From: Candidatus Caldarchaeum subterraneum
GTDB lineage: Archaea; Thermoproteota; Nitrososphaeria_A; Caldarchaeales; Caldarchaeaceae
Reading direction: 5' to 3'
DNA length: 64,000 nt
NCBI GenBank assembly: GCA_000270325.1
Contig: BA000048.1
Coordinates: forward strand, 1,605,481-1,669,480
Shown here: positions 1-64,000 of the stretch, piece by piece
Layout of the letters: each line of letters opens with the position of its first letter
How positions within the stretch are numbered: position 1 is the stretch's first letter
The notes under the pieces: generated by a model
What the model saw: the letters and a program-made list of their open reading frames with translations, nothing else
Told to the model about the DNA's origin: nothing
The model's database searches: none
Program-made: the position numbers and the translations under genes

Positions 1-114
1 AGACACCTGACGTCGTCTGGGAAACCGGATGAAAGCCTAAGCATTGCTTGGTAAATCGCTTTATCGGCGTTGGTCGCTCCATTGCCAGGCGTTCATCCGG
101 TTGTTTCCCCGGCG

Positions 115-927
115 TCAAGCCTGGCCTCCAGCCATCAGAGTCGTCCGTATGGTTTTTAGGATTTGTCTGATTTCTTTCGCTTTTATCCTTTGTCGACGTT
201 TGACGCTTATTGTTAGACTCTCAGCGGCTTCTTTGAGCAGTTTGTTGTATTTTCCGTCGTTTGGGCGATAGATCCCAGCGTAGCAGAGTATTTTCCTCAA
301 GCCTCTGCCGAAGTCCACATATGTGAAAAGAATGGCTAGAGCGGCTTTCCCATATAATGAATTCTTTGTGTTTATTCCCAGTATCGTGGTCAGCATGTTG
401 AACTTGGGGTATGTCATCTTAGCCAACTCAACTATCTTTCTCGCAACCCTGTCCTTCTGCCTTCTAAGCTCAAGCAACACCGGGTGGATCGTCCGCTTGT
501 TGCTGAAGTTAGCCATTACCTGCTTAGTGAAGACTAGAGACCTGCTTATCTGACGGTAGAGGCTTATCAGCCTAGTCATCTCGAGAAACTCTGGAGTAAT
601 CTCCTTGAACATCGACGCATCCATGGACATCATGGCCAAAACATCGTTCCTAGCGGACTTGCTACCGTTCCTATGGCTGGGCAGTAGGTCTAACCTTCGA
701 AGTCTATAGACTCTTACGCCTCTTCTGAGAAGCCCTATGAATTCGTCTGTAAGCTCCACAGGGATAACATCAACATAGAGCTCATCACCAGATTTGGCAG
801 GTATGTCAGCTATCCTCTCAGCTTTCCCAAACTCTACGCCATCAGTAGTATATACATGGTATTCTTCTTCGGTCTTGTTCTTACGCCTCTTGTTAGCCAG
901 TCTATGGATGTCTGCGTAGAACCTCAT
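115..927 (-). CDS. hypothetical basic protein (270 aa) in AT-rich segment; no recognisable catalytic motif
   Basis: Long ORF from six-frame track; K/R-rich; lower GC than neighbours; no motif I can assign. Confidence 0.4.
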   Translation of the reverse strand: MRFYADIHRLANKRRKNKTEEEYHVYTTDGVEFGKAERIADIPAKSGDELYVDVIPVELTDEFIGLLRRGVRVYRLRRLDLLPSHRNGSKSARNDVLAMMSMDASMFKEITPEFLEMTRLISLYRQISRSLVFTKQVMANFSNKRTIHPVLLELRRQKDRVARKIVELAKMTYPKFNMLTTILGINTKNSLYGKAALAILFTYVDFGRGLRKILCYAGIYRPNDGKYNKLLKEAAESLTISVKRRQRIKAKEIRQILKTIRTTLMAGGQA

Positions 928-960
928 CTACACCACCTTTCTGAACACCAACACATACTC

Positions 961-1350
961 ATGCCACAGGTCGTGTCGAGTATCCCTTGAAGTGGCTTAA
1001 GAATTTTGGTGATGGGGTTGCTGTCTATGATTTTTCGGAGAGGCTTGGAAAGATTAGGGTTGAGGACGTTGTATACAAGGAGGAAGAGGAGGCTTCTGTT
1101 ACCGAGATTGGCTCTCTGTTGAATGTTTTGAGCCTGTTATAGCTGATGTCAGGCTTTCGACCGAGACGCTATTATCCACTCTCAGAATGTTTGAGAGGGA
1201 TTTTGACTATGTTATGTTCTCGTTTAGAGATGGTGTCTTATCTCTTAGTTCTAAGCTTGAGTATGGGAATAAGTCTTTGGAGAGGTCTTTGAAGGTGTCT
1301 GGACGGGGAGAGGTGGAGAAACAGTGTTTCGGCCTCTTAGGTATTTAAAG
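961..1350 (+). pseudogene. degraded ORF remnants (two frames) between hypothetical gene and thyX-like gene
   Basis: Manual translation gives protein-like stretches (e.g. ...DGVAVYDFSERLGKIRVEDVVYKEEEEASVTEIGSLL; ...ADVRLSTETLLSTLRMFERDFDYVMFSFRDGVLSLSSKLEYG...) interrupted by stops/frame changes. Confidence 0.25.
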
Positions 1351-1565
1351 GGTGTAGATAGGCTGGGTATTAAAGGTGTTAGGCTATTATTCAGCGAAGC
1401 GCCTCAAGAGTTTAGTAAAGAACCTCCAAAAAATAGCCCAAAACCCATAATTATTGAGGGTAGGATTAAGGATATGGAGATAACACTATACCAAGCACCA
1501 AGAATAGAATAACATGAGTCCTTTCCCCTTTATATACAGGAAAGGACTGTAATGCAGTCGCCAAG

Positions 1566-2972
1566 ATGGTTGAACTCAGTCTTTACAGCTACGGGCCACG
1601 TACCTCTGTCGAATTCGGCGGCGGTAGGTTCGATGTCGGCCCCGATGTGTTCATAGCTGTCGAAGGTGTGGGAACTTTTGAGGGAGTTTCTGTCGAGCGG
1701 AAAATTCAAAGCCTTCTCTCAGCCGGCAAAGACCCGGCTAAAACAGCTGCCAAAGTCCATAGAGAATCTACGCAGAGAGGCCACGCATCCATCACCACCA
1801 GTTTGTCGTTTCAGCTTGAGGTAAGGGAATGCAGCCGCGCCCTCTCCATGCTGCTAGTTGCACCACCCTTCGGCTCATATCTCCAAGAATCCCAGAGAAG
1901 AGCAATCGTAACCCATTCATCCCTCATAACACCTCCCCTCCCGTCTGAACACCATGTAAAAATCTTCGAAGAAACTGCACACCGCCTCGTCGACGGCTAC
2001 AAACAACTAATCGAAAACGGCGTCACTCTCGAGGACGCACGCTACGTTCTTCCACTGTGCACAAAAACATCCCTCTTCATCAGCTGCAGCCTCGAAACCT
2101 ACGCACCCTTTATTCAGCACAGTAACGTCGGGGAACATTTGCCCTCCGAGGTTCACGAGTTTGCTGAAAAATTCTATTCTCTGGCGAAAAATGTCGCGCC
2201 CATGATGGTTGAGGCCCGTCTCATGATCAAGCATCCTTTAGTATCTTATCCCTTCCCCAACCCCTTCAAGCCATCTGACCCGTTTTTCAGCAAACAACTT
2301 GAGGGAAAAGACCTTGACGAGCCCCTACTCCTCCATTTACAGAATCTTCTACCGGGCAAGCTGATTCATGATGTCTTCGCCGCGCATGTTAAAGAGTTGG
2401 TGGACACCGTGAACCCGTTAATCAACGCCGTCACACTCGAGCCACTCTCCCTCGTCGCATACCATCAAGCCATCAGACACCGCACAGTCCCAACAGCCGT
2501 CGAATCAATTTACACAGCTGCCGAAAGAGCCTTGAAGAACCCTGAGAAAAACATCATTCCGCCACCAGATGTTAAAACAAATCCACGAAACATGAAGCTT
2601 TTCACGCAGCTTTGCATAGAGTCTCTGGAGTGTTATGATAAGCTTGTGAAAGACGGCTGCAGGCTGGGTGATGCAGCCCTTATTCTACCACAGGCCTTGA
2701 AGCTTTATGTTGTGAGGGCGTATAACGGGTTCAACCTATTGTATCCCTCCGGGTTCGTGGCCACGAGAACCTGTAGCTACGCACAGTGGGAGGAACGGGC
2801 CATAGCCTACAAGCTTCTACACGAGGTTGTGAAGAGGGCCCCCGAGCTTGAGACGGTTATGGGCGAGAAGTGTCGGCAGCTGGGCTACTGTCCTGAGAAA
2901 ACGTGGTGTCCCATAATCCTAAAGTATCACAAATACTCCGATGAATTGCATCAGAGGATGCAAAAGTCTTGA
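1566..2972 (+). CDS. thyX: ThyX-like (flavin-dependent thymidylate synthase family) protein with two tandem ThyX domains
   Basis: Domain 2 carries canonical RHR-X7-S motif (AIRHRTVPTAVES); domain 1 has ThyX-like FQLEVRECSRAL...SYLQESQRR with RHR replaced by APP; both halves have the E/GDAR(Y)VLP...F..N..Y..F block; stop overlaps queD start (ATGA). Confidence 0.6.
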   Translation: MVELSLYSYGPRTSVEFGGGRFDVGPDVFIAVEGVGTFEGVSVERKIQSLLSAGKDPAKTAAKVHRESTQRGHASITTSLSFQLEVRECSRALSMLLVAPPFGSYLQESQRRAIVTHSSLITPPLPSEHHVKIFEETAHRLVDGYKQLIENGVTLEDARYVLPLCTKTSLFISCSLETYAPFIQHSNVGEHLPSEVHEFAEKFYSLAKNVAPMMVEARLMIKHPLVSYPFPNPFKPSDPFFSKQLEGKDLDEPLLLHLQNLLPGKLIHDVFAAHVKELVDTVNPLINAVTLEPLSLVAYHQAIRHRTVPTAVESIYTAAERALKNPEKNIIPPPDVKTNPRNMKLFTQLCIESLECYDKLVKDGCRLGDAALILPQALKLYVVRAYNGFNLLYPSGFVATRTCSYAQWEERAIAYKLLHEVVKRAPELETVMGEKCRQLGYCPEKTWCPIILKYHKYSDELHQRMQKS

Positions 2973-3439
2973 GCAAGGAGCGTTTAAAGAAAATTGAGGT
3001 AAGCGGCCCAGGCATCAACTTTGACTACGCCCACTTTCTACCCAGCTCACCTAAGTGCGGCGTTCTACATGGCCACTCTTCAACAGTTTCCGTTACGGTT
3101 GTGGGCAAGGTGGTCGACGAAATGGTTGTCGAGTTCGGCGAACTGAAGAAAATTGTTAAGAAAGTGGTGGATGCTATGGACCACAAACTCATCGTATGCA
3201 GAAAATATCTAAGCCATCTGGAGGATGGTAAGGTCAAGGTCGAGTTCGACGGCGTAGGAGGCCACTATGAATTCATACTTCCCATCAACTCGGTCTACGT
3301 GATAGAACGCGATTCAACAGTTGAGAACATTTCAGAACACATAGCTGCGAGGCTTAGAGAGATGCTTCCTCCAAATGTTCAGAGAATACACGTAAGGATG
3401 AGTGAAGGATTCGGAAAATACGCCACCTCTTCACTATGA
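2969..3439 (+). CDS. queD: 6-carboxy-5,6,7,8-tetrahydropterin synthase / 6-pyruvoyl-tetrahydropterin synthase family (QueD)
   Basis: CxxxHGH zinc motif (CGVLHGHS), ~156 aa, translationally coupled to queC. Confidence 0.8.
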   Translation: MSKERLKKIEVSGPGINFDYAHFLPSSPKCGVLHGHSSTVSVTVVGKVVDEMVVEFGELKKIVKKVVDAMDHKLIVCRKYLSHLEDGKVKVEFDGVGGHYEFILPINSVYVIERDSTVENISEHIAARLREMLPPNVQRIHVRMSEGFGKYATSSL

Positions 3440-4086
3440 AGATTGTGGCGCTTGTTTCAGGCGGCATCGACTCCACAGTTATGCTGTGGAAACTGCGCAG
3501 CGAGGGCCATTCAATTCTGCCCTTGACTCTGCTGACTTTCAGAAGAAACCCGAGGGAGATCGAGGCTGCCAAGAAAATCTCCAAAGCAGCAAGCGGACGC
3601 GAGCCAATTGTGTATGATGTCAGCTTTCTCCGCGAACTATATGATTATCCGCAGCACATAAAGGAGAGAGTTTTCCAACAGTTTCCCAGTTTACCCAACA
3701 TCGTCATCCCCTACCGAAACATTATCTTCTATTCGGTGGCTGCGTACGTGGCCTGCCACGAGGCGGCTGAGGCGATAGCAGGTGGACACACCCGCGAGGA
3801 CATGGAGCGTATACCCGATGTCGGAGAAGAGTTTTTCGCTGATCTGGAGAAAATCCTAAACAAGTCCACACCGTTCCACAGGGTCAAAATCTTGACACCT
3901 GTTGCGGGTCTCTGGAAGCCGGAGATAATGAGGCTTGGTGTCGAGCTCGGCGCACCAATCGGGGAAACTTGGAGCTGCTGGTCGGTTTTTGAGAAACACT
4001 GCGGCAAATGCCCCGGCTGCTTATCGAGAAAAGAGGTTTTCAGAGCCGTGGGGCTCACAGACCCTACCGAGTATCTGGAGGGATAG
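3436..4086 (+). CDS. queC: 7-cyano-7-deazaguanine synthase (QueC)
   Basis: N-terminal PP-loop SGGIDS; C-terminal Zn motif CW..HCGKCPGC. Confidence 0.85.
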   Translation: MKIVALVSGGIDSTVMLWKLRSEGHSILPLTLLTFRRNPREIEAAKKISKAASGREPIVYDVSFLRELYDYPQHIKERVFQQFPSLPNIVIPYRNIIFYSVAAYVACHEAAEAIAGGHTREDMERIPDVGEEFFADLEKILNKSTPFHRVKILTPVAGLWKPEIMRLGVELGAPIGETWSCWSVFEKHCGKCPGCLSRKEVFRAVGLTDPTEYLEG

Positions 4087-4121
4087 CGTTTTTAGCTACA
4101 TTTCTTAGCCATGGCAGGGGG

Positions 4122-4925
4122 ATGGCGTCACTTACGGTTGTCTATGCAGGTAAGCGCCCCGATGCCGTTGCAGCCGCAGAAAAGCTCAGGGAAATTCTTC
4201 CGAAGCATTTTGAAAAGTGGCGTGTTTTATCGCTCTCAGAGTTCGAGCAAATCAGTCAGAGTCCTGTTGACGATGTTTTGATGATTCTCGGAGGAGACGG
4301 CACCGTTCTGAGGGCGACGAGACACATAAAGTCTCCGAATGTAAGGGTCGTCGGCGTGAATTTTGGGAGAGCTGGGTTCCTTTGCGTGATCGAGCCCGAG
4401 GAGTTGGAGACGGCTGTGAAGAAATTAGCAGCGGAAGATTATCATGTGGAGGAGATTATGAGGTTGTCTCTCTATGTCGACGACAAATACGTGGGGGATG
4501 CGTTGAATGAGATTTACGTCTCTTCGACGAGGCCCGGGACAGTGATTGAGTATCGTGTTCAGCAGCGTGAGGTGCTTGCCTCCGATGTGGCAGACGGAGT
4601 AATATTATCTACACCTGTGGGCTCGACAGCCTATGCGTTTTCCAGCGGAGGACCGATAGTAGATGAGAGGCTGGAGACGGTTGTGGTCGTGCCGATGGCT
4701 TCAATGACAAACCTTAGACCAATGGTAATCTCGATAGCCACTCCTCTACAGGTCTCTGTTGTGAAGGGGCGTGCACAGGCCCTCGTCGACGGACACACGG
4801 TTACACCTGTTGAGAAGGGAGAGGTCCGGGTTGAGAAATCACTTCACAGCATACACATGATATCTTTCGACGAGAGACCGTTGTTTAGTCGTAGGCTGAG
4901 GAAAAGATTGTATGGCAGGCCGTAG
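4122..4925 (+). CDS. nadK: NAD kinase
   Basis: GGDGT motif, NE...S, DG(V)ILSTPVGSTAYAFSSGGP motif; start chosen at in-frame ATG 4122 (ORF extends to 4008 upstream). Confidence 0.85.
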   Translation: MASLTVVYAGKRPDAVAAAEKLREILPKHFEKWRVLSLSEFEQISQSPVDDVLMILGGDGTVLRATRHIKSPNVRVVGVNFGRAGFLCVIEPEELETAVKKLAAEDYHVEEIMRLSLYVDDKYVGDALNEIYVSSTRPGTVIEYRVQQREVLASDVADGVILSTPVGSTAYAFSSGGPIVDERLETVVVVPMASMTNLRPMVISIATPLQVSVVKGRAQALVDGHTVTPVEKGEVRVEKSLHSIHMISFDERPLFSRRLRKRLYGRP

Positions 4926-5418
4926 GGTTTTTGTTCTCGACACAACAGCTCTTCTGTCTGCGCAATTTGAGCCAGGACCAGCCGAGCTTGTCACCGTTCA
5001 GGAGGCCGTTGACGAGGTGATGTATGGAGGGCTTGCCCCCCAGAGAGTTTCCACGGCTCTGTCAACCCAGGCCGTCAAACTCAAAAAACCCTCTCCCCAA
5101 GCAATCAAACATGTCGAAGAAGCCGCGCGCAAAACAGGCGACTTGCCCAAACTCTCTAAAACCGATTTGGCTCTCCTTGCACTGGCTTATGAGGAGAGGG
5201 TTGGCGGAGCAGAGGTGGTCGTCGTTACGGATGACTACAGTCTTCAGAACACTGCGTTGAGGCTGGGATTAGGTATCTGGGGTGTGGGGCGTGAAACTGT
5301 TCGAGAGATACGGGAATGGGTTTACCGTTGCTTGGTATGCGGCAAGGTTTACACGCGTCCCGTGAACCGATGTAGGGACTGTGGTGGCGAAGTGGAGAGA
5401 ATTGTCAAGAGGCCTTAG
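4912..5418 (+). CDS. nob1: Nob1-like PIN-domain endonuclease with C-terminal zinc ribbon
   Basis: N-terminal PIN-like acidic residues (VLDTTAL...), C-terminal CLVCGK...CRDCGG zinc ribbon, ~168 aa as archaeal Nob1. Confidence 0.65.
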   Translation: MAGRRVFVLDTTALLSAQFEPGPAELVTVQEAVDEVMYGGLAPQRVSTALSTQAVKLKKPSPQAIKHVEEAARKTGDLPKLSKTDLALLALAYEERVGGAEVVVVTDDYSLQNTALRLGLGIWGVGRETVREIREWVYRCLVCGKVYTRPVNRCRDCGGEVERIVKRP

Positions 5419-5959
5419 CGATGAAGTAGCCTGACAACAATAGTCCCCAGCTCAGCACAGGGTAGACAATCAGCCTCTCCATCCCACCGTGTCCAAGACC
5501 GAGGTAGTTACCCGATGCGAAGAGAGCCAAAGCAGCCAGAGCTGTCAAACCACACACCATAGAAAATACACCCATCAAACGGTTGAACACCCTCAACCCG
5601 TAGACCGCGGCGAGGCCCGCGAAGAAAAACGTGATGAAGGAAAAGACAGTGTGAAGAACCGGAACATTTTCCGGAAAGAGTCCGACGCCGAAAGCACCCA
5701 CTCCAGCAGCGGCTACAAGAGCCGCGAAAACCCTGCTGCCCACAACCGCCAAACTCAGATAAGCCGCGGCAATCACGCAGACACCCAGAAAAGAGACGGA
5801 GGTGTTGAACACGGGCGCAGCTACCCCCACACCCAAATCACTGATATAATTACCCGAAACACTGTACCCAGGGTAGATGGATTCCGCGACACGGAGGAAA
5901 AAAAGAAACTGGGCCACGCCGATAAAAAGCACTGCACCTGCGAGTGATGACCTTCTCAT
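5405..5959 (-). CDS. hypothetical integral membrane protein
   Basis: Multiple hydrophobic helices, 184 aa. Confidence 0.5.
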   Translation of the reverse strand: MRRSSLAGAVLFIGVAQFLFFLRVAESIYPGYSVSGNYISDLGVGVAAPVFNTSVSFLGVCVIAAAYLSLAVVGSRVFAALVAAAGVGAFGVGLFPENVPVLHTVFSFITFFFAGLAAVYGLRVFNRLMGVFSMVCGLTALAALALFASGNYLGLGHGGMERLIVYPVLSWGLLLSGYFIAKAS

Positions 5960-6068
5960 ACCTAACAGAGGTATTGGTGGATATTTTTCTGTTTACCGTT
6001 CTCCTTATGAGTTCTATGTGCTGTTGTTTATGGAGAAGATTTAAATACTCTCTGTTGCTTTCCGCATT

Positions 6069-6602
6069 ATGGCCCAGTATGGATTGCGCCTTTCCACAAA
6101 AAGCTTGTCAATAATTGCTCTTTCCGCAGCCTTCTACGTCCTCATGGGCGCCATATCCGGTCTCGTTCTCCCCGCGGCCCGTGGATACCCAGCCCATTTT
6201 TTCCGAGGACTCGCCATGAGCGCCGCCGGAGCCTACACGAGGCGTATGTGGAGCGTCACAGTAATGTCGCTCATATCTGGAATCCTGTTTCTGGTTTTGG
6301 TTCCGGCTCCCGCGCCCTACCTACTTTTCTCCACGGTCGCTGCCGGGCTGCTCTATGACCTGAGCATGGGAAGAAACTATCCCGATGTATGTAGAAAGCG
6401 GCGACGAATTACCGTTGCCACCATCATAAGTGGATTGGGTGAGGCGGTTGTGGCGCTTGGAATCCTTACCTATGTTGGGTTGTTCGGTGCACAGCCTTCC
6501 GCCATAGCAATCATATGGATTGTGACTATAGCCGCGAACATTGTCCTCAGCACAGCGGGCGCACAGGTGACCGTCACTCTTCTACGGAGATACGCAAAAT
6601 GA
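6069..6602 (+). CDS. hypothetical integral membrane protein
   Basis: Hydrophobic 177-aa ORF. Confidence 0.5.
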   Translation: MAQYGLRLSTKSLSIIALSAAFYVLMGAISGLVLPAARGYPAHFFRGLAMSAAGAYTRRMWSVTVMSLISGILFLVLVPAPAPYLLFSTVAAGLLYDLSMGRNYPDVCRKRRRITVATIISGLGEAVVALGILTYVGLFGAQPSAIAIIWIVTIAANIVLSTAGAQVTVTLLRRYAK

Positions 6603-7030
6603 GTCAGCCAGAGATACTCTTTCTCACGCGTTTAGGAATTGTATACGGCTTGGTTTTCTGGGTTGGAGGAATAGCGCATCTCGCCTTCGCGGCCATTCCT
6701 CAGCTTGCGAAGCTCGAGAACATCGCTGATAGGACGAGGCTTATGGGCGGCATGATGAAGAGATACAACCCAGTTGCGTGGACAGCCATCCCCATCTTAA
6801 TCGCCTCCACAACCTACCTAACACTCCACTCCGCTGGAAAAACTCCATTACCTATAATCACCCTCGCCATACTGTACACAGCCGCCGTCCTAGATTTCTT
6901 GCACTCATTCATACTGGGCCCGCGCGCAGCCTCTGGGAAAACACATGCGAGAACTTTGGCTCTAACAGTCGCAAGAGTTGAGACGGCGCTGGCTCTGGCT
7001 CTACCTCTTCTAATCGCTGGCCTGCTTTAG
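6599..7030 (+). CDS. hypothetical integral membrane protein
   Basis: Hydrophobic ORF; ATG 6599 overlaps upstream stop (ATGA coupling). Confidence 0.5.
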   Translation: MSQPEILFLTRLGIVYGLVFWVGGIAHLAFAAIPQLAKLENIADRTRLMGGMMKRYNPVAWTAIPILIASTTYLTLHSAGKTPLPIITLAILYTAAVLDFLHSFILGPRAASGKTHARTLALTVARVETALALALPLLIAGLL

Positions 7031-7077
7031 TTATTCGCTGCAAAGACTTTATCAAGTGATTATTACCATGCTGTTCC

Positions 7078-8610
7078 GTGGAGGATGTTATAGCAGTCGT
7101 CGACTTCGGCGGCCAATACGCGCACCTCATCAGCAGAAGAATACGCAGCATCGGTGTCAAAACCCATGTCATACCGCACAGCATGCTCCCCGACACGGAC
7201 ATCAGCATCTACAGAGGAGTAGTTTTCTCCGGAGGGCCGGCGAGCGTCTATGAAAACAACGCCCCCAAAGTGGATATGGAGAAACTCCGCGGCAAGCCCT
7301 TGCTGGGAATATGTTATGGCCATCAATTGATCGCTTATCTGCTGGGCGGCGAGGTTAGACGTGAAAGGGCCCGAGAATACGGTAGAGCAGAACTTTTCCT
7401 TAAACATGGATGCCGTCTTTTCCAAGGATTGCCTGACAGGTTTATGGTTTGGATGAGCCACGGCGACCACGTCGAAAAAATTCCACAAGGCTTCGAAACA
7501 GCCGCATCAACCAACACCTCACCTCACGCAGCCATATGCAATGAAGCAGGAAACATCTACGGCGTACAGTTTCATCCAGAGGTCGCCCACACAGAACACG
7601 GCTTAAAAATTCTCAAAAACTTCGTATTCGACATATGTGGGTGCAGTGCTTCATGGCGTATGGAGGACTATCTGGAGAAAGCAGTGTCCGAGGTTGTGGA
7701 AGTAGTTGGACCTGGCCGTGTACTATGTGCGGTCAGCGGCGGAATAGACTCCACGGTCACCGCCGCCATAGTCTCTAAGGCCGTGGGCAAACGGCTTAAA
7801 TGCCTGTTCGTTAACCATGGGCTGCTGCGTAAAAACGAGCCGGAAAAAGTTCTTGAAACTTTGCGGAAAATTGTGGGTGAGGATAACATTATCTACATCG
7901 ATGCCTCCGAACGGTTTCTTAACAGACTACGCGGTGTCGTAGACCCGGAGGAGAAGAGGCGGATAATAGGACACGAGTTCGCAGCCATATTTGAGGAGGT
8001 TAGCAAAGCCTATGGGCCTTTCACACATCTTGCTCAGGGAACCCTTTACCCCGACGTGGTCGAGAGCGGAAAATCAGTCGGCGGCTCAGCTGTCATAAAA
8101 ACTCATCACAACGTCGGCGGAATGCCTCAAAACTTCGGCATGAAACTGGTTGAGCCGCTCCGCGAACTCTACAAGGATGAAGTCAGACAACTCGCCGAAA
8201 TGATGGGGCTGCCCCGTTGGCTGGTTAAGCGGCATCCCTTCCCAGGCCCGGGTCTGGCCGTCAGAATAATTGGCGAGGTTACTGAGGAGAAGCTTGAGAT
8301 ATGCAGGGAGGCGTCGGCTATTGTTGAGGAGGAGCTGGAGAAGGCGGGGCTGCTGGACGAGGTTTGGCAAGCCTTCGCAGTCGTCGGGGACGACAAAGCC
8401 ACAGGCGTCAGAGGCGATAGAAGGAGCCTCGGCTACATCGTGACAGTCCGTGTTGTCTCATCGGTTGACGGTATGACAGCCGACTATGTGAAGCTGCCTT
8501 ACACGGTGCTTGACAGAATAGCCTCGAGAATAGCTAACGAGCTGGATAAAGTAAGCTGGGTAACGTACGCCGTCTCGAGCAAGCCGCCTGCCACGATTGA
8601 GCCTCAGTAG
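7078..8610 (+). CDS. guaA: GMP synthase (glutamine-hydrolysing), fused GATase + ATP-PPase
   Basis: GATase class I Cys-His region, SGGIDS PP-loop, full-length 510 aa. Confidence 0.95.
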   Translation: MEDVIAVVDFGGQYAHLISRRIRSIGVKTHVIPHSMLPDTDISIYRGVVFSGGPASVYENNAPKVDMEKLRGKPLLGICYGHQLIAYLLGGEVRRERAREYGRAELFLKHGCRLFQGLPDRFMVWMSHGDHVEKIPQGFETAASTNTSPHAAICNEAGNIYGVQFHPEVAHTEHGLKILKNFVFDICGCSASWRMEDYLEKAVSEVVEVVGPGRVLCAVSGGIDSTVTAAIVSKAVGKRLKCLFVNHGLLRKNEPEKVLETLRKIVGEDNIIYIDASERFLNRLRGVVDPEEKRRIIGHEFAAIFEEVSKAYGPFTHLAQGTLYPDVVESGKSVGGSAVIKTHHNVGGMPQNFGMKLVEPLRELYKDEVRQLAEMMGLPRWLVKRHPFPGPGLAVRIIGEVTEEKLEICREASAIVEEELEKAGLLDEVWQAFAVVGDDKATGVRGDRRSLGYIVTVRVVSSVDGMTADYVKLPYTVLDRIASRIANELDKVSWVTYAVSSKPPATIEPQ

Positions 8611-8611
8611 G

Positions 8612-9418
8612 TTACCTACCTTTCCAGACTGGTTTACGTTTCTCGAGAAAAGCTCGGGCGCCCTCTTTCTGGTCCTCGGTGGCGAAGAGCGAGGCGAAGA
8701 GCATCAGCTCCGCTCTTAAACCAGCCAATAGACCTGTCTCCATGGCGAGGTTAACAGCTTCTTTCGCAGCAGCCAACGCCATCCTCGGCTTCGACAAAAG
8801 CTTCTCCACCAGCTCCTTCACAGCCTCCTCAAGCCTATCACGTGGAACCACCACATTCACAACACCCATCTTCTCCAACTCCCTCGCCGATATCCTGTCA
8901 CCAGTCATCACCAGCTGCTTAGCCCTTTTCTCACCCACCAGACGCGCCAGACGCTGTGTACCTCCACCTCCCGGAATCAGTCCAAGGTTTATCTCGGGCT
9001 GTCCAAAAACGGCGTCCTCAGCCGCGACAATCATGTCACAGGACATCGCGAGCTCAAACCCTCCGCCCAGACAGTACCCCTCCACAACAGCGATAACAGG
9101 CTTCTGCATGCTGCGTATGATGTTCGCCAGAACCATCGATGTGCCAACCTCGTTGGCTATGCTTACACATTTTGCGGGGTCCCATTCAAGGAAAGCCCGG
9201 ATATCTGCTCCCGCGGAGAAGTTTCCACCAGCCCCACGGATTAAAACAACCCTTGCTTCGTCATCTCTGGCAGCCTCCTCCAAAGCACGGCGAAGCTCCC
9301 TCCTAAGCTCCAGCTCCAAAGCATTGTAACGCGAAGGATTGTTGAGAACAATCGAAGCAACACCTCCCTCCTTAGAGAATATGACTTTACTGAACTCGCC
9401 GGACATAATCGTAAACAT
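8612..9418 (-). CDS. enoyl-CoA hydratase/isomerase (crotonase) family protein
   Basis: VLIRGAGGNFSAGADI oxyanion-hole motif. Confidence 0.85.
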   Translation of the reverse strand: MFTIMSGEFSKVIFSKEGGVASIVLNNPSRYNALELELRRELRRALEEAARDDEARVVLIRGAGGNFSAGADIRAFLEWDPAKCVSIANEVGTSMVLANIIRSMQKPVIAVVEGYCLGGGFELAMSCDMIVAAEDAVFGQPEINLGLIPGGGGTQRLARLVGEKRAKQLVMTGDRISARELEKMGVVNVVVPRDRLEEAVKELVEKLLSKPRMALAAAKEAVNLAMETGLLAGLRAELMLFASLFATEDQKEGARAFLEKRKPVWKGR

Positions 9419-9470
9419 GATTCAGAGTATTTAGCTCCTCGCATGAAAGGACCTACAATTGTTTGCCGTA

Positions 9471-9998
9471 TTATTTCGACGCCCTGTATTGGTGGGGGAA
9501 TATCTGTCGCAGAAACATGTCCACTTTTGCGGTTTGGTCGGGTGGAATTTCGTAGGTCTGTTTGCCTCCGTCTCGGGCAACTATTTTGAGAACACCGTTG
9601 CCCGAAAGCTCTATTTCCCCAACATTGGTGGGCTTAAGCAACTTTGCTTGGCCAAATTTTTTCACACCCAGCATCCTCTTGTTCTCCTCAAGAATGGCAA
9701 CCGCCTCCTCCAGAGAACGGCCAGCCAAAGACAATTCAGCCACATCATCTTTTTTCAAAGCGTTCTTCAACTCCTCAACCCATACGTTCACCATGTTTGT
9801 CAAAATGTCACCAGTGCTGCCGATTTTCCATGGCGGCAGGTGTCGCACATGGTCTGTTTCAAGGAACATCAGCCCGGTGTCACATAAAAAGAGAAAATAT
9901 CTCCTATAGCCACCGCCGAGTGTTTTCATTGAAAAAACTCTTCTCCAAACCTCCGTAAAGTTGAGAACAGTATTCATATATGGGAAGAGAATTGCCAT
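9471..9998 (-). CDS. hypothetical protein (175 aa)
   Basis: ORF only; no motif recognised. Confidence 0.4.
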   Translation of the reverse strand: MAILFPYMNTVLNFTEVWRRVFSMKTLGGGYRRYFLFLCDTGLMFLETDHVRHLPPWKIGSTGDILTNMVNVWVEELKNALKKDDVAELSLAGRSLEEAVAILEENKRMLGVKKFGQAKLLKPTNVGEIELSGNGVLKIVARDGGKQTYEIPPDQTAKVDMFLRQIFPHQYRASK

Positions 9999-10110
9999 CC
10001 TAAATCATTTTTCGCAATTTGCTCTGTTGTGTGAGGCCCGTGAAGTCGGCGGCGGTTGAGGTTGAGCATCGGTTCGATAACTTAAAATTAGCATTTTTAA
10101 TGGGCATAAA

Positions 10111-10551
10111 TTGATGAGAGGTGGAGGCCAAGTTAGGAATCCTTCACGGGATGTGAAGGGGCTTGGCAGACACCTGATTTTGGAGCTCACTGGATGCGAC
10201 CAGCGCCTACTAAGCGATGTCGATTTCCTCGATGATTTGTTGACCAAGGCGGCTGTCGCCAGCGGCGCAACTATTGTCGGCAAGTATTCTGAAAGGTTTG
10301 ACCATGGACAAGGCGTCTCGGCGATAATTGTCTTAAAGGAGAGTCACATCTCGATACATACTTGGCCTGAGCTTGGCTACGCAGCCCTCGATATATACAC
10401 TTGCGGAGAAAACATTGACCCATGGAAGGCCTACGACCTCATCATCGCGAGGCTTGAGCCTGAAAACGTTGGAGCTTTCGAGGTCGTCAGAGGACTGAAT
10501 GTTTTGAGAAAAAACCTTCAGCTCCAGAAAGCCTCGATAAGAGATGGGTAA
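10111..10551 (+). CDS. speH: pyruvoyl-dependent S-adenosylmethionine decarboxylase proenzyme family (SpeH-type; in Crenarchaeota a paralog may act as arginine decarboxylase)
   Basis: ESHISIHTWPE self-processing site; adjacent to speE. Confidence 0.8.
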   Translation: MMRGGGQVRNPSRDVKGLGRHLILELTGCDQRLLSDVDFLDDLLTKAAVASGATIVGKYSERFDHGQGVSAIIVLKESHISIHTWPELGYAALDIYTCGENIDPWKAYDLIIARLEPENVGAFEVVRGLNVLRKNLQLQKASIRDG

Positions 10552-11455
10552 GCCGTCAAACTGGTACAGGGAGCAGATTAGCGAGTCCCTGCTCGAGTCC
10601 TACAAGGTAGTCAGACATATTTACAGTGGAAAAACACGGTACCAGAAGGTCGAGATACTGGATACAGAACCATTTGGCAGTTGCTTGCTACTTGATGGAA
10701 AAATGCAGTCATCTCTTCTAGACGAGCATATTTACCATGAAACCCTTGTCCACCCAGCCATGTGCCTGAGCGGAGAGCCCCGACGTGTGGTCATCATAGG
10801 AGGTGGAGAAGGCGCAACTTTGAGGGAGGTTCTCAGGTGGCGGACCGTCGAAGAAGCATATATGATAGACCTGGATAGAGAAGTTGTCGAACTTTGTCAA
10901 AAATATTTACCCACACTCTCGGCTGGTGCATTCAACGACCAGAGGCTTAGGCTGTTTTTTATGGATGGAAGACGGTGGGTGGCTGAGAAGCTTGAGGACA
11001 GTGTTGACGTATTCATAATCGATGTCACGGACCCGCTCGAACAAGGCCCCTCTTATCTGCTATATACGAGGGAGTTTTATCAACTCCTGTCGTCAAAACT
11101 CTCGGAAAATGGCGTGATTGCCACTCAAGCTACGTCGCCGACACATACCCCGCTCGCCTACCAGTCGATTAAAAAAACGATGCAGACAATATTCCCCTAT
11201 GTATCTGAGCTGGCCACTTATGTTGTATCATTCTCCGCCGTGTGGGGGTTCCTCTACGGCTCCAAAGGGGGTGGACTCTCGTCTCTCGGGAGGAATGAGG
11301 TGGATGAGAGGTTGAAGATGGCTGAGGTCAAGGGCCTGAGGTTCTACAGCGGGTCAACACATGAAGCGCTTAAAGAATTGACGAGACACTACGTAACCCT
11401 CAGGAGCGTGGAGGCACGCATCATCAGAGATTCTGAGCCCTTATTCGTTAAGTGA
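10544..11455 (+). CDS. speE: spermidine synthase / aminopropyltransferase
   Basis: VVIIGGGEGATLRE, DLD, D(V)TDP motifs. Confidence 0.9.
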   Translation: MGKPSNWYREQISESLLESYKVVRHIYSGKTRYQKVEILDTEPFGSCLLLDGKMQSSLLDEHIYHETLVHPAMCLSGEPRRVVIIGGGEGATLREVLRWRTVEEAYMIDLDREVVELCQKYLPTLSAGAFNDQRLRLFFMDGRRWVAEKLEDSVDVFIIDVTDPLEQGPSYLLYTREFYQLLSSKLSENGVIATQATSPTHTPLAYQSIKKTMQTIFPYVSELATYVVSFSAVWGFLYGSKGGGLSSLGRNEVDERLKMAEVKGLRFYSGSTHEALKELTRHYVTLRSVEARIIRDSEPLFVK

Positions 11456-11493
11456 CAGCACCGTTGGCAGCAGACGACCATTCCGCGGTTTTC

Positions 11494-12138
11494 TTATTTT
11501 GGTTTTTGTAAAAAGGCGGGTATGAATTGTTTTCTGAGATATCCGCTTAGAAGGTCTATGGCTACTACCGTCACGAGGGTGAGAAGCAGCGCGGTTGTTA
11601 GGCTGCTGTACTGTAGTGACTCGATGTAGCTTATCATGAGTAGCCCGATTCCGCCTGCTCCAACGAACCCGAGGACTGTTGACGACCTTATGTTGTACTC
11701 GAACATGAACAGTAGCTGGCTGATGATTGTGTTCATCGACTCCGGGATTATGGCGTGTCGTACGATGAGTAGGCGCGGGGCTTTTGTTACACGTATTGCG
11801 TCGAGGACCTCTGGGTCGACTGCTTCGAAGGCCTCGTAGTAGATTTTGGATAGGTAGCCGAAGGTGTATACAGCTATGGCGAGTGTGCCGGCAAGCGGCC
11901 CGAGCCCCACTGCGATGACGAAGACCACGGCCCAGAAAAGGACCGGAATGGTGCGCACAAAGCCGAAGAATGCTCTGACGACCGTGGTTAAAGTGTGAGA
12001 AAACATGTTGCGCATGGCCAGCGCCGAGAACGGTAGAGCAAACACAAACCCCAGCACTGTTCCGACAAATGCTATTTGAATGGTTTCCACCAGCCCCGTC
12101 GCCGCCTCTGCGACGACCGCAGGATTGGGTGGAACCAT
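11494..12138 (-). CDS. phnE: phosphonate/phosphite ABC transporter permease (PhnE-like); N-terminus probably extends to ~12264
   Basis: BPD-transporter-like TM protein downstream of phnC; reading frame open back to the phnC stop codon, no canonical ATG. Confidence 0.7.
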   Translation of the reverse strand: MVPPNPAVVAEAATGLVETIQIAFVGTVLGFVFALPFSALAMRNMFSHTLTTVVRAFFGFVRTIPVLFWAVVFVIAVGLGPLAGTLAIAVYTFGYLSKIYYEAFEAVDPEVLDAIRVTKAPRLLIVRHAIIPESMNTIISQLLFMFEYNIRSSTVLGFVGAGGIGLLMISYIESLQYSSLTTALLLTLVTVVAIDLLSGYLRKQFIPAFLQKPK

Positions 12139-12267
12139 CTCTGTTAAAAGGTTGCCGAGGTTGACCGCGCCCTTTGAAAGCCTGCTGAAGTCTGTGAGTC
12201 CGAGGCGGGCGGCTGAGTAGACGAAAACCGCGACGGTTAGCAGTATTGTGATTTGTTTAGCGAAATT

Positions 12268-12993
12268 TCATTCCGCTGGTCCACCGCCGAGAATTGCTGA
12301 AAGCTCTTTGATGCTTATCTGGTTTCCCGGCATTTCGGTCATTATTTTTCCATCCTTCAGTACAGCAACCCGGTCTGCGAATTTGTTGACAAGGTATGTG
12401 TCATGCATGGTCATGACGAGGGCGATGTTGTTTCGTCTGCATATTTTTGTGGTGAGCTCCATGACTTCATATGCGTTGATGACGTCGAGGTCTGAGACAA
12501 ACTCGTCGGCGAGCAGTATTGAGGGGTTCTGCATAAGGGCCCGTGCGACGGCTACTCTTTGTCTCTCTCCTCCGCTGAGTAGGCCTGCTTTCCGGTCAGC
12601 GGCCTCCGCCAAGCCAAGGTCTTCCAAAAGCTGATAAGCTTTCACAAACACTTCTTGTGGGAATTTGCCGAATAAGCCGGGAAAAATTCCTATTTTTCCG
12701 AGAGCGCCGTGTGCAACGTTTTGCACTGCTGTGAGGTTTTTGACTAGGCCTACGTTTTGGGGGATGTAGCCTATTCCGCCTTTGGCGTCGTGGGTTTTCA
12801 CGGTGCCTTGGTATGGATACAGGAGCCCTGCGACGATTTTGAGGAGGGTTGTTTTGCCCGAGCCTGAGTACCCCATTATGGCGAGTGTTTCTCCCGCTGA
12901 GAGGTCGAGGTCTAAGCCGTCAAGAATTTTTCTGCGGCCGTCGTATGAGAAGCTCAGTCCCCGGATTGTCAGCACCCTGCCCATTTCAGCCAA
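12268..12993 (-). CDS. phnC: phosphonate/phosphite ABC transporter ATP-binding protein (PhnC-like)
   Basis: Walker A GYSGSGKTT, signature LSGGERQR, Walker B. Confidence 0.8.
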   Translation of the reverse strand: MAEMGRVLTIRGLSFSYDGRRKILDGLDLDLSAGETLAIMGYSGSGKTTLLKIVAGLLYPYQGTVKTHDAKGGIGYIPQNVGLVKNLTAVQNVAHGALGKIGIFPGLFGKFPQEVFVKAYQLLEDLGLAEAADRKAGLLSGGERQRVAVARALMQNPSILLADEFVSDLDVINAYEVMELTTKICRRNNIALVMTMHDTYLVNKFADRVAVLKDGKIMTEMPGNQISIKELSAILGGGPAE

Positions 12994-13942
12994 CCTTCTC
13001 CGAGTATCTTAGGTTTGTGAGCTCAAGATATCTCTGCAGCCCTCCGAGATGTTTCTCGGATGTCGTGGGCTCAAATCTGACAAAGAGCGCGGATACAAAC
13101 TGTTTCATCAAGGCTGGTTCTCTATCGCCCAGCTCCTGAAGGGCGTTTATTAGCCTTGAGCGTAGAGGCTCCTTCAGCTCCTTGGAGAAGACTACGGCGT
13201 GGCTTGGTATAGGGCCTTGAGAAGCTATCACCCGCGTGTTTGACATGACTTCTCTGTAAAGGGATTCAGGAATGTCTCCGGCTATGACCGCCGCGTCTAC
13301 GTCGCCGTTTTTCAGAGCTGTCCATGATTGAGCATATCCGCCTGTGAAAACTACTTGGAAGAAGGTTGAGGGGTCGGCTTCAGAGCCCTGCTTGACCTGT
13401 ATGTAGCCGAGTTCAACGAGCTTAGCGAGTGGTGCAACATATCCCGATGTCGATATGGGGCTGGGCAAAGCGACTTTCTTTCCGCGGAGGTCTTCTATGG
13501 ACTTGATTGGTGAATCGGGTAGCACGACCCAGTAGGAATAGTATTGTGGTGCTTCGACTATTTTGTCTCCCTCGCCGACAGTTCTTATCTCTGCCAGAAC
13601 AACTTCTGCGTCGGCCAGTTTCCATGCAAGGTATGAGGGCCACGCGCTCATGAACGCTGCATGAGCGTGTCCCCGTCGAAGAGATTCAACAACCGCCGCG
13701 TAGGAGGTTGGCACATATATTTCCACGTCTATGTCTGGTAGTTTCTGCTCCAGAAACGCCTCGATTGGTTTAGCTCTTTGGAGAACCTCTGCGGCGGACA
13801 ATGTGGGCTGGACGGCTATCACCAGCTTCTGTTTACTCTGAGGTTGGAGGACGACAAATCCGAAAGCGCCAGAAAGAAGCAAGCCGATGATTATTCCGGC
13901 GGTTATTAGGGCAATGCTTTGTAGTGCGGTTGAGCGCTTCAC
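12986..13942 (-). CDS. phnD: phosphonate/phosphite-binding periplasmic component (PhnD/PtxB family), N-terminal TM anchor
   Basis: PhnD-like fold; operon order D-C-E; GTG start. Confidence 0.75.
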   Translation of the reverse strand: MKRSTALQSIALITAGIIIGLLLSGAFGFVVLQPQSKQKLVIAVQPTLSAAEVLQRAKPIEAFLEQKLPDIDVEIYVPTSYAAVVESLRRGHAHAAFMSAWPSYLAWKLADAEVVLAEIRTVGEGDKIVEAPQYYSYWVVLPDSPIKSIEDLRGKKVALPSPISTSGYVAPLAKLVELGYIQVKQGSEADPSTFFQVVFTGGYAQSWTALKNGDVDAAVIAGDIPESLYREVMSNTRVIASQGPIPSHAVVFSKELKEPLRSRLINALQELGDREPALMKQFVSALFVRFEPTTSEKHLGGLQRYLELTNLRYSEKVG

Positions 13943-14040
13943 GTTATAACACCGTTATATCCCATGATATAAACCATTCACCGTGAAAATAATGATTCAC
14001 GTTGTTACACATCACACATATAACGCCGTGAATACTAACT
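13935..14040. promoter_or_regulatory. divergent promoter/operator region with repeated TTCACG(TT)/CGTGAA half-sites and TATA-like boxes
   Basis: TTCACGTT at 13938 and 13996; ATTCACCGTGAA 13976-13987; CGTGAAT 14027-14033; ATATAAA 13966 and ATATAAC 14012. Confidence 0.45.
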
Positions 14041-14048
14041 AGGATAAG

Positions 14049-14792
14049 TTGAAGATACCCAAGACCGAGGAGCTTATACCTCTTCTCAGGGCGATGGTTG
14101 CAACAGAGCTTGTCACAACATATGGGCTGAAGAAAGCCGAGGTGGCGCGTCTTCTCTCCATCACCCCGCAGGCCGTCACACAGTATGTCAGAGGCGTCAG
14201 GGCTGGAGGCCGCCAAATTGCTTTGTCTCAACAACGCCTCAAAGAAATGGTGCGGGAATTTGCTAGAAAAATCGCGTTCAGGCAGAGGCCCGTCACCGAG
14301 ACAGAGCTCCTCGACCTTGCCTACGAAGTTTTGATGATTCTTGGAAAACCTTCTCCAGATAGACAGGCCATCCCAGAAGAAGCCAAGAGCCAAGCTCTAC
14401 GAGTTCTGAGAAACCGTCTCGCCGCAGAGCAGGAGGCCGCTGAGCTCTTCCTCAACGAGGCGATAAAAGCGAAAGACGAGATGGTCAGCCTCTTGTTCAG
14501 GCAAATCGCATCCGACAGCATCAGACACGCCGACATCGTGCAGACAACAATATCAGCAATCGAGAAAAATTTCTCGGGAAGCGTTCTTCCAGACCCCGAG
14601 CGTCTGCAGATGCTTCGGCAACATGAGGAGAAAAGCCATGCACAAGGGTTCGAGACAGTTAAACAGCTGTTGAAAAACGATGTTCTGAAGATTTTGCTAG
14701 ACTCCATAGATGCTGACGAGGCTAAGCATGACATGATTATTGAGAAGCTGGCGGAGCTTAGTGAGAGGCAGCTGAAGCAGTCAGCCTCTTAG
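14049..14792 (+). CDS. HTH transcriptional regulator with C-terminal ExxH-rich (ferritin-like?) domain
   Basis: N-terminal HTH (AEVARLLSITPQAVTQYV); C-terminal EEKSH...DEAKH motifs. Confidence 0.55.
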   Translation: MKIPKTEELIPLLRAMVATELVTTYGLKKAEVARLLSITPQAVTQYVRGVRAGGRQIALSQQRLKEMVREFARKIAFRQRPVTETELLDLAYEVLMILGKPSPDRQAIPEEAKSQALRVLRNRLAAEQEAAELFLNEAIKAKDEMVSLLFRQIASDSIRHADIVQTTISAIEKNFSGSVLPDPERLQMLRQHEEKSHAQGFETVKQLLKNDVLKILLDSIDADEAKHDMIIEKLAELSERQLKQSAS

Positions 14793-15591
14793 CCAAAAAG
14801 ACGGCGAAGAATATGGCTGTAGCGGTTAAAGCGATGGTTCCACCCGAGCTGGCTGCAAGATAGAAGGATAGATAGAGGCCGGTGACCGCCGACGATACGC
14901 CGACCGTGACGGATATGATGAACATTTGGAGGAGGTTTTTGGCGACGAGCTGGGCGGTCGCGCCAGGTGTTATGAGCAGCGACACGACGAGGATTATTCC
15001 AACCGTTTGCAGGGACGCGATTACGGCCAGCGATATCATGACCATGAGAATATGGTGGAGAAGGTTGGCTGGTAATCCGGCTACTGAGGCGAAAACGGGG
15101 TCGAAAGTGTATGCGACGATTTCTTTAAGGAAGAGGCCGAAGAAGAGGAGTACAGCAGTGGCGACGGCTGCGGTGAGCTGCAGCTCCTCTGTTGAGACGG
15201 CGAGAACGTTTCCGAAAAGGATGTGGAAAACATCCAGAGTTGGTCTAAGCTTGCTTATCGCGACGAGGCCTAGTGCGAAGGCCCCTGTCAAAACTATGCC
15301 GATGGCTGTATCGTTTCTCACACGTGTCTTCTGCTCTATGAGTCCGATGGCGAATGAGGAGATTATGCCTGCCATGGCTCCGCCCAGCGTGAGAGGAATG
15401 TTGAAAACAGCGGCCAAGGCTAGTCCGGGTAAAACTGCGTGTGATATTGCGTCGCCGAGAAGTGCCCAGCCGCGTAGGACAATTACGACGCTGAGTGTGG
15501 ATGCGAGTATGCCGACCGCGATGGATGTGATGAATGCTGACTGCATGAAGCGGTAGGTGAGTGGTTCGAGGAAAAATTCGGCTAACGCCAT
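14758..15591 (-). CDS. znuB: Zn/Mn ABC transporter permease (ABC-3 family)
   Basis: 8-TM ABC-3 permease adjacent to znuC/znuA. Confidence 0.8.
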   Translation of the reverse strand: MALAEFFLEPLTYRFMQSAFITSIAVGILASTLSVVIVLRGWALLGDAISHAVLPGLALAAVFNIPLTLGGAMAGIISSFAIGLIEQKTRVRNDTAIGIVLTGAFALGLVAISKLRPTLDVFHILFGNVLAVSTEELQLTAAVATAVLLFFGLFLKEIVAYTFDPVFASVAGLPANLLHHILMVMISLAVIASLQTVGIILVVSLLITPGATAQLVAKNLLQMFIISVTVGVSSAVTGLYLSFYLAASSGGTIALTATAIFFAVFLAKRLTASAASH

Positions 15592-16340
15592 CCCGCAACC
15601 CGCCCCACGTCGGTAAGATGCATGGCGACGCGTTCACTGCCATAGGCTGCGGCGAGGTTTTCAGCCGTCAAAACCTTCTCCGGAGACCCGAACGCTATGA
15701 CACGGTTTCGGAGTAGAAGAATATTGTCAAAGAACTCGAAGGTGCTGCTGAGGTCGTGGGTGGTCATTATCACGGTTTTGCCCATCCGTCGCAGCTCGCT
15801 TAAGATGTCGAAGAGCCTGTCCTCTGACTCGGCGTCTATGCCTGTGAGAGGCTCATCCAACAAGTAAATCTCTGCTTCTTGGGCAATCGCTCTAGCTATG
15901 AAGACCCGTTGCTGCTGTCCACCGGAGAGCTCCGAGATTTTCCTACGCATCAACCCGCTTAACCCGGTTTTCTCCAAAGCAGCCAAAACCCTCTCATCAT
16001 CTTTCTTCACACTCCTGAGATAGCCCACATCCCTTATCCTGCCCATAGCCACAACATCCCACACCGTCAAGGGATAATCCCAGTAAACCTCCTCCCTCTG
16101 AGGAACATAGGCTATCTTTCCACGCGCATCCGAGACATCAAGTCCAAGAATTTTGATGACACCTCGCCGCGGCTTGACAAGCCCGACAAGTGCTTTGAAG
16201 AGGGTGCTTTTTCCCGAGCCGTTTGGCCCGACGACGGCGGTTATCGAGCCGCGGAATATTTTGAAGGAAACATCTTCGAGAGCCACGATCTTCTCATAAG
16301 CCACAGTCAAGCCATCTACAAGAACAGCCTCGCTCAACAC
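15582..16340 (-). CDS. znuC: Zn/Mn ABC transporter ATP-binding protein
   Basis: Walker A GPNGSGKST, LSGGQQQR signature. Confidence 0.85.
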   Translation of the reverse strand: MLSEAVLVDGLTVAYEKIVALEDVSFKIFRGSITAVVGPNGSGKSTLFKALVGLVKPRRGVIKILGLDVSDARGKIAYVPQREEVYWDYPLTVWDVVAMGRIRDVGYLRSVKKDDERVLAALEKTGLSGLMRRKISELSGGQQQRVFIARAIAQEAEIYLLDEPLTGIDAESEDRLFDILSELRRMGKTVIMTTHDLSSTFEFFDNILLLRNRVIAFGSPEKVLTAENLAAAYGSERVAMHLTDVGRVAGWR

Positions 16341-17257
16341 CCTTTCATCAACTCCCCGACAATAGTTCCAACATTCACCTTCATCATGGAGACATACGAC
16401 TCTGCACCCGAGCCCCGCGGCCCAACACCATCAACATACAACGGCCCAGCCAATCTACCGCCCGCCTCTCTCACAAGAGAGTCCAGTAGCCTGCTGGAAA
16501 GAGTCGACTCCACAAAAAATACACACACCCCCAGCTGCTTTACCTTCTCAACAGCGTGGACCATGTCTATGGGAGAAGGTTCGATCTCCGTTGCTATGGA
16601 GTAGAAGTATGCGCCCACCCGGAACCCATAGGCTCTGGCAAAATACTGGAAAGCATTCTCCTGTGTGACGAGTATTCTTTTCTCGGTCGGAAGCTGGGAG
16701 ACGGTTTCTCTAATCCATTTGTCCAGCTCCTCCAATTCACGAATGTATGCAGCTGCGTTTGCCTTGTAGATTTCGGCGTTGTCTGGGTCTTGTTCGATGA
16801 ATATGTCTCTGATGTGTTCGACGTATTTTATCGCGAGGCCTACATCCATCCACATGTGTGGGTCTTCTTTTCCGGCGTAGGGGCCGTCGGGAACCTTGAG
16901 AAGATAGGGCTCCAACCCCTCCGTAACCCTGTAAAGCTTTTCATTGTTCTGGCTGCCGAGTAGTTTAACCACCCATGCGTCGACGGCGAAGCCGTTGTAG
17001 AGGATGACCTTGGCTTTCGAGGCTTTAACCATGTCCTCGGGTGTCGGCTCATAGGTGTGGGGACTCTGCCCCGGTGCAACGATGCACTCCACATCCCAGA
17101 GTCTTCCCACCACGTTTCTGGCGAGGTCGCAGATGATAGATGTGGTAGCGAGAGCTAGTCTCGATTCTACTGGGACTGCATAATAGGGGGTGTACAGCCC
17201 CAGAGCCAATACAAAAATTGAGGCGGCTAACAGAAGCTTAGATTCGGGGAAAATCAT
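16334..17257 (-). CDS. znuA: Zn/Mn ABC transporter substrate-binding protein (TroA/ZnuA cluster-9 family)
   Basis: TroA-like fold; operon A-C-B. Confidence 0.8.
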   Translation of the reverse strand: MIFPESKLLLAASIFVLALGLYTPYYAVPVESRLALATTSIICDLARNVVGRLWDVECIVAPGQSPHTYEPTPEDMVKASKAKVILYNGFAVDAWVVKLLGSQNNEKLYRVTEGLEPYLLKVPDGPYAGKEDPHMWMDVGLAIKYVEHIRDIFIEQDPDNAEIYKANAAAYIRELEELDKWIRETVSQLPTEKRILVTQENAFQYFARAYGFRVGAYFYSIATEIEPSPIDMVHAVEKVKQLGVCVFFVESTLSSRLLDSLVREAGGRLAGPLYVDGVGPRGSGAESYVSMMKVNVGTIVGELMKGC

Positions 17258-17268
17258 TTTTCTCGGCT

Positions 17269-17294
17269 ATTTTTAGCCTAGGCTAAATTTAGCC
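17269..17294. promoter_or_regulatory. AT-rich palindromes (TAGCCTAGGCTA; GGCTAAATTTAGCC) between divergent znuA and dnaG
   Basis: Perfect palindromes read directly in sequence. Confidence 0.4.
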
Positions 17295-17356
17295 TTATCT
17301 CAAATCCATGGAAGAGCTTAATAAATCCAGCAATAAACCATTTCCGAAGCAGAACC

Positions 17357-18505
17357 TTGAGCACAGTAACAAAATATGTTATAGAGGCTCGGATTGAAGT
17401 AGACGGTCCAGTGGACAAAAACGACGTGGTGGGCGCTGTATTTGGACAAACGGAGGGGATTTTCAGCTCAGACCTCGACCTGCGGGAGCTGCAGAAAACA
17501 GGACGCATCGGCAGAATCGAGATAAACGTCACGACACAGGGCAACAAAGCCGTAGGAAAAATCATCGTCCCCACAAGCCTCGACAAATACACAACATCCC
17601 TGATAGCCGCGATGATAGAGTCCATCGACAGAGTCGGGCCCTATCAGGCACGGGCAGTCATAGAGAAGATAGAGGATACACGTTTGGAGAAAAGAAAACG
17701 CATAATCGAGAGAGCGAAGGAAATTCTGGCGGCTTGGGAGAAGCAGAAAGTGCCTGAGAATGACCTTATTCTCAGGGAGCTTGAGGACGCGATAGTCAAG
17801 ACAAAGGTCTCGGAATACGGTCCAGAGAAGCTTCCAGCCGGCCCCGACGTAGACTCGTCCGATGAGCTTATCATAGTTGAGGGAAGAGCCGACATCATCA
17901 ACCTGCTTAGATACGGTTACAAAAACACCATAGCCGTTGAGGGGGTTAAGATACCCAAATCCATCGCAGGCCTGACGAAGCGGAAGAAACGTGTGATCGC
18001 TTTTCTCGACGGCGACAGAGGAGGAGACCTCATCCTTCAGGAGCTTCTACAAAACTGTAAGATAGACGCGGTCGCAAGAGCGCCCTATGGAAAAGAGGTT
18101 GAACAGCTGACAGCCCGGGAGATTCACGAAGCCCTAGAGCACGCGGTTCCACCTTCCGAGGCCTTGAGGGCCAAGGAAATGGCGGCGGGAGCTGAGAGAA
18201 AAACCGTTCCATCGGAGCTGAAGAACTATGTAAAACAGGTTGACGGCACTTTGTCAGCTGTTTTGCTTGACCAGAACTTTAACGAGATACAGCGTATGCC
18301 TGTGAGTGAGCTTGTGACCAAGTTCGGGGAGCACAGGGATGCGAAGTATGTGGTTTTTGACGGCGTGGTTACACAGAGGCTTGTAGACCTCGCGGCATCT
18401 CTAGAGAGCGATGTCTACCTCGTGGGAGCGCGTATAGGCGATGTCCAGAACAAACCTCCCAACGTCCACATCTACACCACCAGCGAGCTAATCAACGCGT
18501 CTTAG
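17357..18505 (+). CDS. dnaG: archaeal DnaG primase (Toprim domain)
   Basis: Toprim E...DxD (IIVEGRADIINL ... FLDGDRGGD). Confidence 0.85.
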   Translation: MSTVTKYVIEARIEVDGPVDKNDVVGAVFGQTEGIFSSDLDLRELQKTGRIGRIEINVTTQGNKAVGKIIVPTSLDKYTTSLIAAMIESIDRVGPYQARAVIEKIEDTRLEKRKRIIERAKEILAAWEKQKVPENDLILRELEDAIVKTKVSEYGPEKLPAGPDVDSSDELIIVEGRADIINLLRYGYKNTIAVEGVKIPKSIAGLTKRKKRVIAFLDGDRGGDLILQELLQNCKIDAVARAPYGKEVEQLTAREIHEALEHAVPPSEALRAKEMAAGAERKTVPSELKNYVKQVDGTLSAVLLDQNFNEIQRMPVSELVTKFGEHRDAKYVVFDGVVTQRLVDLAASLESDVYLVGARIGDVQNKPPNVHIYTTSELINAS

Positions 18506-19567
18506 TAACGAAGGGTCCACAGAGTAGCGTAGGAAGGCAGCGACCCCACCCAGGCCATTGAGCTTATCCGTGGCCTCAGACCCCGTGGAGACGACGCGCA
18601 CAGAGGCGCCATGGGCCTCGGCCCTCTCCACCAGCTCCCAGACATCTTTATCCATGTATCTGCTCCAGAGAAAATCCTCCGAAACCAAAACCTTCTCAAC
18701 GGCACCCATCCGCAGGGCGTTAAGTGTCTCCACAAACCCGAGAGAAGCTTTCCCGGGCTCGGTAACCAGCACACGCATCAACTCCTCCACATCCATGACG
18801 TCGGCCACAGCCTTCACCTCTTCGCCCAGTTCACGCAACACGCCTCCACGAAGGAGCTCTGAAACACCGGCCTGGTCAGTGGCTGAGACAAACCCCGTCT
18901 TTTTCACACGTTGATAAAGCGTGGGTTTCTCACGTTTAAGATAGGATACAAACTCGTCCACGGTGACCGAGGGCCCGAAAACATACACTTCCTCAGCATC
19001 TTTCAGCTTTTCCGCGGCCGCTGAGTAGATTTTCTGAAGAGCTTTCTGTCTCTGGTCAGGTTCACGCTTACCCTCGGCAACGGTTTCGTGAAAAAGGACA
19101 CGCATACCCGACGGCTCTGCACGATAGACGCCCAGGCTCTCGTCATCAACCAAAACCAACGCCACACCCTTTCTTATTCCGGGGCCTCTGTAATACTTCG
19201 CCATAGCCTCGAGCCGTTGAAAATTCTTCCTACTCTCGACTGTGAGCTCATCACCAACCGAAACATGGATGCTGTGATGCTTCCCAACAAGCCCCAGCTC
19301 CCTGCTCTCATACCTGATAACACCGAGAAGGTCCAGCCTCTTCAACATAGGGTCCAAGCTCTTCTCCAAAACCTCGACACCAAGCTCCACAGCAACACGA
19401 ACACTGTCAACACTCCCATCCCGCCGCTCCTTCTTCAACTCCCTACTAGTAACAGCATACACGACATCACCCACCTCCAAAACACGGTAAATATTCAGAA
19501 GATCAAGAGTCGACTCGGGGACAACCGTCACCAAACGCTTCAAAGGGCTTATTTTAACAACCCTCAA
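18488..19567 (-). CDS. pelA: Pelota/Dom34 mRNA surveillance factor
   Basis: eRF1-like domains; C-terminal GGVAAFLRY. Confidence 0.8.
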   Translation of the reverse strand: MRVVKISPLKRLVTVVPESTLDLLNIYRVLEVGDVVYAVTSRELKKERRDGSVDSVRVAVELGVEVLEKSLDPMLKRLDLLGVIRYESRELGLVGKHHSIHVSVGDELTVESRKNFQRLEAMAKYYRGPGIRKGVALVLVDDESLGVYRAEPSGMRVLFHETVAEGKREPDQRQKALQKIYSAAAEKLKDAEEVYVFGPSVTVDEFVSYLKREKPTLYQRVKKTGFVSATDQAGVSELLRGGVLRELGEEVKAVADVMDVEELMRVLVTEPGKASLGFVETLNALRMGAVEKVLVSEDFLWSRYMDKDVWELVERAEAHGASVRVVSTGSEATDKLNGLGGVAAFLRYSVDPSLLRRVD

Positions 19568-19651
19568 ACCAGCACCCCTAGAACAAGCGCATACATCAAC
19601 CCTCAGACCATCGGCAACTTTTTTATAACTCCTTAAAAATCCTAAAGTCGC

Positions 19652-20350
19652 ATGAATAGAATCGGCTTAATTGTCCCCTCGTCCAACACGACCATGGAGA
19701 GGGAGTTTTGGGAATCTCTAAACGGCCATGCGACGATACATGCTGGCCGTGTTTTTCTGGAGAATGTTATGGTTTCTGAGTTAACCGTATTGGAGGATGA
19801 AGCGGTTAGGGAGGCGCGGAAACTGGTTACGGCGGGGGTTGATGTTCTCGTTTATGGCTGCACAAGCGGAAGCTTTGTCAAAGGCCCTCAGCAATATAGC
19901 GGTATCGAGGAGAAGCTCGAGAAACTGGGTAAACCAGCTGTAGCGACTTCAGGGGCTGTCATTAGAGCACTTACTCACTTGGGGGCGGGGAAAATCTCCC
20001 TAATCACACCATATACAAGAGACATCACAGAGGTTGAGAAAGCTTTCTTGGCGAAACATGGTTTCGAGGTCCTCTCCACCTTCCACGCATCCATAGTGGC
20101 CAACCTCGATATTGGCATGGTAAAGGATGATGAGGTAGCTGAATGGGCTACGGAGAACACTCACCCCGACTCGGACGCCATCTTCATAAGCTGCACAAAC
20201 CTCAGCACCTTCAAAGCCATCAAAAGAATCGAGGAAAACACAGGAAAGCCCGTGGTTTCAAGCAACTCGGCAACCCTCTGGAACGTGCTCCAAAAGCTAA
20301 ACAAGAAGATCGACCTGCCTCTGCTGGGCATGCTGTTCTCAGCGAGGTAA
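19652..20350 (+). CDS. Asp/Glu/hydantoin racemase family protein (hydantoin/allantoin racemase- or maleate isomerase-like)
   Basis: Family pattern incl. YGCTSGSF; TATA TTTTTTATAA 19622-19631 upstream. Confidence 0.7.
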   Translation: MNRIGLIVPSSNTTMEREFWESLNGHATIHAGRVFLENVMVSELTVLEDEAVREARKLVTAGVDVLVYGCTSGSFVKGPQQYSGIEEKLEKLGKPAVATSGAVIRALTHLGAGKISLITPYTRDITEVEKAFLAKHGFEVLSTFHASIVANLDIGMVKDDEVAEWATENTHPDSDAIFISCTNLSTFKAIKRIEENTGKPVVSSNSATLWNVLQKLNKKIDLPLLGMLFSAR

Positions 20351-20356
20351 TCATTC

Positions 20357-22408
20357 TTGGCAAAGGTTGTAGCCGCTGTGGATGTAGGCGGCACCTTCAC
20401 GGACCTGGTCGCGGTTGATGAAAGCGATGGCAGGTTATACAAGGTTAAGACTCGCAGCACGCCGCATAGACCCGAGGAGGGCTTTCTAGACGCAGTACAA
20501 AAGTTGCTGGAGAATTTCTCCCCAAAAGATTTTGAGCTTATCATACACGTTAACACTATCGGGACTAATCTTTTCAGAGGCCAGCTGGCCCTCAAGATGC
20601 CTGCTGTATCGCTTGTGACTACGAAGGGGTTTAGAGATGTGGTTGAGATAGGGAGGCAGAACAGGCCAGAGCTCTACAACATCTTCTACAGAAGACCCGA
20701 CCCAATAGTGCCTCGTGAGAGACGGTTCGAGGTTTCTGAAAGGGTTGACGGGAAAGGCGAGGTGTTGAAGGAGGTTGATGAGAGAGAGCTTGAGGCCCTA
20801 GCTGAGCAAATAGAGAAAATAGGCACAGAATCGGTAGCCATATGTTTCCTCAACAGCTACCTGAATCCCGTTAATGAAAAAAGAGCTAAAGAAGTTTTGA
20901 GGAGGTGTCTAAACGCATTAATTTTCACATCATATGAAGTGGACCCCGAGCATCGCGAATATGAGCGGACTAGCACGACCGTGGTCAACGCGGCTTTGGC
21001 GCCCGTCGTGTCGAGATACATCGCTTCTGTGAGACAGGGGCTTGATGGGCTGGGTATCACCTGCCCTGTCCAGATAATGAGCTCTGCCGGAGGGCTTGTC
21101 GACGTGGATGAAGCTGTCAACCGGCCAGTCGCATGTATAGAGTCTGGGCCAGCGGCGGGGGTGATTGGGGCTGCTAAAGTCGCAGAAGCAATCGGGCTGA
21201 AGCGTGTCATTAGCTTTGACATGGGTGGGACGACGGCTAAAACGGGAGTTGTTGTGGATGGCTTGCCCGCCACTGTTCCAGAGATAGAGGTAGGGGGCCG
21301 TGTCCACATGGGGAGAATAATAAAAGGAAGCGGGTACCCTGTTAGGTTCCCGTCAATAGACCTAGCGGAGGTGAGCGCCGGAGGAGGCACAATAATACAA
21401 GTGTCCAAAACAGGCGGGCTTCAAGTGGGTCCGCTGAGCGCGGGAGCCGACCCGGGTCCAGCTTGCTATGGAATGGGCGGGGTAGAGCCAACTATCACTG
21501 ACGCTAACCATCTCCTCGGCAGAGTTGAGCACCTACTTGGAGGAGAGATGAAGCTTGACACAGTTCTCGCAGAGAAGGCGATGGAGAAGGTGGCTAAGCA
21601 GCTTGGCCAGAACTTGGTGGAGACATCGTGGAACTCACTCGTCCTCGCAAACCTCCATATGGCAAGAGCCGTGCACATAGTAACGCTTGAACGTGGCCTT
21701 GACCCGACAGAGTTCACGCTCGTCGCCTTCGGTGGAGCAGGGCCAATGCACGCGGCCGAGCTCGCACAACAAATAGGAATATCCAAAATTGTTATCCCAC
21801 CTAGCCCAGGCCTCTTCTCCTCGCTCGGCCTGTTGATGACAGACATGAAATACAGTTACGTCAGAGGATACGTCAAAACTCTCAGTAAAGACGACGAGCA
21901 AAAAATCGAGCAAACCTACAGAGAGATAGAAGAATATGCCGTTGGGCAGTTAAGCAGAAAAGTTGCGTTGAAAGAATACCGCATCGTAAGGACAATAGAC
22001 CTCCGATACCTCGGACAAGGATACGAGATAGAGGTAGATGCTCCGCGTCCCTTCAACATCGATGAGGTGTTCACGAAGTTTGAAGAGCTTCACTCCTCAA
22101 CCTACGGATACAAACATGTCGGCGAAAAAATCGAATCAACAGCTTTACGAGTCTACATCATCATCCATACCAGCAGACCATCACTCCCAAAAACATATGA
22201 CCAGAGAAGATACGCCGCGAAACGTGTCCGCCGTGTCTTCTTCGGGGAAGGTTTTATGGACTCGCCGGTGCTTTGGAGAGAGGCTCTAGAAACGGGATAT
22301 GAGGCCGAAGGCCCGTTGGTCATCGAGGAATACGACTCAACCACTGTCGTTCCACCTGGCTGGAGTATACATGTGGAGGAGAACGGCTGCATGGTGATGG
22401 AACGTTGA
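20357..22408 (+). CDS. hyuA: ATP-dependent hydantoinase/oxoprolinase subunit A (HyuA family)
   Basis: N-terminal AVDVGGTFTD; 683 aa. Confidence 0.9.
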   Translation: MAKVVAAVDVGGTFTDLVAVDESDGRLYKVKTRSTPHRPEEGFLDAVQKLLENFSPKDFELIIHVNTIGTNLFRGQLALKMPAVSLVTTKGFRDVVEIGRQNRPELYNIFYRRPDPIVPRERRFEVSERVDGKGEVLKEVDERELEALAEQIEKIGTESVAICFLNSYLNPVNEKRAKEVLRRCLNALIFTSYEVDPEHREYERTSTTVVNAALAPVVSRYIASVRQGLDGLGITCPVQIMSSAGGLVDVDEAVNRPVACIESGPAAGVIGAAKVAEAIGLKRVISFDMGGTTAKTGVVVDGLPATVPEIEVGGRVHMGRIIKGSGYPVRFPSIDLAEVSAGGGTIIQVSKTGGLQVGPLSAGADPGPACYGMGGVEPTITDANHLLGRVEHLLGGEMKLDTVLAEKAMEKVAKQLGQNLVETSWNSLVLANLHMARAVHIVTLERGLDPTEFTLVAFGGAGPMHAAELAQQIGISKIVIPPSPGLFSSLGLLMTDMKYSYVRGYVKTLSKDDEQKIEQTYREIEEYAVGQLSRKVALKEYRIVRTIDLRYLGQGYEIEVDAPRPFNIDEVFTKFEELHSSTYGYKHVGEKIESTALRVYIIIHTSRPSLPKTYDQRRYAAKRVRRVFFGEGFMDSPVLWREALETGYEAEGPLVIEEYDSTTVVPPGWSIHVEENGCMVMER

Positions 22409-23973
22409 GCCTACCCCACGAGGTTGTCAAGTACAGCCTTCTATACATATCTGAGGAGATGGGCGTGGCTCTCCGCAAGTCAGCTTTCTCACCCAACATC
22501 CGAGAAAGAGCGGACCACAGCTGCGCCATCCTCGACTGGAGAGGGAGACTGATAGGACAAGCGGAGCACATACCTGTCCACATAGGCTCCCTTCCCCACG
22601 GCCTCAAAAACACCCTCGCATACTTGGAGAAGAAAGGGGTGGAAATGTCTCCGGGGGACATGTATGTTCTCAACGACCCCTACATAGCAGGCACACATCT
22701 CAACGATATCACAACAATAAGACCCATATTTTACCGAGGAGAGCTCGTCGCATACGTCGCAAATAAAGCCCATCACGTCGATGTCGGAGGCATAGACCCC
22801 TCTAGCATCTCGATACGTGCGGAAACGCTTCTCCAAGAGGGAATAGTTATTCCACCGGTAAAGCTGATGAAAGAAAACAAGATTATGGAAGATGTCGTGG
22901 ATATTCTGAGAAACAATACAAGGATACCTGATATAACTCTCGGAGACCTACGGGCGCAGATAGCAGCCAACCTGATAGGCGAGAAAAAACTTCTAGACTT
23001 GATAGAGAAAGTTTCGCTACCGGTTTTCAGAGAAGCGGTGGAACAGATCATAGAGAAAACAAACCAGCTGGTCAGGCAGGAGGTTGCCCAGCTTCCATGG
23101 GGCAGGGCCGTCGGCGAGGATTTTCTGGAGCTCGATGAAAGGGACCTTGTAATCAAGGCGGATGTCGAAGTAGGCTCCCAGGGTTTTCGCGTGAACTTCG
23201 CCGGCACAGACAGACAGGTTAACAAACCGCTTAACGCTGTCCTAGGTGTCACCATAGCGGCGACAACCTACACCATCAGAACACTCCTCGGCCCCGACAT
23301 ACTGTTGAACGAGGGATTTACTGAGACGTTGTCTATACATGCTCCAGAAGGGACGCTGGTCAACCCCGTCAAACCGGCGCCTGTTGCGGCTGGAAACCTC
23401 GAAACAAGCCAGAGAATAGTCGACACGATCTACAAAGCCTTGTCAGAGATTATGCATGACAGAATTCCGGCAGCCAGCACCGGCAGCATGAATAACCTGA
23501 TGATGGGTGGAATACATCCCGAGACAGGGAAAGCATGGGCCTTTTACGAAACCATAGGCGGGGGAGGAGGTGCAAGACCAGGCATGGACGGCGTCGACGG
23601 CATACACTGCCACATGACTAACACCCTCAACACACCTATCGAGGTAATCGAACACTACTACCCTGTGCTGTTCATGTCTTATAGGTTCAGGGATGGAAGC
23701 GGAGGTGTGGGAAGGTGGAGAGGAGGAATGGGAATTGAGCGGAGCCTCAAGGCGTTAGCACCCATCCACGTCGCGGTTATGGGTGATAGAAGCCGACACA
23801 GGCCCTGGGGCCTGAAAGGTGGAGGAGAAGGCGCGCCAAGCGAATATCTTATCAAGAAAGTTGACGGAACAATCATCAAACTCAGCTCCAAAGACGTAGC
23901 CACACTAAACCCCGGGGACATCATCATAATAAGAACAGCAGGAGGCGGTGGATACGGTCGAATGGATAGTTAG
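22405..23973 (+). CDS. hyuB: hydantoinase/oxoprolinase subunit B (HyuB family)
   Basis: HyuB family length and motifs; overlaps hyuA stop. Confidence 0.9.
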   Translation: MSLPHEVVKYSLLYISEEMGVALRKSAFSPNIRERADHSCAILDWRGRLIGQAEHIPVHIGSLPHGLKNTLAYLEKKGVEMSPGDMYVLNDPYIAGTHLNDITTIRPIFYRGELVAYVANKAHHVDVGGIDPSSISIRAETLLQEGIVIPPVKLMKENKIMEDVVDILRNNTRIPDITLGDLRAQIAANLIGEKKLLDLIEKVSLPVFREAVEQIIEKTNQLVRQEVAQLPWGRAVGEDFLELDERDLVIKADVEVGSQGFRVNFAGTDRQVNKPLNAVLGVTIAATTYTIRTLLGPDILLNEGFTETLSIHAPEGTLVNPVKPAPVAAGNLETSQRIVDTIYKALSEIMHDRIPAASTGSMNNLMMGGIHPETGKAWAFYETIGGGGGARPGMDGVDGIHCHMTNTLNTPIEVIEHYYPVLFMSYRFRDGSGGVGRWRGGMGIERSLKALAPIHVAVMGDRSRHRPWGLKGGGEGAPSEYLIKKVDGTIIKLSSKDVATLNPGDIIIIRTAGGGGYGRMDS

Positions 23974-23993
23974 GTGCCTAGGCTTCTACGTGC

Positions 23994-24602
23994 GTGGAAT
24001 TTAATAACGGGCATTTTCGTGAGATATGCGGATTGGCTGAGGAGTTTAAGCTGTTTGGGCAGTGGAGTGTTGAGGGCGTGGAGGTTTTAGACGAGGGGCT
24101 AAAGAAATACATATCGCTGAAGCCGCAGGTTGTTCCTCATTCGGGTGGACGCCATGAACATCGTAGATTCGCCAAGTCGCAGCTGAACATAGCTGAGCGC
24201 CTCGCCAACATGTTGATGAGACCTGGGAAAAACGGTGGAAAAAAGAGCAAGGCCCTCGCAGCGGTGAGGAACGCTCTCTGGATAATCCATCTACGGACCG
24301 GTAAGAACCCGTTGGAGGTTTTGGTCAGGGCTGTTGAGAACTCAGCTCCCCTCGAGGACGTCACACGCCTCAGTTACGGTGGAATAGTTTACTTCAAAGC
24401 CGTTGACATCAGCCCACAGAGAAGGGTGGACCTCGCCCTCAGAAACATCGCTCAAGCAGCTCGCGAAAACTCTTTCAGAACAAGGAGAACAATCGACGAG
24501 GCTTTAGCTGAGGAGATCATCCTCGCCTCCGAAAAAGACAGCAAGAGCTTCGCAGTGAAACGTAGAATTGAGCTGGAGCGGGTGGCGCTGGCCTCTCGTT
24601 AG
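23994..24602 (+). CDS. rps7: 30S ribosomal protein S7 (uS7, eS5-like)
   Basis: KLFGKW-like N-terminus, ...GGIVYFKAVDISPQRRVDLALRN..., C-terminal ELERVA. Confidence 0.85.
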   Translation: MEFNNGHFREICGLAEEFKLFGQWSVEGVEVLDEGLKKYISLKPQVVPHSGGRHEHRRFAKSQLNIAERLANMLMRPGKNGGKKSKALAAVRNALWIIHLRTGKNPLEVLVRAVENSAPLEDVTRLSYGGIVYFKAVDISPQRRVDLALRNIAQAARENSFRTRRTIDEALAEEIILASEKDSKSFAVKRRIELERVALASR

Positions 24603-26167
24603 CCTAGGCATCTTCTAATCCCGGCTGCTCTAAGCAGCTCCAGACGCGCCTCCTCCAAATTTTCCTCCATATATGCTATGAGGAAATTGTTGAGTATGTT
24701 GCTGTATTTTCTCTCCGAAGATGTTTTGGGCCCCGGCTTTATGTTTAGGAGATCTTGTGCGGCTTCGAGGTCCTCGACGTAGAGTGGCAAAGCTTCTCTA
24801 AGGGGCTGCAGTTCATGCTTATCTTTGGATTCCTCGCTCAGCAGCGTGTTGATGTTGTCGAAGCAAACCAGCGGAGCGACTCTGCGCAAATCTTCGGCAA
24901 GATTGTAGAACTCCTTCAACACATCAAATTCCTCTTCAGATAGTTGGTAGAGGAAGCGGAGGCCTATAAACTCGGGAGGCAGGCCGAGTGTGTAAAAGGA
25001 GCATGCATATGGGATGGCTCTCGGCAGCTCAACCCCTCCAAGCACACGCGAGTAGGCGAAAGCACCGACATGTAGCTTGCGTCTCCGCCTCGCAGGCGTC
25101 AGCGCCGAGACACGGGCTATGGATGGTGCAGCCACCTCGGCGAAAGCCCTATAAGCCTGGGAACCTTTGGCGATAACCTTTAAAACCGTTTCAACACTCT
25201 CAATTATCGTTGACCGTTTTTCGATGGGTAATGTATTGTTGATGCTCTTTATAGCTTCCTTCACAATGTTTTGTGGATAATCGTAGCGGAAGGCGGACTG
25301 TATGGTTACCGTGGATACGCCGCCGTATTCTTCGTAGAATTTTTCTAGATGTGTTGGGCTGAGTCCGCCTCTGAAAGGAAGTGTTCCAACGCCTATGATT
25401 GTGTGAACAGGTATGCCTGTGTTTGTGGATAGGTTTTGCAGCTTGTCTATGGCTAGTTTGGCCATCAACGTGGCTGCGACGAGGCCGTTGTTGAGCGCCG
25501 GGTCTGAGCGGGCGATGAAGGCTCGCACATAACGCGGCGAGGTCAGCTCTATGAACCTTCCCAGTATAGTGTCGGCGTTGAGCATCGAGTCTAGGTCTTC
25601 GAAAAGTGGGATGACCTCGATTTTTTCTGGGCTGATTTTTCCGATGATGTCTCCTAGCGTGATGTTTGGATAGTCGATGACTATTTCCTCCAGCTGGACA
25701 ACCGCTTTTCTATAGGTGTTGACCACACGTATGAGTTGGTTTACTGATGTGGTGAAGGGGAGGATGACTTCGAAGACGGGCGGGTTCACCTGGCGGCCGT
25801 AGAATGCCTCGCATGCGTCGAAATGCTTGGGTATGCTTTGCAGTGTTTCGAAGAAAACTTTCCTGTCGCTTTTCTCCATCGATGGGTTGGGTATGCGGTA
25901 TGTGAGGAAATGGTCTCTCCCGATTATTTTTTCGCGGAAATATTCGGGATGTGTTGTGAGCAGTTTGCGGACGACGTTGAGGTCGACGTCTTTCCCTTCG
26001 GCGTCCCACATCGCTTCCTCGCATCCCAATGTGACCCAGCTCTGGTAAACCTCTTCAACCTCGTCATCACCCTCTATCAGCGGCGTATCTAGCCACGGCG
26101 GGCTGGAGACGTTGTCGGGATGCTGCGAACTCATCGTCCTCGGAATGTGTCTCTCTTCGTTAACCAT
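24599..26167 (-). CDS. ppcA: archaeal-type phosphoenolpyruvate carboxylase
   Basis: ~520 aa; N-terminal IPRTMSSQHPDN typical of archaeal PEPC. Confidence 0.85.
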   Translation of the reverse strand: MVNEERHIPRTMSSQHPDNVSSPPWLDTPLIEGDDEVEEVYQSWVTLGCEEAMWDAEGKDVDLNVVRKLLTTHPEYFREKIIGRDHFLTYRIPNPSMEKSDRKVFFETLQSIPKHFDACEAFYGRQVNPPVFEVILPFTTSVNQLIRVVNTYRKAVVQLEEIVIDYPNITLGDIIGKISPEKIEVIPLFEDLDSMLNADTILGRFIELTSPRYVRAFIARSDPALNNGLVAATLMAKLAIDKLQNLSTNTGIPVHTIIGVGTLPFRGGLSPTHLEKFYEEYGGVSTVTIQSAFRYDYPQNIVKEAIKSINNTLPIEKRSTIIESVETVLKVIAKGSQAYRAFAEVAAPSIARVSALTPARRRRKLHVGAFAYSRVLGGVELPRAIPYACSFYTLGLPPEFIGLRFLYQLSEEEFDVLKEFYNLAEDLRRVAPLVCFDNINTLLSEESKDKHELQPLREALPLYVEDLEAAQDLLNIKPGPKTSSERKYSNILNNFLIAYMEENLEEARLELLRAAGIRRCLG

Positions 26168-26169
26168 GG

Positions 26170-27144
26170 CTATTCACGGGAGTAGGGAACACCCAGCGCC
26201 GCGGGAACACCTATTCTCTTGCGCACAGACTCCGCGGACAACAGCGTCAATGTCACTATGGTTACTATGTAGGGGAGCATCAGGAGAAAATATGGAAGCT
26301 GAGCCGCCACGCCCACTAGCTGGAGCCTGAACTGGAGAGCCTCGACTCCGCCGAAGAGATAGGCGCCTAGGATTGCTCTCAGCGGGTTCCATGTCGCGAG
26401 GATGACGAGGGCGAGGGCGATGAAGCCGCGGCCCTGCGTCATCCCCTCTACCCAGAAGGGCTGGTAACCTATGAACAGATAGGCTCCGGCCAGTGAACCC
26501 AGCGCACCGCATATCGTCATCGCTATGTAACGGATGAGGAAGACGTTTACGCCGAGGGCGTCGGCCATCGACGGGTTTTCCCCCACGGAGCGTAGGCTAA
26601 GCCCGAAGCTTGTTTTGAACAAGATGAACCAGAGGACGCCGGCGAGGATAAGGGAGATGTACACAAGTATGTTGTGGCTGAATATCATGGGGCCGATGAT
26701 GGGGATGTTGACTAGGCCTGGGATAGGGATGGGCGGCAGCTTGGCCGCTTCCTGTGATGCGATGACGGCTGGGGAAGCCTCGGGGTTCAAAGCCAGAATT
26801 ATTCTCCCCCTTATCTCGTTTGAGGCAAGCAGGCCGCTCAGGCCAAGGCCAAGGACAGTGAAGGCCAACCCGACGACCACTTGGTTTAGTCTTAGGCTGA
26901 CCGTGAAAAGAGCGTGCATGAGACCCAGAGCAGCTCCCACCAACAACACCGTGGCGATGGCCCAGCCATGGCCCAGAGCGTTCGTGAAAATATAGGAAAG
27001 CGATGCACCCATTATCATCATCCCCTCCATGCCGAGGTTGAGCACCCCAGCGCGTTCAGCAACCGTTTCCCCGAGGGAAGCCAGTAGGAAAACTGTTCCA
27101 GACGCAACAGCTCCAACCAGCACAGATTCAACTAACTCAATCAT
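26170..27144 (-). CDS. nucleoside/simple-sugar ABC transporter permease
   Basis: Polytopic membrane protein in BMP-family transporter operon. Confidence 0.8.
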   Translation of the reverse strand: MIELVESVLVGAVASGTVFLLASLGETVAERAGVLNLGMEGMMIMGASLSYIFTNALGHGWAIATVLLVGAALGLMHALFTVSLRLNQVVVGLAFTVLGLGLSGLLASNEIRGRIILALNPEASPAVIASQEAAKLPPIPIPGLVNIPIIGPMIFSHNILVYISLILAGVLWFILFKTSFGLSLRSVGENPSMADALGVNVFLIRYIAMTICGALGSLAGAYLFIGYQPFWVEGMTQGRGFIALALVILATWNPLRAILGAYLFGGVEALQFRLQLVGVAAQLPYFLLMLPYIVTIVTLTLLSAESVRKRIGVPAALGVPYSRE

Positions 27145-28205
27145 TTCACAACCCTTAGCCTATATCGTTTGAAAAACTCGCCGAGGATAATCATCAGGAA
27201 GATTGTTGCTTGAAGTATCTGGATTGCTGGGAAGGGGAGGTTGAGTGTTGCCTGTATGACGTCACCGGCAACAAGTAATCCACCAAAGAAAATAGCGGCT
27301 GGAACAGCTAACCAAGGGTTGAGGGCCGCGAGAAAGGCTATGATTATGGCGGTGTATCCGTATCCGACGTAGGCGCTTGGAGGCCTCATCCTGCCGAGAA
27401 TGCCAGCGACTATTGAGAGACCACCTAACCCAGCCAACCCGCCAGCTATCAAGCTGCCGAGTAAAAGTGTCCGCCCAATCCTCACACCCGCGTACCTCGC
27501 CGCTTCATAGTTTTGTCCGAGAACCCTCATCTCGAAGCCCGCGGGCGTGTACAACATGAATCCATACAACAGCCCAGCGATTATGAAGGCGGCTGGGACG
27601 CCGACGTAAGCGGTGTGCCCTAGGATGGTGTCGAGCCTTGCGTATGGTGGGAAAACGATTGAGAGTGGGAAACCGAAACCTTTTGGGTCTCTCCACGGCC
27701 CGTGGATAAGATAGTTGACAAAATGGTATGCGACGTAGTTGAGCATAAGTGTTGGCAGAATTTCGTTTACGCCGAGCTTGGCTTTGAGAAACGCGGGTAA
27801 GGCACAGTATAAGCCACCTGCCAAAAATGACGACACAACCATGAGAGGAAGAACGAGAAAATCGGGAACAAGGCCATAGTAGACATGAAGCAATACAACA
27901 CCGGTTGCAGCGACCATGCCGAGGTATATCTGACCTTCGGCGCCTATGTTCCAGAAATTCATTTTGAAGGCCACGGTTAGACCGAGGGCCGCGAAGCCGA
28001 GTGGCAGCCCGCGGAGAGCAGCCTCTAGAAGCGTTCTCTCGCTGAAATAAACCTCGAAGAGACGCGTGATTACGTCAAAGGCGTTGACACCTAGGATTTC
28101 AAAAATGAGGCCAGCCACAAGAAAGCTGGCCGCGACGAAGATTACCGTGACCGCTGCGGAAAATTTACGCGAGAACTGGCCACGTTTCTCGAGTTTAAGC
28201 ATCAT
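27141..28205 (-). CDS. nucleoside/simple-sugar ABC transporter permease
   Basis: Polytopic membrane protein; overlaps neighbour. Confidence 0.8.
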   Translation of the reverse strand: MMLKLEKRGQFSRKFSAAVTVIFVAASFLVAGLIFEILGVNAFDVITRLFEVYFSERTLLEAALRGLPLGFAALGLTVAFKMNFWNIGAEGQIYLGMVAATGVVLLHVYYGLVPDFLVLPLMVVSSFLAGGLYCALPAFLKAKLGVNEILPTLMLNYVAYHFVNYLIHGPWRDPKGFGFPLSIVFPPYARLDTILGHTAYVGVPAAFIIAGLLYGFMLYTPAGFEMRVLGQNYEAARYAGVRIGRTLLLGSLIAGGLAGLGGLSIVAGILGRMRPPSAYVGYGYTAIIIAFLAALNPWLAVPAAIFFGGLLVAGDVIQATLNLPFPAIQILQATIFLMIILGEFFKRYRLRVVK

Positions 28206-29747
28206 CTAGGCGCTGACCTCCGCCCTCTTCACACCCGTCATCATCAGCCCGATTTCCTCCACGTCGTATTCTCCTTTTCTGAGAACACCCACTATCTCGC
28301 CCCGGTACATCACCATTATCCGGTCGCTGAGGCTAATCAATTCCTCGAGCTCCTCCGAGACAAGAAGCACAGCCACACCCTTTTCAGCTCTTCTAACCAG
28401 CTCTTGGTGAATCTGCTCTGTTGAGGCGATGTCAAGCCCGCGGGTGGGGTAGGCCGCCAATATCACTTTAGTGTTGGGTAGGATTCCCAGCTCACGGGCC
28501 AGGACAAGACGCTGAATGTTTCCGCCCGAAAGGTTTGCCACCTTGTTGGAGATCGTCGGTGTAACTATTCGGAAGGCTTTCACAAGCTCCTCAGCCTTCA
28601 GGTTAACATCCCGCCATCTTATCAGAAACCTATTGCCGAAAAGATGGTTTCTATATGCTTTGAGGACAAGGTTCTCTGCGACTGTCATTTCCGGTGCAGA
28701 GTAGCGTAGGGCCTCTGCAGGTATGTAGCTGACGCCGGCGTCGATTATCTCCTGTGGATGCCTGTTTGTGATGTCTACTCCGTCAAGCCATACTTTTCCG
28801 CGCACAATTTTCCTAAGGCCCGCGAGTGCTTCTAGAAGCTCTGTCTGACCGTTTCCCGAAACACCCGCTATGCCGAGAATCTCACCACGGTATAGCTTGA
28901 AGGAGACGTTTCGCACAGCCTCTAAGCCTTTGTCACCTAGGACCACGAGTCCCGATGCTTCGAGAACCGGTTTCGAAGTGTCAAGACTTCTTGTTGATGT
29001 TATTTTTAGCAGTGGTCTTCCAATCATGAGTTCAACCAGCTCCTCTATGTTTGTCTCGTTGACGTTTTTCGTGGCCACGTTTCTGCCAGCCCTCATAACA
29101 GTCACTCTATCGGCTACGTTGAAAACTTCCTCGAGCTTATGAGTAATTAAAACCACCCCCAGCCCCTGGGTAGCCATTTTGCGGAGAGTCTGGAAAAGCG
29201 CAACACTTTCCTGTGGAGTAAGCACGGACGTCGGCTCATCAAGTATGAGTATCCTCACTTTTCTGTAGAGTGCTTTGAGCAGCTCGACCTGCTGCTTCTC
29301 GCCGGCGGAGAGCTGCCATACACGTGCGTTGGGGGAGATTGTCCAGCCATATGTTTGTATCAGCTGGGTTAGCTCGTTGTTTATTTTGCGCTCGTTTATC
29401 ACGAAGCCGAGCTCCCTTAGCCCAAGGATGACGTTTTCAGCGACGGTGTGTACGGGTATGAGTTTGAACTGCTGATGAACCATCCCTATTCCAAGTGTGA
29501 GAGCGTCACGGGGGCCTCTGATGTCCACCTTCTTGCCGTACACCCATATCTCACCTGCGTCGGGCCTGTAGATGCCGTAGAGAATGTTCATCAAGGTGGA
29601 TTTTCCTGCACCGTTCTCGCCCAGCAGTGCGTGAACCTCGCCGGGCCTAAGCGTAAAATTCACATTATCATTAGCAACAACGTTGGGAAACTTCTTAACT
29701 ATGCCCCTCATCTCAACAAGGTGCTCGGGCCCGGACATGCGGACCAC
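28206..29747 (-). CDS. ABC transporter ATP-binding protein with duplicated ABC domains
   Basis: Two Walker A (GENGAGKST; GVSGNGQT) and two signature motifs. Confidence 0.85.
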   Translation of the reverse strand: MVRMSGPEHLVEMRGIVKKFPNVVANDNVNFTLRPGEVHALLGENGAGKSTLMNILYGIYRPDAGEIWVYGKKVDIRGPRDALTLGIGMVHQQFKLIPVHTVAENVILGLRELGFVINERKINNELTQLIQTYGWTISPNARVWQLSAGEKQQVELLKALYRKVRILILDEPTSVLTPQESVALFQTLRKMATQGLGVVLITHKLEEVFNVADRVTVMRAGRNVATKNVNETNIEELVELMIGRPLLKITSTRSLDTSKPVLEASGLVVLGDKGLEAVRNVSFKLYRGEILGIAGVSGNGQTELLEALAGLRKIVRGKVWLDGVDITNRHPQEIIDAGVSYIPAEALRYSAPEMTVAENLVLKAYRNHLFGNRFLIRWRDVNLKAEELVKAFRIVTPTISNKVANLSGGNIQRLVLARELGILPNTKVILAAYPTRGLDIASTEQIHQELVRRAEKGVAVLLVSEELEELISLSDRIMVMYRGEIVGVLRKGEYDVEEIGLMMTGVKRAEVSA

Positions 29748-29782
29748 GACAAAAATACAAAAAAATTGTTGAGAGTTTTTGT

Positions 29783-31132
29783 TTACCGCGGCAGCTCGCT
29801 TTGTATGTATTCAACGAACCAATCCATGTTCCATAGCATGTCTCTGTCGGCGCGTTCACTGCCCTTTATCCTGACTTCGCCTTTCTGGTCGCGTATCGGC
29901 TCACCAAGGTTGCCGTCTACGCTGAAGGGCTCGAACAAAAGCTCCTTCATCTCCTCATACCTCTTCTTGATCTCCAGCTGCCATTCCGAAGGTATGGCTG
30001 GGTTAAGCTTGCCGAGCTGAAGGGTTCCATCAACCTGCCCGGCTGTGCTCTGCTCTGGCGACCTTCTCCACCTATAGGGCATGTAGTCTCCTATTCTTGT
30101 CCAGATGTCGACGGTTCTCCACGTTCCTGTTGCAACCATTCTGTAAAAGTCCAAGTATATTGGGCCCCAGTTAACGATCTGGCCTGTTAGGTGGGCGTTT
30201 GGCCCGTAGCTGGACATGTCGTTGTAGTGGCTGAAGCTCCAGACCCTGCGGCCCTTCTGGGTGGTGTATTCTTCGGCTACCTGTAAGGTTGTTGGCGTGT
30301 CCTCTGTGAACGCAAGAACATCAGCGTTGGATTGTTCTATCAACGCCACTGCAGCCTCTCTTGCCTTACCAGGGTCAAACCATGCAAACAGCCAGCTTAC
30401 ATAGGCTTTGATGTTTCTCCCGGTTCTCTTCTTGTAGGCGTAGTTCGCTCCGAGGACGAAGGCGTTGATGTGTCTGACAACCTCGGGTATCGGGAAAGCA
30501 GCAACATATCCCACGACACCTGTCTGTGTAACGGCGCCGGCCGCGAGTCCGTTGAGGTAGTAGAGCTGGTAGAACTCTGCAAATGCGCTGCTCATGTTCT
30601 GTGGCGCATTTCCCGCGGCCCCGCTTCGGTATCCTGAGATGTGGACAAAGTATTTGTCGGGATACTTTGCGGCGACCTCGGCCGTCGAGTCCATGTAGCC
30701 AAAGCTGGTAGTTATTACAAGGTCTGCGCCTTGGTTGATGAGCGACTCGATTGCCCCGGCAGACTGCGCCTCTGGAACACTCTCTATGTAGAAGCTGTCA
30801 ACGTTCTTATAAGCGGCGTCCGCGAATTTTCTTCCTTCGTTGTGGGCGAAGGTCCATCCATAGTCTCCCACGGGGCCTACGTATATGTAGCCGACCTTCA
30901 GCCTCTTAGCAGGGGCCTGAACAGTCGTAGTCACCGTCGCACCTGGCCCCGTAACAGTTCTGGTAACTTCAGACGTAACTGTACGCGTCACCGCTGGCGC
31001 AGCCTGAGATGCTCCAAGAAAATATCCGGCAAGACCACCGACAACCGCTCCCGCCGCGACACCGCCGACCGCCGCACCAGTTGAGACAGCTAAAAACTTT
31101 CTTCTCGATATTCTGGATTTTTTCTCCATCAT
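29783..31132 (-). CDS. BMP-family (PnrA/Med-like) purine-nucleoside-binding lipoprotein with TM anchor and Thr/Val-rich linker
   Basis: BMP fold signature; N-terminal TM helix; TRTVTSEVTRTVTGPGATVTTTV linker. Confidence 0.75.
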   Translation of the reverse strand: MMEKKSRISRRKFLAVSTGAAVGGVAAGAVVGGLAGYFLGASQAAPAVTRTVTSEVTRTVTGPGATVTTTVQAPAKRLKVGYIYVGPVGDYGWTFAHNEGRKFADAAYKNVDSFYIESVPEAQSAGAIESLINQGADLVITTSFGYMDSTAEVAAKYPDKYFVHISGYRSGAAGNAPQNMSSAFAEFYQLYYLNGLAAGAVTQTGVVGYVAAFPIPEVVRHINAFVLGANYAYKKRTGRNIKAYVSWLFAWFDPGKAREAAVALIEQSNADVLAFTEDTPTTLQVAEEYTTQKGRRVWSFSHYNDMSSYGPNAHLTGQIVNWGPIYLDFYRMVATGTWRTVDIWTRIGDYMPYRWRRSPEQSTAGQVDGTLQLGKLNPAIPSEWQLEIKKRYEEMKELLFEPFSVDGNLGEPIRDQKGEVRIKGSERADRDMLWNMDWFVEYIQSELPR

Positions 31133-31162
31133 ATATTCTATTATGGGTGGGGTATATATGCT

Positions 31163-32953
31163 TTAATCCACTATCAGGTTTACGAATTGGAAGGTCACGG
31201 TGTCGAGCAGTCCTTTGTCGGTTATTCGTAGCTCAGGAATCACGCTTAGGCTGAGGAGTGAGAGGGTCATGAACGGTGATACCCATTCGCATCCAAGCCG
31301 CCGCCATACTTCATAGGTTTTGTTAAGCTTCTCGGCAACAACCTCAGCGGGTTCGGGTGACATGAGGCCCGCGAGGGGAAGCTCCACCCGCGCAAGCACC
31401 TCGCCATCCGCGACAGTGACTATGCCGCCGTTGATGCGGGCGTTCTCGTTCGCCGCAACCGCCATGTCTTTCTCGTCGAAGCCGATTACGAGTAGGTTGT
31501 GGCTGTCGTGCGCCACGGTGGATGCGACTGCTCCTTTTCTGAAACCGAACCCTGCCGCAAAGCCCGTGCTCATTCCACCGTGTTTGCCATGCCTCTCCAC
31601 GACCGCTATCTTGAAGATGCTTCTGTCGGGGTCGGGCTTCACCTCCCCGTTCTCAACCATAAGCCTCTCTATACGATGCTTGGTTATGACGCTGCCCTCA
31701 ACAGCCTGAATAACCCGCGCACGCACCTCGTCACCATCCACCTCCTCCCTAACAACAAAATCCTCAGGAGACAAGGGCCTAGACAGCTTCACGCTCCGCA
31801 TAAACCTCTCCGGATAACTGAAGCGGGGCAATTCTTTGACAAGCTTTCCATTCTCCGCAACAAGCTCGCCGTCGGCGAAAACCGTCTCAACCCTGAACCT
31901 CGCCAAATCGGAGACAAGCAAAATGTCTGCGACGCGGCCGGGAGAGATGCTGCCCAGCTCGTGGCTTAGACGGTATCTCTCAGCGGGGTTCAAGGTGGCC
32001 ATTTGAATGGCTGTCAGTGGGTCGACTCCTTCTTGGATGGCTCGGCGAACACAGTGGTCGACGTGACCATCCCGTAGGATGGATGCGGGCTCCTTGTCGT
32101 CGGTGCATAGACAGATATGCCTTGGGTCGATGCCTGTCTCCGTGTAGGCTCTGACTGTTTCCTTGATGTCTAGCCAAGCGCTCCCCTCCCTCAGGTAGAC
32201 ATACATGCCGTTCCTGAGCCTTTCGAGCGTCTGCTGCTTGGTGACGCTTTCATGGGTTGATAGTATGCCGGCGGCAACGTAGGCGGATAGCTCGCGGCCC
32301 AAGAGCCCCGAGTCATGGCCCTCAACAAGCTTCCCCGCCTTAAGCGTCTCAGCGATTTCTGCGTGCACCTTTTCATCGGCGGCTAGGACGCCGGGGAAAT
32401 TCATCATCTCACCCAAGGCAATCACTTCATCAAGCTTCATAGCCTCCGCGACCTCCTCAGGCGTTACAACTGCTCCCGCGGTCTCATACCCCGGGGCAGC
32501 GGGAACACAGGACGGGTAAGTCACATAAACCTTGAGAGGAAGGTTGCGTGACTCCTCAATCATGAGCTTGACGCCGTCAAGTCCGAATACGTTGCCTATC
32601 TCATGAGGGTCGATGAAGACTGCTGTGGTTCCGTGCGGGAGAATGATTCGAGCGAACTGGGTGACGCTCACCATCGAGCTCTCCACATGCACATGAGGGT
32701 CCAGTAAACCGGGGACGAGGAATTTGCCGGATGCATCAACGACGACGGTGTCTTCGCCTATGCAGGGTGTTGCGTCCCCCACCAAAGCGACGCGGCCCAT
32801 CCGCACAGCAACGTCAACACGCTCCACAATCTCCCGAGTATGCACATTCACAAGGTCACCGCCCTTCAGAACAAGGTCAGCCTTCTCCAGCCCCTGCGCC
32901 GTCCTTACAAGATGCCGCGTCACCTCAAACAGCCTAGACCTCATTACAAACAA
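31163..32953 (-). CDS. ade: adenine deaminase
   Basis: Amidohydrolase; ~596 aa; LVPGLLDPHVHVESSM metal-binding motif. Confidence 0.85.
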   Translation of the reverse strand: MFVMRSRLFEVTRHLVRTAQGLEKADLVLKGGDLVNVHTREIVERVDVAVRMGRVALVGDATPCIGEDTVVVDASGKFLVPGLLDPHVHVESSMVSVTQFARIILPHGTTAVFIDPHEIGNVFGLDGVKLMIEESRNLPLKVYVTYPSCVPAAPGYETAGAVVTPEEVAEAMKLDEVIALGEMMNFPGVLAADEKVHAEIAETLKAGKLVEGHDSGLLGRELSAYVAAGILSTHESVTKQQTLERLRNGMYVYLREGSAWLDIKETVRAYTETGIDPRHICLCTDDKEPASILRDGHVDHCVRRAIQEGVDPLTAIQMATLNPAERYRLSHELGSISPGRVADILLVSDLARFRVETVFADGELVAENGKLVKELPRFSYPERFMRSVKLSRPLSPEDFVVREEVDGDEVRARVIQAVEGSVITKHRIERLMVENGEVKPDPDRSIFKIAVVERHGKHGGMSTGFAAGFGFRKGAVASTVAHDSHNLLVIGFDEKDMAVAANENARINGGIVTVADGEVLARVELPLAGLMSPEPAEVVAEKLNKTYEVWRRLGCEWVSPFMTLSLLSLSVIPELRITDKGLLDTVTFQFVNLIVD

Positions 32954-33022
32954 AACACTATCAGCGACATATATTTATGAGGTGTCTACAAACAGATAAA
33001 AACCTCTACTGCGCATTATTGT

Positions 33023-34030
33023 TTGATGACTGGAATTCGTTGGGGGTTGTATCTTCAGGATATGCATGTGCGGGACATGGTGAGGCATGCGCAATTTGCT
33101 GAGCAGCATGGCTTCGACTCGGCATGGATTGCGGAGTCACGTCTAGCGAGAGATGCGCTCACCCCGATGACTGCAATCGCCACGGTTACTTCACGGATTA
33201 AGGTGGGGGCGGGTGTCATCAACACTTGGACGAGGAATGCGGCGTTGATTGCTCAGACCTTTGCGACTATGGATGAGCTGAGCGATGGACGTGTGATGCT
33301 GGGGCTTGGTGCGTGGTGGGACCCTTTGGCTTGGAAGGTGGGGATTGAGAGGAAGGAGCCGCTTACCTGCATGAGGGAGTATGTCACGGTGATTCGCCGT
33401 CTCTTCAGGATGGAAGAGGTTACTTTCGAAGGTAAATTCGTGAAGATGCGTGGGGTAAGGCTGGACGTTTTACATGGCGCGGGCGAGAAACCACGAAACA
33501 TACCCATCTACATAGGGGCGACTGGGTGGAAGATGATGGAGTTGGCTGGAGAGATAGGTGATGGGGTGCTTCTCAACTACCTCGTCTCACCGAAATACAA
33601 CGACACCGCGCTCGAGCACATACGGGCAGGAGCATCAAAAGCAGGGAGGAGGCTTGAGGACATCGACAGGCCACAGCTCATAGCATGCTCCATGCACCCC
33701 GACGCAGACAAAGCCATCAAACTTGCCAAGAAACATGTGACCATGACGCTTGGGCAGCAGCCTCACATCATGAAGGCAAGCGGCGTGAGCGAGGATTTGA
33801 TTGAAGAGGTGCAAAAAGTTATGGGAGGCTGGCCTGCGAAGCCTGGGGGGATTGAGAAGGCAGCGGAGATCGTGCCTGACGACGTTGTCAAGATGATTAC
33901 CGCATCGGGCACTCCTTCGGATGTTGTGGCAAAGGTCAAGGAGTATATGGCTCATGGCTGTACGTCGCCGCTTCTTCTCCCTCTCAGCGGAAACCCCGAG
34001 TATGTGATTAAGAGCGTGGTGGAGGTTTAA
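33023..34030 (+). CDS. LLM-family (luciferase-like) flavin/F420-dependent oxidoreductase
   Basis: TIM-barrel LLM family pattern (…GFDSAWIAE…; …LGLGAW…). Confidence 0.8.
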   Translation: MMTGIRWGLYLQDMHVRDMVRHAQFAEQHGFDSAWIAESRLARDALTPMTAIATVTSRIKVGAGVINTWTRNAALIAQTFATMDELSDGRVMLGLGAWWDPLAWKVGIERKEPLTCMREYVTVIRRLFRMEEVTFEGKFVKMRGVRLDVLHGAGEKPRNIPIYIGATGWKMMELAGEIGDGVLLNYLVSPKYNDTALEHIRAGASKAGRRLEDIDRPQLIACSMHPDADKAIKLAKKHVTMTLGQQPHIMKASGVSEDLIEEVQKVMGGWPAKPGGIEKAAEIVPDDVVKMITASGTPSDVVAKVKEYMAHGCTSPLLLPLSGNPEYVIKSVVEV

Positions 34031-34033
34031 CAT

Positions 34034-35397
34034 TTGTCTGGGTCTGTTCTGCTCAAAGGCGGGATAATTGTTACGATGGATGGGGCCCGTCGTGTAATCG
34101 TGGATGGGGCTGTTGGGTTCGAGAACGGTGTCATCACTTTCGTGGGCAAGTCTGAAGAAGCGACGAAGGCTGGAAGGTTTGACAGGGTTTTGGATGTTTC
34201 GGGAAGGTTTGTGATGCCGGGGCTTGTCTGTGCACACACTCATCTCTACGGCATAGCTCTGCGAGGCGCCTCTCTCCGCATAAGGCCGACGACGGATTTT
34301 CTCGAGAACCTGCAGAGGATTTGGTGGCCGCTGGATGAACGGATGGACAACGAAGACGCCTATGCCACGGCCTTGGCCGCGTGCATGGAGATGGCTCTCA
34401 ACGGGACAACGACCTTCGCCGACACATACTCTGCTCCACCACGTCCAGAGGGCAGCCTAGACGCCATAGCCAAAGCGGTTAACGAGGTGGGTATACGCGG
34501 GGTGATATCATTTGAGGCGACGGAGAGAAGAAGCGTGGAGGAGGGGCGGCGAGGGCTTGAGGAGAACATTAGGTTTCTCTCGAAAGGCGGCGAGGGCTTG
34601 GCCAAAGGCATGATAAGCCTCCACGCATCTTTCACAATCTCCGACGACCTCATCGTACGCGGTGTCGAGGCTGCGAAGAAATTCAACGCACCCATAACCA
34701 TCCACGTCTCAGAGGGCCCCAACGATGTTTACCACAACATCGAACGCTATGGCAAAAGAACGGTTGAGAGACTGAGAGACACCGGTCTCCTCGGGCCTTC
34801 AGCGGTTTTAGCCCACTGTGTGCACTTGAACAGACGTGAGATACAGCTTCTCACCGAAACAGGGACAAGTGTGGCCCATAACCCGATGAGCAATATGCTC
34901 AACGCCGTCGGGGTGATGAAGCTTCCCGAAATGCTCGAAGCAGGTGTGAACGTGGGCATCGGCAACGACGGCTACATATTCGACGGCTTCGAGAACATGT
35001 GCACAGCTTTCCTTATACATCGCGTGGACCGGAGAGACCCTTCCATACTCTCGCCCCAGAAGGTTTTGGAGATGGCGACAGTCGACGCTGCACGGGCTTA
35101 TGGTCTGCGTGATGTGGGCTCGCTCGAGGTGGGTAAGAAAGCGGACATAATAGTGGTGAGGCCCGAGGTCAAGGCAACACCCATGGATAGAAACGTTTAC
35201 GGCTATCTTGTCAACGGTGTAAGGGGTAGAGACGTGAGCATGTTTTCGTCGACGGTGTTCAAATAATTGGCGGTAGAAGGTTCACTCGTTTGGACAAGGA
35301 GAGGGCTGAGGAAAAAATCTTGAAAACCGTGGAGCGGCTGTGGAGTAGGTTGGGCGAGGAGCCGGGAGAGGCTGTTGAGCCGCTAAGGTTGATGTGA
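34034..35397 (+). pseudogene. amidohydrolase (SsnA/MtaD/guanine-deaminase-like chlorohydrolase family) with apparent -1 frameshift near 35230-35241; C-terminal 45 codons continue in another frame to stop 35395-35397
   Basis: PGLVCAHTHLYG metal-binding start; frame-0 ORF ends 35266; a second frame reads HVFVDGVQIIGGRRFTRLDKERAEEKILKTVERLWSRL (typical family C-terminus) and ends 1 nt before the next gene's ATG. Confidence 0.65.
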
Positions 35398-35398
35398 A

Positions 35399-36232
35399 AT
35401 GAGCACGCTAGGTTATCTCGGGATTCCAAGGATTGAGGTGATGATTCCCAGCAGCGTCGAAGAGGCATTAAACCTGCTGCAAACTCATCCAGACGCGGAG
35501 ATACTTGCCGCCGGAACACACATCATAACACAGCTTACACTCGGAATCAAGCGCACCCGCAAATACATCGACATAAACAACCTCCACCAGCTCCGCAAAA
35601 TCTCCCACCATCACGGCACAGCATCAGTAGGCTCGCTTGTAACACATCAAGAACTTGCAGCTACTCTGATGAACCAAGTTCCCGCATTCACAGCCTTTCT
35701 CCAAAAATACTCCTCTCCAGCCGTGGCCAACAGAGCCACTGTAGGGGGAAGCATCATGCTCCGACTCGCAGGCGAAGACTTGATTCCAATACTGTTGACA
35801 CTCGACGCTGAGCTTTCCTTCGCCACCTTAGAGGGTGTGAAAAACATTCCGCTTAAAGCTTTTCTCGCCCGAGGATTTGATGGAAGAGGGCTGCTTCAAA
35901 CCATCTCCTTCAAGCTAAACAGCTCGTGTTTCTTCGACAAGCTTTGGATGGGTGTGTCACGTATTCCTCTTATCTCTATCGCAGTTTCGCGTGACGGGGC
36001 TGATGGGGTGCGTGTCGCGGTTTCTCACAAGGATGGCTCAACGCCGGGCCGTGTGGCAGCTGTTGAGAAGTTTCTCTCCATGCATGGCTTGTCGGAAGAG
36101 GTCGTTGAGAAGGCTTCGAGGTTGATGATGGATTCTATAAACCCGGAGTCGGATGTTTTAGCGTCTTCATGGTATCGTAGGAGGGCTGCGGGTGTTTTGC
36201 TTAAGCGTCTTCTTCAAAACTTGAGAGGGTGA
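35399..36232 (+). CDS. xanthine dehydrogenase family, FAD-binding subunit (CoxM/XdhB-like)
   Basis: FAD_binding_5-type; AAGTH...; ATVGGSI motif. Confidence 0.85.
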   Translation: MSTLGYLGIPRIEVMIPSSVEEALNLLQTHPDAEILAAGTHIITQLTLGIKRTRKYIDINNLHQLRKISHHHGTASVGSLVTHQELAATLMNQVPAFTAFLQKYSSPAVANRATVGGSIMLRLAGEDLIPILLTLDAELSFATLEGVKNIPLKAFLARGFDGRGLLQTISFKLNSSCFFDKLWMGVSRIPLISIAVSRDGADGVRVAVSHKDGSTPGRVAAVEKFLSMHGLSEEVVEKASRLMMDSINPESDVLASSWYRRRAAGVLLKRLLQNLRG

Positions 36233-36238
36233 GGATGG

Positions 36239-36694
36239 ATGAAGGCTGAGCTCATGGTTAATGATGTAAAATACGTGGTCGAGGTTGAGCCTAATGAGAG
36301 ACTGAGCGATGTTCTGCGGAGAAAGCTGGGGTTTGTAAGCGTGAAGGAAGGATGCGGCGTGGGCGACTGCGGCCTCTGTATAGTTTTGATTGACGGGAGG
36401 CCTGTTAACTCTTGTTTAGTGCTTGCCTATCAAGCGTCGGGGCATAGGATTACAACCGTGGAGGGCATGGGTGATGGTTCACGACTTCATCCTCTACAGC
36501 AAGCCTTCATAGACGTTGGCGCGGTTCAGTGTGGCTTCTGCATCCCAGCGGCCCTGCTCGTCCTCAAACACCTCCATGAAAACAACCCAGACGCCAGCAG
36601 GGAAGAGGTTAGACATGCTCTCAGAAGCGTCCTGTGTAGATGCGGCAGCTATTTACGGTTTGAAGAAGCCTTCAAACAGGTGAGCAGGCGATGA
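36239..36694 (+). CDS. xanthine dehydrogenase family, [2Fe-2S] subunit (CoxS/XdhC-like)
   Basis: CGVGDCGLC and CGFC cysteine clusters. Confidence 0.9.
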   Translation: MKAELMVNDVKYVVEVEPNERLSDVLRRKLGFVSVKEGCGVGDCGLCIVLIDGRPVNSCLVLAYQASGHRITTVEGMGDGSRLHPLQQAFIDVGAVQCGFCIPAALLVLKHLHENNPDASREEVRHALRSVLCRCGSYLRFEEAFKQVSRR

Positions 36695-39015
36695 GCGAGG
36701 AAATAGCGAGACGGTTCAGGGAAATTCTGGAGGCCCGTGAATTCCTCATAGTCGGGAAAAAGGTTGCACGTGTAGACGCCCTCGACGCGATTCTCGGCAA
36801 ACCACTATACACAGCGGACCTCGTCTCAGGAAAAACACTCTACGTCAAAGCCGTCCGCTCCAAGATACCCCATGGCTACATCAGGAAAATAGACACGTCC
36901 CAGGCGGCTTCCCGGCAAGGTGTCGTCAAGGTGCTTACGCATCGGGACATACCCGGAGTAAACGACGGGGGAAGCCTGATAAGTGATAGACCTCTGCTGG
37001 CTTTTGAGAAGGTTAGACACGTCGGGGAAGCTGTTGCTCTCGTGGTCGGTGAGAGCTTGGAGGCTGCGGAGGAAGCGGCTGAACATGTGGAGATTGACTA
37101 TGACCCGCTTCCAGTGGTGACCAACCCTCGCGACGCCATGAAACCAGACGCTCCGCGGATACAGGACAGAGACAACGTGGTTACACACTTTAAGATAAGA
37201 AAAGGCGATGTGGAAAAGGGTTTCAAAGAATCCGATGTCGTCATCGAGCGGACATATCGCACACAGTTCATCACAGGTCTGCCTCTAGAGACAGAGATAG
37301 CATATTCTTTCCTAGAGGACGGAGGAAGGATTACATGCATAGTCTCAACCCAGAACCTCTACGATGTCTACAACAAGGTGGTGAAGATACTCGGCGTCCC
37401 CTCTGAAAAGCTGCGGGTGATTCAGGCGGCTACTGGAGGAGGCTTCGGCCCGAAAAGCGATGAGACACCGATAGACGTCGCAGCATACGCATGCCTCGCG
37501 ACATATTTCACCGGAAAACCTGCGCTGGCGGCGTTCAGCAGAAGCGAAGCGATGACGGTTCAGTGTAAACGCCATCCTTTTGAGATAACCAACATGGTTG
37601 GGGCGAGAAATGATGGAAAGCTGTTGGCTTGGCGGTCGACGCTTATCGAAGACACAGGCGCCTACATTTCGAAGGGTCACCTCGTCATCGGCCGCGCAAC
37701 CTTCCATTGCACGGGACCCTATGAGGTGCCGAATGTCTGGGCCGATGGCTACTGCGTCCTCACCAACAACACGATGGCGGGGTCTACACGTGGCTTCGGG
37801 GCGCCGCAGGCACATTTCGCGGCCGAGAGCGTGTTGAACGAGCTCGCCGAGGAGCTGGGCCTCTCGCCGCTTGAGATACGTGAGATAAACATGCTCCGCC
37901 CCGGCTCCCTCACAGCCACAAGCCAGAAAATCGAAGACGACGGCCTACTAAAGTGTTACCAGAGAGCTGTCGAGGAAAGCGAGTGGGAGAAGCGTGTGAG
38001 AGAAATACAGGAATTCAACAAAACAAACAAGGTCCTGAAAAAAGGTATTGGTATAGCGATGCTTTACCATGGCAACACTCTTGGACCAGAGGGCGACGAT
38101 TTCGCGACAGTGGTCACCTACGTTGAGAGAGACGGAAAAGTCGTTGTCCAGACAGGTTTAACAGAATACGGAACCGGGGCCCTAACCTCCCTCGCAATAG
38201 TTACAGCAGAAACACTCGGTCTACCGTTATCCATGGTGAAGCTCGAGAGACCCGACACAGCCGCCGTCCCCAACGCAGGGCCCACAGTCGCATCACGGAC
38301 AACCGTCATAGGAGGCCAGGCAGCCCTAGACGCCGCCCTCAAGATAAGGGCTATGGTTGCGCAGGTGGCTGCCAAGATGCTTTCATCCAATCCCGCGGAT
38401 TTGGAGTTCAGAGACGGGCTGGTGAAGGCTAATGGAAGGGCAGTGACTTGGAATGAAGTAGTTAACCAGTGTTTTGAGGAGAACATTTCTCTCCGCGTTG
38501 TTGGCTACTACATGGCTCCTCCGACCAAATGGGACCCTGAGACGGGCCAGGGAGCTCCCTACAACCAATACACCTACGGCGCGCTCGTCGCTGAGGTGAC
38601 CGTCGACACAGAGACTGGCATGGTCAAGGTTGATAGGCTAACCGCAGCATACGACGTGGGCCGCGCAATAAACCCGCTTGGGCTGGTCGCTGTCTATGAG
38701 GGGGGAAGCATCATGGGCCAAGGATACGCTTTGATGGAGAAGATTGTGCACGACGACGGTGTAGTCATCAACCCAAACCTGCACACATACATCATCCCAA
38801 CTGCCTCAGACGCCCCCGAAGAAATCCGCAGCATCATCGTCGAGGTCAAGGGCAGCATGGGTGTCTTCGGAGCCAAAGCCATGGGAGAAATACCCGTCGT
38901 CCTCCCCGCAGCATCAATAGCCGCAGCCGTTGCAAACGCCACAGGCATCTACATAAGGGAGCTACCGCTAACACCTCAAAGAGTGCTTGAGGAGCTCCAC
39001 AAATCCAGACAATAA
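36691..39015 (+). CDS. xanthine dehydrogenase family, molybdopterin-binding large subunit
   Basis: 774 aa; aldehyde oxidase/XDH a/b hammerhead + MoCo domains (GGGFG motif). Confidence 0.9.
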   Translation: MSEEIARRFREILEAREFLIVGKKVARVDALDAILGKPLYTADLVSGKTLYVKAVRSKIPHGYIRKIDTSQAASRQGVVKVLTHRDIPGVNDGGSLISDRPLLAFEKVRHVGEAVALVVGESLEAAEEAAEHVEIDYDPLPVVTNPRDAMKPDAPRIQDRDNVVTHFKIRKGDVEKGFKESDVVIERTYRTQFITGLPLETEIAYSFLEDGGRITCIVSTQNLYDVYNKVVKILGVPSEKLRVIQAATGGGFGPKSDETPIDVAAYACLATYFTGKPALAAFSRSEAMTVQCKRHPFEITNMVGARNDGKLLAWRSTLIEDTGAYISKGHLVIGRATFHCTGPYEVPNVWADGYCVLTNNTMAGSTRGFGAPQAHFAAESVLNELAEELGLSPLEIREINMLRPGSLTATSQKIEDDGLLKCYQRAVEESEWEKRVREIQEFNKTNKVLKKGIGIAMLYHGNTLGPEGDDFATVVTYVERDGKVVVQTGLTEYGTGALTSLAIVTAETLGLPLSMVKLERPDTAAVPNAGPTVASRTTVIGGQAALDAALKIRAMVAQVAAKMLSSNPADLEFRDGLVKANGRAVTWNEVVNQCFEENISLRVVGYYMAPPTKWDPETGQGAPYNQYTYGALVAEVTVDTETGMVKVDRLTAAYDVGRAINPLGLVAVYEGGSIMGQGYALMEKIVHDDGVVINPNLHTYIIPTASDAPEEIRSIIVEVKGSMGVFGAKAMGEIPVVLPAASIAAAVANATGIYIRELPLTPQRVLEELHKSRQ

Positions 39016-39269
39016 AACACCTGCAACACCGTGAAAAACCCAGCGAGCAAGGCACACGTGTAAATACCTCCTAAACCTATTCATGATTGAGAGGGCGCGG
39101 CCCTTTGGAAACAATAGTCGGTGGCGACGTAAAAATTCATGAAGACTGTTTGAGGCTGGACAAATACTTCGACAAGCTATCCTGACGTGTGGGAATCAGG
39201 TATGCCCGAGGAATATTTTTCTGAAAGTGAGGCGGCGGAGGCCATCACGAGGGCTGAGAATGTTTTGGG

Positions 39270-39566
39270 TTGGGTGAGGTCGAGATGGGGGTCTTTGAGA
39301 AAAGAAAGATGATGAGAAAGGCGGCGGTTGAAGCTGCTGTTGAAGCGGTCGAGTTAGTGGAGAAGATTGTGGGCCCTGTTTCGGCTGCTTTGATAGGCTC
39401 ATACGCGAGAGGAGACTTTAATCAGTGGAGCGACGTGGACCTGCTTGTAGTGTCTCCAAGGTTTGCACCGACTCCTCTCAACAGGTTTGATCAGGTCGCC
39501 GATGTTTTGAAAAAGTTTCCAAGCCTTGAGATAATACCTTTGACGCTGAGAGGCAGAGAAGGCTGA
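39270..39566 (+). CDS. minimal nucleotidyltransferase (MNT) domain protein
   Basis: GSYARGDF...SDVDLLVV motif; ~98 aa. Confidence 0.7.
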   Translation: MGEVEMGVFEKRKMMRKAAVEAAVEAVELVEKIVGPVSAALIGSYARGDFNQWSDVDLLVVSPRFAPTPLNRFDQVADVLKKFPSLEIIPLTLRGREG

Positions 39567-39698
39567 AGACGCCTTTGGCGGAGGAGACTATGTGGACAGG
39601 TGTGGTCATAAAGGATGCGTTGGGAATTTTTCTCAAGAGCCAAACCATATGAGAGAAAGAATGAGATGAATGAATTTTTAAGCGGTTTTCATCGTGAT

Positions 39699-39707
39699 GT
39701 ATAAATT
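39699..39707 (+). promoter_or_regulatory. TATA box (GTATAAATT) ~26 nt upstream of leaderless ATG 39729
   Basis: Archaeal box-A consensus and spacing. Confidence 0.5.
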
Positions 39708-39728
39708 GCTGTAAAAATAGATGTATGC

Positions 39729-40748
39729 ATGACTCTGACGGAGCTGTTTGGCAGGGACCTGATTTCTTCACAGGATTGGAGTATTGAGGAGATCGATGCG
39801 GCGATGGATTTGGCGCGGAGCTTGAAGATTGCCAGGGCCTCTGGAAATGTTCCCGAGCTTTTCAAGAACAGGACCATGTTCATGCTCTTCTACAACACCA
39901 GCACAAGGACGAGGGCGAGTTTTGAAGCAGCCGCGACCATGTTGGGAGGACACGCCCAGTTCATCGACTTCGCCACCACACGCGGGGCAGAGGGAGAGTC
40001 GGTCAAGGACATAGCCAAGATGTATGAGAGGCTGGGCCATGTCCTCGGCGTCCGGATACTCGAGTCAGCTGTGGACTATGTCTATGGGAGAGGGAACGCT
40101 GTCGTTAGAGAGTATGCGGAGCACGCGAAAATTCCCGTCATCAACATGGCTGATGACATGTTTCACCCTAGCCAAGCCATCACAGACCTCTACACGTTGC
40201 GGGAGAAGCTTGGACGGGTTGAGAAGAAAAAATATGTCTTGATGTGGGCTTATAGCGACAAGGTTCGCAGCTGGGGAAGCATACAGGATGAGATGCTGAT
40301 AGCCACCCGATATGGCATGGATGTTGTCCTCGCTTATCCTCCTGGCTTCGACATAGACGAGAACCTTGTGAAGCTTGCGAAAAAGAACGCTGAGGAGAGC
40401 GGCGGCACGCTGACCATCAGCCACAATTACAAAGAGGCGCTGGAGAACGCGGATGCTGTTTTTCCGAGAAGCTGGGCAAGCCACGAATGTGTAATCACAG
40501 GCATGAATAGGTTCGGCCGGGAAAGAGAAATCGAGTTGCACAACAAATACAGGGATTGGAAGCTTACACGTGAGTTGACAGACCTCATGTCGCGGCATGG
40601 TATAGTGACGCATGTGCTCCCCGTGTTCCGTGGACAGGAGGCTGATGACGATGTCATGGACGGGCCGCGAAGCGTGATCTACGACCAGGCCGAGAACCTA
40701 CTCTATGTAAGAGCGGCTATACTGTCGCTAGTGGCTGGAAAAATTTAG
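39729..40748 (+). CDS. YgeW-type transcarbamylase-family protein (not OTC/ATC; substrate unknown)
   Basis: STRTR carbamoyl-P motif, HPSQ; lacks OTC DxxxSMG and HCLP (has RSWASHE, HVLPV); WAYS...GMDVVLAYPPGFDI resembles YgeW as recalled. Confidence 0.75.
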   Translation: MTLTELFGRDLISSQDWSIEEIDAAMDLARSLKIARASGNVPELFKNRTMFMLFYNTSTRTRASFEAAATMLGGHAQFIDFATTRGAEGESVKDIAKMYERLGHVLGVRILESAVDYVYGRGNAVVREYAEHAKIPVINMADDMFHPSQAITDLYTLREKLGRVEKKKYVLMWAYSDKVRSWGSIQDEMLIATRYGMDVVLAYPPGFDIDENLVKLAKKNAEESGGTLTISHNYKEALENADAVFPRSWASHECVITGMNRFGREREIELHNKYRDWKLTRELTDLMSRHGIVTHVLPVFRGQEADDDVMDGPRSVIYDQAENLLYVRAAILSLVAGKI

Positions 40749-41701
40749 GGAATAAAGTGGGTTCCCGCCGAGCCTTTTAAAGCTTCCTTAAATTGAGAAA
40801 GCTCGGCGATCACTGCCTCTTTGCCGCCTGCCTCGATGAACCTAATGCAAGCCAACACCTTGGGAAGCATCGAGCCTGAGCCGAAATGTCCCTGCTCGAG
40901 GTAGCGTCTCGCCTCAGCCGCTGACACTTTCTCCAGCTTCTTCTGGTCGGGTTTTCCAAAGTTTAGGTAGGCTCCGTCGACATCCGTCAGAATGATGAAA
41001 CGGTCCGCCCCGATTAATTCGGCTAGCCTCTCGCCGGCGAGGTCTTTGTCGATTACAGCCTCCACTCCATATGCTTTGCCGTTTTCTTCAACTATCGGTA
41101 TTCCGCCTCCGCCGCTTGCCACAACTATGAACCCTTCGTCAACCAGCTTCCTTATAGCATGTCTCTCGGCGATGATTTTTGGGTCGGGTGACGGCACCAC
41201 CCTTCTCCAGCCTCCGCGGGCCTTGTCCTCCACGAAAACGTACTCGGGATGCTCCGCCTTGATCTTCTCCATCTCCTCTTTTTTGTAGAATGGGCCGATG
41301 GGTTTGGTCGGGTTGCTGAACGCTGGGTCGTTTTTGTCGACGATCACCCGTGTCACGACGGTTATTACGTATTTGTCGATGCCGCGTCGCTTGAGCTCGT
41401 TGCGGAGGTTTTGCTGGATGATGTAGCCTATGAAGCCCTGTGTCTCGGCTCCGCAGGCATCCATGGGGAATGCCGGGATGTTGTGTAGCTTCTGGCCAGC
41501 GTCATGACGTAGTAGTGTTGCACCGACCTGTGGGCCGTTGCCATGGGTGATGACAAGCCGGTGACCAGCTTCAACGATGTCGGCGAGATACTTAGCCGCC
41601 TCACCCACGTTCTTATACTGCTCCTCGAAAGACCCCTTGTCACCTCTTCTCAAAAGCGCGTTGCCTCCAAGAGCCACAACGATGAGCTCGCTTCTATCCA
41701 T
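40745..41701 (-). CDS. arcC: carbamate kinase
   Basis: N-terminal VVALGGNAL...ITHGNGPQVG; full-length 318 aa. Confidence 0.9.
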   Translation of the reverse strand: MDRSELIVVALGGNALLRRGDKGSFEEQYKNVGEAAKYLADIVEAGHRLVITHGNGPQVGATLLRHDAGQKLHNIPAFPMDACGAETQGFIGYIIQQNLRNELKRRGIDKYVITVVTRVIVDKNDPAFSNPTKPIGPFYKKEEMEKIKAEHPEYVFVEDKARGGWRRVVPSPDPKIIAERHAIRKLVDEGFIVVASGGGGIPIVEENGKAYGVEAVIDKDLAGERLAELIGADRFIILTDVDGAYLNFGKPDQKKLEKVSAAEARRYLEQGHFGSGSMLPKVLACIRFIEAGGKEAVIAELSQFKEALKGSAGTHFIP

Positions 41702-41718
41702 GTCGGCATCACTTTTTT

Positions 41719-42963
41719 CTATGATAAATACTTCATCAGCTCACTCAGAGAGGGGCGTATGAGCGGAAGCTCGGCTGTGGAGGCAACTTTCTCCGGTTCT
41801 TTCAGCCCCGAGGCGGTCACCAGAACAACCACCGTGTCCGAGGCTTCTACAACTCCTTGTTCAAGGAGTTTCTGGACAGCGGCCACCCCCACGGCGCCTG
41901 ATGGCTCGGCAAAAACCCCTTCAAGACGGGCCAGCTTCTTTACAGCCTCTCTAATTTCATCCTCTTCAACTGCGACAGCCGTTCCACCGGTTGTTCTCAC
42001 ACCCTCCATCGCCGCGTCACCGTCCCATGGATAGGGGTCGAGAAGACCTGATGCTATGGATTTGGGCCACTTTTCCGGCTCGACCTCCTCGAATCTTTTG
42101 CCTTGAAGAATTGCTCTGACGAGAGGCATGTTTCCGCTGGGCTGGACCGGCACCAACTTGGGATAGCTCTCGATTAACCCGAGTAGACGCAGTTCTTTCA
42201 ACGCTTTCCATATTCCTGTGGCGAGGCAGCCCGAGCCCGTTGGGATGAAGACAAAGTCGGGAACACCCCAGCCCATCTGCTCAACCATCTCATATACGAT
42301 GGTTTTGGGCCCCTCGACTTGGTACGGGTTGAAGGGGCCGAAGCTTGGGCAGGGGTACCAGCCCAGCTCTTTGACAGTCTGCATCATAAGGTCAACCGTT
42401 GGGTCACGTCCCTCTTCGACCTGCTTGACGCGTAGAACCCTCGCACCATAGAGCAAAAGCTGCGAGGCCTTCCCCATCGCAACGTCCTCTGGAACAAAAG
42501 CCGTGCACCGTAGACCAAGAGAGGCGCTGTAAGCGGCCAGAGAAGATGCAGCGTTACCGCTCGAGGCTATGACCACATCCCTTCTACCCATTTCAACAGC
42601 CTTCGCGGCGCCCACAGCCATCGCACGGTCCTTGAACGACGCCGTCGGGTTACGCGTCTCATCCTTGAGAAAAAGCCTCTTGACACCGAGTTCTCCGCCG
42701 AGTCGCTGAGCATGGAGCAAAGGCGTGTTACCTTCACTTAGTGGAGAAGCGTAACGCTGGTCAACGGGGATAAGCTCCCAGTAACGCCAAACCCCTCTTG
42801 GAGCACGCTTCTCAATCGAGGCCTTGGAAAAAGACTCGGCTACCCGGTCATAGTCGTAAACTATGTCCAAGCGGCCGTTGTCGTTTTTTCTGCAGAGGAT
42901 TGGGTTGCTCGACGGATGGTATTCTGTCCCGCATCGTGAACAAACCATTTTTTCGACAAACAA
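41719..42963 (-). CDS. threonine-synthase-like fold-type-II PLP enzyme with N-terminal zinc ribbon
   Basis: SFKDRAMA lysine motif; N-terminal CSRCG...C; 414 aa. Confidence 0.7.
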   Translation of the reverse strand: MFVEKMVCSRCGTEYHPSSNPILCRKNDNGRLDIVYDYDRVAESFSKASIEKRAPRGVWRYWELIPVDQRYASPLSEGNTPLLHAQRLGGELGVKRLFLKDETRNPTASFKDRAMAVGAAKAVEMGRRDVVIASSGNAASSLAAYSASLGLRCTAFVPEDVAMGKASQLLLYGARVLRVKQVEEGRDPTVDLMMQTVKELGWYPCPSFGPFNPYQVEGPKTIVYEMVEQMGWGVPDFVFIPTGSGCLATGIWKALKELRLLGLIESYPKLVPVQPSGNMPLVRAILQGKRFEEVEPEKWPKSIASGLLDPYPWDGDAAMEGVRTTGGTAVAVEEDEIREAVKKLARLEGVFAEPSGAVGVAAVQKLLEQGVVEASDTVVVLVTASGLKEPEKVASTAELPLIRPSLSELMKYLS

Positions 42964-42967
42964 GCGG

Positions 42968-43399
42968 CTACACCCTGTTAATGCTGAATCTGCAGACGCC
43001 TCCGCCCGCTGCTCTGCAAAGCTCCTCCTGAACAGTTACACCCCTGCCGTAGACCGACTCAGCTATACCGGCTATAATCCCCGAGAGGAAACTACACGCA
43101 GGCGTTTTCTCATGCTCCAGACCCTCGCAGAAAACACAATTCTCGAAAACCACCACCATTTTCCCGACTGTCTCGAAGTTGTCGCTGACGGTTATCTTTC
43201 CCCAGCCTGACCTCTGCGCAGCCTTTGCCAGAAGCTCAACAGCCTCCCCCGATGTCTTCGCCATACTCTTTGTCCTCCTCCCCAACGCAAAACCATACTT
43301 GTTGCCCATGTGCCACAGCAAAGTGTCAACAGCGGGCCTCGACATAGACTCTGAGAGAAGAACCCGCATCTCGGCGAAAAGCCTCCCAGACAGCACCAA
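42968..43399 (-). CDS. V4R (4-vinyl reductase) domain protein
   Basis: V4R cysteine pattern C.FC.G...C. Confidence 0.65.
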   Translation of the reverse strand: MVLSGRLFAEMRVLLSESMSRPAVDTLLWHMGNKYGFALGRRTKSMAKTSGEAVELLAKAAQRSGWGKITVSDNFETVGKMVVVFENCVFCEGLEHEKTPACSFLSGIIAGIAESVYGRGVTVQEELCRAAGGGVCRFSINRV

Positions 43400-43472
43400 T
43401 ACTCTGCCGCCGAGTAAAGGGTCTTTGACAATTCCATGCGTGTCGTCGTATTCGAACCCCGCTATATCCCTA

Positions 43473-44501
43473 TCACCTAATTATCTCAAGCCTCTGTAAA
43501 TGCTTCTCCCTGACGGTTTTCGTGTATTCGTCTAGGGGATGCTCACGCTCGGGGACGGTGGTTTTCTTACCCTCGCCATACAGCTCCGTTGAGAGATATC
43601 TGTTACCTGAGTCGCATATCAGTGTCACTATTTTTCGTAGGTTTGGATGCTTTTTGGCGACTTTGACCGCGGCGGCGACGTTGCATCCAGAGGATATCCC
43701 GCCAAATATTCCTTCGAGGCGTGCTAGCTGTCTAGCCATCGCGATTGACTCGTCGGAGGTTGTTGTCACTACTCCGTCGCATACGCCGAGGTCTAGGTTG
43801 CGGGGTATGAAGCCGTCGCCTATGCCCTCGATTTTGTGTGAACCCCATCTGCCTTCGCTTATGATGGGTGCTTCGCTGGGCTCGACTGTGTATATCTTCA
43901 CACTCGGGTTCTTCTCTTTGAGAAATTTTCCTACTCCGCTGACTGTTCCTCCTGAGCCCTGCGACATCACGAAAGCATCCACTTTGCCTTTTGTCTGCTC
44001 CCATATCTCGGGCCCCGTGGTTTTGATGTGGGCTTGGATGTTGTCGGGGTTGGTGAACTGGTTGGGGAACCAGTATTTGCCCGGGTTTTGCCTCATCATT
44101 TCCTCGGCTTTTCTGAGGCTGAGGTCGACATCAGACTCTGCGCCCGGTGTGAAGACGAGGTTGCCGCCGAAAGCTTTTATCAGCTGTTTACGTTCCTCGC
44201 TCATTCCCTCGGGCATAACTATGGTGACCCTGTAGCCGAGATGTGTTCCGACAAAGGTGCATGCTATACCTGCGTTGCCCGTCGAGACCTCGAGAATCTC
44301 CATCCCCGGTCTGAGGTCACCCCTCTCAATGGCCTTCGTTATCATCTCGCGGTATATGCGGTCTTTTAGGCTGCCCGAGGGGTTGTAGAACTCGAGCTTA
44401 GCCCATATCTCCGCCTCTACTCCATGTTGTTTCTCAATATGTCGTAGTCTGAGAAGGGGTGTGTTGCCTATGAGGTCGAGAATGTCTTCACCTGTTCTCA
44501 T
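43473..44501 (-). CDS. cysK: cysteine synthase / O-phosphoserine sulfhydrylase family (fold-type-II PLP)
   Basis: GNTPL, SxKDR, TSGNAG-like motifs. Confidence 0.85.
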   Translation of the reverse strand: MRTGEDILDLIGNTPLLRLRHIEKQHGVEAEIWAKLEFYNPSGSLKDRIYREMITKAIERGDLRPGMEILEVSTGNAGIACTFVGTHLGYRVTIVMPEGMSEERKQLIKAFGGNLVFTPGAESDVDLSLRKAEEMMRQNPGKYWFPNQFTNPDNIQAHIKTTGPEIWEQTKGKVDAFVMSQGSGGTVSGVGKFLKEKNPSVKIYTVEPSEAPIISEGRWGSHKIEGIGDGFIPRNLDLGVCDGVVTTTSDESIAMARQLARLEGIFGGISSGCNVAAAVKVAKKHPNLRKIVTLICDSGNRYLSTELYGEGKKTTVPEREHPLDEYTKTVREKHLQRLEIIR

Positions 44502-45574
44502 CTTCTTCCCATCGTCATAGACATGACTGCTTTCTGCACGTGCAGCCTGTTCTCAGCCTGTTGGAAGTAGAGCGAGTAGCGTGGGCTGTCTATAACCTCG
44601 TCGACAACCTCCTGGCCTCTGTCGGCTGGGCCGCAGTGCATGTATTTGCCTCTGTTGGTCAAATCCATCAACTCGGGAGTGGTTATCCAGTTTTTGAACT
44701 GGTCCTGATACTTCATAGCTCCTTCCTTGTCAACGGTTGAGTTGTATGGTGGGAAGAATTTCTTCGGAGACCATGCTTTTGGATAGACAAAGTCCGCTCC
44801 TTCGAAGGCTTCTTTCATGTCGTTTGTGATGGTGAAGGAGCCGCCGTACTGCTCCACGTTTTTCTTGCACGCTTCTATGACGTGGTCCTCGAGCTCGAAG
44901 CCGGGTGGATGAGCTAGGACAACATCCATGGCGAATTGTGTGCCTATGAGTATGCAGCTTTGGGGGACGGCGAGGGGCTTCAAGCCTCCTGAGTAGGCGT
45001 AGGAGACGACGAATTTTTTGCCGCGGGGCTTGGGTGCAACATCCTGTATAGCCATCATGTCTGCGAGGGCTTGGAACGGGTGGTAAATGTCGTCCTCCAT
45101 GTTGAGGACAGGAATAGTCGCCCATTTTGCGAACTCTTGAATGACCCTGTGGCCTCTGCCGATGTGCCACTTCGCCGCGTCACCATAAATCCTGACAGCT
45201 ATTGCGTCGCCATATGTGCTGAGAACACGTGCCACGTCTGCAATGGATTCTGTCTGATAGGGTATCATGTCCTCGGGAAGTGTTGGTGTATAGACGTCCG
45301 AGGGGCTGAGGAAATGTGCGTGACCACCTAGCTGATATATTCCGGCTTCGAAGCTGTTGCGGGTGCGTAGTGAGCGGTTGTAGAAGAGCATGAAAAGCGT
45401 CTGTCCTTTGAGATACTCTGTGGGTTTGCGTGCACGGAATTTTTCCCGCAGGTCTCGTGCAGCCTTGAGAATGTTGTTTATCTGCTCTTGGCTGTAGTCG
45501 TTTGTGTTTAGGAAATCTTTTCCACGAAGGGCTCCTATGTAGGATGGTTTTCCTGCTTTAGTTTTCTTAGCCAT
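44498..45574 (-). CDS. YgeW-type transcarbamylase-family protein (paralog 2)
   Basis: SLRTR motif, HPFQ, ...VYPKAWSP..., MHCGPAD...; lacks OTC/ATC specificity motifs; resembles E. coli YgeW as recalled. Confidence 0.75.
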   Translation of the reverse strand: MAKKTKAGKPSYIGALRGKDFLNTNDYSQEQINNILKAARDLREKFRARKPTEYLKGQTLFMLFYNRSLRTRNSFEAGIYQLGGHAHFLSPSDVYTPTLPEDMIPYQTESIADVARVLSTYGDAIAVRIYGDAAKWHIGRGHRVIQEFAKWATIPVLNMEDDIYHPFQALADMMAIQDVAPKPRGKKFVVSYAYSGGLKPLAVPQSCILIGTQFAMDVVLAHPPGFELEDHVIEACKKNVEQYGGSFTITNDMKEAFEGADFVYPKAWSPKKFFPPYNSTVDKEGAMKYQDQFKNWITTPELMDLTNRGKYMHCGPADRGQEVVDEVIDSPRYSLYFQQAENRLHVQKAVMSMTMGRR

Positions 45575-45599
45575 AGAAAAAGTCTACATCTGATATGAT

Positions 45600-46934
45600 T
45601 TATAGATTTATCAGGAATGAGATGAGGGCCCAGAGGAAGAATCCTGCGGCGTGTAGCAGTCCTGTGAAGGTTGCGACATTGATGTTGGACGCGAGGGCTG
45701 GAATCATTAGATATGGGTTGCCGTATGTTTGGGCAACGTTTCTAACTGTTGAGATGGCTTTGGGGATTGTGGCGAGTGCTATCAGTGTCGTCGGCGGAGC
45801 CAGTCTTAGAACCACAGCGGCAACTATTACGGCGTAGGTGGCTGCGAGAGATAGCTTGTATCCTTTGAGAACGTTTTCTTTGGAGAGACGTGTTACCAGT
45901 GTATGTTTGCCTGCTGCTTTGTCGTAGGGTGCGTCGGGTATCTCGTTGACGTAGAGAATGAGCATGATGAGTATGCCTATGGGTATCGAGGCAAGGAGGG
46001 CCTCGGGCGAGAAAAACTGTGTCTGGACGTAGTGGCTTCCGAGAACGATGATTGGGCCGAAGCCTATCCCAACAGCTACCTCGCCCAACCCTCTGTAGGC
46101 AAGCTTGAGAGGCGGAGCTGTGTAGAAGATGCTTATCAAAACACCTGTTGTCATTACCGCCAGTATCGGGATGAGGCCCCTGAGAAAAGCGAGGTAGAGG
46201 CCTATTGCTATGCCGACGCCGTAGAAGAGCACGATTAGCGTTAGTAGTTGCTTGGGTGTCATTAGGCCGTAGTGTAGTATTCGGGAGCCTCCGCTGAAGG
46301 GTGTTGGCGTGATGTTGGCGGGGTCTGCTCCTAGCTTTGTGTCGTAGTAGTCGTTGGCCATGTTGAGGGCGAGGTGTATCAGGCTGGCGCCTATCAGGGT
46401 TAAGATGAAAAGCAGCGGGTCGAAGTAGCCGAGGTAGGCGGCTGTGCCTACTCCTATGAGGACGGGCGCGGCTGTGGCTGTGAGGAATGGGAACCGTGTT
46501 GCTCTGAAGAGAAGCTGGAGTGTTGGAAGCCGCGGTTTAACCTGCCTGCCCACAGCCTCGCTCAACCGTCTCACATAGCTTTTAGCCTGCGGAACTCTTT
46601 CCTCACAGTACTGGAAGAAGGGTTTGGTTTTCTCGTCCCAGCCATACTGCTTGTATGGTTTGAAGATAATGGTGTTGCCCTCTGTGACGGCTTCGCCCTT
46701 CATCATCAAGTATCTTCTGTCGGTGTATCCGCCTGTGGGCAGGGGTGTTATGTGGTTCAGGAGGACGGTTATTTTCTTGGGTGGGCTGAGGTATGGCGGT
46801 TTTTCGAGGACGAGTTTGCCTTCGCTGTATCTCATGGTTGTGGAGAAGCTCATCGGGTAGCCGTCCTGGTCAAGGTATGAGACAACCACGTCGCTGTATT
46901 TCTCTATCTCGACCGCGATGCTCATGCTCTCCAC
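45600..46934 (-). CDS. UbiA-superfamily prenyltransferase with N-terminal PNPOx-like (FMN-binding split-barrel) domain
   Basis: N-terminal ~150 aa PNPOx-like; C-terminal 8-9 TM with NDYYDTKLGAD aspartate-rich motif. Confidence 0.7.
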   Translation of the reverse strand: MESMSIAVEIEKYSDVVVSYLDQDGYPMSFSTTMRYSEGKLVLEKPPYLSPPKKITVLLNHITPLPTGGYTDRRYLMMKGEAVTEGNTIIFKPYKQYGWDEKTKPFFQYCEERVPQAKSYVRRLSEAVGRQVKPRLPTLQLLFRATRFPFLTATAAPVLIGVGTAAYLGYFDPLLFILTLIGASLIHLALNMANDYYDTKLGADPANITPTPFSGGSRILHYGLMTPKQLLTLIVLFYGVGIAIGLYLAFLRGLIPILAVMTTGVLISIFYTAPPLKLAYRGLGEVAVGIGFGPIIVLGSHYVQTQFFSPEALLASIPIGILIMLILYVNEIPDAPYDKAAGKHTLVTRLSKENVLKGYKLSLAATYAVIVAAVVLRLAPPTTLIALATIPKAISTVRNVAQTYGNPYLMIPALASNINVATFTGLLHAAGFFLWALISFLINL

Positions 46935-47395
46935 CTCAGCGGCTCCCTTGACAAATCACCATCGGGCCACAGTAGCAATTCTCTCGGCTCAATCTCTATC
47001 ACTGCTCTTTCCCAGAAAAGTGGGAGAGCAACCCTCTGCTTGATGAAGGCCTCTATGTATGGCTCCTTCGCCCGCCACAGCTCGACGAGCCACTCCCAGC
47101 CGCTGTGAAGGTTTTCCTCGTAGATTTTCGCGTCGCCTTTTACATGCAGTAGAGAATATCGCGGCGTTTTGATGAATGGTCGGCCGCTGAAAAGCACACC
47201 GACCTTTGGGTTCTGTTTGATGTAGTTGATTTTCTTGCTGAATAGTATGCTGGATGTCATGTAGAGTTTTTTGCGTTCGCGGCTATAGAGAGGAAGCATG
47301 GGGTTTGTCAAGACCTCTCCAGAGGGAGTTATGACGCTTAAGGAGGAGACCAAGGCGTTCTCCATTATCTCCTCGGCTTCCTCGAAAATGTTCAT
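46922..47395 (-). CDS. pyridoxamine 5'-phosphate oxidase-like FMN-binding split-barrel protein
   Basis: PNPOx-like pattern; 13-nt overlap with downstream UbiA-fusion gene. Confidence 0.65.
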   Translation of the reverse strand: MNIFEEAEEIMENALVSSLSVITPSGEVLTNPMLPLYSRERKKLYMTSSILFSKKINYIKQNPKVGVLFSGRPFIKTPRYSLLHVKGDAKIYEENLHSGWEWLVELWRAKEPYIEAFIKQRVALPLFWERAVIEIEPRELLLWPDGDLSREPLRWRA

Positions 47396-47446
47396 GTATG
47401 GTTTATGTTGTTGTTTTTATTTAACTATTTCACCACTACAGAGTGG

Positions 47447-48589
47447 TTAAAATCTCATCCGCCAAACACACAAAACAGCCAACAAACTAACAAAGACCAT
47501 CATCATCCATCCCGCGAAATACCCCCAGCCCTCCGCCACAGCCGAAAACACGTAGGGAATAGCCGATGCCGCGAGAAGATGCACCATGTTAACGGTCGCC
47601 ACGGTCACAGCGATTTCCGACTGATTAACAACCATCATAGGCGTGACGTAGTAGAGGTTGTTTGACGCTGTGTAGAAGAGGCCTGTCATGAAAACAATCG
47701 GCATGATGGCTTGGACGGGGCTGAGAGAGAAGGCTGCGAGGGAGACTGAGTTGAGGAGGTTGAGAAGGTAGAGAAGGCGTTTGCGGTCACGGGCCCTGTC
47801 ATACAGCCTGCCAGACAGAGGCGCGCCCACGACACTGCCCAGCGACAAAACAGACACCATAGCCCCAGCGATGCCGACGTCGAGTTTAGCCTCGCTGGTT
47901 AGGTAAAGGATGCCGAATTGTGTCAACGGATACCACGCCGCACCCGCGAACCCTAGCCCGAGAGCAGAGTATAGAACAAGCCTGTTCCCTATAGTTGAGA
48001 CATGCAGTCCACGCGGGTCAACCGGGTCCTCCACCCACCTCGACACCCAGTAAGTGACGAAAGCCAGCAACAGGCCAGCCACCCCGGGAACAAGTAAACC
48101 CAACCTCCAACCATACAAGCTCATGACCGTGGGCCACACACCCAGCGTCACAAGCGTACCCGTGTGAAAACCCGCGTTATACACGCCGACAGCCGTTCCC
48201 CTCTCCTTGGCGGTAAACAACGGGGCGAAGAAGGTGATGCCTGGCCCGAAGAAGAAACTAAGAAACACTCCAGTCAGGAAACGGAGAACCAGAAGATACT
48301 CGAACGCTGGAGCTAGACCACACAACCCTGCGAAAAACGAGGAGAAGAACAGGCCGAGCAACGCTATCTTTTTCGCCCCAAACCGTGCCGCCAAAATCGC
48401 CGCGGGCAGCTGGAAGAGAGCTACACCGAGTAGAAAAACTGCTCCAAGTATTCCAAGCGCGCTTAAGCCTATGTTGAACTCTGTTGCGAGAAAGGGCTGT
48501 GCCGGAGAGATTGCGAGCCAGTTAAGGGTGTAGACTATTCGGTCGACAAACAACCATGAAAGAAGCAGCCATCTCCGGTCGCGTGGCAA
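47447..48589 (-). CDS. MFS transporter
   Basis: 12 predicted TM, MFS loop motif (…LYDRARDRKRLL…). Confidence 0.8.
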   Translation of the reverse strand: MPRDRRWLLLSWLFVDRIVYTLNWLAISPAQPFLATEFNIGLSALGILGAVFLLGVALFQLPAAILAARFGAKKIALLGLFFSSFFAGLCGLAPAFEYLLVLRFLTGVFLSFFFGPGITFFAPLFTAKERGTAVGVYNAGFHTGTLVTLGVWPTVMSLYGWRLGLLVPGVAGLLLAFVTYWVSRWVEDPVDPRGLHVSTIGNRLVLYSALGLGFAGAAWYPLTQFGILYLTSEAKLDVGIAGAMVSVLSLGSVVGAPLSGRLYDRARDRKRLLYLLNLLNSVSLAAFSLSPVQAIMPIVFMTGLFYTASNNLYYVTPMMVVNQSEIAVTVATVNMVHLLAASAIPYVFSAVAEGWGYFAGWMMMVFVSLLAVLCVWRMRF

Positions 48590-48590
48590 A

Positions 48591-49991
48591 TTAGGATGTC
48601 CTTTGACGATAGTGTTTACGGATGTGTTCCTCCTTGATTTTGGTCAGCTCCGTCTCTGGCAAACTTGAGAGAATATCCCACGCGATTTCAAGCGACTGGT
48701 CAAGGGTGCGGTTTTCGTTGGAGCCTTGGCGGAGGAAACGCTGCTCAAACAGGTCGCCGAACTCGAGATACTTGAGGTCTGTTTCGGAGAGGCCTGATTT
48801 TCCGACGATTTCTGCGAGGGAGCGTAGCTGGACAGCTCTGGCGTAGGCTGCGTAGAGCTGGTTGCTGACGTCTCCGTGGTCTGCTCTTGTCTTCTTCTGC
48901 GAGATGATGCCGGGGCCCATGAGCCTGCTTAGGCTCATCAAGACGTTGATGGGTGGGTAAATGCCTTTCCTGTAAAGGTCGCGTGAAAGAACTATCTGGC
49001 CCTCTGTGATGTAGCCGGTTAGGTCAGGTATAGGATGCGTGATGTCGTCGCTGGGCATGCTTAGGATGGGCATCTGAGTGAGGCTGCCCTTAAGACCCTT
49101 TATCCTCCCAGCCCTCTCATACAACGAAGCAAGGTCCGTGTACATGTAGCCGGGATAACCTTTTCGGCCGGGAACCTCCTCACGCGCCGCACTGACCTCA
49201 CGCAAGGCCTCCGCATAGTTTGTGATGTCTGTGATGATGACGAGCACGTGGTAGCCCTGTTTGAAGGCGAGATACTCGGCCAAGGTGAGGGCTATTCGGG
49301 GTGTGACTATTCGTTCGATGGCTGGGTCGTCGGCTAGATTGAGAAAGAGGGCGCTCCGTTTGATGGCGCCGCTTTCCTCGAGGCTTCTTCTAAAGTAGCG
49401 GGCTTCGTCGTTCTGGACTCCGACTGCCGCGAAGATTACGGCAAACTCTTCCTCCTTGCCTGGGACTGTTGCCTGCCTCGCTATCTGGGCTGCGAGCATG
49501 TTGTGGGGAAGACCTGCTCCAGAGAAGATTGGCAGCTTCTGGCCGCGGACGAGGCTGTTCATGCCGTCTATCGCCGATATGCCCGTTTGGATAAAGTCTG
49601 ACGGGTATTCGCGTTGCTCGGGGTTGATTGGCTCGCCGTTGACATCGAGCACGTCCTCGGCTATGGGGTCGGGTAAGCCGTCTATGGGTCTGCCCAACCC
49701 GTCGAAAACCCGGCCGAGCATCTCGGTGGATACAGGCGTCTCCATGGTTCTGCCGAGGAAACGAGCCTTTGTCCCCGCTATTCCGAGACCCTGTGTCCCT
49801 TCGAAGACCTGTACAACGGCGCGGCCCTCGCTCACCTCAATAACTCTGCCGAGCCGCCGCTCACCGTCAACGGTCTCAACCTCAACCAGCTCATCATAGC
49901 CCACCCCCGAAACTCCGCCGACAACCATCAACGGGCCCTTAATCTCCTGAATAGAGAGATATTCTACACCGCTTCTCTCGGCCGCCATCAA
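48591..49991 (-). CDS. atpB: A-type ATP synthase subunit B
   Basis: Non-catalytic A1 B-subunit pattern; coupled to atpA. Confidence 0.95.
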
Positions 49992-51790
49992 GCCTTCACC
50001 TCCACCTTCTCCCCATAAGCCAGCTTCTCAAACGTGTCAACCATAGCCTTCTCAAGCTCATCCAAAAGCTCAAGCCTGTTGTTTGGAACCTCGTACTTTG
50101 CTCTGATGAGCTTCGAGATTATGGGGAGGGAGCGGATATCTTTGAGAGCCACTCCTTTTCTCAGCGCTTCTTCGGCGAGCTTGTGGAACATGACGAAGAG
50201 TCTGAGCAGCTTGTATTGTTTCGGCGGAGGGCAGTAGGCGTCAACCTCGTCGTAGGCGCTCTGCTGCAGGAACCCCTCGCGAATCATCCGCGCCACGTCT
50301 ATGATGAGCTTCTCCTCATCCGGCAAAGCCTCGGGCCCAAGCAGTCTCACAAGCTCGAGCAAGTCAGCCTCTCTCTGGAGAAGCCGGTAGGCCTGGTAAC
50401 GCTGCTCATACCAATCCACAGTAACGTTTTCAGCCCACCATTTCCGCACCGTCTCAACATATCCCGAGTAGCTGGTAATCCAGTTGATTGCCGGGTAGTG
50501 GCGTGTGTATGCTAGGTTGGCGTCGAGGGCCCAGAATGTTCTGATAAACCTCATGGTGTGTGTTGTCACGGGTTCGGTGAAGTCTCCACCCGGCGGGCTC
50601 ACAGCGCCCACAAGAGTGACGCTTCCAATTCTCTCAGGGTTTCCGAGCGTCACCACACGGCCAGCACGTTCATAGAACTCGGCCAATCTGCTCGCTAGGT
50701 AGCTGGGGTAACCTTCCTCGGCCGGCATCTCCTCTAGTCTTCCGCTGATCTCGCGGAGGGCCTCTGCCCAGCGGCTGGTGGAGTCCGCGACGAGCAATAC
50801 ATCATAGCCCATGTCTCTGAAGTATTCCGCCATGGTTACGCCTGTGTAGATGCTGGCTTCGCGGGCCGCCACGGGCATGTTGCTGGTGTTGGCGATGAGT
50901 ACTGTTCTCTCCATGAGCGGCCTGCCTGTTGCTGGGTCTTTGAGGTGTGGGAACTCGGTCAAAACCTCCGACTCCTCGTTGCCACGTTCTCCGCAGCCGA
51001 CGTGAAAGATGACTCGTGTATCGCTCCATTTTGCGAGCTGGTGAAGCGTGACGGTTTTGCCTGTGCCGAAGGCGCCCGGTATGCATGCTGTCCCACCCTT
51101 GGAGATTGGGAAAAAGGTGTCCAGAACACGCTGACCGGTTATGGTGGGGACTTCGGGGTCAAGCCTCCTGTTGAAGGGTCTCGCTCTTCTAACGGGCCAG
51201 TTGTGATAAAGTCTGAGGTCTGTGGAGCCTTCTCTTGTCTCAAGAGTTGCCACCGTGTCCTCTATGGTGTATTCGCCCTCTGGAGCGATGTAGGTAAGTT
51301 TGCCGCGCTTCGCGTAGGGTGGTACCATTATCTTGGAGACGACTAACGGTGTTTCAGGCACCTCTCCTATGATGTCGCCGGGTCCAACCTCGTCACCCTT
51401 CTTCACAACTGGCGTGAACTTCCATTTTTTGTTCCTTGGCAGAGGGTCTACTTTGATTCCTCTCTTGATGAAGCCTGTTGAGATTTTTCCAATTGCGTCG
51501 AGAGGTCTCTGTACACCGTCGTAAATGCTGCCGAGCATGCCAGGGCCCAGAGAAACTGATAGCGGCGAACCTGTTGATTCCACGGGCTCGCCGGGCCTCA
51601 GCCCGCTGGTGTTCTCGTAAACCTGTATAAACGCGACATCCCCCGTGAGCTTGATAATTTCACCAATCAGCCTCTCCTCGCCAACATACACCGTTTCATA
51701 CATCTTCGCACCCATCATGCCGTCGGCTTTCACAGCAGGCCCAGCAACCCAGACAATCTTACCACGAACAGTGCTCATGTTTGAAACCAC
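49988..51790 (-). CDS. atpA: A-type ATP synthase catalytic subunit A
   Basis: Walker A GAFGTGKT, 600 aa; TATA (TTTAAATAATT) at 51815-51826 on the minus strand. Confidence 0.95.
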
Positions 51791-51880
51791 CTACTTCATC
51801 TAATTATTTAAACTCATTCCAAGATGGTGCCAGCCTTAGGTTGAATACTCGGTTGATGTGTATGTTGATGGTGATGTGTC

Positions 51881-52858
51881 ATGGGCTTGGCTGCTGAGAC
51901 GGTTAATCTCGGGAGAGTTTTCAGGAACCGTGGCTCGATGGTGCAGGCGCTGGAGAAGGTTAACCTGAGGATAGAGAAGGGGCAGATATATGGGTTGCTG
52001 GGGCCGAACGGCGCCGGCAAAACCACTCTCGTCAAAATCCTCACCACACTTCTTCTCCCCACCACCGGCGAGGCATATGTCTACGGCTACGACGTCTCGA
52101 AAGAAGCATCCAAAATAAGGCCTCTGATTAACCTTGTCTCGGGAGCCGATACACCGGGCTACGGCTTGATTACGGTGAGGGAAAATCTCTGGTTTTACTC
52201 GATGCTCTACGGCTTGGACAAGGAGACGGCGAAGGAGCGGATTAACAGGTTGGTAGAGGAGGTTGGGTTAAAGGAGGTGGAGAACGAGCTTCTCCGCAAC
52301 CTCTCGACAGGCTACAGGCAGAGGATGAACCTCGCCCGCGGACTCGTAAACGACCCGTTGGTGCTTTTTCTCGACGAGCCGACCATAGGCCTCGACGCGG
52401 TTTCAGCCCGCAGAATCAGGAGGCTTATCAAGGATTGGGTGAGAGTTGACAGTGGACGGACCGTTATTCTCACCAGCCACTACATGGCGGAGGTTGAGGA
52501 GATGTGTGCAAGGGTTGCTGTGCTCAACAAGGGCCGCGTTGTTGCTGAGGGGACGCCGGCTGAGCTGCGAAGCCTTGTCGCAGGAAAAACGGTGGCTGTG
52601 ATGGAGGTGTGGCTGCCGACAGATGCCGAACATGTGCTGGATAAGCTGGAGTCAGCCTATAGGACACATGACCCCGCAACCAACATCTACCGCATCCGCG
52701 TAGTAGTCAACAACTGGGATGAGACCGCGGATATCGTAGAGCACATAACCTCACATGGCGGCAAAGTACTCTCCCTCGTCAAAGCCATGCCCTCCTTCGA
52801 AGATGTTTACGTCAAACTCGTGGGAGGCGGTGAAGTTGTTTCAGAATTTGAGGCATAA
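51881..52858 (+). CDS. ABC-2-type exporter ATP-binding protein
   Basis: Walker A GPNGAGKTT, LSTGYRQR signature. Confidence 0.85.
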   Translation: MGLAAETVNLGRVFRNRGSMVQALEKVNLRIEKGQIYGLLGPNGAGKTTLVKILTTLLLPTTGEAYVYGYDVSKEASKIRPLINLVSGADTPGYGLITVRENLWFYSMLYGLDKETAKERINRLVEEVGLKEVENELLRNLSTGYRQRMNLARGLVNDPLVLFLDEPTIGLDAVSARRIRRLIKDWVRVDSGRTVILTSHYMAEVEEMCARVAVLNKGRVVAEGTPAELRSLVAGKTVAVMEVWLPTDAEHVLDKLESAYRTHDPATNIYRIRVVVNNWDETADIVEHITSHGGKVLSLVKAMPSFEDVYVKLVGGGEVVSEFEA

Positions 52859-53654
52859 CCTAAGAGCTGCATACGCACGGACCTATGTGCGGGTCAGAAG
52901 CCAGTTCAGGGAGCCGGAATGGGTTTTGACCGAGTCGGTGATACCTTTGCTTATAGTCTTCGCCGCTGCGACACTTTATCGCGTTTCTGGGAGCGAGCAG
53001 CTGGCGGGCTTCGCTGTCTTGGGTGGGGCGATGATGGCTTTCTGGGACAACGTCCTCTGGCTGATGGCGAGCCAGTTCTACTGGGAAAAGGAGAGCGGAA
53101 ACCTCGACCTCTACATCATCGCACCCATTTCGAAAATGTCCATCCTACTAGGCATGTCCCTCGGCTCGATTATCAACACATCCATCAGAGCGCTGCTCAT
53201 ATTTCTCCTCGCCACCTTCGTGCTCCACATCCCGGTAAGTATAGCAGACCCGTTGGCCGTTCTCCTCGTCTTCGTACTCACTCTCACAGCTTTGTATGGA
53301 CTTGGCATGCTCATGTCATCTCTCTACATGCTCTACGGCAGAGGAGCCTACCAGCTCAACGAGGTCTTCAGCGAGCCTGTCTACCTCCTATCAGGACTCT
53401 ACTTCCCTACGATAGGCCGTTACTCGCCCTTCCCAGCGATTATCCAGTTTCTCGTATCTCTGATTCCTCTCACGTTTGGGATTGATGGCCTGAGACGGAC
53501 CATCATATTGGGAGAGGGTTTGGAGCAAGTCATGCTTCACATCTATGTGCTGCTCGCCTTGACCGTGGTGCTGATACCCCTTGCTTGGCGTGTTCTGATT
53601 TTCATGGAGAACCTTGGTAGGAGAGAGGGGAGGCTGAGCCTGAGATGGATGTGA
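52830..53654 (+). CDS. ABC-2 family permease
   Basis: 6-TM ABC-2 permease; start uncertain (GTG 52830 / TTG 52848 / ATG 52803). Confidence 0.65.
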   Translation: MKLFQNLRHNLRAAYARTYVRVRSQFREPEWVLTESVIPLLIVFAAATLYRVSGSEQLAGFAVLGGAMMAFWDNVLWLMASQFYWEKESGNLDLYIIAPISKMSILLGMSLGSIINTSIRALLIFLLATFVLHIPVSIADPLAVLLVFVLTLTALYGLGMLMSSLYMLYGRGAYQLNEVFSEPVYLLSGLYFPTIGRYSPFPAIIQFLVSLIPLTFGIDGLRRTIILGEGLEQVMLHIYVLLALTVVLIPLAWRVLIFMENLGRREGRLSLRWM

Positions 53655-54484
53655 AAAAACTGGTTAGGGCGCTTTGGTCATCTGCCTGGGTGGGCTGGGA
53701 GGTTGAGAGCAACTGGACCGAGCCTTTCATCTTTATCGGGCTTCAGGTGATTAGGCCGCTGGCCTCCACGCTGCTCTTTCCGTTGCTGTATCTCGTCGGC
53801 ATGAACTTTATCGGACGACCAGTCGACCCAAACTATCTAGGCTACATCTTTGTCGGGACAGCTTTCTTCACACCCTACATCTTCGCGGCGGAAACAGGAG
53901 GCACAATCGTCTCACAGGACCGAGAGCGCTACGGCGTCATGAAAAGCATTTACATCACCACCTCGTCCCTCAGCATCTATTTCCTCGGAAGGTTCCTCGC
54001 AGTAGCCGCCATATCACTCTTCTCGACCCTCAGCTCATTCGCGGCCGCTTATGCGTTAATCGTTTGGGGAATAGGCTACAGCATGCCGCTGAGGCTGGAG
54101 AATTTATTGGATGCTTTTCTGGCCCTCGGCGCGATTTACATCGGCTCCTTCGCCATCTTTTTCATCCTACCATCCATAAACCTGTTGACCAACAAGCTGC
54201 AGTGGAGCCTAACCTACTATTTCCTCGGCCTTCTCTACCTGCTGGGCGACATCATCTTTCCCGTGCAGAGCCTAAGCCCATTAGCCGAGCCGCTTGCCTA
54301 CATTCTTCCCACAAACCAGGCCCTCAACACACTCCGCGACGCCCTCGGCCTTCCAACAACCTACAACACAGCAGCCGCCTACCTCGCATCCATTCTTTGG
54401 GCCGCCCTCGGATACTTTGTCTTTAAACGAGCCGTCGGACGCGCAAGGGCCAAAGGCCTTCTCGACAAAATTGGCTGGTGGTAA
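53645..54484 (+). CDS. ABC-2 family permease (second)
   Basis: 6-TM permease, overlaps previous gene. Confidence 0.7.
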   Translation: MDVKKLVRALWSSAWVGWEVESNWTEPFIFIGLQVIRPLASTLLFPLLYLVGMNFIGRPVDPNYLGYIFVGTAFFTPYIFAAETGGTIVSQDRERYGVMKSIYITTSSLSIYFLGRFLAVAAISLFSTLSSFAAAYALIVWGIGYSMPLRLENLLDAFLALGAIYIGSFAIFFILPSINLLTNKLQWSLTYYFLGLLYLLGDIIFPVQSLSPLAEPLAYILPTNQALNTLRDALGLPTTYNTAAAYLASILWAALGYFVFKRAVGRARAKGLLDKIGWW

Positions 54485-54516
54485 AACATTTAGCCGCTTG
54501 ACATAGTGTAGGTGGC

Positions 54517-55536
54517 GTGAAAGCGGTGCGGGTTAGAGTCGGTGGAGGCGTGGAGGTTGTTGACGTTGATGTTCCAGAGGTTGGCGAGGGTGAGCTGCTT
54601 GTCGAGATGAGGATGTGCGGTGTAGACGGCACAGACCTTGAGAAAGCATTCGGCAGACCTTTAACACCGCCGATGCTGGGCCACGAGGTTGTTGGAGTTG
54701 TGGCCGAATCCCGTGCTGAAGGGTTTGAGGAAGGTGACAGAGTCTTCGTTCATCACCATGTTACCTGCGGAAAATGCTACTACTGCAGAGAAGGGTCTCC
54801 AACCATGTGTCCGCTTTTTTTGCAGACAAGCATAGACCCATGTGGATTCGCCGAGTTTTTCAGGGTCCCACGCGTCAACGTGGAGAGGGGTGCGGTACTA
54901 CGTTTGCCTGATGAGCTGGAGTGGAGCGAAGCCGTGTTCATCGAGCCCGCGGCATGTGTCTTGAGGGCGTTGAGGAGAGCGGGGTTCCGGGCCGGACATA
55001 CTCTCTCACTTGTCGGAGCGGGGCCAACCGGCACCATCTTCATAGTGATGGCTAAGGCTTTCGGAGCTCCTGTGGTCGCTGTCTCTGAGCTCTCCAAGTA
55101 TAGACGAGATATGGCTCTGGAAAACGGCGCCGACGCTGCCGTGGACCCGTTGAGCGAGGATTTTGCGAAAAAATGCAGGGAGTTGACCGACGGACTCGGC
55201 GTCGACATCGCCGTCCTCGCAACACCCGCCGCCAAACCACTCTCAACGGCCCTCGACAGCCTACGCAGAGGCGGAACACTGCTATTGTTCGGAGCGCCCG
55301 AGAAAGGCGAGAAGACGGAAGTCGATTTCAGCAGGCTCTTCATAGAGGAGAAAAACATCGTGACCAGCTACTCCACCACCGAAGCAGAGACAAACACGGT
55401 GCTCCACATGCTCACGAAGAAAGTTTTCACACTGAAACAACTCATCACACACACCTACTCTCTTGAGAAAGCGGAGGAGGCGTTTCAGAGGGCCCGTGAC
55501 CCAAACACAAGCCTCAAGGTTGTTTTGACCAGTTAG
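54517..55536 (+). CDS. zinc-dependent alcohol dehydrogenase (MDR family; threonine/sorbitol DH-like)
   Basis: GHE motif, structural Zn Cys cluster, GAGPTG Rossmann. Confidence 0.85.
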   Translation: MKAVRVRVGGGVEVVDVDVPEVGEGELLVEMRMCGVDGTDLEKAFGRPLTPPMLGHEVVGVVAESRAEGFEEGDRVFVHHHVTCGKCYYCREGSPTMCPLFLQTSIDPCGFAEFFRVPRVNVERGAVLRLPDELEWSEAVFIEPAACVLRALRRAGFRAGHTLSLVGAGPTGTIFIVMAKAFGAPVVAVSELSKYRRDMALENGADAAVDPLSEDFAKKCRELTDGLGVDIAVLATPAAKPLSTALDSLRRGGTLLLFGAPEKGEKTEVDFSRLFIEEKNIVTSYSTTEAETNTVLHMLTKKVFTLKQLITHTYSLEKAEEAFQRARDPNTSLKVVLTS

Positions 55537-56570
55537 CTTTTAATGGCTACCTTGATGTGTTTTCCCTGTCTAAGCTCCTCGAAAACCCTGTGAATGTCCT
55601 CGAGACGTGCTTCGCCTGTTATGAGTTTTTCGAAGGGTAGCTTCTTTGACTCGAGAAGTCTGAGGGCTCTTACGACGTCTTGGGGTGTGTGGTGGAAGGA
55701 GCCGTGGAGGCTGAGTTCACCGTAGTGGATAGTGTGGGTGTCGGCTGTGAGCTTTGTGCCTCCGGGTGGGCCGCCGAAGAAGAGGACGGTGCCGCCTTTC
55801 CGAACAAGTGTCAACGCCCTCTCCCATGTCTCCGGAAGACCCACAGCCTCTATCACAACATCTGCACCGATGCCGCCCGTCTCCTCGAGGACACGTTTCC
55901 TCGCATCCTCTTCACCGCTGTTGACCACGATGTCTGCTCCCAGCTCCGAGGCAAAGCGCAGCCTGTTCCAGTTTACGTCGAGGACAATCACCTTCCTCGC
56001 ACCCGATAACCGTGACAGCAACATGTGAAGCAACCCGATGGGCCCAGCTCCCACAACAGCCACAGCGTCTCCGACATCGATGTGAATCAGCCGCTGACCC
56101 CTCACCACACAGGCGAGGGGCTCAAGCAACGCCGCGACACGTGGTTCAAGGCCTTTGGGCAGCTTGTAGAGGTTGAAGGTTACGATGCGGCGGGGGAGCT
56201 TGATGTATTCCGCGTATGCTCCGTCGACGCTGAACCCGATTATTGTTTCACCGAGGTTTTCGCAGAGGTTGAAGCGGCCGAGCTTGCAGTAGATGCAGTA
56301 GCCGCATGGCGCGGAGTTGGCTGCGACAACCTCATCACCCACGTTCACCCAGTCAACCTCTTCACCCACCTCGACAACCACACCCGCGAACTCATGCCCC
56401 ATTATCACAGGAGGCCTCGCATAAGGATGACCGCGGAGAAACATCTTCAAATCCGTTCCACAAGTAAGCGTCACAAACGTCCTAACCAACACCTCACCTC
56501 TTCCAGGCGAAGGCCTCCCAACATCCATCACACGAAGGTCACCAGGCCCGTGAAAAACAGCAGCCCTCAA
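55533..56570 (-). CDS. zinc-dependent alcohol dehydrogenase (MDR family)
   Basis: GHEFAGVV, CGYCIYCKLGRFNLC, VVGAGPIGLL; probable TTG start at 56570 (MRAAVFHGPGDLRV); longer ATG ORF runs into 16S flank. Confidence 0.8.
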   Translation of the reverse strand: MRAAVFHGPGDLRVMDVGRPSPGRGEVLVRTFVTLTCGTDLKMFLRGHPYARPPVIMGHEFAGVVVEVGEEVDWVNVGDEVVAANSAPCGYCIYCKLGRFNLCENLGETIIGFSVDGAYAEYIKLPRRIVTFNLYKLPKGLEPRVAALLEPLACVVRGQRLIHIDVGDAVAVVGAGPIGLLHMLLSRLSGARKVIVLDVNWNRLRFASELGADIVVNSGEEDARKRVLEETGGIGADVVIEAVGLPETWERALTLVRKGGTVLFFGGPPGGTKLTADTHTIHYGELSLHGSFHHTPQDVVRALRLLESKKLPFEKLITGEARLEDIHRVFEELRQGKHIKVAIKS

Positions 56571-56674
56571 CCAAACACCCCACACTAAACCAAAACAGCC
56601 GACATAAAAACAAACAACACGAGCCAAGCCCAATCCACATCCTCACACAGCCACCCAGGCAGGAGTACGGTACA

Positions 56675-58167
<1,493 letters not shown>

Positions 58168-58339
58168 TGCCTGGGGATTACGGCTGCGGAGGATTTTGTG
58201 GGGGCTTGGCCCGTGTTAAGACCTGATCGTGATTGTATCAGGTCCTCATCTTGTGCCCCTGGTAGGAGGCCGAGCCATCAACCCGTGGGAGTGTCTCTCC
58301 CTTTGTCGGTCCGGTCGGAGCCGCCTTCTCGACCGGGGC

Positions 58340-58372
58340 AACTTATACAACTACTTGTGTTCTTATAAATAT
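58340..58372. promoter_or_regulatory. AT-rich bidirectional promoter region (TTATAAATATT) for 16S (minus) and ybaK-like gene (plus)
   Basis: Only strongly AT-rich TATA-like element between 16S 5' end and downstream CDS. Confidence 0.4.
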
Positions 58373-58458
58373 TGCGTTGGCTGATGGAAGGTGTCCGAAA
58401 CTATTTTTTCCGCTGTGTAGTGTTGTTTTGCGGTTTGTCGGAGAGGCTTCGGAGGTTT

Positions 58459-58890
58459 ATGGAGTCCGGTGGGTTGGTTGGTGAGTTTGTGGAGCTTCCG
58501 CCTGAGCAGGCGAGAACATCCGAGTCGGCGGCGAACGCTGTGGGATGTGAGCTTGGGCAGATTGCTAAAAGTATTGTGTTGAAGGGTTCGCGGACGTATG
58601 TGGTTGTGTTGGCGGGTGACAGGCGCATAGATTTGAAGAAGTTCAGCAAAGTTGTGGGTGAGCCTGTGCGTCTCGCGAAGCCCGATGAAGTATTGTCCGA
58701 GACAGGCTACCCCGTCGGAGCTGTTCCACCCTTCGGCCACATCAGGCCGCTCAAAACATTCATCGACGCATCACTTCTCAGACACAAGGTTGTCTACGCG
58801 TCAGGCGGCAGCGACAGCTTCCTCCTCAAACTCGGCGTCGACACACTGCTCAACCACTTCGGCGACAGTGTTGTCGATGTCTCGCGGTAG
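58459..58890 (+). CDS. YbaK/ProX-type aminoacyl-tRNA trans-editing deacylase domain protein
   Basis: GAVPPFGH motif typical of YbaK/ProX; start set at MESGG (ORF extends to 58372). Confidence 0.7.
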   Translation: MESGGLVGEFVELPPEQARTSESAANAVGCELGQIAKSIVLKGSRTYVVVLAGDRRIDLKKFSKVVGEPVRLAKPDEVLSETGYPVGAVPPFGHIRPLKTFIDASLLRHKVVYASGGSDSFLLKLGVDTLLNHFGDSVVDVSR

Positions 58891-59094
58891 AGAAAGGCTT
58901 TTGACCTCCCACTAAACAGTGAAGAACATGGTCAAGCTGAGCAAGACAAGGTTCTGGGACGTCTTCTCCTCGTTTGCATACATTCTCGCGTTCTTGTTGA
59001 CGATGGTCGCAGTTGTCGGGCTTGCGATGTTTTTGATGCAGACGCCGAATCTACTCGGCATAGCTTAAAATAACACCCGAAAACATGAAAAATC

Positions 59095-59211
59095 GGCGCC
59101 GGTCATAGGATGGGGGAAACGCCCAGACTCAGCCGAACCTGGAAGCTAAGCCCCATCCGCGCGGCACTAGTGAGGTGGGAGACCCCTCGCGAAAGCCGCG
59201 TGCCGGCGGCC
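59095..59211 (+). rRNA. rrf: 5S ribosomal RNA
   Basis: GGTCATAGG...CCCAGACTCAGCCGAACCTGGAAGCTAAGCC... matches archaeal 5S conserved core; terminal helix complementary. Confidence 0.8.
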
Positions 59212-59213
59212 AA

Positions 59214-59232
59214 ATTTGCTTTTGTTTTAATT
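59214..59232 (+). terminator. oligo-T tract (TTTGCTTTTGTTTTAATT) after 5S rRNA
   Basis: Archaeal intrinsic terminators are T-rich runs. Confidence 0.4.
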
Positions 59233-59260
59233 CATGCCGACCAGTATTTTTCTGATGTAG

Positions 59261-59992
59261 ATGGCTGATGTGTCAACTGTTGTTGTCGTTGTTTTGCTTG
59301 GGGCCGCTGCTTTCTTCTACACTTTGGGCGGGTTTGCGGGTGGCTCGGTCTTCATAGCGATTTTGTTGGCGGCCAGCGTTCCCGCTGGTCAGGCGGCTCT
59401 GGCTGGGCTTGTCTTCAACACCGTCTCCACGTCAAGCTCCATTCTAAGATGGCGTATTCACTTTTCGCGAGAGATGCTGTGGTTTGTGGCAGGCTCCGTT
59501 CCCATGGCTTTTGTCGGCGGGTTGTTGTATGTTCCCGACGAGCTGCTGCGGCGGGTTATGGGTGTGGCTATTCTGGTGGGTGGCTTCACGGTGTTGACGG
59601 CGACGTTCCAGCTCAAAAAAGTCTACCTGGGAATACCCGCCAGGGTTCTTGTGGGATGCGGCATCGGGCTTCTCGCAGGTTTGACAGGCATAGGCGGTGG
59701 AGTGTATCTCGCCCCTCTGCTCATCATGCTGGATATCGCGAACCCGAAGACGACCGCCGCCACAACAACCACACTAATTCTCCTAAACTCGTTAGCAGGC
59801 ATACTGGCCCGGCTGCCAAGGCTCCCGACACTGCTGCCGAACCCAGTAATCCTCGCAGCCATATCCCTCATCATTTTAACCGCCCAGCTCGGCTCATACA
59901 CCGGCGCCAAACTTTTCTCCCAAAAAACGGTGAGACGAGTCATCGCGTTAATACTCATCTCGATAGGTCTCTACCTGAGCCTCGGAGCCTAA
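59261..59992 (+). CDS. TSUP (TauE/SafE, DUF81) family anion exporter
   Basis: Two-repeat 4+4 TM architecture with GxGGG motifs. Confidence 0.75.
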   Translation: MADVSTVVVVVLLGAAAFFYTLGGFAGGSVFIAILLAASVPAGQAALAGLVFNTVSTSSSILRWRIHFSREMLWFVAGSVPMAFVGGLLYVPDELLRRVMGVAILVGGFTVLTATFQLKKVYLGIPARVLVGCGIGLLAGLTGIGGGVYLAPLLIMLDIANPKTTAATTTTLILLNSLAGILARLPRLPTLLPNPVILAAISLIILTAQLGSYTGAKLFSQKTVRRVIALILISIGLYLSLGA

Positions 59993-60090
59993 CTTCAGGG
60001 ATATAGACGTAGTAGATCCCTTTATCCGTTTGTGTTCTAGGGTTCTCGAGCCAGGTTCACCGTGGAAAAATAGGCCAGCAGTATCGATAG

Positions 60091-60591
60091 TTAATCCTCC
60101 GCTGTTATCACATGGAGTATAATTAGCACGATTAGCAATGCAGTGATTACTATCTGAGTATGTATCACCTTGTTAAGCGCCTTCGAGTATCTATTCGACA
60201 CCAGCATTAGGAAGTAGCCTGATACCATAACAGCGGCTATGACCACCGTCAACGATAGCGAAATCGGGTCTAAGTATCTTATTAGAGCGAATCCATGTGA
60301 AAAAGCCGCCAATGTGCCGGCGGAGTTTACGGCTATGTGAAAGTGTAACGCTGGTTTGTATATCAATGCTAGTTTCCTGCTTATATCCCTGGCATCGGGG
60401 ATGAAGGCTGTTATGAAACGCCTCAGGAAATTATATGCGTTGAAGGGTAGTGTGGCGAGGACTCCAGCGCCTATTGCCAGCCACCCCAGCTCTTTGTTGA
60501 CCTCTTCACCTCCATCCGCAAAGACAGGCTGTATTGAGAATACAAATAACATGAGAATAAGCGCTAGGGTTTTTGTTGACCTTTCCTCCAT
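60091..60591 (-). CDS. hypothetical membrane protein
   Basis: Hydrophobic 166 aa ORF in AT-rich segment. Confidence 0.45.
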   Translation of the reverse strand: MEERSTKTLALILMLFVFSIQPVFADGGEEVNKELGWLAIGAGVLATLPFNAYNFLRRFITAFIPDARDISRKLALIYKPALHFHIAVNSAGTLAAFSHGFALIRYLDPISLSLTVVIAAVMVSGYFLMLVSNRYSKALNKVIHTQIVITALLIVLIILHVITAED

Positions 60592-60815
60592 GCTTCAAAC
60601 ACCTTGTATCCACCATAAATGAAAGCACCAGCTATAATCGAGATCACCGCTACGAATACAACGTTACCAAATCCCAATAGGTTTGAGCCAGCCCTTCCAC
60701 CGTTTTCGGCCTCCTTTTCCTCTTCGTGTTCGTCCCCATTGCCGTATACATATGTCGTATTGGTTAAAACAGCTGCCAAAAGCAAAAAGGCCAGAAGGAT
60801 AGTTATTGTCTTCAC
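60564..60815 (-). CDS. small secreted/membrane protein (83 aa) with acidic central region
   Basis: Signal/TM helix at both ends; TATA (GGTATAAATATATA) upstream at 60833-60846 on the minus strand. Confidence 0.4.
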   Translation of the reverse strand: MKTITILLAFLLLAAVLTNTTYVYGNGDEHEEEKEAENGGRAGSNLLGFGNVVFVAVISIIAGAFIYGGYKVFEAWRKGQQKP

Positions 60816-61293
60816 GCTCTTAATCTGGATGTTGTATATATTTATACCCTTGTTGCTTCCATTATTGCTTCTCTTAGGCTTAGTTTTGATATTCTCTTGT
60901 GGTATTGGTAGAGTCTTATGTATTCTTCTAGGTTGTTCTTGTTTATTCCGTTTCTGGGTCTTAGGAATCTCTTGAGTAGTCCTGCCCTGTTCTCGCAGTT
61001 GTTTATATTAACATGTCCCTTGGCGTTCCACTCTTATCATTGCATCTCTTGCCACATCCCCTAAACATAGATTCCTATTCCACATCTGCTCCATACCATC
61101 CTCGTAATGCTTATCCCCCCAAACCACTCACAGCCACGCTGTAATGGACAGCGTAACCCATTACTCATTCTCTGGACATGGGCGGGTTCATGCGGAGGCC
61201 CAAGCTTGTCGTGAGAGCGAGCTGTGTAGAGGATGTCTCCAAGCTGCTGAGGCACCGTTGCCTTCTTAAGGAAGCGGAACTCGGCTCTATTGA

Positions 61294-61396
61294 GGGGGCG
61301 TAGCCGAGCAAGGCCAAGGCGTCGGGCTCCAGATCAAAACAGCTGGTCAAGAGGCGACACCCGAAGACCGTGGGTTCAAGTCCCACCGCCCCCACC
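61294..61396 (+). tRNA. tRNA-Trp (anticodon CCA) with ~26-nt intron in anticodon loop
   Basis: Acceptor GGGGGCG/CGCCCCC, T-arm GTGGG-TTCAAGT-CCCAC, anticodon stem TCGGG...CCCGA interrupted by ATCAAAACAGCTGGTCAAGAGGCGAC; CC encoded but not the full CCA. Confidence 0.8.
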
Positions 61397-61441
61397 TAAC
61401 TGTAACTCTTAAATTCAGAAAAACAATCAACTTCTCAGTAC

Positions 61442-62158
61442 TTGTCTGAAGTGGATGATGTGAGGAAGAGGAACCTGAAGAACATCATCGCTGGTGAAGT
61501 TGTTTTTTCAAAGAGGCCCGGCGAGGTTTTGAAGAAGTGGCGCACGTTGTTTGAGCTGAGTCAGAAAAGCATCGCCAGGGAGATGAGCATCTCCTCAAGC
61601 GTTCTGAGCGACTATGAGAAGAGTAGGCGAAAGTCTCCGGGAACCGATTTTATCAGGAGATATGTCGAGGCGCTTATCCGGCTTGATGAGAAACGGGGAG
61701 GCTTGAAGATAAGGGAGTTCGCGTCGGATGTTCAGACGCTTTCAGACGTTGTTCTGGGGATGTCTGAGTACACGACTCCCAAAACCATGGCCGAGGTGGT
61801 GAAGCTGTTGAAGGGGGTGTGGCTGGCTGGGCAGGAGCAGCAGAATTCGCTGATTTTCGGCTACACAGTCGTCGACAGCATAGAGGCCATCAAGAGGCTC
61901 GGGCCCTATGATTTCTTCAGACTCCTCGGAGCAAGCACCGAGAGGGTGGTTGTGTTCACGAACGTGGAGAGAGGCCGCTCGCCGATTATTGCTGCTAAAA
62001 TTTTTCCGCTGAGGCCGCGGCTGATAGCAATACATGGGCCGAGGCGTGTTGAGGACGTGGACGCGATGGCCGTTGAGCTGGCGAAAAAAGAACGTTTGCC
62101 CTACGTCTTGTCGCTTCATCAAACTGTTGAAGATGTTTTGGCGAGCCTCAGCCAGTAG
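61442..62158 (+). CDS. XRE-type HTH transcriptional regulator with C-terminal domain of unknown function
   Basis: HTH_3-like LSQKSIAREMSISSSVLSDYEKSRR. Confidence 0.6.
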   Translation: MSEVDDVRKRNLKNIIAGEVVFSKRPGEVLKKWRTLFELSQKSIAREMSISSSVLSDYEKSRRKSPGTDFIRRYVEALIRLDEKRGGLKIREFASDVQTLSDVVLGMSEYTTPKTMAEVVKLLKGVWLAGQEQQNSLIFGYTVVDSIEAIKRLGPYDFFRLLGASTERVVVFTNVERGRSPIIAAKIFPLRPRLIAIHGPRRVEDVDAMAVELAKKERLPYVLSLHQTVEDVLASLSQ

Positions 62159-62585
62159 TAGCCGACGCTGTTCTTTTGACCAGCCTCGCTGTGAGAATGC
62201 CGTTGACGTATCTCAGTTCTCGCAGCATCGCCTCGAAGGGCAGTTTCACGGTTCGTCTGAACCCCATCCCGCCCATGAGAACCAGCTTCCTCCCGAGAAG
62301 CTCTACACGAACCTTCGTCTCAGGCCCCGGCACCTGAGCAGTAACATCAACCACATCCCCCTCCTGACGAAGCTCCAGCAGATAATCATCCCAAGCCGAG
62401 GAGCCTAGACTGTTCTTCACAGCCTTTGCCCAGTAGAGTGTGAGGAGAATGGCCATGGCTGCGAGAGCAAGGCCTAGAATACCGGGTGATAAGCGTATGA
62501 AGAAGGACGCAGTCGCGACGGCGATGAGCAGCAGCATCAGTAGCCAGAAGCCCGAAAAACTGCCCCGGTTTCTGTTTTGCTGCAT
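62148..62585 (-). CDS. membrane-anchored Hsp20/alpha-crystallin-like domain protein
   Basis: N-terminal TM helix; C-terminal VVDVTAQVPG...VRVEL...L.L.G......F.R...LP resembles an alpha-crystallin domain. Confidence 0.5.
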   Translation of the reverse strand: MQQNRNRGSFSGFWLLMLLLIAVATASFFIRLSPGILGLALAAMAILLTLYWAKAVKNSLGSSAWDDYLLELRQEGDVVDVTAQVPGPETKVRVELLGRKLVLMGGMGFRRTVKLPFEAMLRELRYVNGILTARLVKRTASATTG

Positions 62586-63956
62586 CTACTTGATCACCAC
62601 CATCACGTATCTCAGCGTGACCAATCCCGACTGCTGGTAGATTGCTCCTAAATATAAGCTATCTCCAGAAACCCAGTGGACAAGAATGGCTCCGTATTGT
62701 TTCCAATATTCCACAAACTCTGTAAGCTCTGTTTTAATTTGTTCGAAGTCTTTTTCCGAGGTGTAGTTCAGGGTTTTGGTTTTGTAGACGATGTTTGCGT
62801 TTATCTGCTCAGGCGTCTCTGGTGGGAGCCCCAGTTCCTGAAGCAGAGTCTTGAGCCTTTGTAGCCTGTTTTCCCGCGTGTCGACAGGCGAGACGGGTGG
62901 AGCGGATTCGCCGGCCAGTTTGAGGAGATAGTTTCTAAACGCCTCCTCCACGGTTTGTCCAAGGCCCACGTAGTATAGCCCGGTGAAAGCCGCGCCCACC
63001 ACCGCAACTGTTCCCAGCTGTGTCACAACCCCTTCACCTTCCCTCGCTGTGTACACTGGAATGATGTAGACGGGGTGGTCGCCCACCTCGTAGAAGATGG
63101 TTTCACCTATCCTCGGCGAGGCGAGAAGAGTGCTGAGCGTCCGGAAGTCAGGGTCCCTCTGCAGAGCTTGAAGAGCCGCTGAAGGGCCGAGGAGCTTAAT
63201 CGGAGAGTCCTCCGCGACCCTGTAGAAATACATCTCACCCGTGTGTGGATAATCGTTTCTAACCACCGCGTATCCTGCGAGGTTCAGTCCCCTCGAGCCT
63301 CGAAGCTCGAGGGAAAGTATTCCCACGAACTCTAGCTGGCTATGGTTGGGGAGTTTAGTGACCACGAAATAGACCTCTACGCCGGAAGGTATTTCATAGA
63401 ATTGTCGGGCCTGTATGAAGATTGCGGGGTCATCGATGTGATAGATAGAGAACATTCTCGTCTGATAATCGAATAGCTCGGCTGGGTATCTGATCTGGTT
63501 GTGAAGCCAATTTGGCACATCTCTGCTAACTTTGTCGGCGTAAACGGCTTCAAACAACTTTGTAAACATGTCGTCTCCCAGAGTAATCAATCTTATTTCG
63601 CCGTTGTAGGCGTCTACTAGGGCGAGCCCGACGAAGCGAACGAATGGGTTGCCGTTTGACCATGGCACGTTTTCCGTTGGGAGGATGGCTATCAACGGCA
63701 TCATCCAGTAGGTTCTTGTTCCATCAGTGACAGGAAACATGTCGACGTACTCGTCCTTATAGACGTATGAGAAGTATGGGAAGAGAAGCTGAACTCTATC
63801 ATGGATATCGCGGTACCTTAGGAGGAGGATTTCTTTGTCGGGGTAGCTGAGGAAAAAGGTTACGTCATATAGCCAGCTCAGCGGAGGCCCTATCTTGACT
63901 CCCCCCGACCCGCTGTACCTTGAGCCACCAATCTCGTCCGAAACATCTTTTCCCAT
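62586..63956 (-). CDS. conserved hypothetical soluble protein (456 aa)
   Basis: Long ORF; in-frame stop at 63984-63986 limits N-terminus; no motif assigned. Confidence 0.5.
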   Translation of the reverse strand: MGKDVSDEIGGSRYSGSGGVKIGPPLSWLYDVTFFLSYPDKEILLLRYRDIHDRVQLLFPYFSYVYKDEYVDMFPVTDGTRTYWMMPLIAILPTENVPWSNGNPFVRFVGLALVDAYNGEIRLITLGDDMFTKLFEAVYADKVSRDVPNWLHNQIRYPAELFDYQTRMFSIYHIDDPAIFIQARQFYEIPSGVEVYFVVTKLPNHSQLEFVGILSLELRGSRGLNLAGYAVVRNDYPHTGEMYFYRVAEDSPIKLLGPSAALQALQRDPDFRTLSTLLASPRIGETIFYEVGDHPVYIIPVYTAREGEGVVTQLGTVAVVGAAFTGLYYVGLGQTVEEAFRNYLLKLAGESAPPVSPVDTRENRLQRLKTLLQELGLPPETPEQINANIVYKTKTLNYTSEKDFEQIKTELTEFVEYWKQYGAILVHWVSGDSLYLGAIYQQSGLVTLRYVMVVIK

Positions 63957-64000
63957 TATGATTGCTGCCCAGTCGCTTGAGAAAAGACTACGTGGCCCGC

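Follow-up and report, generated by a model that had tools for sequence, protein, structure and literature searches.

ThyX, the flavin-dependent thymidylate synthase and a drug target, is a textbook example of an active site to which three subunits contribute: the canonical homotetramer has four such sites. We take the RHR motif and R147 to lie on particular monomers, a placement drawn partly from the TM0449 and M. tuberculosis structures. For H. pylori ThyX, Leduc and colleagues are said to have shown in 2004 an inter-subunit complementation in which differently crippled subunits form an active site. The ThyX of Chlamydia may be a double-length protein, and PolB, which methylates UMP, sets a precedent for a ThyX-derived methylase of another substrate. 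In the canonical enzyme Q75 and the R174 equivalent are contributed by one monomer, S88/Q89 by another and H53 by a third (PMC3498832; PMC11940539); dUMP is activated by R174, and the S88A, R90A and Y91A variants are severely impaired (PMC8316439). Most Chloroflexi possess only a domain-duplicated ThyX, which is uncharacterised (Valas & Bourne 2009, PMC3224940), and this remark was all that we found in the literature on tandem, fused or duplicated ThyX, on Fe–S or zinc ThyX and on Aigarchaeota ThyX. A duplicated ThyX was already noted in 2009; the asymmetry and the four-cysteine site of the tandem form reported here appear to be undescribed. The Chloroflexi proteins share the internal domain duplication, and they may be members of this tandem clade or products of a separate duplication.

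Here we analyzed a 64-kb window (the whole stretch of DNA under study) of Candidatus Caldarchaeum subterraneum, in which such a tandem thyX is followed by queD and queC (Table 1). The earlier note had described a 468-aa reading frame with two ThyX-like domains, possibly a pseudo-dimeric ThyX; the first description holds and the second is supported. Two stretches of the protein match Pfam PF02511 (Thy1; 135.3 bits, cut-off 24.8, E = 2.8e-39), and the curated ThyX equivalog TIGR02170 is reached with 94.2 bits against a cut-off of 87.9, a narrow margin that needs both halves. Comparison of the two halves shows them to be homologs (hhalign probability 97%, E = 1.2e-10) with a mutual identity of ~19%, and each aligns to TM0449; the ThyX fold is present in both. 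A single-chain predicted model reached a pTM of 0.90, and ThyX structures were the sole structural matches of this high-confidence model. Residue equivalences between the halves and TM0449 were taken from the profile alignment, which agrees with the secondary structure of the predicted model. A plain MAFFT alignment of the halves with TM0449 mis-registered the motif region, and a phmmer search against the PDB paired SFQLE with SFHFQE of PBCV-1; the profile alignment was used instead of either.

Table 1. Features of the tandem thyX locus (positions in the 64-kb window)
Feature	Position	Strand	Details
thyX, tandem flavin-dependent thymidylate synthase ThyX	1566..2972	+	468 aa, ATG start
Half 1, ThyX fold, residues 1-226	1566..2243	+	hhalign vs TM0449 prob 98.9%
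Pro-rich inter-half linker YPFPNPFKPSDPFF..., about residues 227-253	2244..2324	+	model and conservation
Half 2, ThyX fold, about residues 254-432	2325..2861	+	hhalign vs TM0449 prob 98.3%
C-terminal Cys tail G-E-K-C436-x5-C442-P-E-x3-C448-P	2862..2927	+	Cys conservation
TATA-box-like element TTTATATA (putative promoter)	1529..1536	+	30 nt 5' of thyX ATG, read from sequence
queD, 6-carboxytetrahydropterin synthase type	2969..3439	+	156 aa, TTG start; Pfam PTPS E=2.9e-21
queC, 7-cyano-7-deazaguanine synthase	3436..4086	+	216 aa, ATG start; Pfam QueC E=2.8e-40
NAD kinase	4122..4925	+	Pfam NAD_kinase and NAD_kinase_C

The tandem ThyX is real and clade-conserved. We found 125 full-length relatives of 463–510 aa in independent assemblies, 161 representatives of sequence clusters (E ≤ 1e-30), nearly all of them 420–590 aa long and aligning end to end, and the gene itself at 75 genome loci. 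Members of this widespread family carry the annotation FAD-dependent thymidylate synthase; the nameable ones are archaeal and belong to the Caldarchaeales, Woesearchaeota, Pacearchaeota, Nanoarchaeota, Aenigmarchaeota, Undinarchaeota and Micrarchaeota. The linker is also conserved, with Y228 and D238 nearly invariant, and the region 220–238 has no regular secondary structure in the predicted model. This distribution over independent assemblies, together with the linker and the confident single-chain model, leaves practically no room for an assembly or annotation artefact that fused two adjacent thyX genes, or for a decaying pseudogene. Most likely, two ThyX subunits were brought into one chain by an ancient internal duplication. 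Upstream of the gene, the TATA-box-like element may serve as its promoter and points to a leaderless or near-leaderless transcript start. Near position 1530 of the window the DNA similarity to the two closest relatives (L009 and L010) begins. A scan for sigma-70 promoters and terminators gave counts at the level of shuffled sequence, and such a scan is uninformative for an archaeon.

The catalytic residues of canonical ThyX are divided between the two halves. Half 1 retains H73 (equivalent to TM0449 H53; nt 1782–1784), S109-Q-R111-R112 (aligned to S88, G89, R90 and Y91; nt 1890–1901) and R159 (equivalent to R147; nt 2040–2042), the latter within D157-A-R159-Y-V-L-P, while A99-P100-P101 (nt 1860–1868) is aligned to R78-H79-R80 and the R174 equivalent is missing. 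Half 2 retains H300-Q301 (aligned to R74 and Q75, R74 thus being replaced by His), R304-H305-R306 (equivalent to R78-H79-R80; nt 2475–2483), E313-S314 (nt 2502–2507), Y316 and R401 (equivalent to R174; nt 2766–2768), and has V275, I315 and A371 in place of H53, R90 and R147. E86 is kept in neither half. The chain as a whole therefore holds the equivalents of H53, Q75, R78, R80, S88, R90, R147 and R174, as does canonical ThyX (TM0449, PBCV-1 A674R, M. tuberculosis, H. pylori), and the RHR-x7-S motif of those enzymes occurs once per chain instead of in each ThyX domain, as R304-H305-R306...S314 in half 2 against A99-P100-P101...S109 in half 1. What had been read from the sequence about these motifs is partly borne out: half 1 contains SFQLEVRECSRAL and SYLQESQRR with APP in place of RHR, and RHR-x7-S is intact in half 2. 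The DAR(Y)VLP block, claimed for both domains, is present in half 1 only; half 2 reads D369-A-A371-L-I-L-P, and Arg at the A371 position was found in none of 54 family members and none of 117 distant relatives. The loss of R174 from half 1, the losses of H53, R90 and R147 from half 2 and the four invariant cysteines had not been part of the earlier note.

The same division runs through the family. We counted residue retention over 171 tandem proteins (the 54 family members and the 117 distant relatives) and observed the H53, R90 and R147 equivalents in half 1 of 160, 170 and 134 proteins but in half 2 of only 2, 0 and 0, respectively. The reverse holds for the R78, R80 and R174 equivalents, which were present in half 2 of 171, 156 and 170 proteins and in half 1 of 5, 31 and 2. 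Fusion kept across phyla and complementary conserved residues both fit a pseudo-dimer, and we infer that the divided residues meet in one composite pocket. Since each half holds a partial catalytic set, no more than two sites out of four can be complete. A homodimer of the tandem protein would then mimic the ThyX tetramer and, under D2 symmetry, would have two composite sites that are complete and two that are degenerate. In each complete site half 2 would give Q75, R78-H79-R80 and the dUMP-activating R174 equivalent, half 1 would give the S88/R90 loop and the counterpart of R147, and a third position, again in half 1, would provide the counterpart of H53, which stacks on flavin and folate. 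Internal duplication would have fused two subunits, and each half would then have lost residues kept by the other; the resulting enzyme would convert dUMP, CH2-H4folate and reductant to dTMP. Compared with the reported complementation in H. pylori, the tandem ThyX resembles a natural fixed version, ancient and hard-wired by gene fusion.

The position of the catalytic tyrosine departs from this scheme. In contrast to canonical ThyX, the residue aligned to Y91 on the half that bears S88 and R90 is Arg (R112), in 54 of 54 close relatives, and the only Tyr aligned to Y91 is Y316, in the half without R90. E313, S314 and Y316 are conserved in 54, 50 and 41 of the 54 family members. Moreover, half 2 has the Tyr in 96 of 116 proteins with Arg in half 1 but in 12 of 28 with Tyr in half 1 (Fisher p = 4e-5, uncorrected for phylogeny). 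Neither the conservation of E313-S314-x-Y316 nor this anti-correlation is explained by a simple picture of two live and two dead sites. Both are in keeping with a true thymidylate synthase in which the second site pair has retained a role: the Ser314/Tyr316 loop of half 2 may enter the live site and provide the Tyr missing from half 1, or the degenerate pocket may have a non-catalytic function, for instance in binding NAD(P)H, folate, an additional flavin or an allosteric nucleotide. The three residues are kept despite the loss of R90 and R147 from half 2, which speaks for such a role. However, the Tyr association may be purely phylogenetic, as most cases of Tyr in half 1 come from one clade, and the degenerate pocket would be without R78, R80, R174, R90, R147 and H53 together, which leaves scant means for canonical nucleotide or flavin binding. 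We therefore regard a role for the second site pair as rather unlikely.

A further difference from the solved ThyX structures compared here is an extra four-cysteine site. C403 (nt 2772–2774) lies in half 2, two residues past the catalytic R401, and the other three cysteines are in the C-terminal tail (C436, nt 2871–2873; C442, nt 2889–2891; C448, nt 2907–2909). Each of the four is present in 54 of 54 family members and in 92–112 of 117 distant relatives. Where C436 is lost, a new downstream Cys is found in 20 of 20 proteins, as against 1 of 144 otherwise. This invariance and compensation predict a Zn or Fe–S site beside the catalytic Arg, in which C403 would join C436, C442 and C448 as a tetra-coordinate metal site, either a structural Zn or an Fe–S cluster. 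In the literature we found no mention of a four-cysteine site beside the dUMP-activating Arg. The Rrf2-family regulators IscR and NsrR have a C-x5-C-x5-C Fe–S ligand motif, a spacing like that of C436-x5-C442-x5-C448; fold and function are unrelated, so the spacing is a lead for Fe–S rather than evidence. A tentative extension, which we consider possible though not likely, is that the cysteines bind a [4Fe-4S] cluster within electron-transfer range of the flavin in an archaeal ThyX, tandem and in some cases single-domain, that is reduced by ferredoxin and not NAD(P)H, the tandem form being an obligate half-of-sites enzyme whose live site recruits Tyr and Ser from the 'dead' half.

Downstream, queD matches Pfam PTPS with 76.1 bits (cut-off 22.4) and TIGR03367 with 67.8 bits, below the cut-off of 89.25; it carries the motif C31-x3-H35-G-H37 (C31-GVL-H35-G-H37), in the pattern of the catalytic/Zn motif C-x3-HGH, which we presume to mark the PTPS-I subtype. 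The queC product scores 138.5 bits with Pfam QueC and 115.6 bits with TIGR00364 (below the cut-off of 150.3) and has an SGGIDS PP-loop, in line with SGGxDS, and a C-terminal C-x7-C-x2-C-x2-C at the place of the Zn-binding Cys cluster expected of QueC. The junction of thyX and queD, previously given as ATGA with an ATG start, is TTGA at 2969–2972 with queD starting at TTG, and this TTGA is kept in L009 and L010; queD and queC do overlap at an ATGA, the queC ATG lying over the queD stop. A NAD kinase gene follows queC in L009–L017 and L069 and is probably the last gene of a thyX-queD-queC-nadK string in the genus Caldarchaeum; its start is placed at the in-frame ATG at 4122, the mechanical reading frame beginning at 4008.

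In the window, as in its closest relatives, thyX, queD and queC are joined by overlapping starts and stops. This linkage and the Y91-to-Arg change in half 1 could be read as signs of a ThyX-derived methylase of another substrate, one that would act alongside QueD and QueC and whose target would be a modified nucleotide or a 7-deazapurine or pterin intermediate. Such a specificity had been suggested earlier, and the wider gene contexts argue against it. queD-queC lies 3' of thyX solely in relatives of at least 51% identity (Caldarchaeum, Pelearchaeum and HR01; 16 loci) and is missing from all of the ~55 loci with no more than 50% identity, which cover five other Caldarchaeales genera (among them Wolframiiraptor, Terraquivivens, Geocrenenecus and Calditenuis) and DPANN; the order is confined to the Caldarchaeaceae, a single family-level clade, and does not extend over the phylogenetic range of the tandem family as a functional module would. 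Even there it is loosened by 60–260 nt spacers with TATA-like sequences ahead of queD in HR01 and Pelearchaeum. In the 64-kb window, a Pfam survey of ~60 further reading frames found neither queE (radical SAM) nor tgt. By contrast, more distant tandem thyX genes with like architecture and residue pattern, including those of DPANN, adjoin deoxynucleotide genes: dCMP deaminase, DCD/dUTPase and an NrdG-like gene in L086, NrdR and ribonucleotide reductase in L084, and SHMT in L087; in L007 the neighbours are GcvP/GcvT. Such a context, shared with canonical ThyX, supports true dTMP synthesis. The composite site also keeps all dUMP-contacting arginines as well as S88 and Q75, and the protein lies above the curated ThyX cut-off. 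PolB (a UMP/dUMP methylase of polyoxin biosynthesis, PDB 4p5a/4p5b) is a single-domain homotetramer, unlike the tandem ThyX, and matches it no better than TM0449 does. Taken together, another methylation substrate is very improbable, and the placement of thyX beside queD-queC looks like local gene order rather than a functional link; the three genes would be co-transcribed neighbors in their own lineage only, with preQ0 precursors made independently of ThyX. In the same Pfam survey of the window we found no thyA (Thymidylat_synt), and profile HMMs built from each half detected no second thyX/Thy1 there. The tandem thyX product is probably the flavin-dependent thymidylate synthase of the organism, in a fused asymmetric form.

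For annotation, the queD-queC neighborhood is no basis for inferring a new function of tandem thyX. Should the four-cysteine site prove redox-active, it would be relevant to the question of which reductant serves ThyX in vivo, and a ferredoxin-reduced cluster, if real, would define an Fe–S-dependent class of thymidylate synthase. A natural fusion with complementary losses reveals which residues of the three-subunit active site work together, and these losses predict a two-site enzyme.

We found that the Pfam model Thy1 matches the 468-aa product of the thyX gene twice (E=2.8e-39). This product also scores 94.2 bits on TIGR02170, the thyX equivalog model (cut-off 87.9), and by this curated-model score the tandem protein is a member of the ThyX family. 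The two halves (residues 1–226 and about 254–432) match each other with an hhalign probability of 97% at ~19% identity, and profiles of both aligned almost end to end with TM0449, the canonical ThyX of T. maritima, whose sequence we checked against PDB 1kq4 (probability 98.9% for half 1 and 98.3% for half 2). From the double Thy1 match and these alignments, the claim of the earlier note that one ORF carries two consecutive ThyX-like domains holds. An AlphaFold2 model based on 54 homologues reached a pLDDT of 92.2 and a pTM of 0.90. We observed 125 close homologues of 463–510 aa from independent assemblies, 161 matches at E<=1e-30 among 1.84 billion cluster representatives (nearly all 420–590 aa long and aligned end to end) and 75 genome loci with the tandem gene, which rules out an assembly artefact. 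Carriers were found in the Caldarchaeales genera Caldarchaeum, Pelearchaeum, Wolframiiraptor, Terraquivivens, Geocrenenecus, Calditenuis and Benthortus, in the DPANN groups Woese-, Pace-, Nano-, Aenigm-, Undin- and Micrarchaeota, and in a few bacterial-labelled MAGs.

Active-site residues were counted in 171 tandem proteins (54 close and 117 distant relatives) by profile alignment to TM0449, whose numbering is used below for canonical positions.

Active-site residues in the two halves of the tandem ThyX and their conservation among 171 tandem proteins
TM0449 residue	Half 1	Half 2	Kept in half 1	Kept in half 2
H53	H73	V275	160/171	2/171
Q75	L96	Q301	7/171	Q 97/171, rest mostly E
R78	A99	R304	5/171	171/171
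H79	P100	H305	5/171	131/171
R80	P101	R306	31/171	156/171
S88	S109	S314	169/171	130/171
R90	R111	I315	170/171	0/171
R147	R159	A371	134/171	0/171
R174	S186	R401	2/171	170/171

The alignment confirmed that RHR is replaced by APP in half 1 and intact in half 2, as read from the sequence before, and within it the APP replacement is one part of a systematic partition of residues between the halves. The DAR block, previously assigned to both halves, is present in half 1; half 2 reads DAAL, with Arg at this position in none of the proteins. The residue sets kept by each half coincide with subunit roles in canonical ThyX. In the PBCV-1 structure one monomer gives the equivalents of Q75 and R174 and another S88/Q89 (PMC3498832); a third monomer contributes H53, which is stacked on the flavin, and R78 faces flavin N1/C2=O (PMC11940539). 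R174 activates dUMP, and the substitutions S88A, R90A and Y91A impair the enzyme strongly (PMC8316439). Half 2 would thus fill the ‘Q75/RHR/R174’ role and half 1 both the ‘S88/R90/R147’ and the ‘H53’ role. We take the placing of RHR with Q75 and of R147 with R90 partly from the TM0449 and M. tuberculosis ThyX structures. If two fused chains pair, so that each half is present twice, D2 symmetry would bring all three roles together in exactly two of four pockets, while the remaining two would be without every arginine and without the histidine. From this we infer two composite and two degenerate pockets per dimer; in the tandem enzyme, four domains probably provide two sites instead of four.

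In canonical ThyX each domain is expected to carry an RHR-x7-S motif and a Tyr91, and the tandem protein departs from this on both counts. Tyr91 is described as strictly conserved and catalytically important. In half 1 the aligned position holds Arg, in 54/54 close relatives (R112) and in 62/117 distant ones, and half 2 keeps E313-S314-x-Y316 despite having lost R90 and R147. Across the tandem family, Arg in half 1 is accompanied by Tyr in half 2 in 96/116 sequences and Tyr in half 1 in 12/28, an anti-correlation with a Fisher p=4e-5 by a statistic that ignores phylogeny. The retained motif and the anti-correlated tyrosines would mean either that the half-2 loop feeds the live site or that the ‘dead’ pocket keeps some role, which we treat as a less likely, rival refinement of the reading of two composite and two degenerate pockets.

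Four cysteines (C403, C436, C442 and C448) are invariant in all 54 close relatives and are found in 112, 92, 112 and 109 of the 117 distant ones, respectively. C403 follows the catalytic R401 by two positions; C436, C442 and C448 are spaced C-x5-C-x5-C in the C-terminal tail, with Cys-Pro pairs. Where C436 is missing, an extra Cys just downstream of C448 (CxxC or C...CP) was observed in 20/20 sequences, compared to 1/144 where C436 is kept. This constant number of ligands speaks for a tetra-coordinate metal centre. Three metagenomic single-domain proteins of 231–247 aa (P0235, P0260 and P0262), otherwise canonical (RHR..SQQSQRY, EDARFVLPN), share the four cysteines (R-C-C..AQWEIR and a C-x5-C-x5/6-C tail); since these also occur outside tandem proteins, the putative metal site does not depend on the fusion and would define a wider ThyX subgroup. 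The cysteines may bind a structural Zn that anchors the R174 loop to the tail, or they may hold an Fe-S cluster. The C-x5-C-x5-C spacing resembles that of the Fe-S ligands of Rrf2 regulators, which we regard as a lead only. In a Nanoarchaeia locus (L086) a 63-aa 4Fe-4S ferredoxin gene (2940–3131 of the locus) is found ~870 nt upstream of tandem thyX, beside a dCMP deaminase gene, a single, anecdotal case suggestive of a ferredoxin-linked reductant. We found no description of a metal site in ThyX in the literature searched.

Coordinates of the thyX locus and of the RNA genes in the window
Feature	Position	Strand	Remarks
TATA-like box TTTATATA	1529–1536		30 nt 5' of thyX ATG
thyX (tandem)	1566–2972	+	ATG start, 468 codons
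queD (PTPS/QueD-type)	2969–3439	+	156 codons; Pfam match
queC	3436–4086	+	216 codons; Pfam match
NAD kinase gene (mechanical ORF)	4008–4925	+	3' of queC
16S rRNA gene	56674–58165	-	complete, archaeal
5S rRNA gene	59095–59211	+	~1 kb from 16S, opposite strand
tRNA	61294–61394	+	Rfam 57.7 bits; 101 nt vs 71-position model

The thyX/queD junction reads tcTTGAgc: the stop codon of thyX shares bases with a queD start that is TTG and not ATG, as the earlier note had it, and ATGA sits at the queD/queC junction, where the reported overlap does exist. Despite their Pfam matches, both Que proteins stay under the stricter NCBIfam equivalog cut-offs. The NAD kinase ORF and queC share 79 nt; a start at the in-frame ATG 4122 would instead leave a 36-nt spacer after queC, in line with the spacing in relatives. 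The window is from a Caldarchaeales (‘Aigarchaeota’) archaeon, and its best match among genomes is a Ca. Caldarchaeum subterraneum MAG, with 92% protein identity. DNA similarity to the closest relatives (L009, 92%; L010, 84%) starts at about 1530, the thyX TATA box, where a rearrangement or insertion breakpoint may lie. Upstream, the window holds a 270-aa ORF (115–927, minus strand) without Pfam match and then 640 nt of lower GC (0.47) without a convincing gene; relatives at 54–60% identity have a CarS-like gene in this place.

Elsewhere, no 23S rRNA gene was found in the 64-kb window, which suggests that the rRNA genes are unlinked. The rRNA accounts for the GC peak of 0.615 at 56–58 kb, and ORFs 56916–57200, 57301–57636 and 57887–58219 were rejected as spurious frames inside the 16S gene. 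ARAGORN reported zero tRNA in the window; the Rfam match is probably an intron-containing archaeal tRNA. A cluster at 19652–39015 resembles purine/pyrimidine salvage or catabolism, with genes for an Asp/Glu-racemase-like protein (arylmalonate decarboxylase family), hydantoinase/oxoprolinase A and B, adenine deaminase, a PnrA/Bmp-type nucleoside ABC transporter, a luciferase-like monooxygenase, an amidohydrolase and a three-subunit molybdenum hydroxylase (FAD, 2Fe-2S and MoCo subunits). At 39729–45574, genes for an amino-acid (carbamate) kinase-like protein, two PLP-dependent (PALP) enzymes and a V4R-domain protein lie between two members of the aspartate/ornithine carbamoyltransferase family.

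Matches to the QueD and QueC encoded in the window were sought in 83 related loci. We observed queD-queC 3' of thyX in 16 of 75 genome loci, all within the clade of at least 51% identity (Caldarchaeum, Pelearchaeum and HR01), and at <=50% identity no locus had them within 4 kb of thyX. Among the loci compared, the thyX/queD codon overlap is confined to the genus Caldarchaeum; in HR01, Pelearchaeum and related MAGs the two genes are separated by spacers that contain TATA-like sequences. In L086 dCMP deaminase lies directly upstream of thyX and DCD/dUTPase and an NrdG-like gene downstream; a Woesearchaeota thyX stands beside NrdR and ribonucleotide reductase, another distant one adjoins SHMT, and in HR01 glycine-cleavage P and T proteins are encoded 2–3 kb upstream. 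ThyX draws its substrates, dUMP and methylene-tetrahydrofolate, from enzymes of this kind. The clade-limited queD-queC linkage and the deoxynucleotide/C1 neighbours of distant members argue against the 7-deazapurine-linked specificity suggested earlier, and the gene contexts favour ordinary dTMP synthesis by an unusual architecture. Neither thyA, a second thyX, queE nor tgt was found within the 64-kb window. Most Chloroflexi only have ThyX ‘with a domain duplication’, then uncharacterised (Valas & Bourne 2009, PMC3224940), which implies that a genome can rely on a protein of this type alone for thymidylate synthesis; the Chloroflexi proteins may belong to the same clade as the archaeal tandem ThyX.

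The duplicated architecture can already be seen in databases, which routinely call relatives FAD-dependent thymidylate synthase, and it was pointed out in 2009. In the literature searched, neither the complementary degeneration nor the compensated Cys4 site appears to have been described, and both make the tandem ThyX family a worthwhile biochemical target.

Follow-up and report, generated by a model that had tools for sequence, protein, structure and literature searches.

We propose, with a probability of roughly 0.6, that positions 26170-45574 of the window (the whole 64,000-nucleotide stretch of DNA that was analysed) hold the genes for an archaeal form of the reductive route of purine/urate (2,8-dioxopurine) catabolism. 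The cluster most likely converts purines into pyruvate, ammonia and CO2, with ATP made, and resembles an archaeal, F420-type form of a pathway that was first elucidated in 2025 in gut bacteria. All functions are assigned from sequence and gene context, and the literature that we searched holds no archaeal description of such a pathway. The initial annotation had described an island for taking up and breaking down purines, comparable to the enterobacterial ygeW/ssnA/xdh cluster, in which carbamoyl phosphate passes to carbamate kinase, and comparative genomics supports that idea. Its labels 'crenarchaeal', 'Thermoproteales' and 'hyperthermophilic' are not supported; the organism is the heat-loving archaeon Candidatus Caldarchaeum (Aigarchaeota/Caldarchaeales), with neighbouring genes sharing 93-98% identity with those of a C. 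subterraneum MAG.

Layout of the locus

All of the gene families named in the initial annotation are present; those within 26170-45574 are listed here with their Pfam and NCBIfam HMM matches (scores in bits; TC, carbamoyltransferase; CK, carbamate kinase).

26170..31132, minus strand: Bmp/PnrA-type nucleoside ABC importer (Pfam Bmp 117, ABC_tran x2, BPD_transp_2 x2), comprising the next three entries
29783-31132, minus: Bmp-family binding protein (Pfam Bmp 117)
28206-29747, minus: double ABC ATPase (ABC_tran x2)
27141-28205 and 26170-27144, minus: two permeases (BPD_transp_2 x2)
31163-32953, minus: adenine deaminase (TIGR01178 561, cutoff 472.5)
33023-34030, plus: luciferase-like (LLM) oxidoreductase (Pfam Bac_luciferase 239)
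34034-35397 (full gene), plus: SsnA-like amidohydrolase (best NCBIfam models SsnA)
35399-36232, plus: FAD subunit of a xanthine dehydrogenase (XDH)-family enzyme (Pfam domains)
36239-36694, plus: XDH-family 2Fe-2S subunit (Pfam domains)
36691-39015, plus: XDH-family Mo subunit (Pfam domains; XdhA-type NCBIfam models best)
39729-40748, plus: carbamoyltransferase TC1 (OTCace_N and OTCace domains)
40745-41701, minus: CK (TIGR00746 431, cutoff 358)
41719-42963, minus: ThrC-like (threonine-synthase-family) PLP enzyme, fold type II (PALP 260)
42968..43399, minus: small V4R-domain protein (Pfam V4R 50)
43473-44501, minus: CysK-like (cysteine-synthase-family) PLP enzyme, fold type II (TIGR01139 364, cutoff 351)
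44498-45574, minus: carbamoyltransferase TC2, AOTCase-like (AOTCase model 283.6, cutoff 288)

The F420-type LLM, the SsnA-like amidohydrolase and the three-subunit XDH-family enzyme form the core of this arrangement, and it is adjoined by TC1, TC2, CK and the ThrC-like and CysK-like enzymes. None of the archaeal cluster enzymes in the window comes up to the curated NCBIfam cutoff for the bacterial enzyme to which it is proposed to correspond (SsnA, XDH, YgeW), and genes of the YgeY, YgfK, HyuA and UacX types are absent from the entire 64 kb. This shortfall in score counts against the pathway reading, as do the lack of a HyuA-type hydantoinase in the window and the frameshifted SsnA-like gene.

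Uptake, deamination and the core enzymes

A 69-bp spacer separates the adenine deaminase from the divergently oriented LLM operon. Other lineages carry Ade-like or DadD/MtaD-like deaminases at the equivalent place, and Nitrososphaerales clusters are flanked by DadD-like deaminases and by an ORF that, judged by sequence alone, resembles a purine phosphoribosyltransferase. A Bmp-type transporter also lies beside the LLM-SsnA pair in Pelearchaeum, Benthortus and a Nitrososphaeria MAG (L018-L020, L032).

The best-scoring NCBIfam matches of the LLM protein are F420-class LLM families, every one under its cutoff, and its PDB matches are F420 enzymes in 8 of 8 cases. The protein is probably F420-dependent, and we propose it as a 2,8-dioxopurine reductase that would stand in functionally for YgfK/UacX. 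Wherever a locus has an SsnA homologue at least 58% identical to that in the window, the LLM gene lies directly upstream of ssnA; these loci belong to Caldarchaeum, HR01, Pelearchaeum, Benthortus, Calditenuis and three Nitrososphaerales/Nitrososphaeria groups.

The SsnA-like gene has lost one base after 35236, as seen by comparison with a 96%-identical protein (P0121, 454 aa): the ORF as read ends at 35266, and its closing ~50 codons resume in the +1 frame, to 35397. Against the two SsnA NCBIfam models the shortened ORF scores 329/311 bits and full-length P0121 358/336 bits (cutoffs 444/455). The protein is 77-96% identical to Caldarchaeum proteins and shares 32% identity with E. coli SsnA (172 bits, vs 100 bits for GuaD), while for paralogous amidohydrolases of these loci GuaD or DadD is a better match than SsnA. 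Its proposed role is the opening of the pyrimidine ring.

We propose that the adjoining XDH-family trio acts as a purine hydroxylase and/or a urate 6-dehydroxylase. The Mo subunit scores 512/504 bits against XdhA-type XDH models (cutoffs 780/916) vs 283/248 bits against CO dehydrogenase (CODH) models; being nearest to XDH and far from CODH, it supports the initial assignment to xanthine dehydrogenase. Equivalents of bovine E1261, R880, R912 and F914 are kept, and the E802 position is occupied by Ser. Cluster-linked Mo subunits of Nitrososphaerales are 36-42% identical to that in the window and lack the Arg880 equivalent.

Carbamoyltransferases, carbamate kinase and PLP enzymes

TC1 and TC2 share 38% identity, and each is proposed to carry out phosphorolysis of one of two ureido groups, yielding carbamoyl phosphate in the case of TC1. 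TC1 falls under every NCBIfam family cutoff (AOTCase 223, OTC 205 and YgeW 157 bits) and has a YgeW-like PRSWAS motif; it is 87-99% identical to Caldarchaeum proteins, and in many archaeal lineages its gene adjoins those for CK and/or the ThrC-like enzyme. The closest PDB structure to TC2 is the Xanthomonas AOTCase (219 bits), and its motifs read SLRTR, HPFQ, PKAWSP and HCGP. Both had been called 'YgeW-type', a name that does not hold: they are 29-31% identical to YgeW and score 146-157 bits against YgeW HMMs with cutoffs of 453-500 (for TC2, 149 bits against 453). Nor do they look like ordinary ornithine (OTC) or aspartate (ATC) carbamoyltransferases, since both lack the substrate motifs of OTC (DxxxSMG, HCLP) and ATC (RxQxER) and fall under all OTC/ATC cutoffs. 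CK is 47% identical to E. coli YqeA and travels with the cluster, not with an arginine deiminase.

The fold-type-II PLP enzymes were previously likened to YgeX; they instead belong to the ThrC and CysK families, with 23-24% partial identity to YgeX. The ThrC-like protein passes PRK08197 (threonine synthase; 324 bits, cutoff 303), and among solved structures Aquifex ThrC is closest to it (203 bits). It accompanies SsnA or TC1 in Calditenuis, Nitrososphaerales, Conexivisphaerales and Desulfurococcales, and we propose for it a role in 2,3-diaminopropionate disposal. The CysK-like gene overlaps that of TC2 by 4 nt, and its product is closest to CysK in the PDB (286 bits); it adjoins TC2 in Caldarchaeum, HR01 and two Nitrososphaerales MAGs, and lies next to SsnA in two Desulfurococcales loci (L058, L069). 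Since ordinary threonine and cysteine synthase cutoffs are passed, both could be housekeeping enzymes.

Conservation across archaea and other readings

The genome scan covered 80 related loci, 32 of them LLM-linked (L007-L037 and L085), including 3 that begin at SsnA and for which LLM linkage is inferred. The 32 LLM-SsnA loci span Caldarchaeales and Nitrososphaerales; a carbamoyltransferase is present in 20/32, CK in 16/32 and the XDH Mo subunit in 18/32, and ThrC-like and CysK-like genes occur in 17 and 12 of the 80, respectively. Gene orders vary between lineages, so co-conservation is found in related genomes despite rearrangement. Because the same families co-localise in varied orders in many archaeal genomes, we do not attribute the clustering to chance; the shuffled recurrence argues for one pathway.

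It is unlikely, though worth weighing, that the locus joins two unrelated modules: a left one (transporter, adenine deaminase, LLM, SsnA-like, XDH) for purines or another N-heterocycle, and an independent right one (TC1, CK, ThrC-like, V4R, CysK-like, TC2) for catabolism of another ureido amino acid, or for synthesis of carbamoyl phosphate or a carbamoylated amino acid, with CK as synthetase as in Pyrococcus. The right-hand genes do occur separately: the trio of TC1, ThrC-like and CK is found in Conexivisphaerales with no SsnA, LLM or XDH within 10 kb, TC1 and ThrC-like stand alone in three loci (L002-L004), and solitary TC1 homologues (59-67% identical, no pathway partner) occur in an Asgard MAG and a Micrarchaeaceae-labelled MAG. 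As TC1 homologues occur alone or as a trio without SsnA nearby, the TC family is not purine-specific. The two halves are also parted in the window by a 714-bp insertion with a nucleotidyltransferase gene; against this, the gap between Mo subunit and TC1 is only ~25 nt in other Caldarchaeum genomes. Furthermore, the halves co-localise, in shuffled orders, in at least five lineages (including JOPF Nitrososphaerales, L090 and Calditenuis): Calditenuis has TC2, ABC transporter, LLM, SsnA, ThrC-like and hydantoinase genes together, and in Desulfurococcales, genes for CysK-like and ThrC-like enzymes form, with those for SsnA and a UacX-like reductase, a single series pointing the same way.

We find it improbable that the substrate is a different ring compound (pyrimidines, 5-substituted hydantoins), handled by a Pyd-like reductase, a cyclic amidohydrolase and ureido cleavage, with phosphorolysis of N-carbamoyl-beta-alanine or similar feeding CK. 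Bmp transporters also take up pyrimidine nucleosides, which would suit such substrates. So would the match of the linked hydantoinase to the dihydropyrimidinase equivalog model, and the relatedness of PydB to SsnA and of PydA to UacX (PMC12507026). This leaves unaccounted for the XDH-family enzymes, the adenine/DadD-like deaminases and the purine phosphoribosyltransferase-like neighbours, as well as the need for both SsnA-type and hydantoinase-type ring openers; a pair of such openers suits a purine, with its two rings. Very improbable, in our estimate, is an ordinary juxtaposition of housekeeping threonine synthase, cysteine synthase, ornithine/aspartate carbamoyltransferases and an anabolic CK beside a CO- or aldehyde-oxidising Mo enzyme. 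The cutoffs passed by the ThrC-like and CysK-like (cysteine synthase A) proteins, and the public annotation of the TC1 family as 'ornithine carbamoyltransferase', speak for it; the OTC and ATC features missing from TC1/TC2, the CODH scores of 248-283 bits vs 512 for XDH, and an LLM-SsnA linkage kept across orders of archaea speak against it.

Proposed route and comparison with known systems

Under the purine reading, the Bmp-type ABC system would take in nucleosides or bases, and adenine deaminase would yield hypoxanthine. XDH-family Mo enzymes (one trio in the window, a second elsewhere in Caldarchaeum genomes) would oxidise hypoxanthine to urate, whose 6-oxo group they would strip off to leave 2,8-dioxopurine, which the F420-type LLM would reduce in place of YgfK/UacX. 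The SsnA-like amidohydrolase would then open the six-membered ring, forming 5-ureidomethylhydantoin, and a HyuA-type D-hydantoinase, encoded outside the window, the five-membered ring, forming 2,3-diureidopropionate. TC1 and TC2 would split the ureido groups with phosphate, CK would convert the resulting carbamoyl phosphate (and ADP) into ATP, CO2 and NH3, and the ThrC-/CysK-family enzymes, in the YgeX role, would dispose of 2,3-diaminopropionate, presumably to pyruvate and NH3. Each step has biochemical precedent (Li et al. 2025, PMC12507026; Liu et al. 2025, bioRxiv 10.1101/2025.04.24.650524). If the route is true, hypoxanthine + 6 H2O gives pyruvate + 2 CO2 + 4 NH3; by this stoichiometry the route is redox-neutral, so an external electron acceptor would be unneeded. 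The route may be a fermentation with an ATP yield.

The initial annotation assigned ring opening to an ATP-dependent hydantoinase A/B pair that lies upstream with an Asp/Glu-racemase-superfamily gene:

19652-23973, plus: hydantoinase A/B and racemase-superfamily gene

This pair recurs in 0/80 related loci and is probably unrelated to the cluster; in sister lineages a HyuA-type D-hydantoinase fills the role. In 17 loci outside Caldarchaeum it is part of the cluster (TIGR02033 476 bits, cutoff 393; 36% identical to E. coli HyuA), and in Caldarchaeum genomes the hydantoinase is encoded elsewhere, beside the second XDH-family trio.

The E. coli cluster encodes the reductive urate/2,8-dioxopurine pathway, and the E. 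coli/Clostridium genes are xdhD-ygfM, ygfK, ssnA, hyuA, ygeW, yqeA and ygeY, together with ygeX (PMC12507026; bioRxiv 10.1101/2025.04.24.650524). As there, the archaeal XDH-family enzyme adjoins an amidohydrolase of SsnA type (32% identity), the HyuA-type hydantoinase (36%) is present in sister lineages, and a carbamoyltransferase accompanies CK (47% to YqeA) and fold-type-II PLP enzymes. In contrast, the archaeal cluster has an F420-type LLM and neither YgfK nor UacX, lacks the YgeY peptidase, carries two carbamoyltransferases under YgeW HMM cutoffs, and has ThrC-/CysK-family enzymes replacing the YgeX diaminopropionate ammonia-lyase; its XDH is three-subunit, with Ser at bovine E802 and Arg880 kept, and has no selenium-maturation genes nearby. 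Published identity thresholds (e.g., YgeW at least 63%, 4 of 7 genes) would miss it. An LLM/F420 variant with an LLM-SsnA pairing is predicted in Chloroflexota (PMC12507026; bioRxiv 10.1101/2025.04.24.650524); there too, an LLM protein (PF00296) takes the YgfK/UacX place next to SsnA. In the portions of the two reports available to us, that variant comes from a neighbourhood network, has no enzyme composition set out and is reported for bacteria only, with no mention of archaea.

Among the closest known systems are also Xanthomonas AOTCase (N-acetylornithine carbamoyltransferase) and other knotted carbamoyltransferases, and the arginine and agmatine deiminase pathways, in which an ATC/OTC-fold carbamoyltransferase likewise splits a ureido group with phosphate before CK makes ATP. 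Unlike the latter, the archaeal cluster has a deiminase of neither kind, its partner genes are purine-related, and TC1/TC2 lack the ornithine-binding SMG and HCLP motifs.

Two further loci are independent archaeal variants: a Desulfurococcales operon (L069) with SsnA, UacX-like, CysK-like, ThrC-like and YgeY-like genes, and L090, with TC1-like, CK, hydantoinase-like, SsnA-like and UacX-like genes. The small V4R-domain protein, whose homologues (39-49% identical) are confined to Caldarchaeum loci, where they occupy the same position, is possibly a ligand-sensing regulator.

Organisation of the cluster

An ORF listing, together with Pfam and NCBIfam profile scans of the window, recovers the gene families named by the initial annotation, which had likened this region to the E. 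coli ygeW/ygeX/ygeY/hyuA/yqeA/ssnA/xdh cluster. The features are listed below by coordinate; LLM denotes the luciferase-like oxidoreductase, TC1 and TC2 the two carbamoyltransferases, CK the carbamate kinase, and ThrC-like and CysK-like the two fold-type-II PLP enzymes.

Features of the cluster and its upstream flank
19652-23973, hydantoinase A/B pair and Asp/Glu-racemase-superfamily gene, upstream of the cluster
26170-27144, minus strand, BPD_transp_2 permease (Pfam)
27141-28205, minus strand, second BPD_transp_2 permease (Pfam)
28206-29747, minus strand, double ABC ATPase (Pfam)
29783-31132, minus strand, Bmp/PnrA-type binding protein (Pfam)
31163-32953, minus strand, adenine deaminase (TIGR01178, 561 bits, cutoff 472.5)
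33023-34030, plus strand, LLM, divergent from the importer and adenine deaminase genes
from 34034, plus strand, SsnA-like amidohydrolase, 3-nt spacer after LLM
35399-39015, plus strand, FAD, 2Fe-2S and Mo subunits of an XDH-family enzyme, directly downstream of the SsnA-like gene
39729-40748, plus strand, TC1 carbamoyltransferase
40745-41701, minus strand, CK (TIGR00746, 430.7 bits, cutoff 358.25)
41719-42963, minus strand, ThrC-family PLP enzyme
42968-43399, minus strand, small V4R protein
43473-44501, minus strand, CysK-family PLP enzyme
44498-45574, minus strand, TC2 carbamoyltransferase

All cluster genes other than the SsnA-like one match a profile over nearly their full length. The adenine deaminase lies above its equivalog cutoff and has a recognisable C-terminal domain (Adenine_deam_C, 220 bits); CK also passes its equivalog cutoff. 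The genes for TC2, the CysK-like enzyme, the V4R protein, the ThrC-like enzyme and CK lie on the minus strand, convergent with TC1. Protein identities place the window in Candidatus Caldarchaeum, of the Aigarchaeota (NCBI phylum Nitrososphaerota, order Caldarchaeales), and not in the Thermoproteales: proteins named Caldarchaeum share 87-99% identity with TC1 and 77-96% with the SsnA-like protein, and the stretch from ribosomal protein S7 to SsnA has 93-98% protein identity to a C. subterraneum MAG.

A 714-bp insertion separates the Mo subunit from TC1 (39016-39728), where other Caldarchaeum loci have about 25 nt. It carries a 98-aa MNT-type nucleotidyltransferase (NTP_transf_2, 39270-39566), and a 41-aa ORF (39187-39312), judged on sequence alone, looks like a HEPN-type fragment, so that the insertion would be a toxin-antitoxin-like remnant. 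At the importer end of the cluster, an archaeal-type PEP carboxylase gene (24599-26167) comes after the last permease gene on the same strand, with a 2-nt gap; it appears to be co-transcribed with the nucleoside importer, and this arrangement is conserved within Caldarchaeum only. Downstream of TC2 are genes for a MenA-like prenyltransferase, a PNPOx-like protein, an MFS transporter and A-type ATP synthase subunits, which we found no grounds to include in the cluster. The PNPOx-like protein (46922-47395) has a weak Pfam match (22.5 bits, below the gathering score), and conserved linkage of its gene to the cluster was not seen; the PNPOx-like fold includes many F420-dependent reductases.

The SsnA-like reading frame is interrupted. 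Comparison with P0121, a full-length, 96%-identical Caldarchaeum homologue (454 aa), shows that a G is absent after 35236, so that 'gtg gag' becomes 'gtgag'; the ORF stops at 35266, and its last ~50 codons run on in the +1 frame until a stop codon (35395-35397) that lies one base ahead of the FAD-subunit start. An exact-sequence lookup of the 410-aa ORF returned no match because the frameshift truncates it. Either the assembly is in error at this point or the lesion is real; in the second case the SsnA-like gene would be a pseudogene and the pathway broken in the window organism. SsnA models are the top NCBIfam matches (329 and 311 bits for the window ORF, 358 and 336 bits for P0121), short of their cutoffs of 444 and 455. 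Among the E. coli amidohydrolases compared, SsnA (32% identity, 172 bits) is a better match to this protein than GuaD (100 bits).

Comparison with the bacterial reductive purine pathway

The E. coli/Clostridium cluster was worked out in two 2025 papers (PMC12507026; bioRxiv 10.1101/2025.04.24.650524). In the pathway that they describe, XdhD/DOPDH reduces urate to 2,8-dioxopurine, the ring of which is then reduced by YgfK or by the PydA-like UacX; hydantoin opening by HyuA yields 2,3-diureidopropionate; YgeW cleaves one ureido group with phosphate to give carbamoyl phosphate, from which YqeA makes ATP; YgeY hydrolyses the other ureido group; and YgeX converts 2,3-diaminopropionate to pyruvate and ammonia (PMC12507026; bioRxiv 10.1101/2025.04.24.650524). 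The archaeal cluster has the logic and several enzymes of this pathway in common, but differs from it in the reductase, ureido-cleavage and PLP parts, and in the domain of life. A variant predicted in Chloroflexota, by its published description, has the same LLM-SsnA pairing as the window. The carbamoyltransferase and carbamate kinase that the bacterial pathway requires have counterparts at 39729-45574 (TC1, TC2 and CK), with the substrate of the transferases a prediction; CK is 47% identical to E. coli YqeA. No match to YgeY was found in the 64-kb window.

Conservation of the cluster across archaea

We surveyed one genome per GTDB species by an SsnA-alignment scan, which gave 80 loci with 10-kb flanks, mostly from MAGs; these were searched with the window proteins and their ORFs were clustered. 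Wherever the SsnA homologue is at least 58% identical, LLM is directly upstream; this group comprises Caldarchaeum spp., archaeon HR01, Pelearchaeum, Benthortus, Calditenuis and three Nitrososphaerales/Nitrososphaeria groups. Our LLM-SsnA set contains 32 loci (L007-L037 and L085), including three that start at SsnA, for which the LLM linkage is inferred. TC1 and/or TC2 are present in 20 of the 32; nine of the remaining 12 are cut off on the relevant side, and three (L017, L018 and L020) have 2-10 kb there and no carbamoyltransferase. CK occurs in 16/32, and the Mo subunit in 18/32, which keep the window's arrangement of an XDH-family enzyme beside the SsnA-like gene. ThrC-like and CysK-like genes are found in 17 and 12, respectively, of all 80 loci. 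The gene order varies:

Gene orders in three other lineages
Two Nitrososphaerales MAGs: hydantoinase, CK, LLM, SsnA, (deaminase-like,) TC1, XDH, ThrC-like, CysK-like, TC2
Another Nitrososphaerales group: XDH, TC1, ..., LLM, SsnA, hydantoinase, deaminase-like, CK, phosphoribosyltransferase-like ORF
Calditenuis: TC2, ABC, LLM, SsnA, ThrC-like, hydantoinase, Ade-like

Linkage that survives such rearrangement is the strongest available evidence that the cluster genes act together, and co-conservation in related genomes, set beforehand as a test of the initial annotation, is borne out by it. Certain Nitrososphaerales loci (L025-L028 and L034) also have in their flanks a DadD/MtaD-like deaminase, called by NCBIfam, and two ORFs judged from sequence alone: one of 195 aa that resembles type-I phosphoribosyltransferases and one that resembles APC-family permeases.

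Carbamoyltransferases

TC1 and TC2 share 38% identity, and both fall below every NCBIfam cutoff. TC2 is just under that of the N-acetylornithine carbamoyltransferase model NF003384 (283.6 bits, cutoff 288), on which TC1 scores 223 bits; the OTC model TIGR00658 (cutoff 281) gives 205 bits for TC1 and 229 bits for TC2. The initial annotation had described both proteins as YgeW-type. This description is not supported: the YgeW models TIGR03316 and NF005538 score 149-157 bits for TC1 and 146-149 bits for TC2, far below cutoffs of 500 and 453, and identity to E. coli YgeW is 29-31%. In the PDB, TC1 comes closest to P. furiosus OTC (182 bits) and TC2 to Xanthomonas AOTCase (219 bits), with YgeW-type structures at about 125-131 bits. 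Among three E. coli paralogues, YgeW is the best match to TC1 and TC2 (148 bits), ahead of ArgI (111 and 140 bits, respectively) and PyrB (68 and 82 bits).

Alignment indicates that both proteins retain the carbamoyl-phosphate motifs S-x-R-T-R and HPxQ, and that both are without DxxxSMG and HCLP, the motifs of OTC, and without RxQxER, that of ATC. TC1 has PRSWASHE and HVLP, TC2 has PKAWSPKK and HCGP, and a P[RK][SA]WA/S segment and loop insertions are common to TC1, TC2 and YgeW. The motifs and cutoffs rule out ordinary OTC or ATC, as the initial annotation had anticipated; taken with the scores, they place TC1 and TC2 outside the YgeW family as well, and indicate that the two form a distinct clade.

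TC1 homologues that are 59-67% identical also occur outside SsnA/LLM/XDH clusters (L005/L006, L002-L004, L089 and L091). In the Conexivisphaerales loci L005/L006, TC1, ThrC-like and CK form a trio with no SsnA, LLM or XDH nearby, and there are solitary TC1 homologues in one Asgard MAG and one Micrarchaeaceae-labelled MAG. The substrate of the TC1 family may therefore not be restricted to purine intermediates, and this distribution is the main reason that our confidence in a purine-pathway model is no more than moderate.

The molybdenum enzyme

The initial annotation had taken the molybdenum enzyme for a xanthine dehydrogenase, to be distinguished from CO dehydrogenases and aldehyde oxidoreductases. 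The top NCBIfam matches of its Mo subunit are XdhA-type XDH models at 512 and 504 bits, below their cutoffs (780 for the 512-bit model); CODH models score 248-283 bits, which rules out a CO dehydrogenase. The distinction from aldehyde oxidoreductases is less complete. In a PDB search, 4-hydroxybenzoyl-CoA reductase (316 bits) is about equal to bovine XDH (310 bits), and the enzyme may be aldehyde oxidoreductase-like or 4-hydroxybenzoyl-CoA-reductase-like. The residues E733, R335, R367 and F369, which correspond to bovine E1261, R880, R912 and F914, are conserved; S256 is at the position of bovine Glu802, and Leu and Gly align with Phe1009 and Thr1010. E. coli XdhA and XdhD, to which the window's subunit is 33% and 30% identical, have Gln at the 802 position and are without Arg880; the cluster-linked Nitrososphaerales Mo subunits, 36-42% identical to the window's, are also without Arg880. 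We consider purine specificity of the Mo enzyme plausible.

Candidate enzymes for ring reduction and ring opening

A tblastn search for YgfK or UacX homologues found none in the 64-kb window; the position of this type of reductase is taken by the F420-type LLM. The top NCBIfam matches of LLM are F420-class LLM families (Mer-like best, 208 bits; all below cutoff), with FMN-type families only further down the match list, and all eight of its PDB matches are F420 enzymes (Mer or FGD). F420 biosynthesis is commonly encoded by TACK archaea (PMC8498797). Other archaea have UacX-like genes with SsnA (L039, L057, L069, L072 and L090). Among these, L090, a metagenome contig with a histone gene, carries TC1-like, CK, hydantoinase-like, SsnA-like (52% identity) and UacX-like genes. 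SsnA is paired with a UacX-like gene in Baldrarchaeota and Heimdallarchaeota loci; in Asgard MAGs most SsnA homologues stand alone, and one Heimdallarchaeota locus has a UacX-like gene next to SsnA. We also noted a second, distant LLM paralogue (29% identical) in archaeon HR01 (L033, ~10170), between the ThrC-like and CysK-like genes, where it occupies the place of the Caldarchaeum V4R gene.

The initial annotation had assigned ring opening in part to the ATP-dependent hydantoinase A/B pair, with its racemase-like neighbour. We reject this assignment: HydA, HydB and the racemase-like gene occur in 0/80 loci (the 10-kb flanks of the Caldarchaeum loci end just short of their position), and in the window this set is held apart from the cluster by the genes for ribosomal protein S7 and archaeal PEP carboxylase. 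A HyuA-type D-hydantoinase is linked to the cluster in sister lineages and encoded elsewhere in Caldarchaeum. ORF clustering identified this 460-480-aa family inside the cluster in 17 non-Caldarchaeum loci; it scores 476 bits on the D-hydantoinase/dihydropyrimidinase equivalog model, above the cutoff of 393, and shares 36% identity with E. coli HyuA along the whole protein. A distant version (29-34% identical) lies divergently upstream of the SsnA homologue in ~25 loci, mostly of Bathyarchaeia.

No HyuA-type D-hydantoinase is encoded in the 64-kb window, but Caldarchaeum species, including the reference C. subterraneum, do encode one (51-55% identity). On two Caldarchaeum contigs (L088, 6453-11371; L092, 2470-7443) it adjoins a second XDH-family trio (Mo, 2Fe-2S, FAD), the Mo subunit of which is 41% identical to the window's and has the same Ser-802/Arg-880 signature. 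Two such trios would fit the bacterial route from hypoxanthine, which needs both an XDH and a urate 6-dehydroxylase.

PLP enzymes

Both PLP enzymes pass NCBIfam cutoffs for biosynthetic models (ThrC-like, threonine synthase, 324 bits, cutoff 303; CysK-like, cysteine synthase A, 364 bits, cutoff 351), and the solved structures closest to them are those of genuine ThrC and CysK enzymes. Their similarity to E. coli YgeX (23-24% over part of the length) is at superfamily level only. The genomic context points elsewhere. A Desulfurococcales MAG (L069) has a co-directional run of SsnA, UacX-like, CysK-like, ThrC-like and YgeY-like genes, and in a second Desulfurococcales locus (L058) SsnA is followed by a CysK-like gene; the PLP genes thus accompany SsnA with either type of reductase, and with either a carbamoyltransferase or a YgeY-like amidase. 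That they track SsnA across these variants argues that, despite the cutoffs passed, the ThrC-like and CysK-like proteins belong to the pathway, in the place of YgeX, and are not ThrC and CysK enzymes that happen to be encoded nearby.

A proposed archaeal pathway

Functional assignments here rest on sequence and gene context. We envisage that imported nucleosides or bases would be processed by adenine deaminase to hypoxanthine, which XDH-family enzymes would convert to urate and then to 2,8-dioxopurine. LLM would reduce the ring with F420H2 as donor, the SsnA-like protein would open the six-membered ring and a D-hydantoinase the five-membered ring. TC1 and TC2 would split the ureido groups with phosphate, CK would make ATP, and the PLP enzymes would release pyruvate and ammonia. 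The stoichiometry is redox-neutral (hypoxanthine + 6 H2O -> pyruvate + 2 CO2 + 4 NH3), which makes the idea of a fermentation chemically coherent. With two transferases and no YgeY, phosphate may be used to split off both ureido groups, for up to 2 ATP, and this is the most speculative step of the model; lineages with one carbamoyltransferase and no recognisable YgeY nearby speak neither for nor against it.

Taken jointly, these observations could mean that archaea (Caldarchaeales, Nitrososphaerales, Desulfurococcales and Bathyarchaeia) own a widespread reductive purine pathway. In its Caldarchaeum form, TC2 (AOTCase-like) and TC1 (OTC-like) would phosphorolyse both ureido groups of 2,3-diureidopropionate in place of one transferase plus YgeY, so that a single CK could make up to two ATP from each purine; the ring would be reduced by F420H2, and enzymes of the ThrC and CysK families would take over from diaminopropionate ammonia-lyase. 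Redox-neutral from hypoxanthine, the whole would be a self-contained fermentation of purines that also supplies ammonia to thermophilic and soil archaea. We hold this reading tentatively, at odds of roughly three in ten.

Should the cluster function as envisaged, a pathway discovered in gut bacteria in 2025 would reach a second domain of life, hot springs and soils, with F420 as an alternative choice of cofactor and a double phosphorolysis that may conserve more energy. Caldarchaeales and Nitrososphaerales would be able to draw energy, carbon and ammonia from nucleic-acid bases, and functions would be gained for families that automatic annotation now labels ornithine carbamoyltransferase, threonine synthase, cysteine synthase and MTA/SAH deaminase. 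The cluster singles out LLM, TC1, TC2 and the two PLP enzymes as the ones to examine.

Within the literature searched we found no archaeal account of such a cluster, in agreement with the initial annotation's view that it is undescribed. Archaea are not mentioned in either of the two bacterial studies (PMC12507026; bioRxiv 10.1101/2025.04.24.650524). Purine catabolism, xanthine dehydrogenase and carbamate kinase go unmentioned in the Aigarchaeota/Caldarchaeales genome papers searched, and likewise in a paper on non-ammonia-oxidising Thaumarchaeota; a 2025 survey of nitrifier MAGs reports no known upstream purine-degradation genes in ammonia-oxidising archaea. The screening thresholds of Liu et al., which include YgeW at >=63% identity and 4/7 genes present (bioRxiv 10.1101/2025.04.24.650524), would miss the archaeal cluster, and this may explain the lack of an earlier report. 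Archaeal purine catabolism is essentially uncharted.

Other features of the window

A complete archaeal 16S rRNA gene (56674-58165, minus strand) has no 23S gene beside it; the 5S rRNA gene (59095-59211) is separate, ~0.9 kb away on the other strand. Rfam gives a 101-nt tRNA match at 61294-61394 that probably contains an intron, where ARAGORN called no tRNA. Finally, the ThyX (Thy1) protein at 1566-2972 is 468 aa long, roughly twice the usual length, and has two matched stretches, which suggests a tandem-domain or fused ThyX.

Follow-up and report, generated by a model that had tools for sequence, protein, structure and literature searches.

Two archaeal transcarbamylase families near a carbamate kinase in a putative purine-degradation cluster of Candidatus Caldarchaeum subterraneum

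Two transcarbamylase genes, TC1 and TC2, lie on either side of a carbamate kinase gene in the 64,000-nucleotide stretch of Candidatus Caldarchaeum subterraneum (Caldarchaeales, Nitrososphaerota) DNA analysed here (the window), which raises the question of what two such enzymes would do beside one kinase. A preliminary description, made from the sequence alone, had called both YgeW-type and proposed that they serve two carbamoylated intermediates derived from a purine's ureido units; its observation was partly confirmed and its interpretation partly supported. The genes considered below are listed in Table 1.

Table 1. Genes of the transcarbamylase interval and of the wider cluster in the window. 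Bit scores are followed by the model cut-off.
Feature	Position	Strand	Assignment and evidence
Bmp/PnrA-type ABC transporter (whole)	26170-31132	-	Pfam BPD_transp_2 (twice), ABC_tran, Bmp
ABC transporter permeases	26170-27144, 27141-28205	-	
ABC transporter ATPase	28206-29747	-	
ABC transporter substrate-binding protein	29783-31132	-	
Adenine deaminase	31163-32953	-	TIGR01178, 561 bits (472.5)
Luciferase-like (LLM) F420-dependent oxidoreductase	33023-34030	+	Best NCBIfam matches F420-dependent LLM families, none above cut-off
SsnA-like amidohydrolase	34034-35266	+	Top NCBIfam match SsnA, 329 bits (444)
Three-subunit molybdenum hydroxylase, xanthine-dehydrogenase (XDH) family (whole)	35399-39015	+	Best NCBIfam matches XdhB, XdhC, XdhA, all below cut-off
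XDH-family FAD subunit	35399-36232	+	
XDH-family 2Fe-2S subunit	36239-36694	+	
XDH-family Mo subunit	36691-39015	+	
TC1	39729-40748	+	339 aa; carbamoyltransferase of a distinct archaeal family; Pfam OTCace_N (E 1e-36), OTCace (E 6e-33)
Carbamate kinase	40745-41701	-	TIGR00746, 430.7 bits (358)
ThrC-like fold-type II PLP enzyme, N-terminal Cys-rich ribbon	41719-42963	-	NF006050, 324 bits (303); Pfam PALP
Small V4R-domain protein	42968-43399	-	Pfam V4R, E 2.9e-13
CysK-like fold-type II PLP enzyme	43473-44501	-	TIGR01139, 364 bits (351)
TC2	44498-45574	-	358 aa; carbamoyltransferase of a second distinct archaeal family; Pfam OTCace_N (E 4e-40), OTCace (E 3e-34)

Both proteins contained the two Pfam domains and the carbamoyl-phosphate motifs previously described, STRTR and HPSQ in TC1 and SLRTR and HPFQ in TC2, and each kept the full set of carbamoyl-phosphate-binding residues. 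The reported lack of OTC and ATC substrate motifs was also borne out. In an alignment with E. coli ArgI, DxxxSMG was not found in either protein; the position of ArgI YTDVWVSMG was occupied by VFPRSWASHEC in TC1 and VYPKAWSPKKF in TC2. The HCLP position read HVLP in TC1 and HCGP in TC2, and the ATCase motif RxQxER was found in neither. A motif pooled for both, VYPK(A/S)W, held for TC2 but not for TC1, which has VFPRSWA, with Arg for Lys.

TC1 and TC2 were 38% identical in pairwise comparison (131/343, E 7e-87), and therefore no recent duplication produced them, in agreement with their description as divergent paralogues. All second-substrate positions examined differed between the two, each difference being fixed within its own family (for example A141/E160, R247/K266, F300/D318 and R85/T98). 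TC1 homologues were found at 80 genome loci with 57-99% identity, and the hallmarks of the family (STRTR, NMADD-HPSQ, FPRSWAS and HVLPVFRGQEA) were invariant in 18 orthologues from at least six archaeal lineages. TC2 orthologues were 73-85% identical across Nitrososphaerota, Nezhaarchaeales and Hadarchaeaceae, with hallmarks (SLRTR, NMEDD-HPFQ, AYSGGLKPLAVPQ, VYPKAWSP and MHCGPADRGQE) invariant in 19 sequences. TC1 and TC2 are two separate, ancient families, encountered so far in archaea and metagenome contigs, and mutual closest relatives placed near N-acetylornithine carbamoyltransferase (AOTCase), archaeal OTCase and YgeW.

The label YgeW-type was an interpretation rather than an observation. 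Several of the sequence blocks described earlier do resemble YgeW (WAYS..., KPLxVPQ, VYPKxW and MHCxPAD), and TC2 shares K203, P204, K270, D334 and E344 with E. coli YgeW, as well as the KPLxVPQ and MHCxPAD blocks. Membership of that family was rejected: the NCBIfam YgeW models, whose cut-offs are 453 and 500 bits, gave scores of 146-157, identity to E. coli YgeW was just 29-31%, and both proteins lacked its long 240's-loop insertion and C-terminal extension. The best NCBIfam model for both was AOTCase, on which TC2 scored 283.6 bits, slightly under the cut-off of 288. In profile scores AOTCase and Pyrococcus OTCase ranked higher than YgeW; these two were also the nearest solved-structure relatives, with Xanthomonas campestris AOTCase (ArgF', PDB 3kzc) scoring best for TC2. 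The extended 120's loop has the same length as in the knotted AOTCase/SOTCase group, whose FxNxSxRT motif is also present (PMC4581275), and TC2 keeps AOTCase residues E144, K252 and R322. Unlike AOTCase, however, the proteins do not keep the specificity residues W77, E92, N185 and K302 (T, T, P and E in TC2), and in TC1 E144 is also replaced by Ala, K252 by Arg and C294 by Val. The position of AOTCase R298, equated with the succinyl-binding Arg of SOTCase by motif spacing only, with no SOTCase sequence aligned, was Asp in TC2 and Phe in TC1. The neighbour here is a carbamate kinase, and there is no arginine-biosynthesis context. These results support the view that TC1 and TC2 are transcarbamylases of neither the OTC nor the ATC type, associated with a carbamate kinase of catabolic function.

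The intervening gene does encode a carbamate kinase, 47% identical to YqeA, the kinase of the E. coli urate cluster. It is convergent with TC1 with a 4-nt overlap, as stated before; the TTAG at 40745-40748 belongs to both stop codons. The paralogues bracket this gene, but the ThrC-like, V4R and CysK-like genes also lie between it and TC2, so that the interval 39729-45574 comprises six genes; these three, and the wider purine cluster, had been overlooked. The five genes from the kinase to TC2 are all on the minus strand and form one apparent operon, in which the start of the CysK-like gene overlaps the TC2 stop by 4 nt. The top PDB match of the ThrC-like enzyme was Aquifex ThrC (2zsj), and its orthologues (48-94% identity) adjoined TC1, kinase or SsnA genes in Caldarchaeales, Nitrososphaerales, Bathyarchaeia, Conexivisphaerales, Hadarchaeaceae and locus L096, suggesting that it takes part in the same pathway. 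The CysK-like enzyme (top PDB match CysK, 2egu) is encoded directly after TC2 in Caldarchaeales and Nitrososphaerales, and within the module in Bathyarchaeia. In sequence, both PLP enzymes resemble ordinary threonine synthase and cysteine synthase and exceed the NCBIfam cut-offs, an appearance that would also fit a biosynthetic cluster.

Upstream of TC1, the window contains further genes of purine metabolism. The Bmp/PnrA-type transporter probably takes up a purine or nucleoside; its synteny with the cluster held in those Caldarchaeum loci with long enough flanks (L018, L019, L022-L024 and L026). The SsnA-like protein was 32% identical to E. coli SsnA; compared with the near-identical contig L001, its gene is truncated by a 1-nt deletion near 35235, and the intact form, of 454 aa, would end near 35400. 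The Mo subunit shared 33% identity with XdhA and 30% with XdhD of E. coli. The LLM gene, which adjoins the SsnA-like gene in L013, L044 and other loci, is a candidate for a 2,8-dioxopurine reductase replacing YgfK. A tblastn search of the window with E. coli proteins recovered YgeW-, YqeA-, SsnA-, XdhA/D- and YgfM-like genes, and no HyuA, YgeY, YgeX or YgfK. In gene content the window corresponds to a version of the reductive urate (2,8-dioxopurine) pathway described in 2025, the F420 variant. That pathway leads to 2,3-diureidopropionate, whose two ureido groups derive from purine ring carbons (PMC12507026; bioRxiv 10.1101/2025.04.24.650524; PMC12990295), and YgeW cleaves this compound, with ATP formed together with YqeA (bioRxiv 10.1101/2025.04.24.650524; PMC12507026). 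The suggestion of two carbamoylated intermediates from purine ureido units fits 2,3-diureidopropionate and the upstream enzymes in the window.

To describe the conservation of the module, we counted neighbours within 10 kb of TC1 at 46 loci with at least 5 kb on either side; these are phylogenetically non-independent samples, 11 of them being Caldarchaeum species. The carbamate kinase was present at 30 loci (65%), TC2 at 54%, the ThrC-like gene at 57%, the CysK-like gene at 50%, and an XDH Mo-subunit homologue and an SsnA-like gene at 52% each. YgeX and YgfK were found at 0 of the 46 loci, and YgeY was represented by weak matches at two (4%). Among the 25 loci that also contained TC2, 23 had the kinase, 22 the ThrC-like gene, 21 the CysK-like gene and 24 an XDH or SsnA gene. 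TC2 was absent within 10 kb at the other 21, and TC1 was entirely solitary at 12 of the 46. The two transcarbamylases, the kinase and the two PLP enzymes were clustered in Caldarchaeales, Nitrososphaerales and Bathyarchaeia, each with its own, independent gene order; in Nitrososphaerales the module also includes a HyuA-like hydantoinase that shares 39% identity with HyuA of E. coli. At L013 an LLM gene is followed by SsnA and ThrC-like genes, with HyuA-like, adenine deaminase and TC2 genes nearby, and L096 contains two XDH sets with LLM, adenine deaminase, SsnA-like, ThrC-like, TC1-type and kinase genes. In Hadarchaeota, TC1 and a third, non-OTC type of transcarbamylase occur beside SsnA-like and XDH genes, with adenine deaminase also present at L075.

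In E. coli, YgeW removes one ureido group with phosphate and YgeY hydrolyses the other. Because YgeY-type hydrolases are almost always absent here, the second ureido group needs some other remover. We propose that the second transcarbamylase replaces YgeY and that phosphate is used to split off each ureido group of 2,3-diureidopropionate, yielding ATP both times, a reading whose chances we judge to be about even. Purines would be imported by the Bmp-type transporter and funnelled by adenine deaminase and the XDH-type molybdoenzyme; the F420-dependent luciferase-like reductase, in YgfK's stead, would dearomatise the ring, and the SsnA-like amidohydrolase, with a hydantoinase encoded elsewhere, would open it to 2,3-diureidopropionate. 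TC1 and TC2 would then each cleave one ureido group with phosphate, and the single kinase would make ATP from the carbamoyl phosphate of each cleavage, for a yield of two ATP per purine rather than one. The ThrC-like and CysK-like enzymes may replace the lyase YgeX, acting on 2,3-diaminopropionate or a mono-ureido intermediate. The analysis establishes which families the genes belong to, how far the paralogues have diverged and been conserved, and the synteny. The substrates of TC1 and TC2 are deduced from gene context alone; we also infer which cleavage comes first, that the pathway runs in the catabolic direction, and what the PLP enzymes do. If true, ATP would be obtained from both urea-like groups of the purine, not from one as in gut bacteria. 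Several observations count against this reading. In the window there is no HyuA-type hydantoinase gene, and the frameshifted SsnA-like gene falls short of the SsnA family cut-off. TC1 lacks TC2 within 10 kb at 21 of the 46 loci and is solitary at 12, TC2 adjoins housekeeping genes at L011, and the two PLP enzymes would suit a biosynthetic cluster as well.

It might be that just one of the two enzymes fills the role of YgeW towards the diureido compound formed from purine, while the other uses a different ureido compound: catabolically, for example, N-carbamoyl-beta-alanine, ureidoglycine or allantoate-type compounds, or citrulline, or, in synthesis, a ureido amino acid made together with the CysK-like enzyme. 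The strong pocket differences agree with such a division, as do the stand-alone triad of TC1, ThrC-like gene and kinase in Conexivisphaerales and related loci where TC2 is absent within 10 kb, the usual coupling of TC2 to the CysK-like gene (by the 4-nt overlap in the window) and the occasional separation of TC2 from purine genes; at L011 it adjoins housekeeping genes. Moreover, OTC-family enzymes of antibiotic pathways carbamoylate diaminopropionate (PMC4581275). We nevertheless consider it rather unlikely: loci with TC1 and TC2 have XDH or SsnA-like genes in 24/25 cases and the kinase in 23/25, YgeY-type hydrolases are nearly always missing although the second ureido group must go, and in Hadarchaeota a different non-OTC transcarbamylase has independently become the partner of TC1 in this setting.

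A biosynthetic module seems improbable to us. The kinase would work as a carbamoyl-phosphate synthase, the role it has in Pyrococcus, while TC1 and TC2 would be unconventional arginine or pyrimidine transcarbamylases, and the cysteine and threonine synthases would be ordinary operon-mates for amino-acid biosynthesis. The near-threshold AOTCase score of TC2, its very strong, housekeeping-like conservation, the AOTCase and Pyrococcus OTCase structures as best solved relatives and the equivalog-level scores of the two PLP enzymes are consistent with this, but the missing DxxxSMG and RxQxER motifs and the substitutions at the AOTCase specificity residues and at R298 argue against it; no arg or pyr gene was seen in any locus flank, and the genes conserved nearby belong to purine catabolism (XDH, SsnA-like, LLM, adenine deaminase and hydantoinase). 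It is more doubtful still, to the point of being very improbable, that TC1 and TC2 form one mixed trimer with a single activity. Transcarbamylase active sites do lie between subunits (PMC4581275) and the genes occur together at 25/46 loci, but they are in separate operons in the window and not usually adjacent, many genomes with TC1 have no TC2 nearby, and each protein has its own full carbamoyl-phosphate-binding set.

The proposed double phosphorolysis was compared with known systems. As with E. coli YgeW and YqeA, a kinase-linked catabolic transcarbamylase is clustered with XDH and SsnA; unlike the E. coli urate cluster, the archaeal one has two transcarbamylases, with an F420-type reductase and ThrC-like and CysK-like PLP enzymes in the window instead of YgeY, YgeX and YgfK. 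In Chloroflexota uricolytic clusters a luciferase-like F420 oxidoreductase replaces YgfK (PMC12507026), and here too the LLM gene adjoins SsnA in place of YgfK or UacX. That survey covered bacteria only and scored neighbours by Pfam family, and therefore every OTCace protein was taken for YgeW and every PALP protein for YgeX; twin transcarbamylases and ThrC/CysK-type enzymes are unreported in it (PMC12507026). The arginine deiminase pathway likewise couples ureido phosphorolysis by a catabolic OTCase to ATP formation from carbamoyl phosphate by carbamate kinase, with a different substrate and enzyme family; DxxxSMG is missing here and there is no arginine deiminase. In Rubrobacter xylanophilus, ureidoglycine transcarbamylase with carbamate kinase replaces a purine-catabolic hydrolase step by phosphorolysis, and in Nocardioides sp. 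JS614 a pseudo-ATCase adjoins xdhABC and a homologue of YgeW, an earlier case of dissimilar transcarbamylases side by side near XDH; unlike those of the window, these enzymes belong to the ATCase branch and the oxidative allantoate route, with other sequences and neighbours (PMC4016543).

The V4R gene, a possible ligand-binding or regulatory component, was not detected at the other Caldarchaeales loci (L029, L034 and L035) or in any other lineage; it was present in the operon of L016-L027.

Six ORFs occupied the segment at 39729-45574. The two carbamoyltransferase paralogues among them, TC1 and TC2, each matched the Pfam domains OTCace_N and OTCace (E-values of 6e-33 to 4e-40), and the carbamate kinase scored above the arcC equivalog cut-off (430.7 bits vs 358). 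The TC1 and kinase genes were convergent, and their stop codons overlapped within TTAG at 40745-40748. The five minus-strand genes, from the kinase to TC2, were closely spaced (a 4-nt overlap of TC2 with the CysK-like gene and remaining gaps of 4-73 nt) and look like one operon. The preliminary description of the locus was largely right; its statement that the paralogues bracket the kinase was loose, because it overlooked three genes between the kinase and TC2, which encode a V4R-domain protein and two fold-type II PLP enzymes, ThrC-like and CysK-like. TC1 and TC2 were 38% identical, and each had its own orthologues across archaeal classes. These results ruled out a recent duplication; the paralogues were not the recent, identical copies that the preliminary description had considered.

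Features of the window, with window coordinates
Feature	Position	Strand	Length
ORF with two ThyX (Thy1) stretches	1566-2972	+	468 aa
Amdase/Hydantoinase_A/Hydantoinase_B operon	19652-23973	+	
SsnA-like gene	34034-35420	+	
HEPN/minimal-nucleotidyltransferase pair	39087-39566		
Nucleotidyltransferase ORF of the pair	39270-39566		
TC1	39729-40748	+	339 aa
Carbamate kinase	40745-41701	-	318 aa
ThrC-like PLP enzyme	41719-42963	-	414 aa
V4R-domain protein	42968-43399	-	143 aa
CysK-like PLP enzyme	43473-44501	-	342 aa
TC2	44498-45574	-	358 aa
MenA/UbiA-type prenyltransferase	45600-47395	-	
A-type ATP synthase A and B subunit gene pair	48591-51790	-	

Members of the transcarbamylase superfamily (ATCase/OTCase fold) are recognised by both Pfam domains and by SxRT, HPxQ, HxLP and a beta-4 Arg, which bind carbamoyl phosphate (PMC4581275). 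TC1 and TC2 both belonged to it by these features. The carbamoyl-phosphate residues were S58-T-R-T, R109, H146/Q149 and HVLP in TC1, and S68-L-R-T, R128, H165/Q168 and HCGP in TC2. The third motif was thus altered from Cys to Val in TC1 and from Leu to Gly in TC2, and each change was invariant in its own family.

We aligned TC1 and TC2 with E. coli YgeW, ArgI and PyrB, Xanthomonas N-acetylornithine transcarbamylase (AOTCase) and Pyrococcus ornithine transcarbamylase (OTCase). OTCases are defined by DxxxSMG in the 240's loop and Lys in FxKxSxRT. DxxxSMG was absent from both paralogues in the alignment: at the position of ArgI YTDVWVSMG, TC1 had VFPRSWASHEC and TC2 had VYPKAWSPKKF. The motifs quoted in the preliminary description were present, except that the Lys of VYPKxW occurred only in TC2. 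The third position of FxXxSxRT was Asn in both, and the OTCase models gave 205-229 bits against cut-offs of 281-306; together these results ruled out OTCase identity. Aspartate transcarbamylases (ATCases) are defined by RxQxER in the 240's loop and R167. The alignment contained no RxQxER in either paralogue; TC1 read RFGRER, in which Gly replaced the Gln and which was unconserved in its family, and TC2 had no stretch resembling it. Neither had Arg at the R167 position, and the ATCase models gave 103-140 bits against cut-offs of 237-263, so ATCase identity was also rejected. The earlier claim that both paralogues lack the OTC and ATC specificity motifs was thus confirmed by the alignment. Putrescine transcarbamylases (PTCases) have Gln in FxQxSxRT, (Y/W)(G/W)(V/L/I)x in the 230's loop and about 20 extra C-terminal residues. 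TC1 and TC2 had Asn at the Gln position and no such C-terminal extension, which excluded this class; TIGR04384 (PTCase) scored 203-205 bits against a cut-off of 500.

The top NCBIfam model was NF003384 (N-acetylornithine carbamoyltransferase), with 283.6 bits for TC2 and 223.1 for TC1 (cut-off 288). AOTCases are characterised by W77, E92, N185 and K302, plus E144 and K252 (PMC4581275). We compared the specificity positions as defined in this family review. W77, E92, N185 and K302 were changed in both paralogues, ruling out AOTCase identity. Except for TC1 Leu324, the listed states were invariant or nearly so among 18 TC1 and 19 TC2 orthologues.

Residues of TC1 and TC2 at specificity positions
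Position	TC2	TC1
AOTCase E144	kept, E160	Ala141
AOTCase K252	kept, K266	Arg247
AOTCase R322	kept, R343	Leu324 (TC1 family: L 11/18, R 6/18, G 1/18)
AOTCase W77	Thr	Thr
AOTCase E92	Thr	gap
AOTCase N185	Pro	Ser
AOTCase K302	Glu	Glu
AOTCase C294	kept, C314	Val296
YgeW D334	Asp318	Phe300
YgeW Q98	Thr98	Arg85

N-succinylornithine transcarbamylases (SOTCases) are defined by A/S/P/V/Q, P and V/I/E at three discriminating positions and by the succinyl-binding residues H176, R178 and R278. TC2 had T, P and E at the discriminating positions, near the SOTCase pattern, and shared SLRT with SOTCase. By motif spacing, and with no SOTCase sequence aligned, SOTCase R278 corresponds to AOTCase R298, at which TC2 had Asp318 and TC1 had Phe300. 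Similarity of the two paralogues to SOTCase structures was low by sequence (72-95 bits).

The preliminary description had called both proteins YgeW-type. This holds as a reasonable functional analogy and not as a family assignment. The YgeW models NF005538 and TIGR03316 gave 146-157 bits for TC1 and TC2 against cut-offs of 453 and 500, and both proteins were shorter than YgeW (396 aa), lacking its 240's-loop insertion (LLRANDHEGLKAL) and its C-terminal extension. The scores and the missing insertions ruled out YgeW orthology. Identity was 29-31% to E. coli YgeW and 25-29% to ArgI. The 80's loop was short in TC1, as in YgeW and OTCase, but contained Arg85; in TC2 it was long, as in AOTCase. Five pocket residues were common to TC2 and YgeW (K203, P204, K270, D334 and E344, YgeW numbering).

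The nearest solved structures by sequence were Xanthomonas AOTCase and Pyrococcus OTCase; YgeW (3q98, 2yfk) scored about 125-131 bits. In comparisons of family profile HMMs, the TC1 and TC2 families scored each other best (325 and 284 bits), followed by AOTCase and Pyrococcus OTCase at 222-245 bits and then YgeW at about 167 bits. A neighbour-joining tree supported each family at 100%. The phylogeny proposed in the preliminary description, with characterised transcarbamylases, thus separated two families; the tree also grouped TC1, TC2 and YgeW with 86% bootstrap, using only seven reference sequences and at odds with the profile scores. The knotted group is marked by an extended 120's loop, a proline-rich loop and a trefoil knot. 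Both paralogues had the extended 120's loop, equal in length to that of AOTCase. At the position of the proline-rich loop the length was right; TC2 (GGLKPLAVPQ) had two Pro there, and TC1 (DKVRSWGSIQ) had none. Foldseek placed AOTCase first for both AF2 models, which were of moderate quality (pLDDT 73 and 77); the top structural matches were AOTCase and YgeW-type chains, and Pyrococcus OTCase was nearly as close. These results indicated that TC1 and TC2 are two sister families of the transcarbamylase superfamily, that they probably lie on its knotted AOTCase/SOTCase/YgeW side, and that they belong to no characterised specificity class. Present annotations of both families read 'ornithine carbamoyltransferase', 'N-acetylornithine carbamoyltransferase' or 'hypothetical protein', and the family hallmarks could correct thousands of them.

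Genes for an F420-type luciferase-like oxidoreductase (LLM), an SsnA-like amidohydrolase and a three-subunit xanthine-dehydrogenase-family enzyme (XDH) were located on the plus strand upstream of TC1, and genes for an adenine deaminase, which scored above its cut-off, and for a Bmp-type ABC transporter were divergent from them. A HEPN/minimal-nucleotidyltransferase pair resembling a toxin-antitoxin system was inserted between the XDH genes and TC1; its nucleotidyltransferase ORF was intact, and its HEPN gene, compared with that of locus L001, had lost about 197 nt at about 39103 and was truncated. Contigs of Candidatus Caldarchaeum MAGs encoded the two transcarbamylases with 92-99% identity to those of the window. 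Compared with L001 (99% identical), the SsnA-like gene had a 1-nt deletion near 35235 (GACG-TGAGC vs GACGTTGAGC), which shifted the frame and gave an ORF of 410 aa instead of 454 aa; either the assembly is wrong here or the strain carries a pseudogene.

In 2025, two groups demonstrated that a gene cluster of E. coli and Clostridium degrades urate reductively (PMC12507026; bioRxiv 10.1101/2025.04.24.650524). The reference cluster encodes an XdhD-type Mo enzyme, a dearomatising reductase, SsnA, HyuA, a transcarbamylase or UacY, YgeY, YgeX and a kinase (PMC12507026; bioRxiv 10.1101/2025.04.24.650524). 2,8-Dioxopurine is reduced and its rings are opened by SsnA and HyuA, giving 2,3-diureidopropionate; YgeW then phosphorolyses one ureido group, YqeA uses the product to form ATP, the remaining ureido group is hydrolysed by YgeY and YgeX converts diaminopropionate to pyruvate, with the two groups disagreeing on which ureido group YgeW attacks (PMC12507026; bioRxiv 10.1101/2025.04.24.650524; PMC12990295). 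Chloroflexota have an F420-dependent luciferase-family enzyme in place of YgfK (PMC12507026). Neither PMC12507026 nor bioRxiv 10.1101/2025.04.24.650524 mentions archaea, and a commentary describes the pathway as restricted to anaerobic bacteria (PMC12990295). Our literature searches found no archaeal description of the cluster.

A tblastn search with the whole E. coli urate cluster gave window counterparts of YgeW, YqeA (47% identity), SsnA (32%), XdhA/XdhD and YgfM; HyuA, YgeY, YgeX and YgfK had no match in the window at E < 1e-3. The window holds the XDH, LLM reductase, SsnA-like, transcarbamylase and kinase parts of a reductive urate cluster. About 16 kb upstream of TC1, an operon encoded an Asp/Glu/hydantoin-racemase-family protein (Amdase), Hydantoinase_A (683 aa) and Hydantoinase_B (522 aa), an ATP-dependent hydantoinase/oxoprolinase set. 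It could supply the hydantoin ring-opening missing from the window and set stereochemistry. The link to the module stays a guess, because the 10 kb around TC1 contained no homologues of the three genes at the other loci analysed.

A scan of one genome per species found 328 TC1 relatives. The best 80 of the 328 were analysed (57-99% identical); they came from Caldarchaeales, Nitrososphaerales, Conexivisphaerales, Bathyarchaeia, Hadarchaeota, Micrarchaeia, Baldrarchaeota and Hodarchaeaceae. Neighbours were counted at the 46 TC1 loci flanked by 5 kb or more on each side; as these loci are not phylogenetically independent, the percentages serve for description only. The kinase was found near TC1 in 65%, ThrC-like in 57%, TC2 in 54%, XDH and SsnA-like genes in 52% each, CysK-like in 50%, an orthologous LLM reductase in 30% and a HyuA-like gene in 11%. 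At these 46 loci YgeX and YgfK were found in 0%, and YgeY-like matches were weak (4%). TC1 and TC2 also occurred apart from each other. Loci with TC2 had the kinase in 23/25, ThrC-like in 22/25 and CysK-like in 21/25 cases.

Gene order varied among lineages. In Caldarchaeales, LLM, SsnA, XDH and TC1 on one strand converged on kinase, ThrC, V4R, CysK and TC2. A MenA-like gene followed TC2 in nearly all TC2-bearing Caldarchaeales loci (0.5-0.6 kb farther in L034 and L035); in the window this MenA/UbiA-type gene, whose product had about 140 additional N-terminal residues, was directly downstream of TC2, and a gene for a small PNPOx-like protein was directly upstream of TC2. The Nitrososphaerales order was TC2, CysK, ThrC, XDH and TC1, and farther on LLM, SsnA, a hydantoinase resembling E. 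coli HyuA (39% identity), a third amidohydrolase and the kinase. Four Nitrososphaerales clusters (L044 at 1-21014, L038, L049 and L064) contained two separate XDH sets, recalling E. coli XdhABC and XdhD/YgfM, together with an amino-acid permease and a 317-aa protein without a Pfam match; their third amidohydrolase was nearer guanine deaminase than SsnA. In Bathyarchaeia, TC2 and the kinase were divergent from TC1, and ThrC, CysK and an amidohydrolase followed TC1 on the opposite strand. Conexivisphaerales had ThrC, TC1 and kinase. A Nitrososphaerota MAG (L013) had consecutive LLM, SsnA and ThrC-like genes, with HyuA-like, adenine deaminase and TC2 genes near. In Hadarchaeota, a third, non-OTC transcarbamylase type followed TC1 in tandem (L075 2189-3226, L076 6770-7804); it was 41-42% identical to Pyrococcus OTCase, with IHIKSWNP/HALP replacing DxxxSMG/HCLP. 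The pair lay beside SsnA-like and XDH genes, and L075 also had an adenine deaminase. A metagenome contig (L096) carried two XDH sets, LLM, adenine deaminase, SsnA-like and ThrC-like genes, a TC1-type gene and the kinase. L096 (13145-14611) and L097 (18539-19993) also encoded an extra PALP protein of 484-488 aa, only 28-29% identical to CysK-like, in clusters whose LLM reductase was more distant (64% identity). The retention of one gene set despite heavy rearrangement argues for a shared function.

The cluster, a putative variant of the recently discovered pathway based on two widely distributed archaeal transcarbamylase families, looks like a reductive purine pathway with three substitutions: an F420-type reductase would replace YgfK, a second transcarbamylase would replace the hydrolase YgeY, and the ThrC-like and CysK-like enzymes would replace YgeX. 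Of the two ureido groups of 2,3-diureidopropionate, one would be phosphorolysed by TC1 and one by TC2, and the kinase would convert both carbamoyl phosphates to ATP. The substrates, direction and order of these reactions are those we infer. The TC2 pocket was acidic (E160, D318 and E322, with K199 and K266), and that of TC1 was more basic and hydrophobic (R85, A141, R180, R247 and F300). This contrast, as predicted from sequence, fits two different substrates, of which one could have a free amine and the other not. The pairing of TC1, ThrC-like and kinase vs TC2 and CysK-like hints at two sub-modules. The earlier proposal of two carbamoylated, purine-derived intermediates was the best-supported reading, with putative substrates.

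A biosynthetic role of the module formed by both transcarbamylases, the kinase and both PLP enzymes is improbable. The PLP enzymes do look like ordinary threonine synthase and cysteine synthase, from which family models and PDB matches did not separate them; XDH or SsnA genes accompanied TC2 at 24/25 loci. For purine degradation, we tentatively propose, as a possibility, that hot-spring, soil and sediment archaea (Caldarchaeales, non-ammonia-oxidising Nitrososphaerales, Bathyarchaeia and Hadarchaeota) carry out an F420-dependent reductive route. TC1 and TC2, as regiospecific ureido-phosphorolases, would remove both ureido groups from 2,3-diureidopropionate in the form of carbamoyl phosphate, doubling substrate-level ATP compared with bacteria, and the ThrC-like and CysK-like enzymes, not a diaminopropionate ammonia-lyase, would dispose of or salvage the C3 skeleton. 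If true, a conserved archaeal version widens the distribution and ecology of the pathway to the recycling of purines in geothermal habitats and sediments, and the exchange of a hydrolase for a second phosphorolytic enzyme clearly exemplifies how a pathway is tuned to conserve energy. Having two enzymes, with each presumably acting on one of the ureido groups, would also offer a direct experimental handle on the dispute over the first target of YgeW-type enzymes.

Two further observations were made in the window. The A-type ATP synthase A and B subunit gene pair lay beside an MFS transporter and an ABC-2 transporter, and no other ATPase subunit genes were seen near it. The ORF with two matched ThyX stretches was about twice the usual ThyX length.
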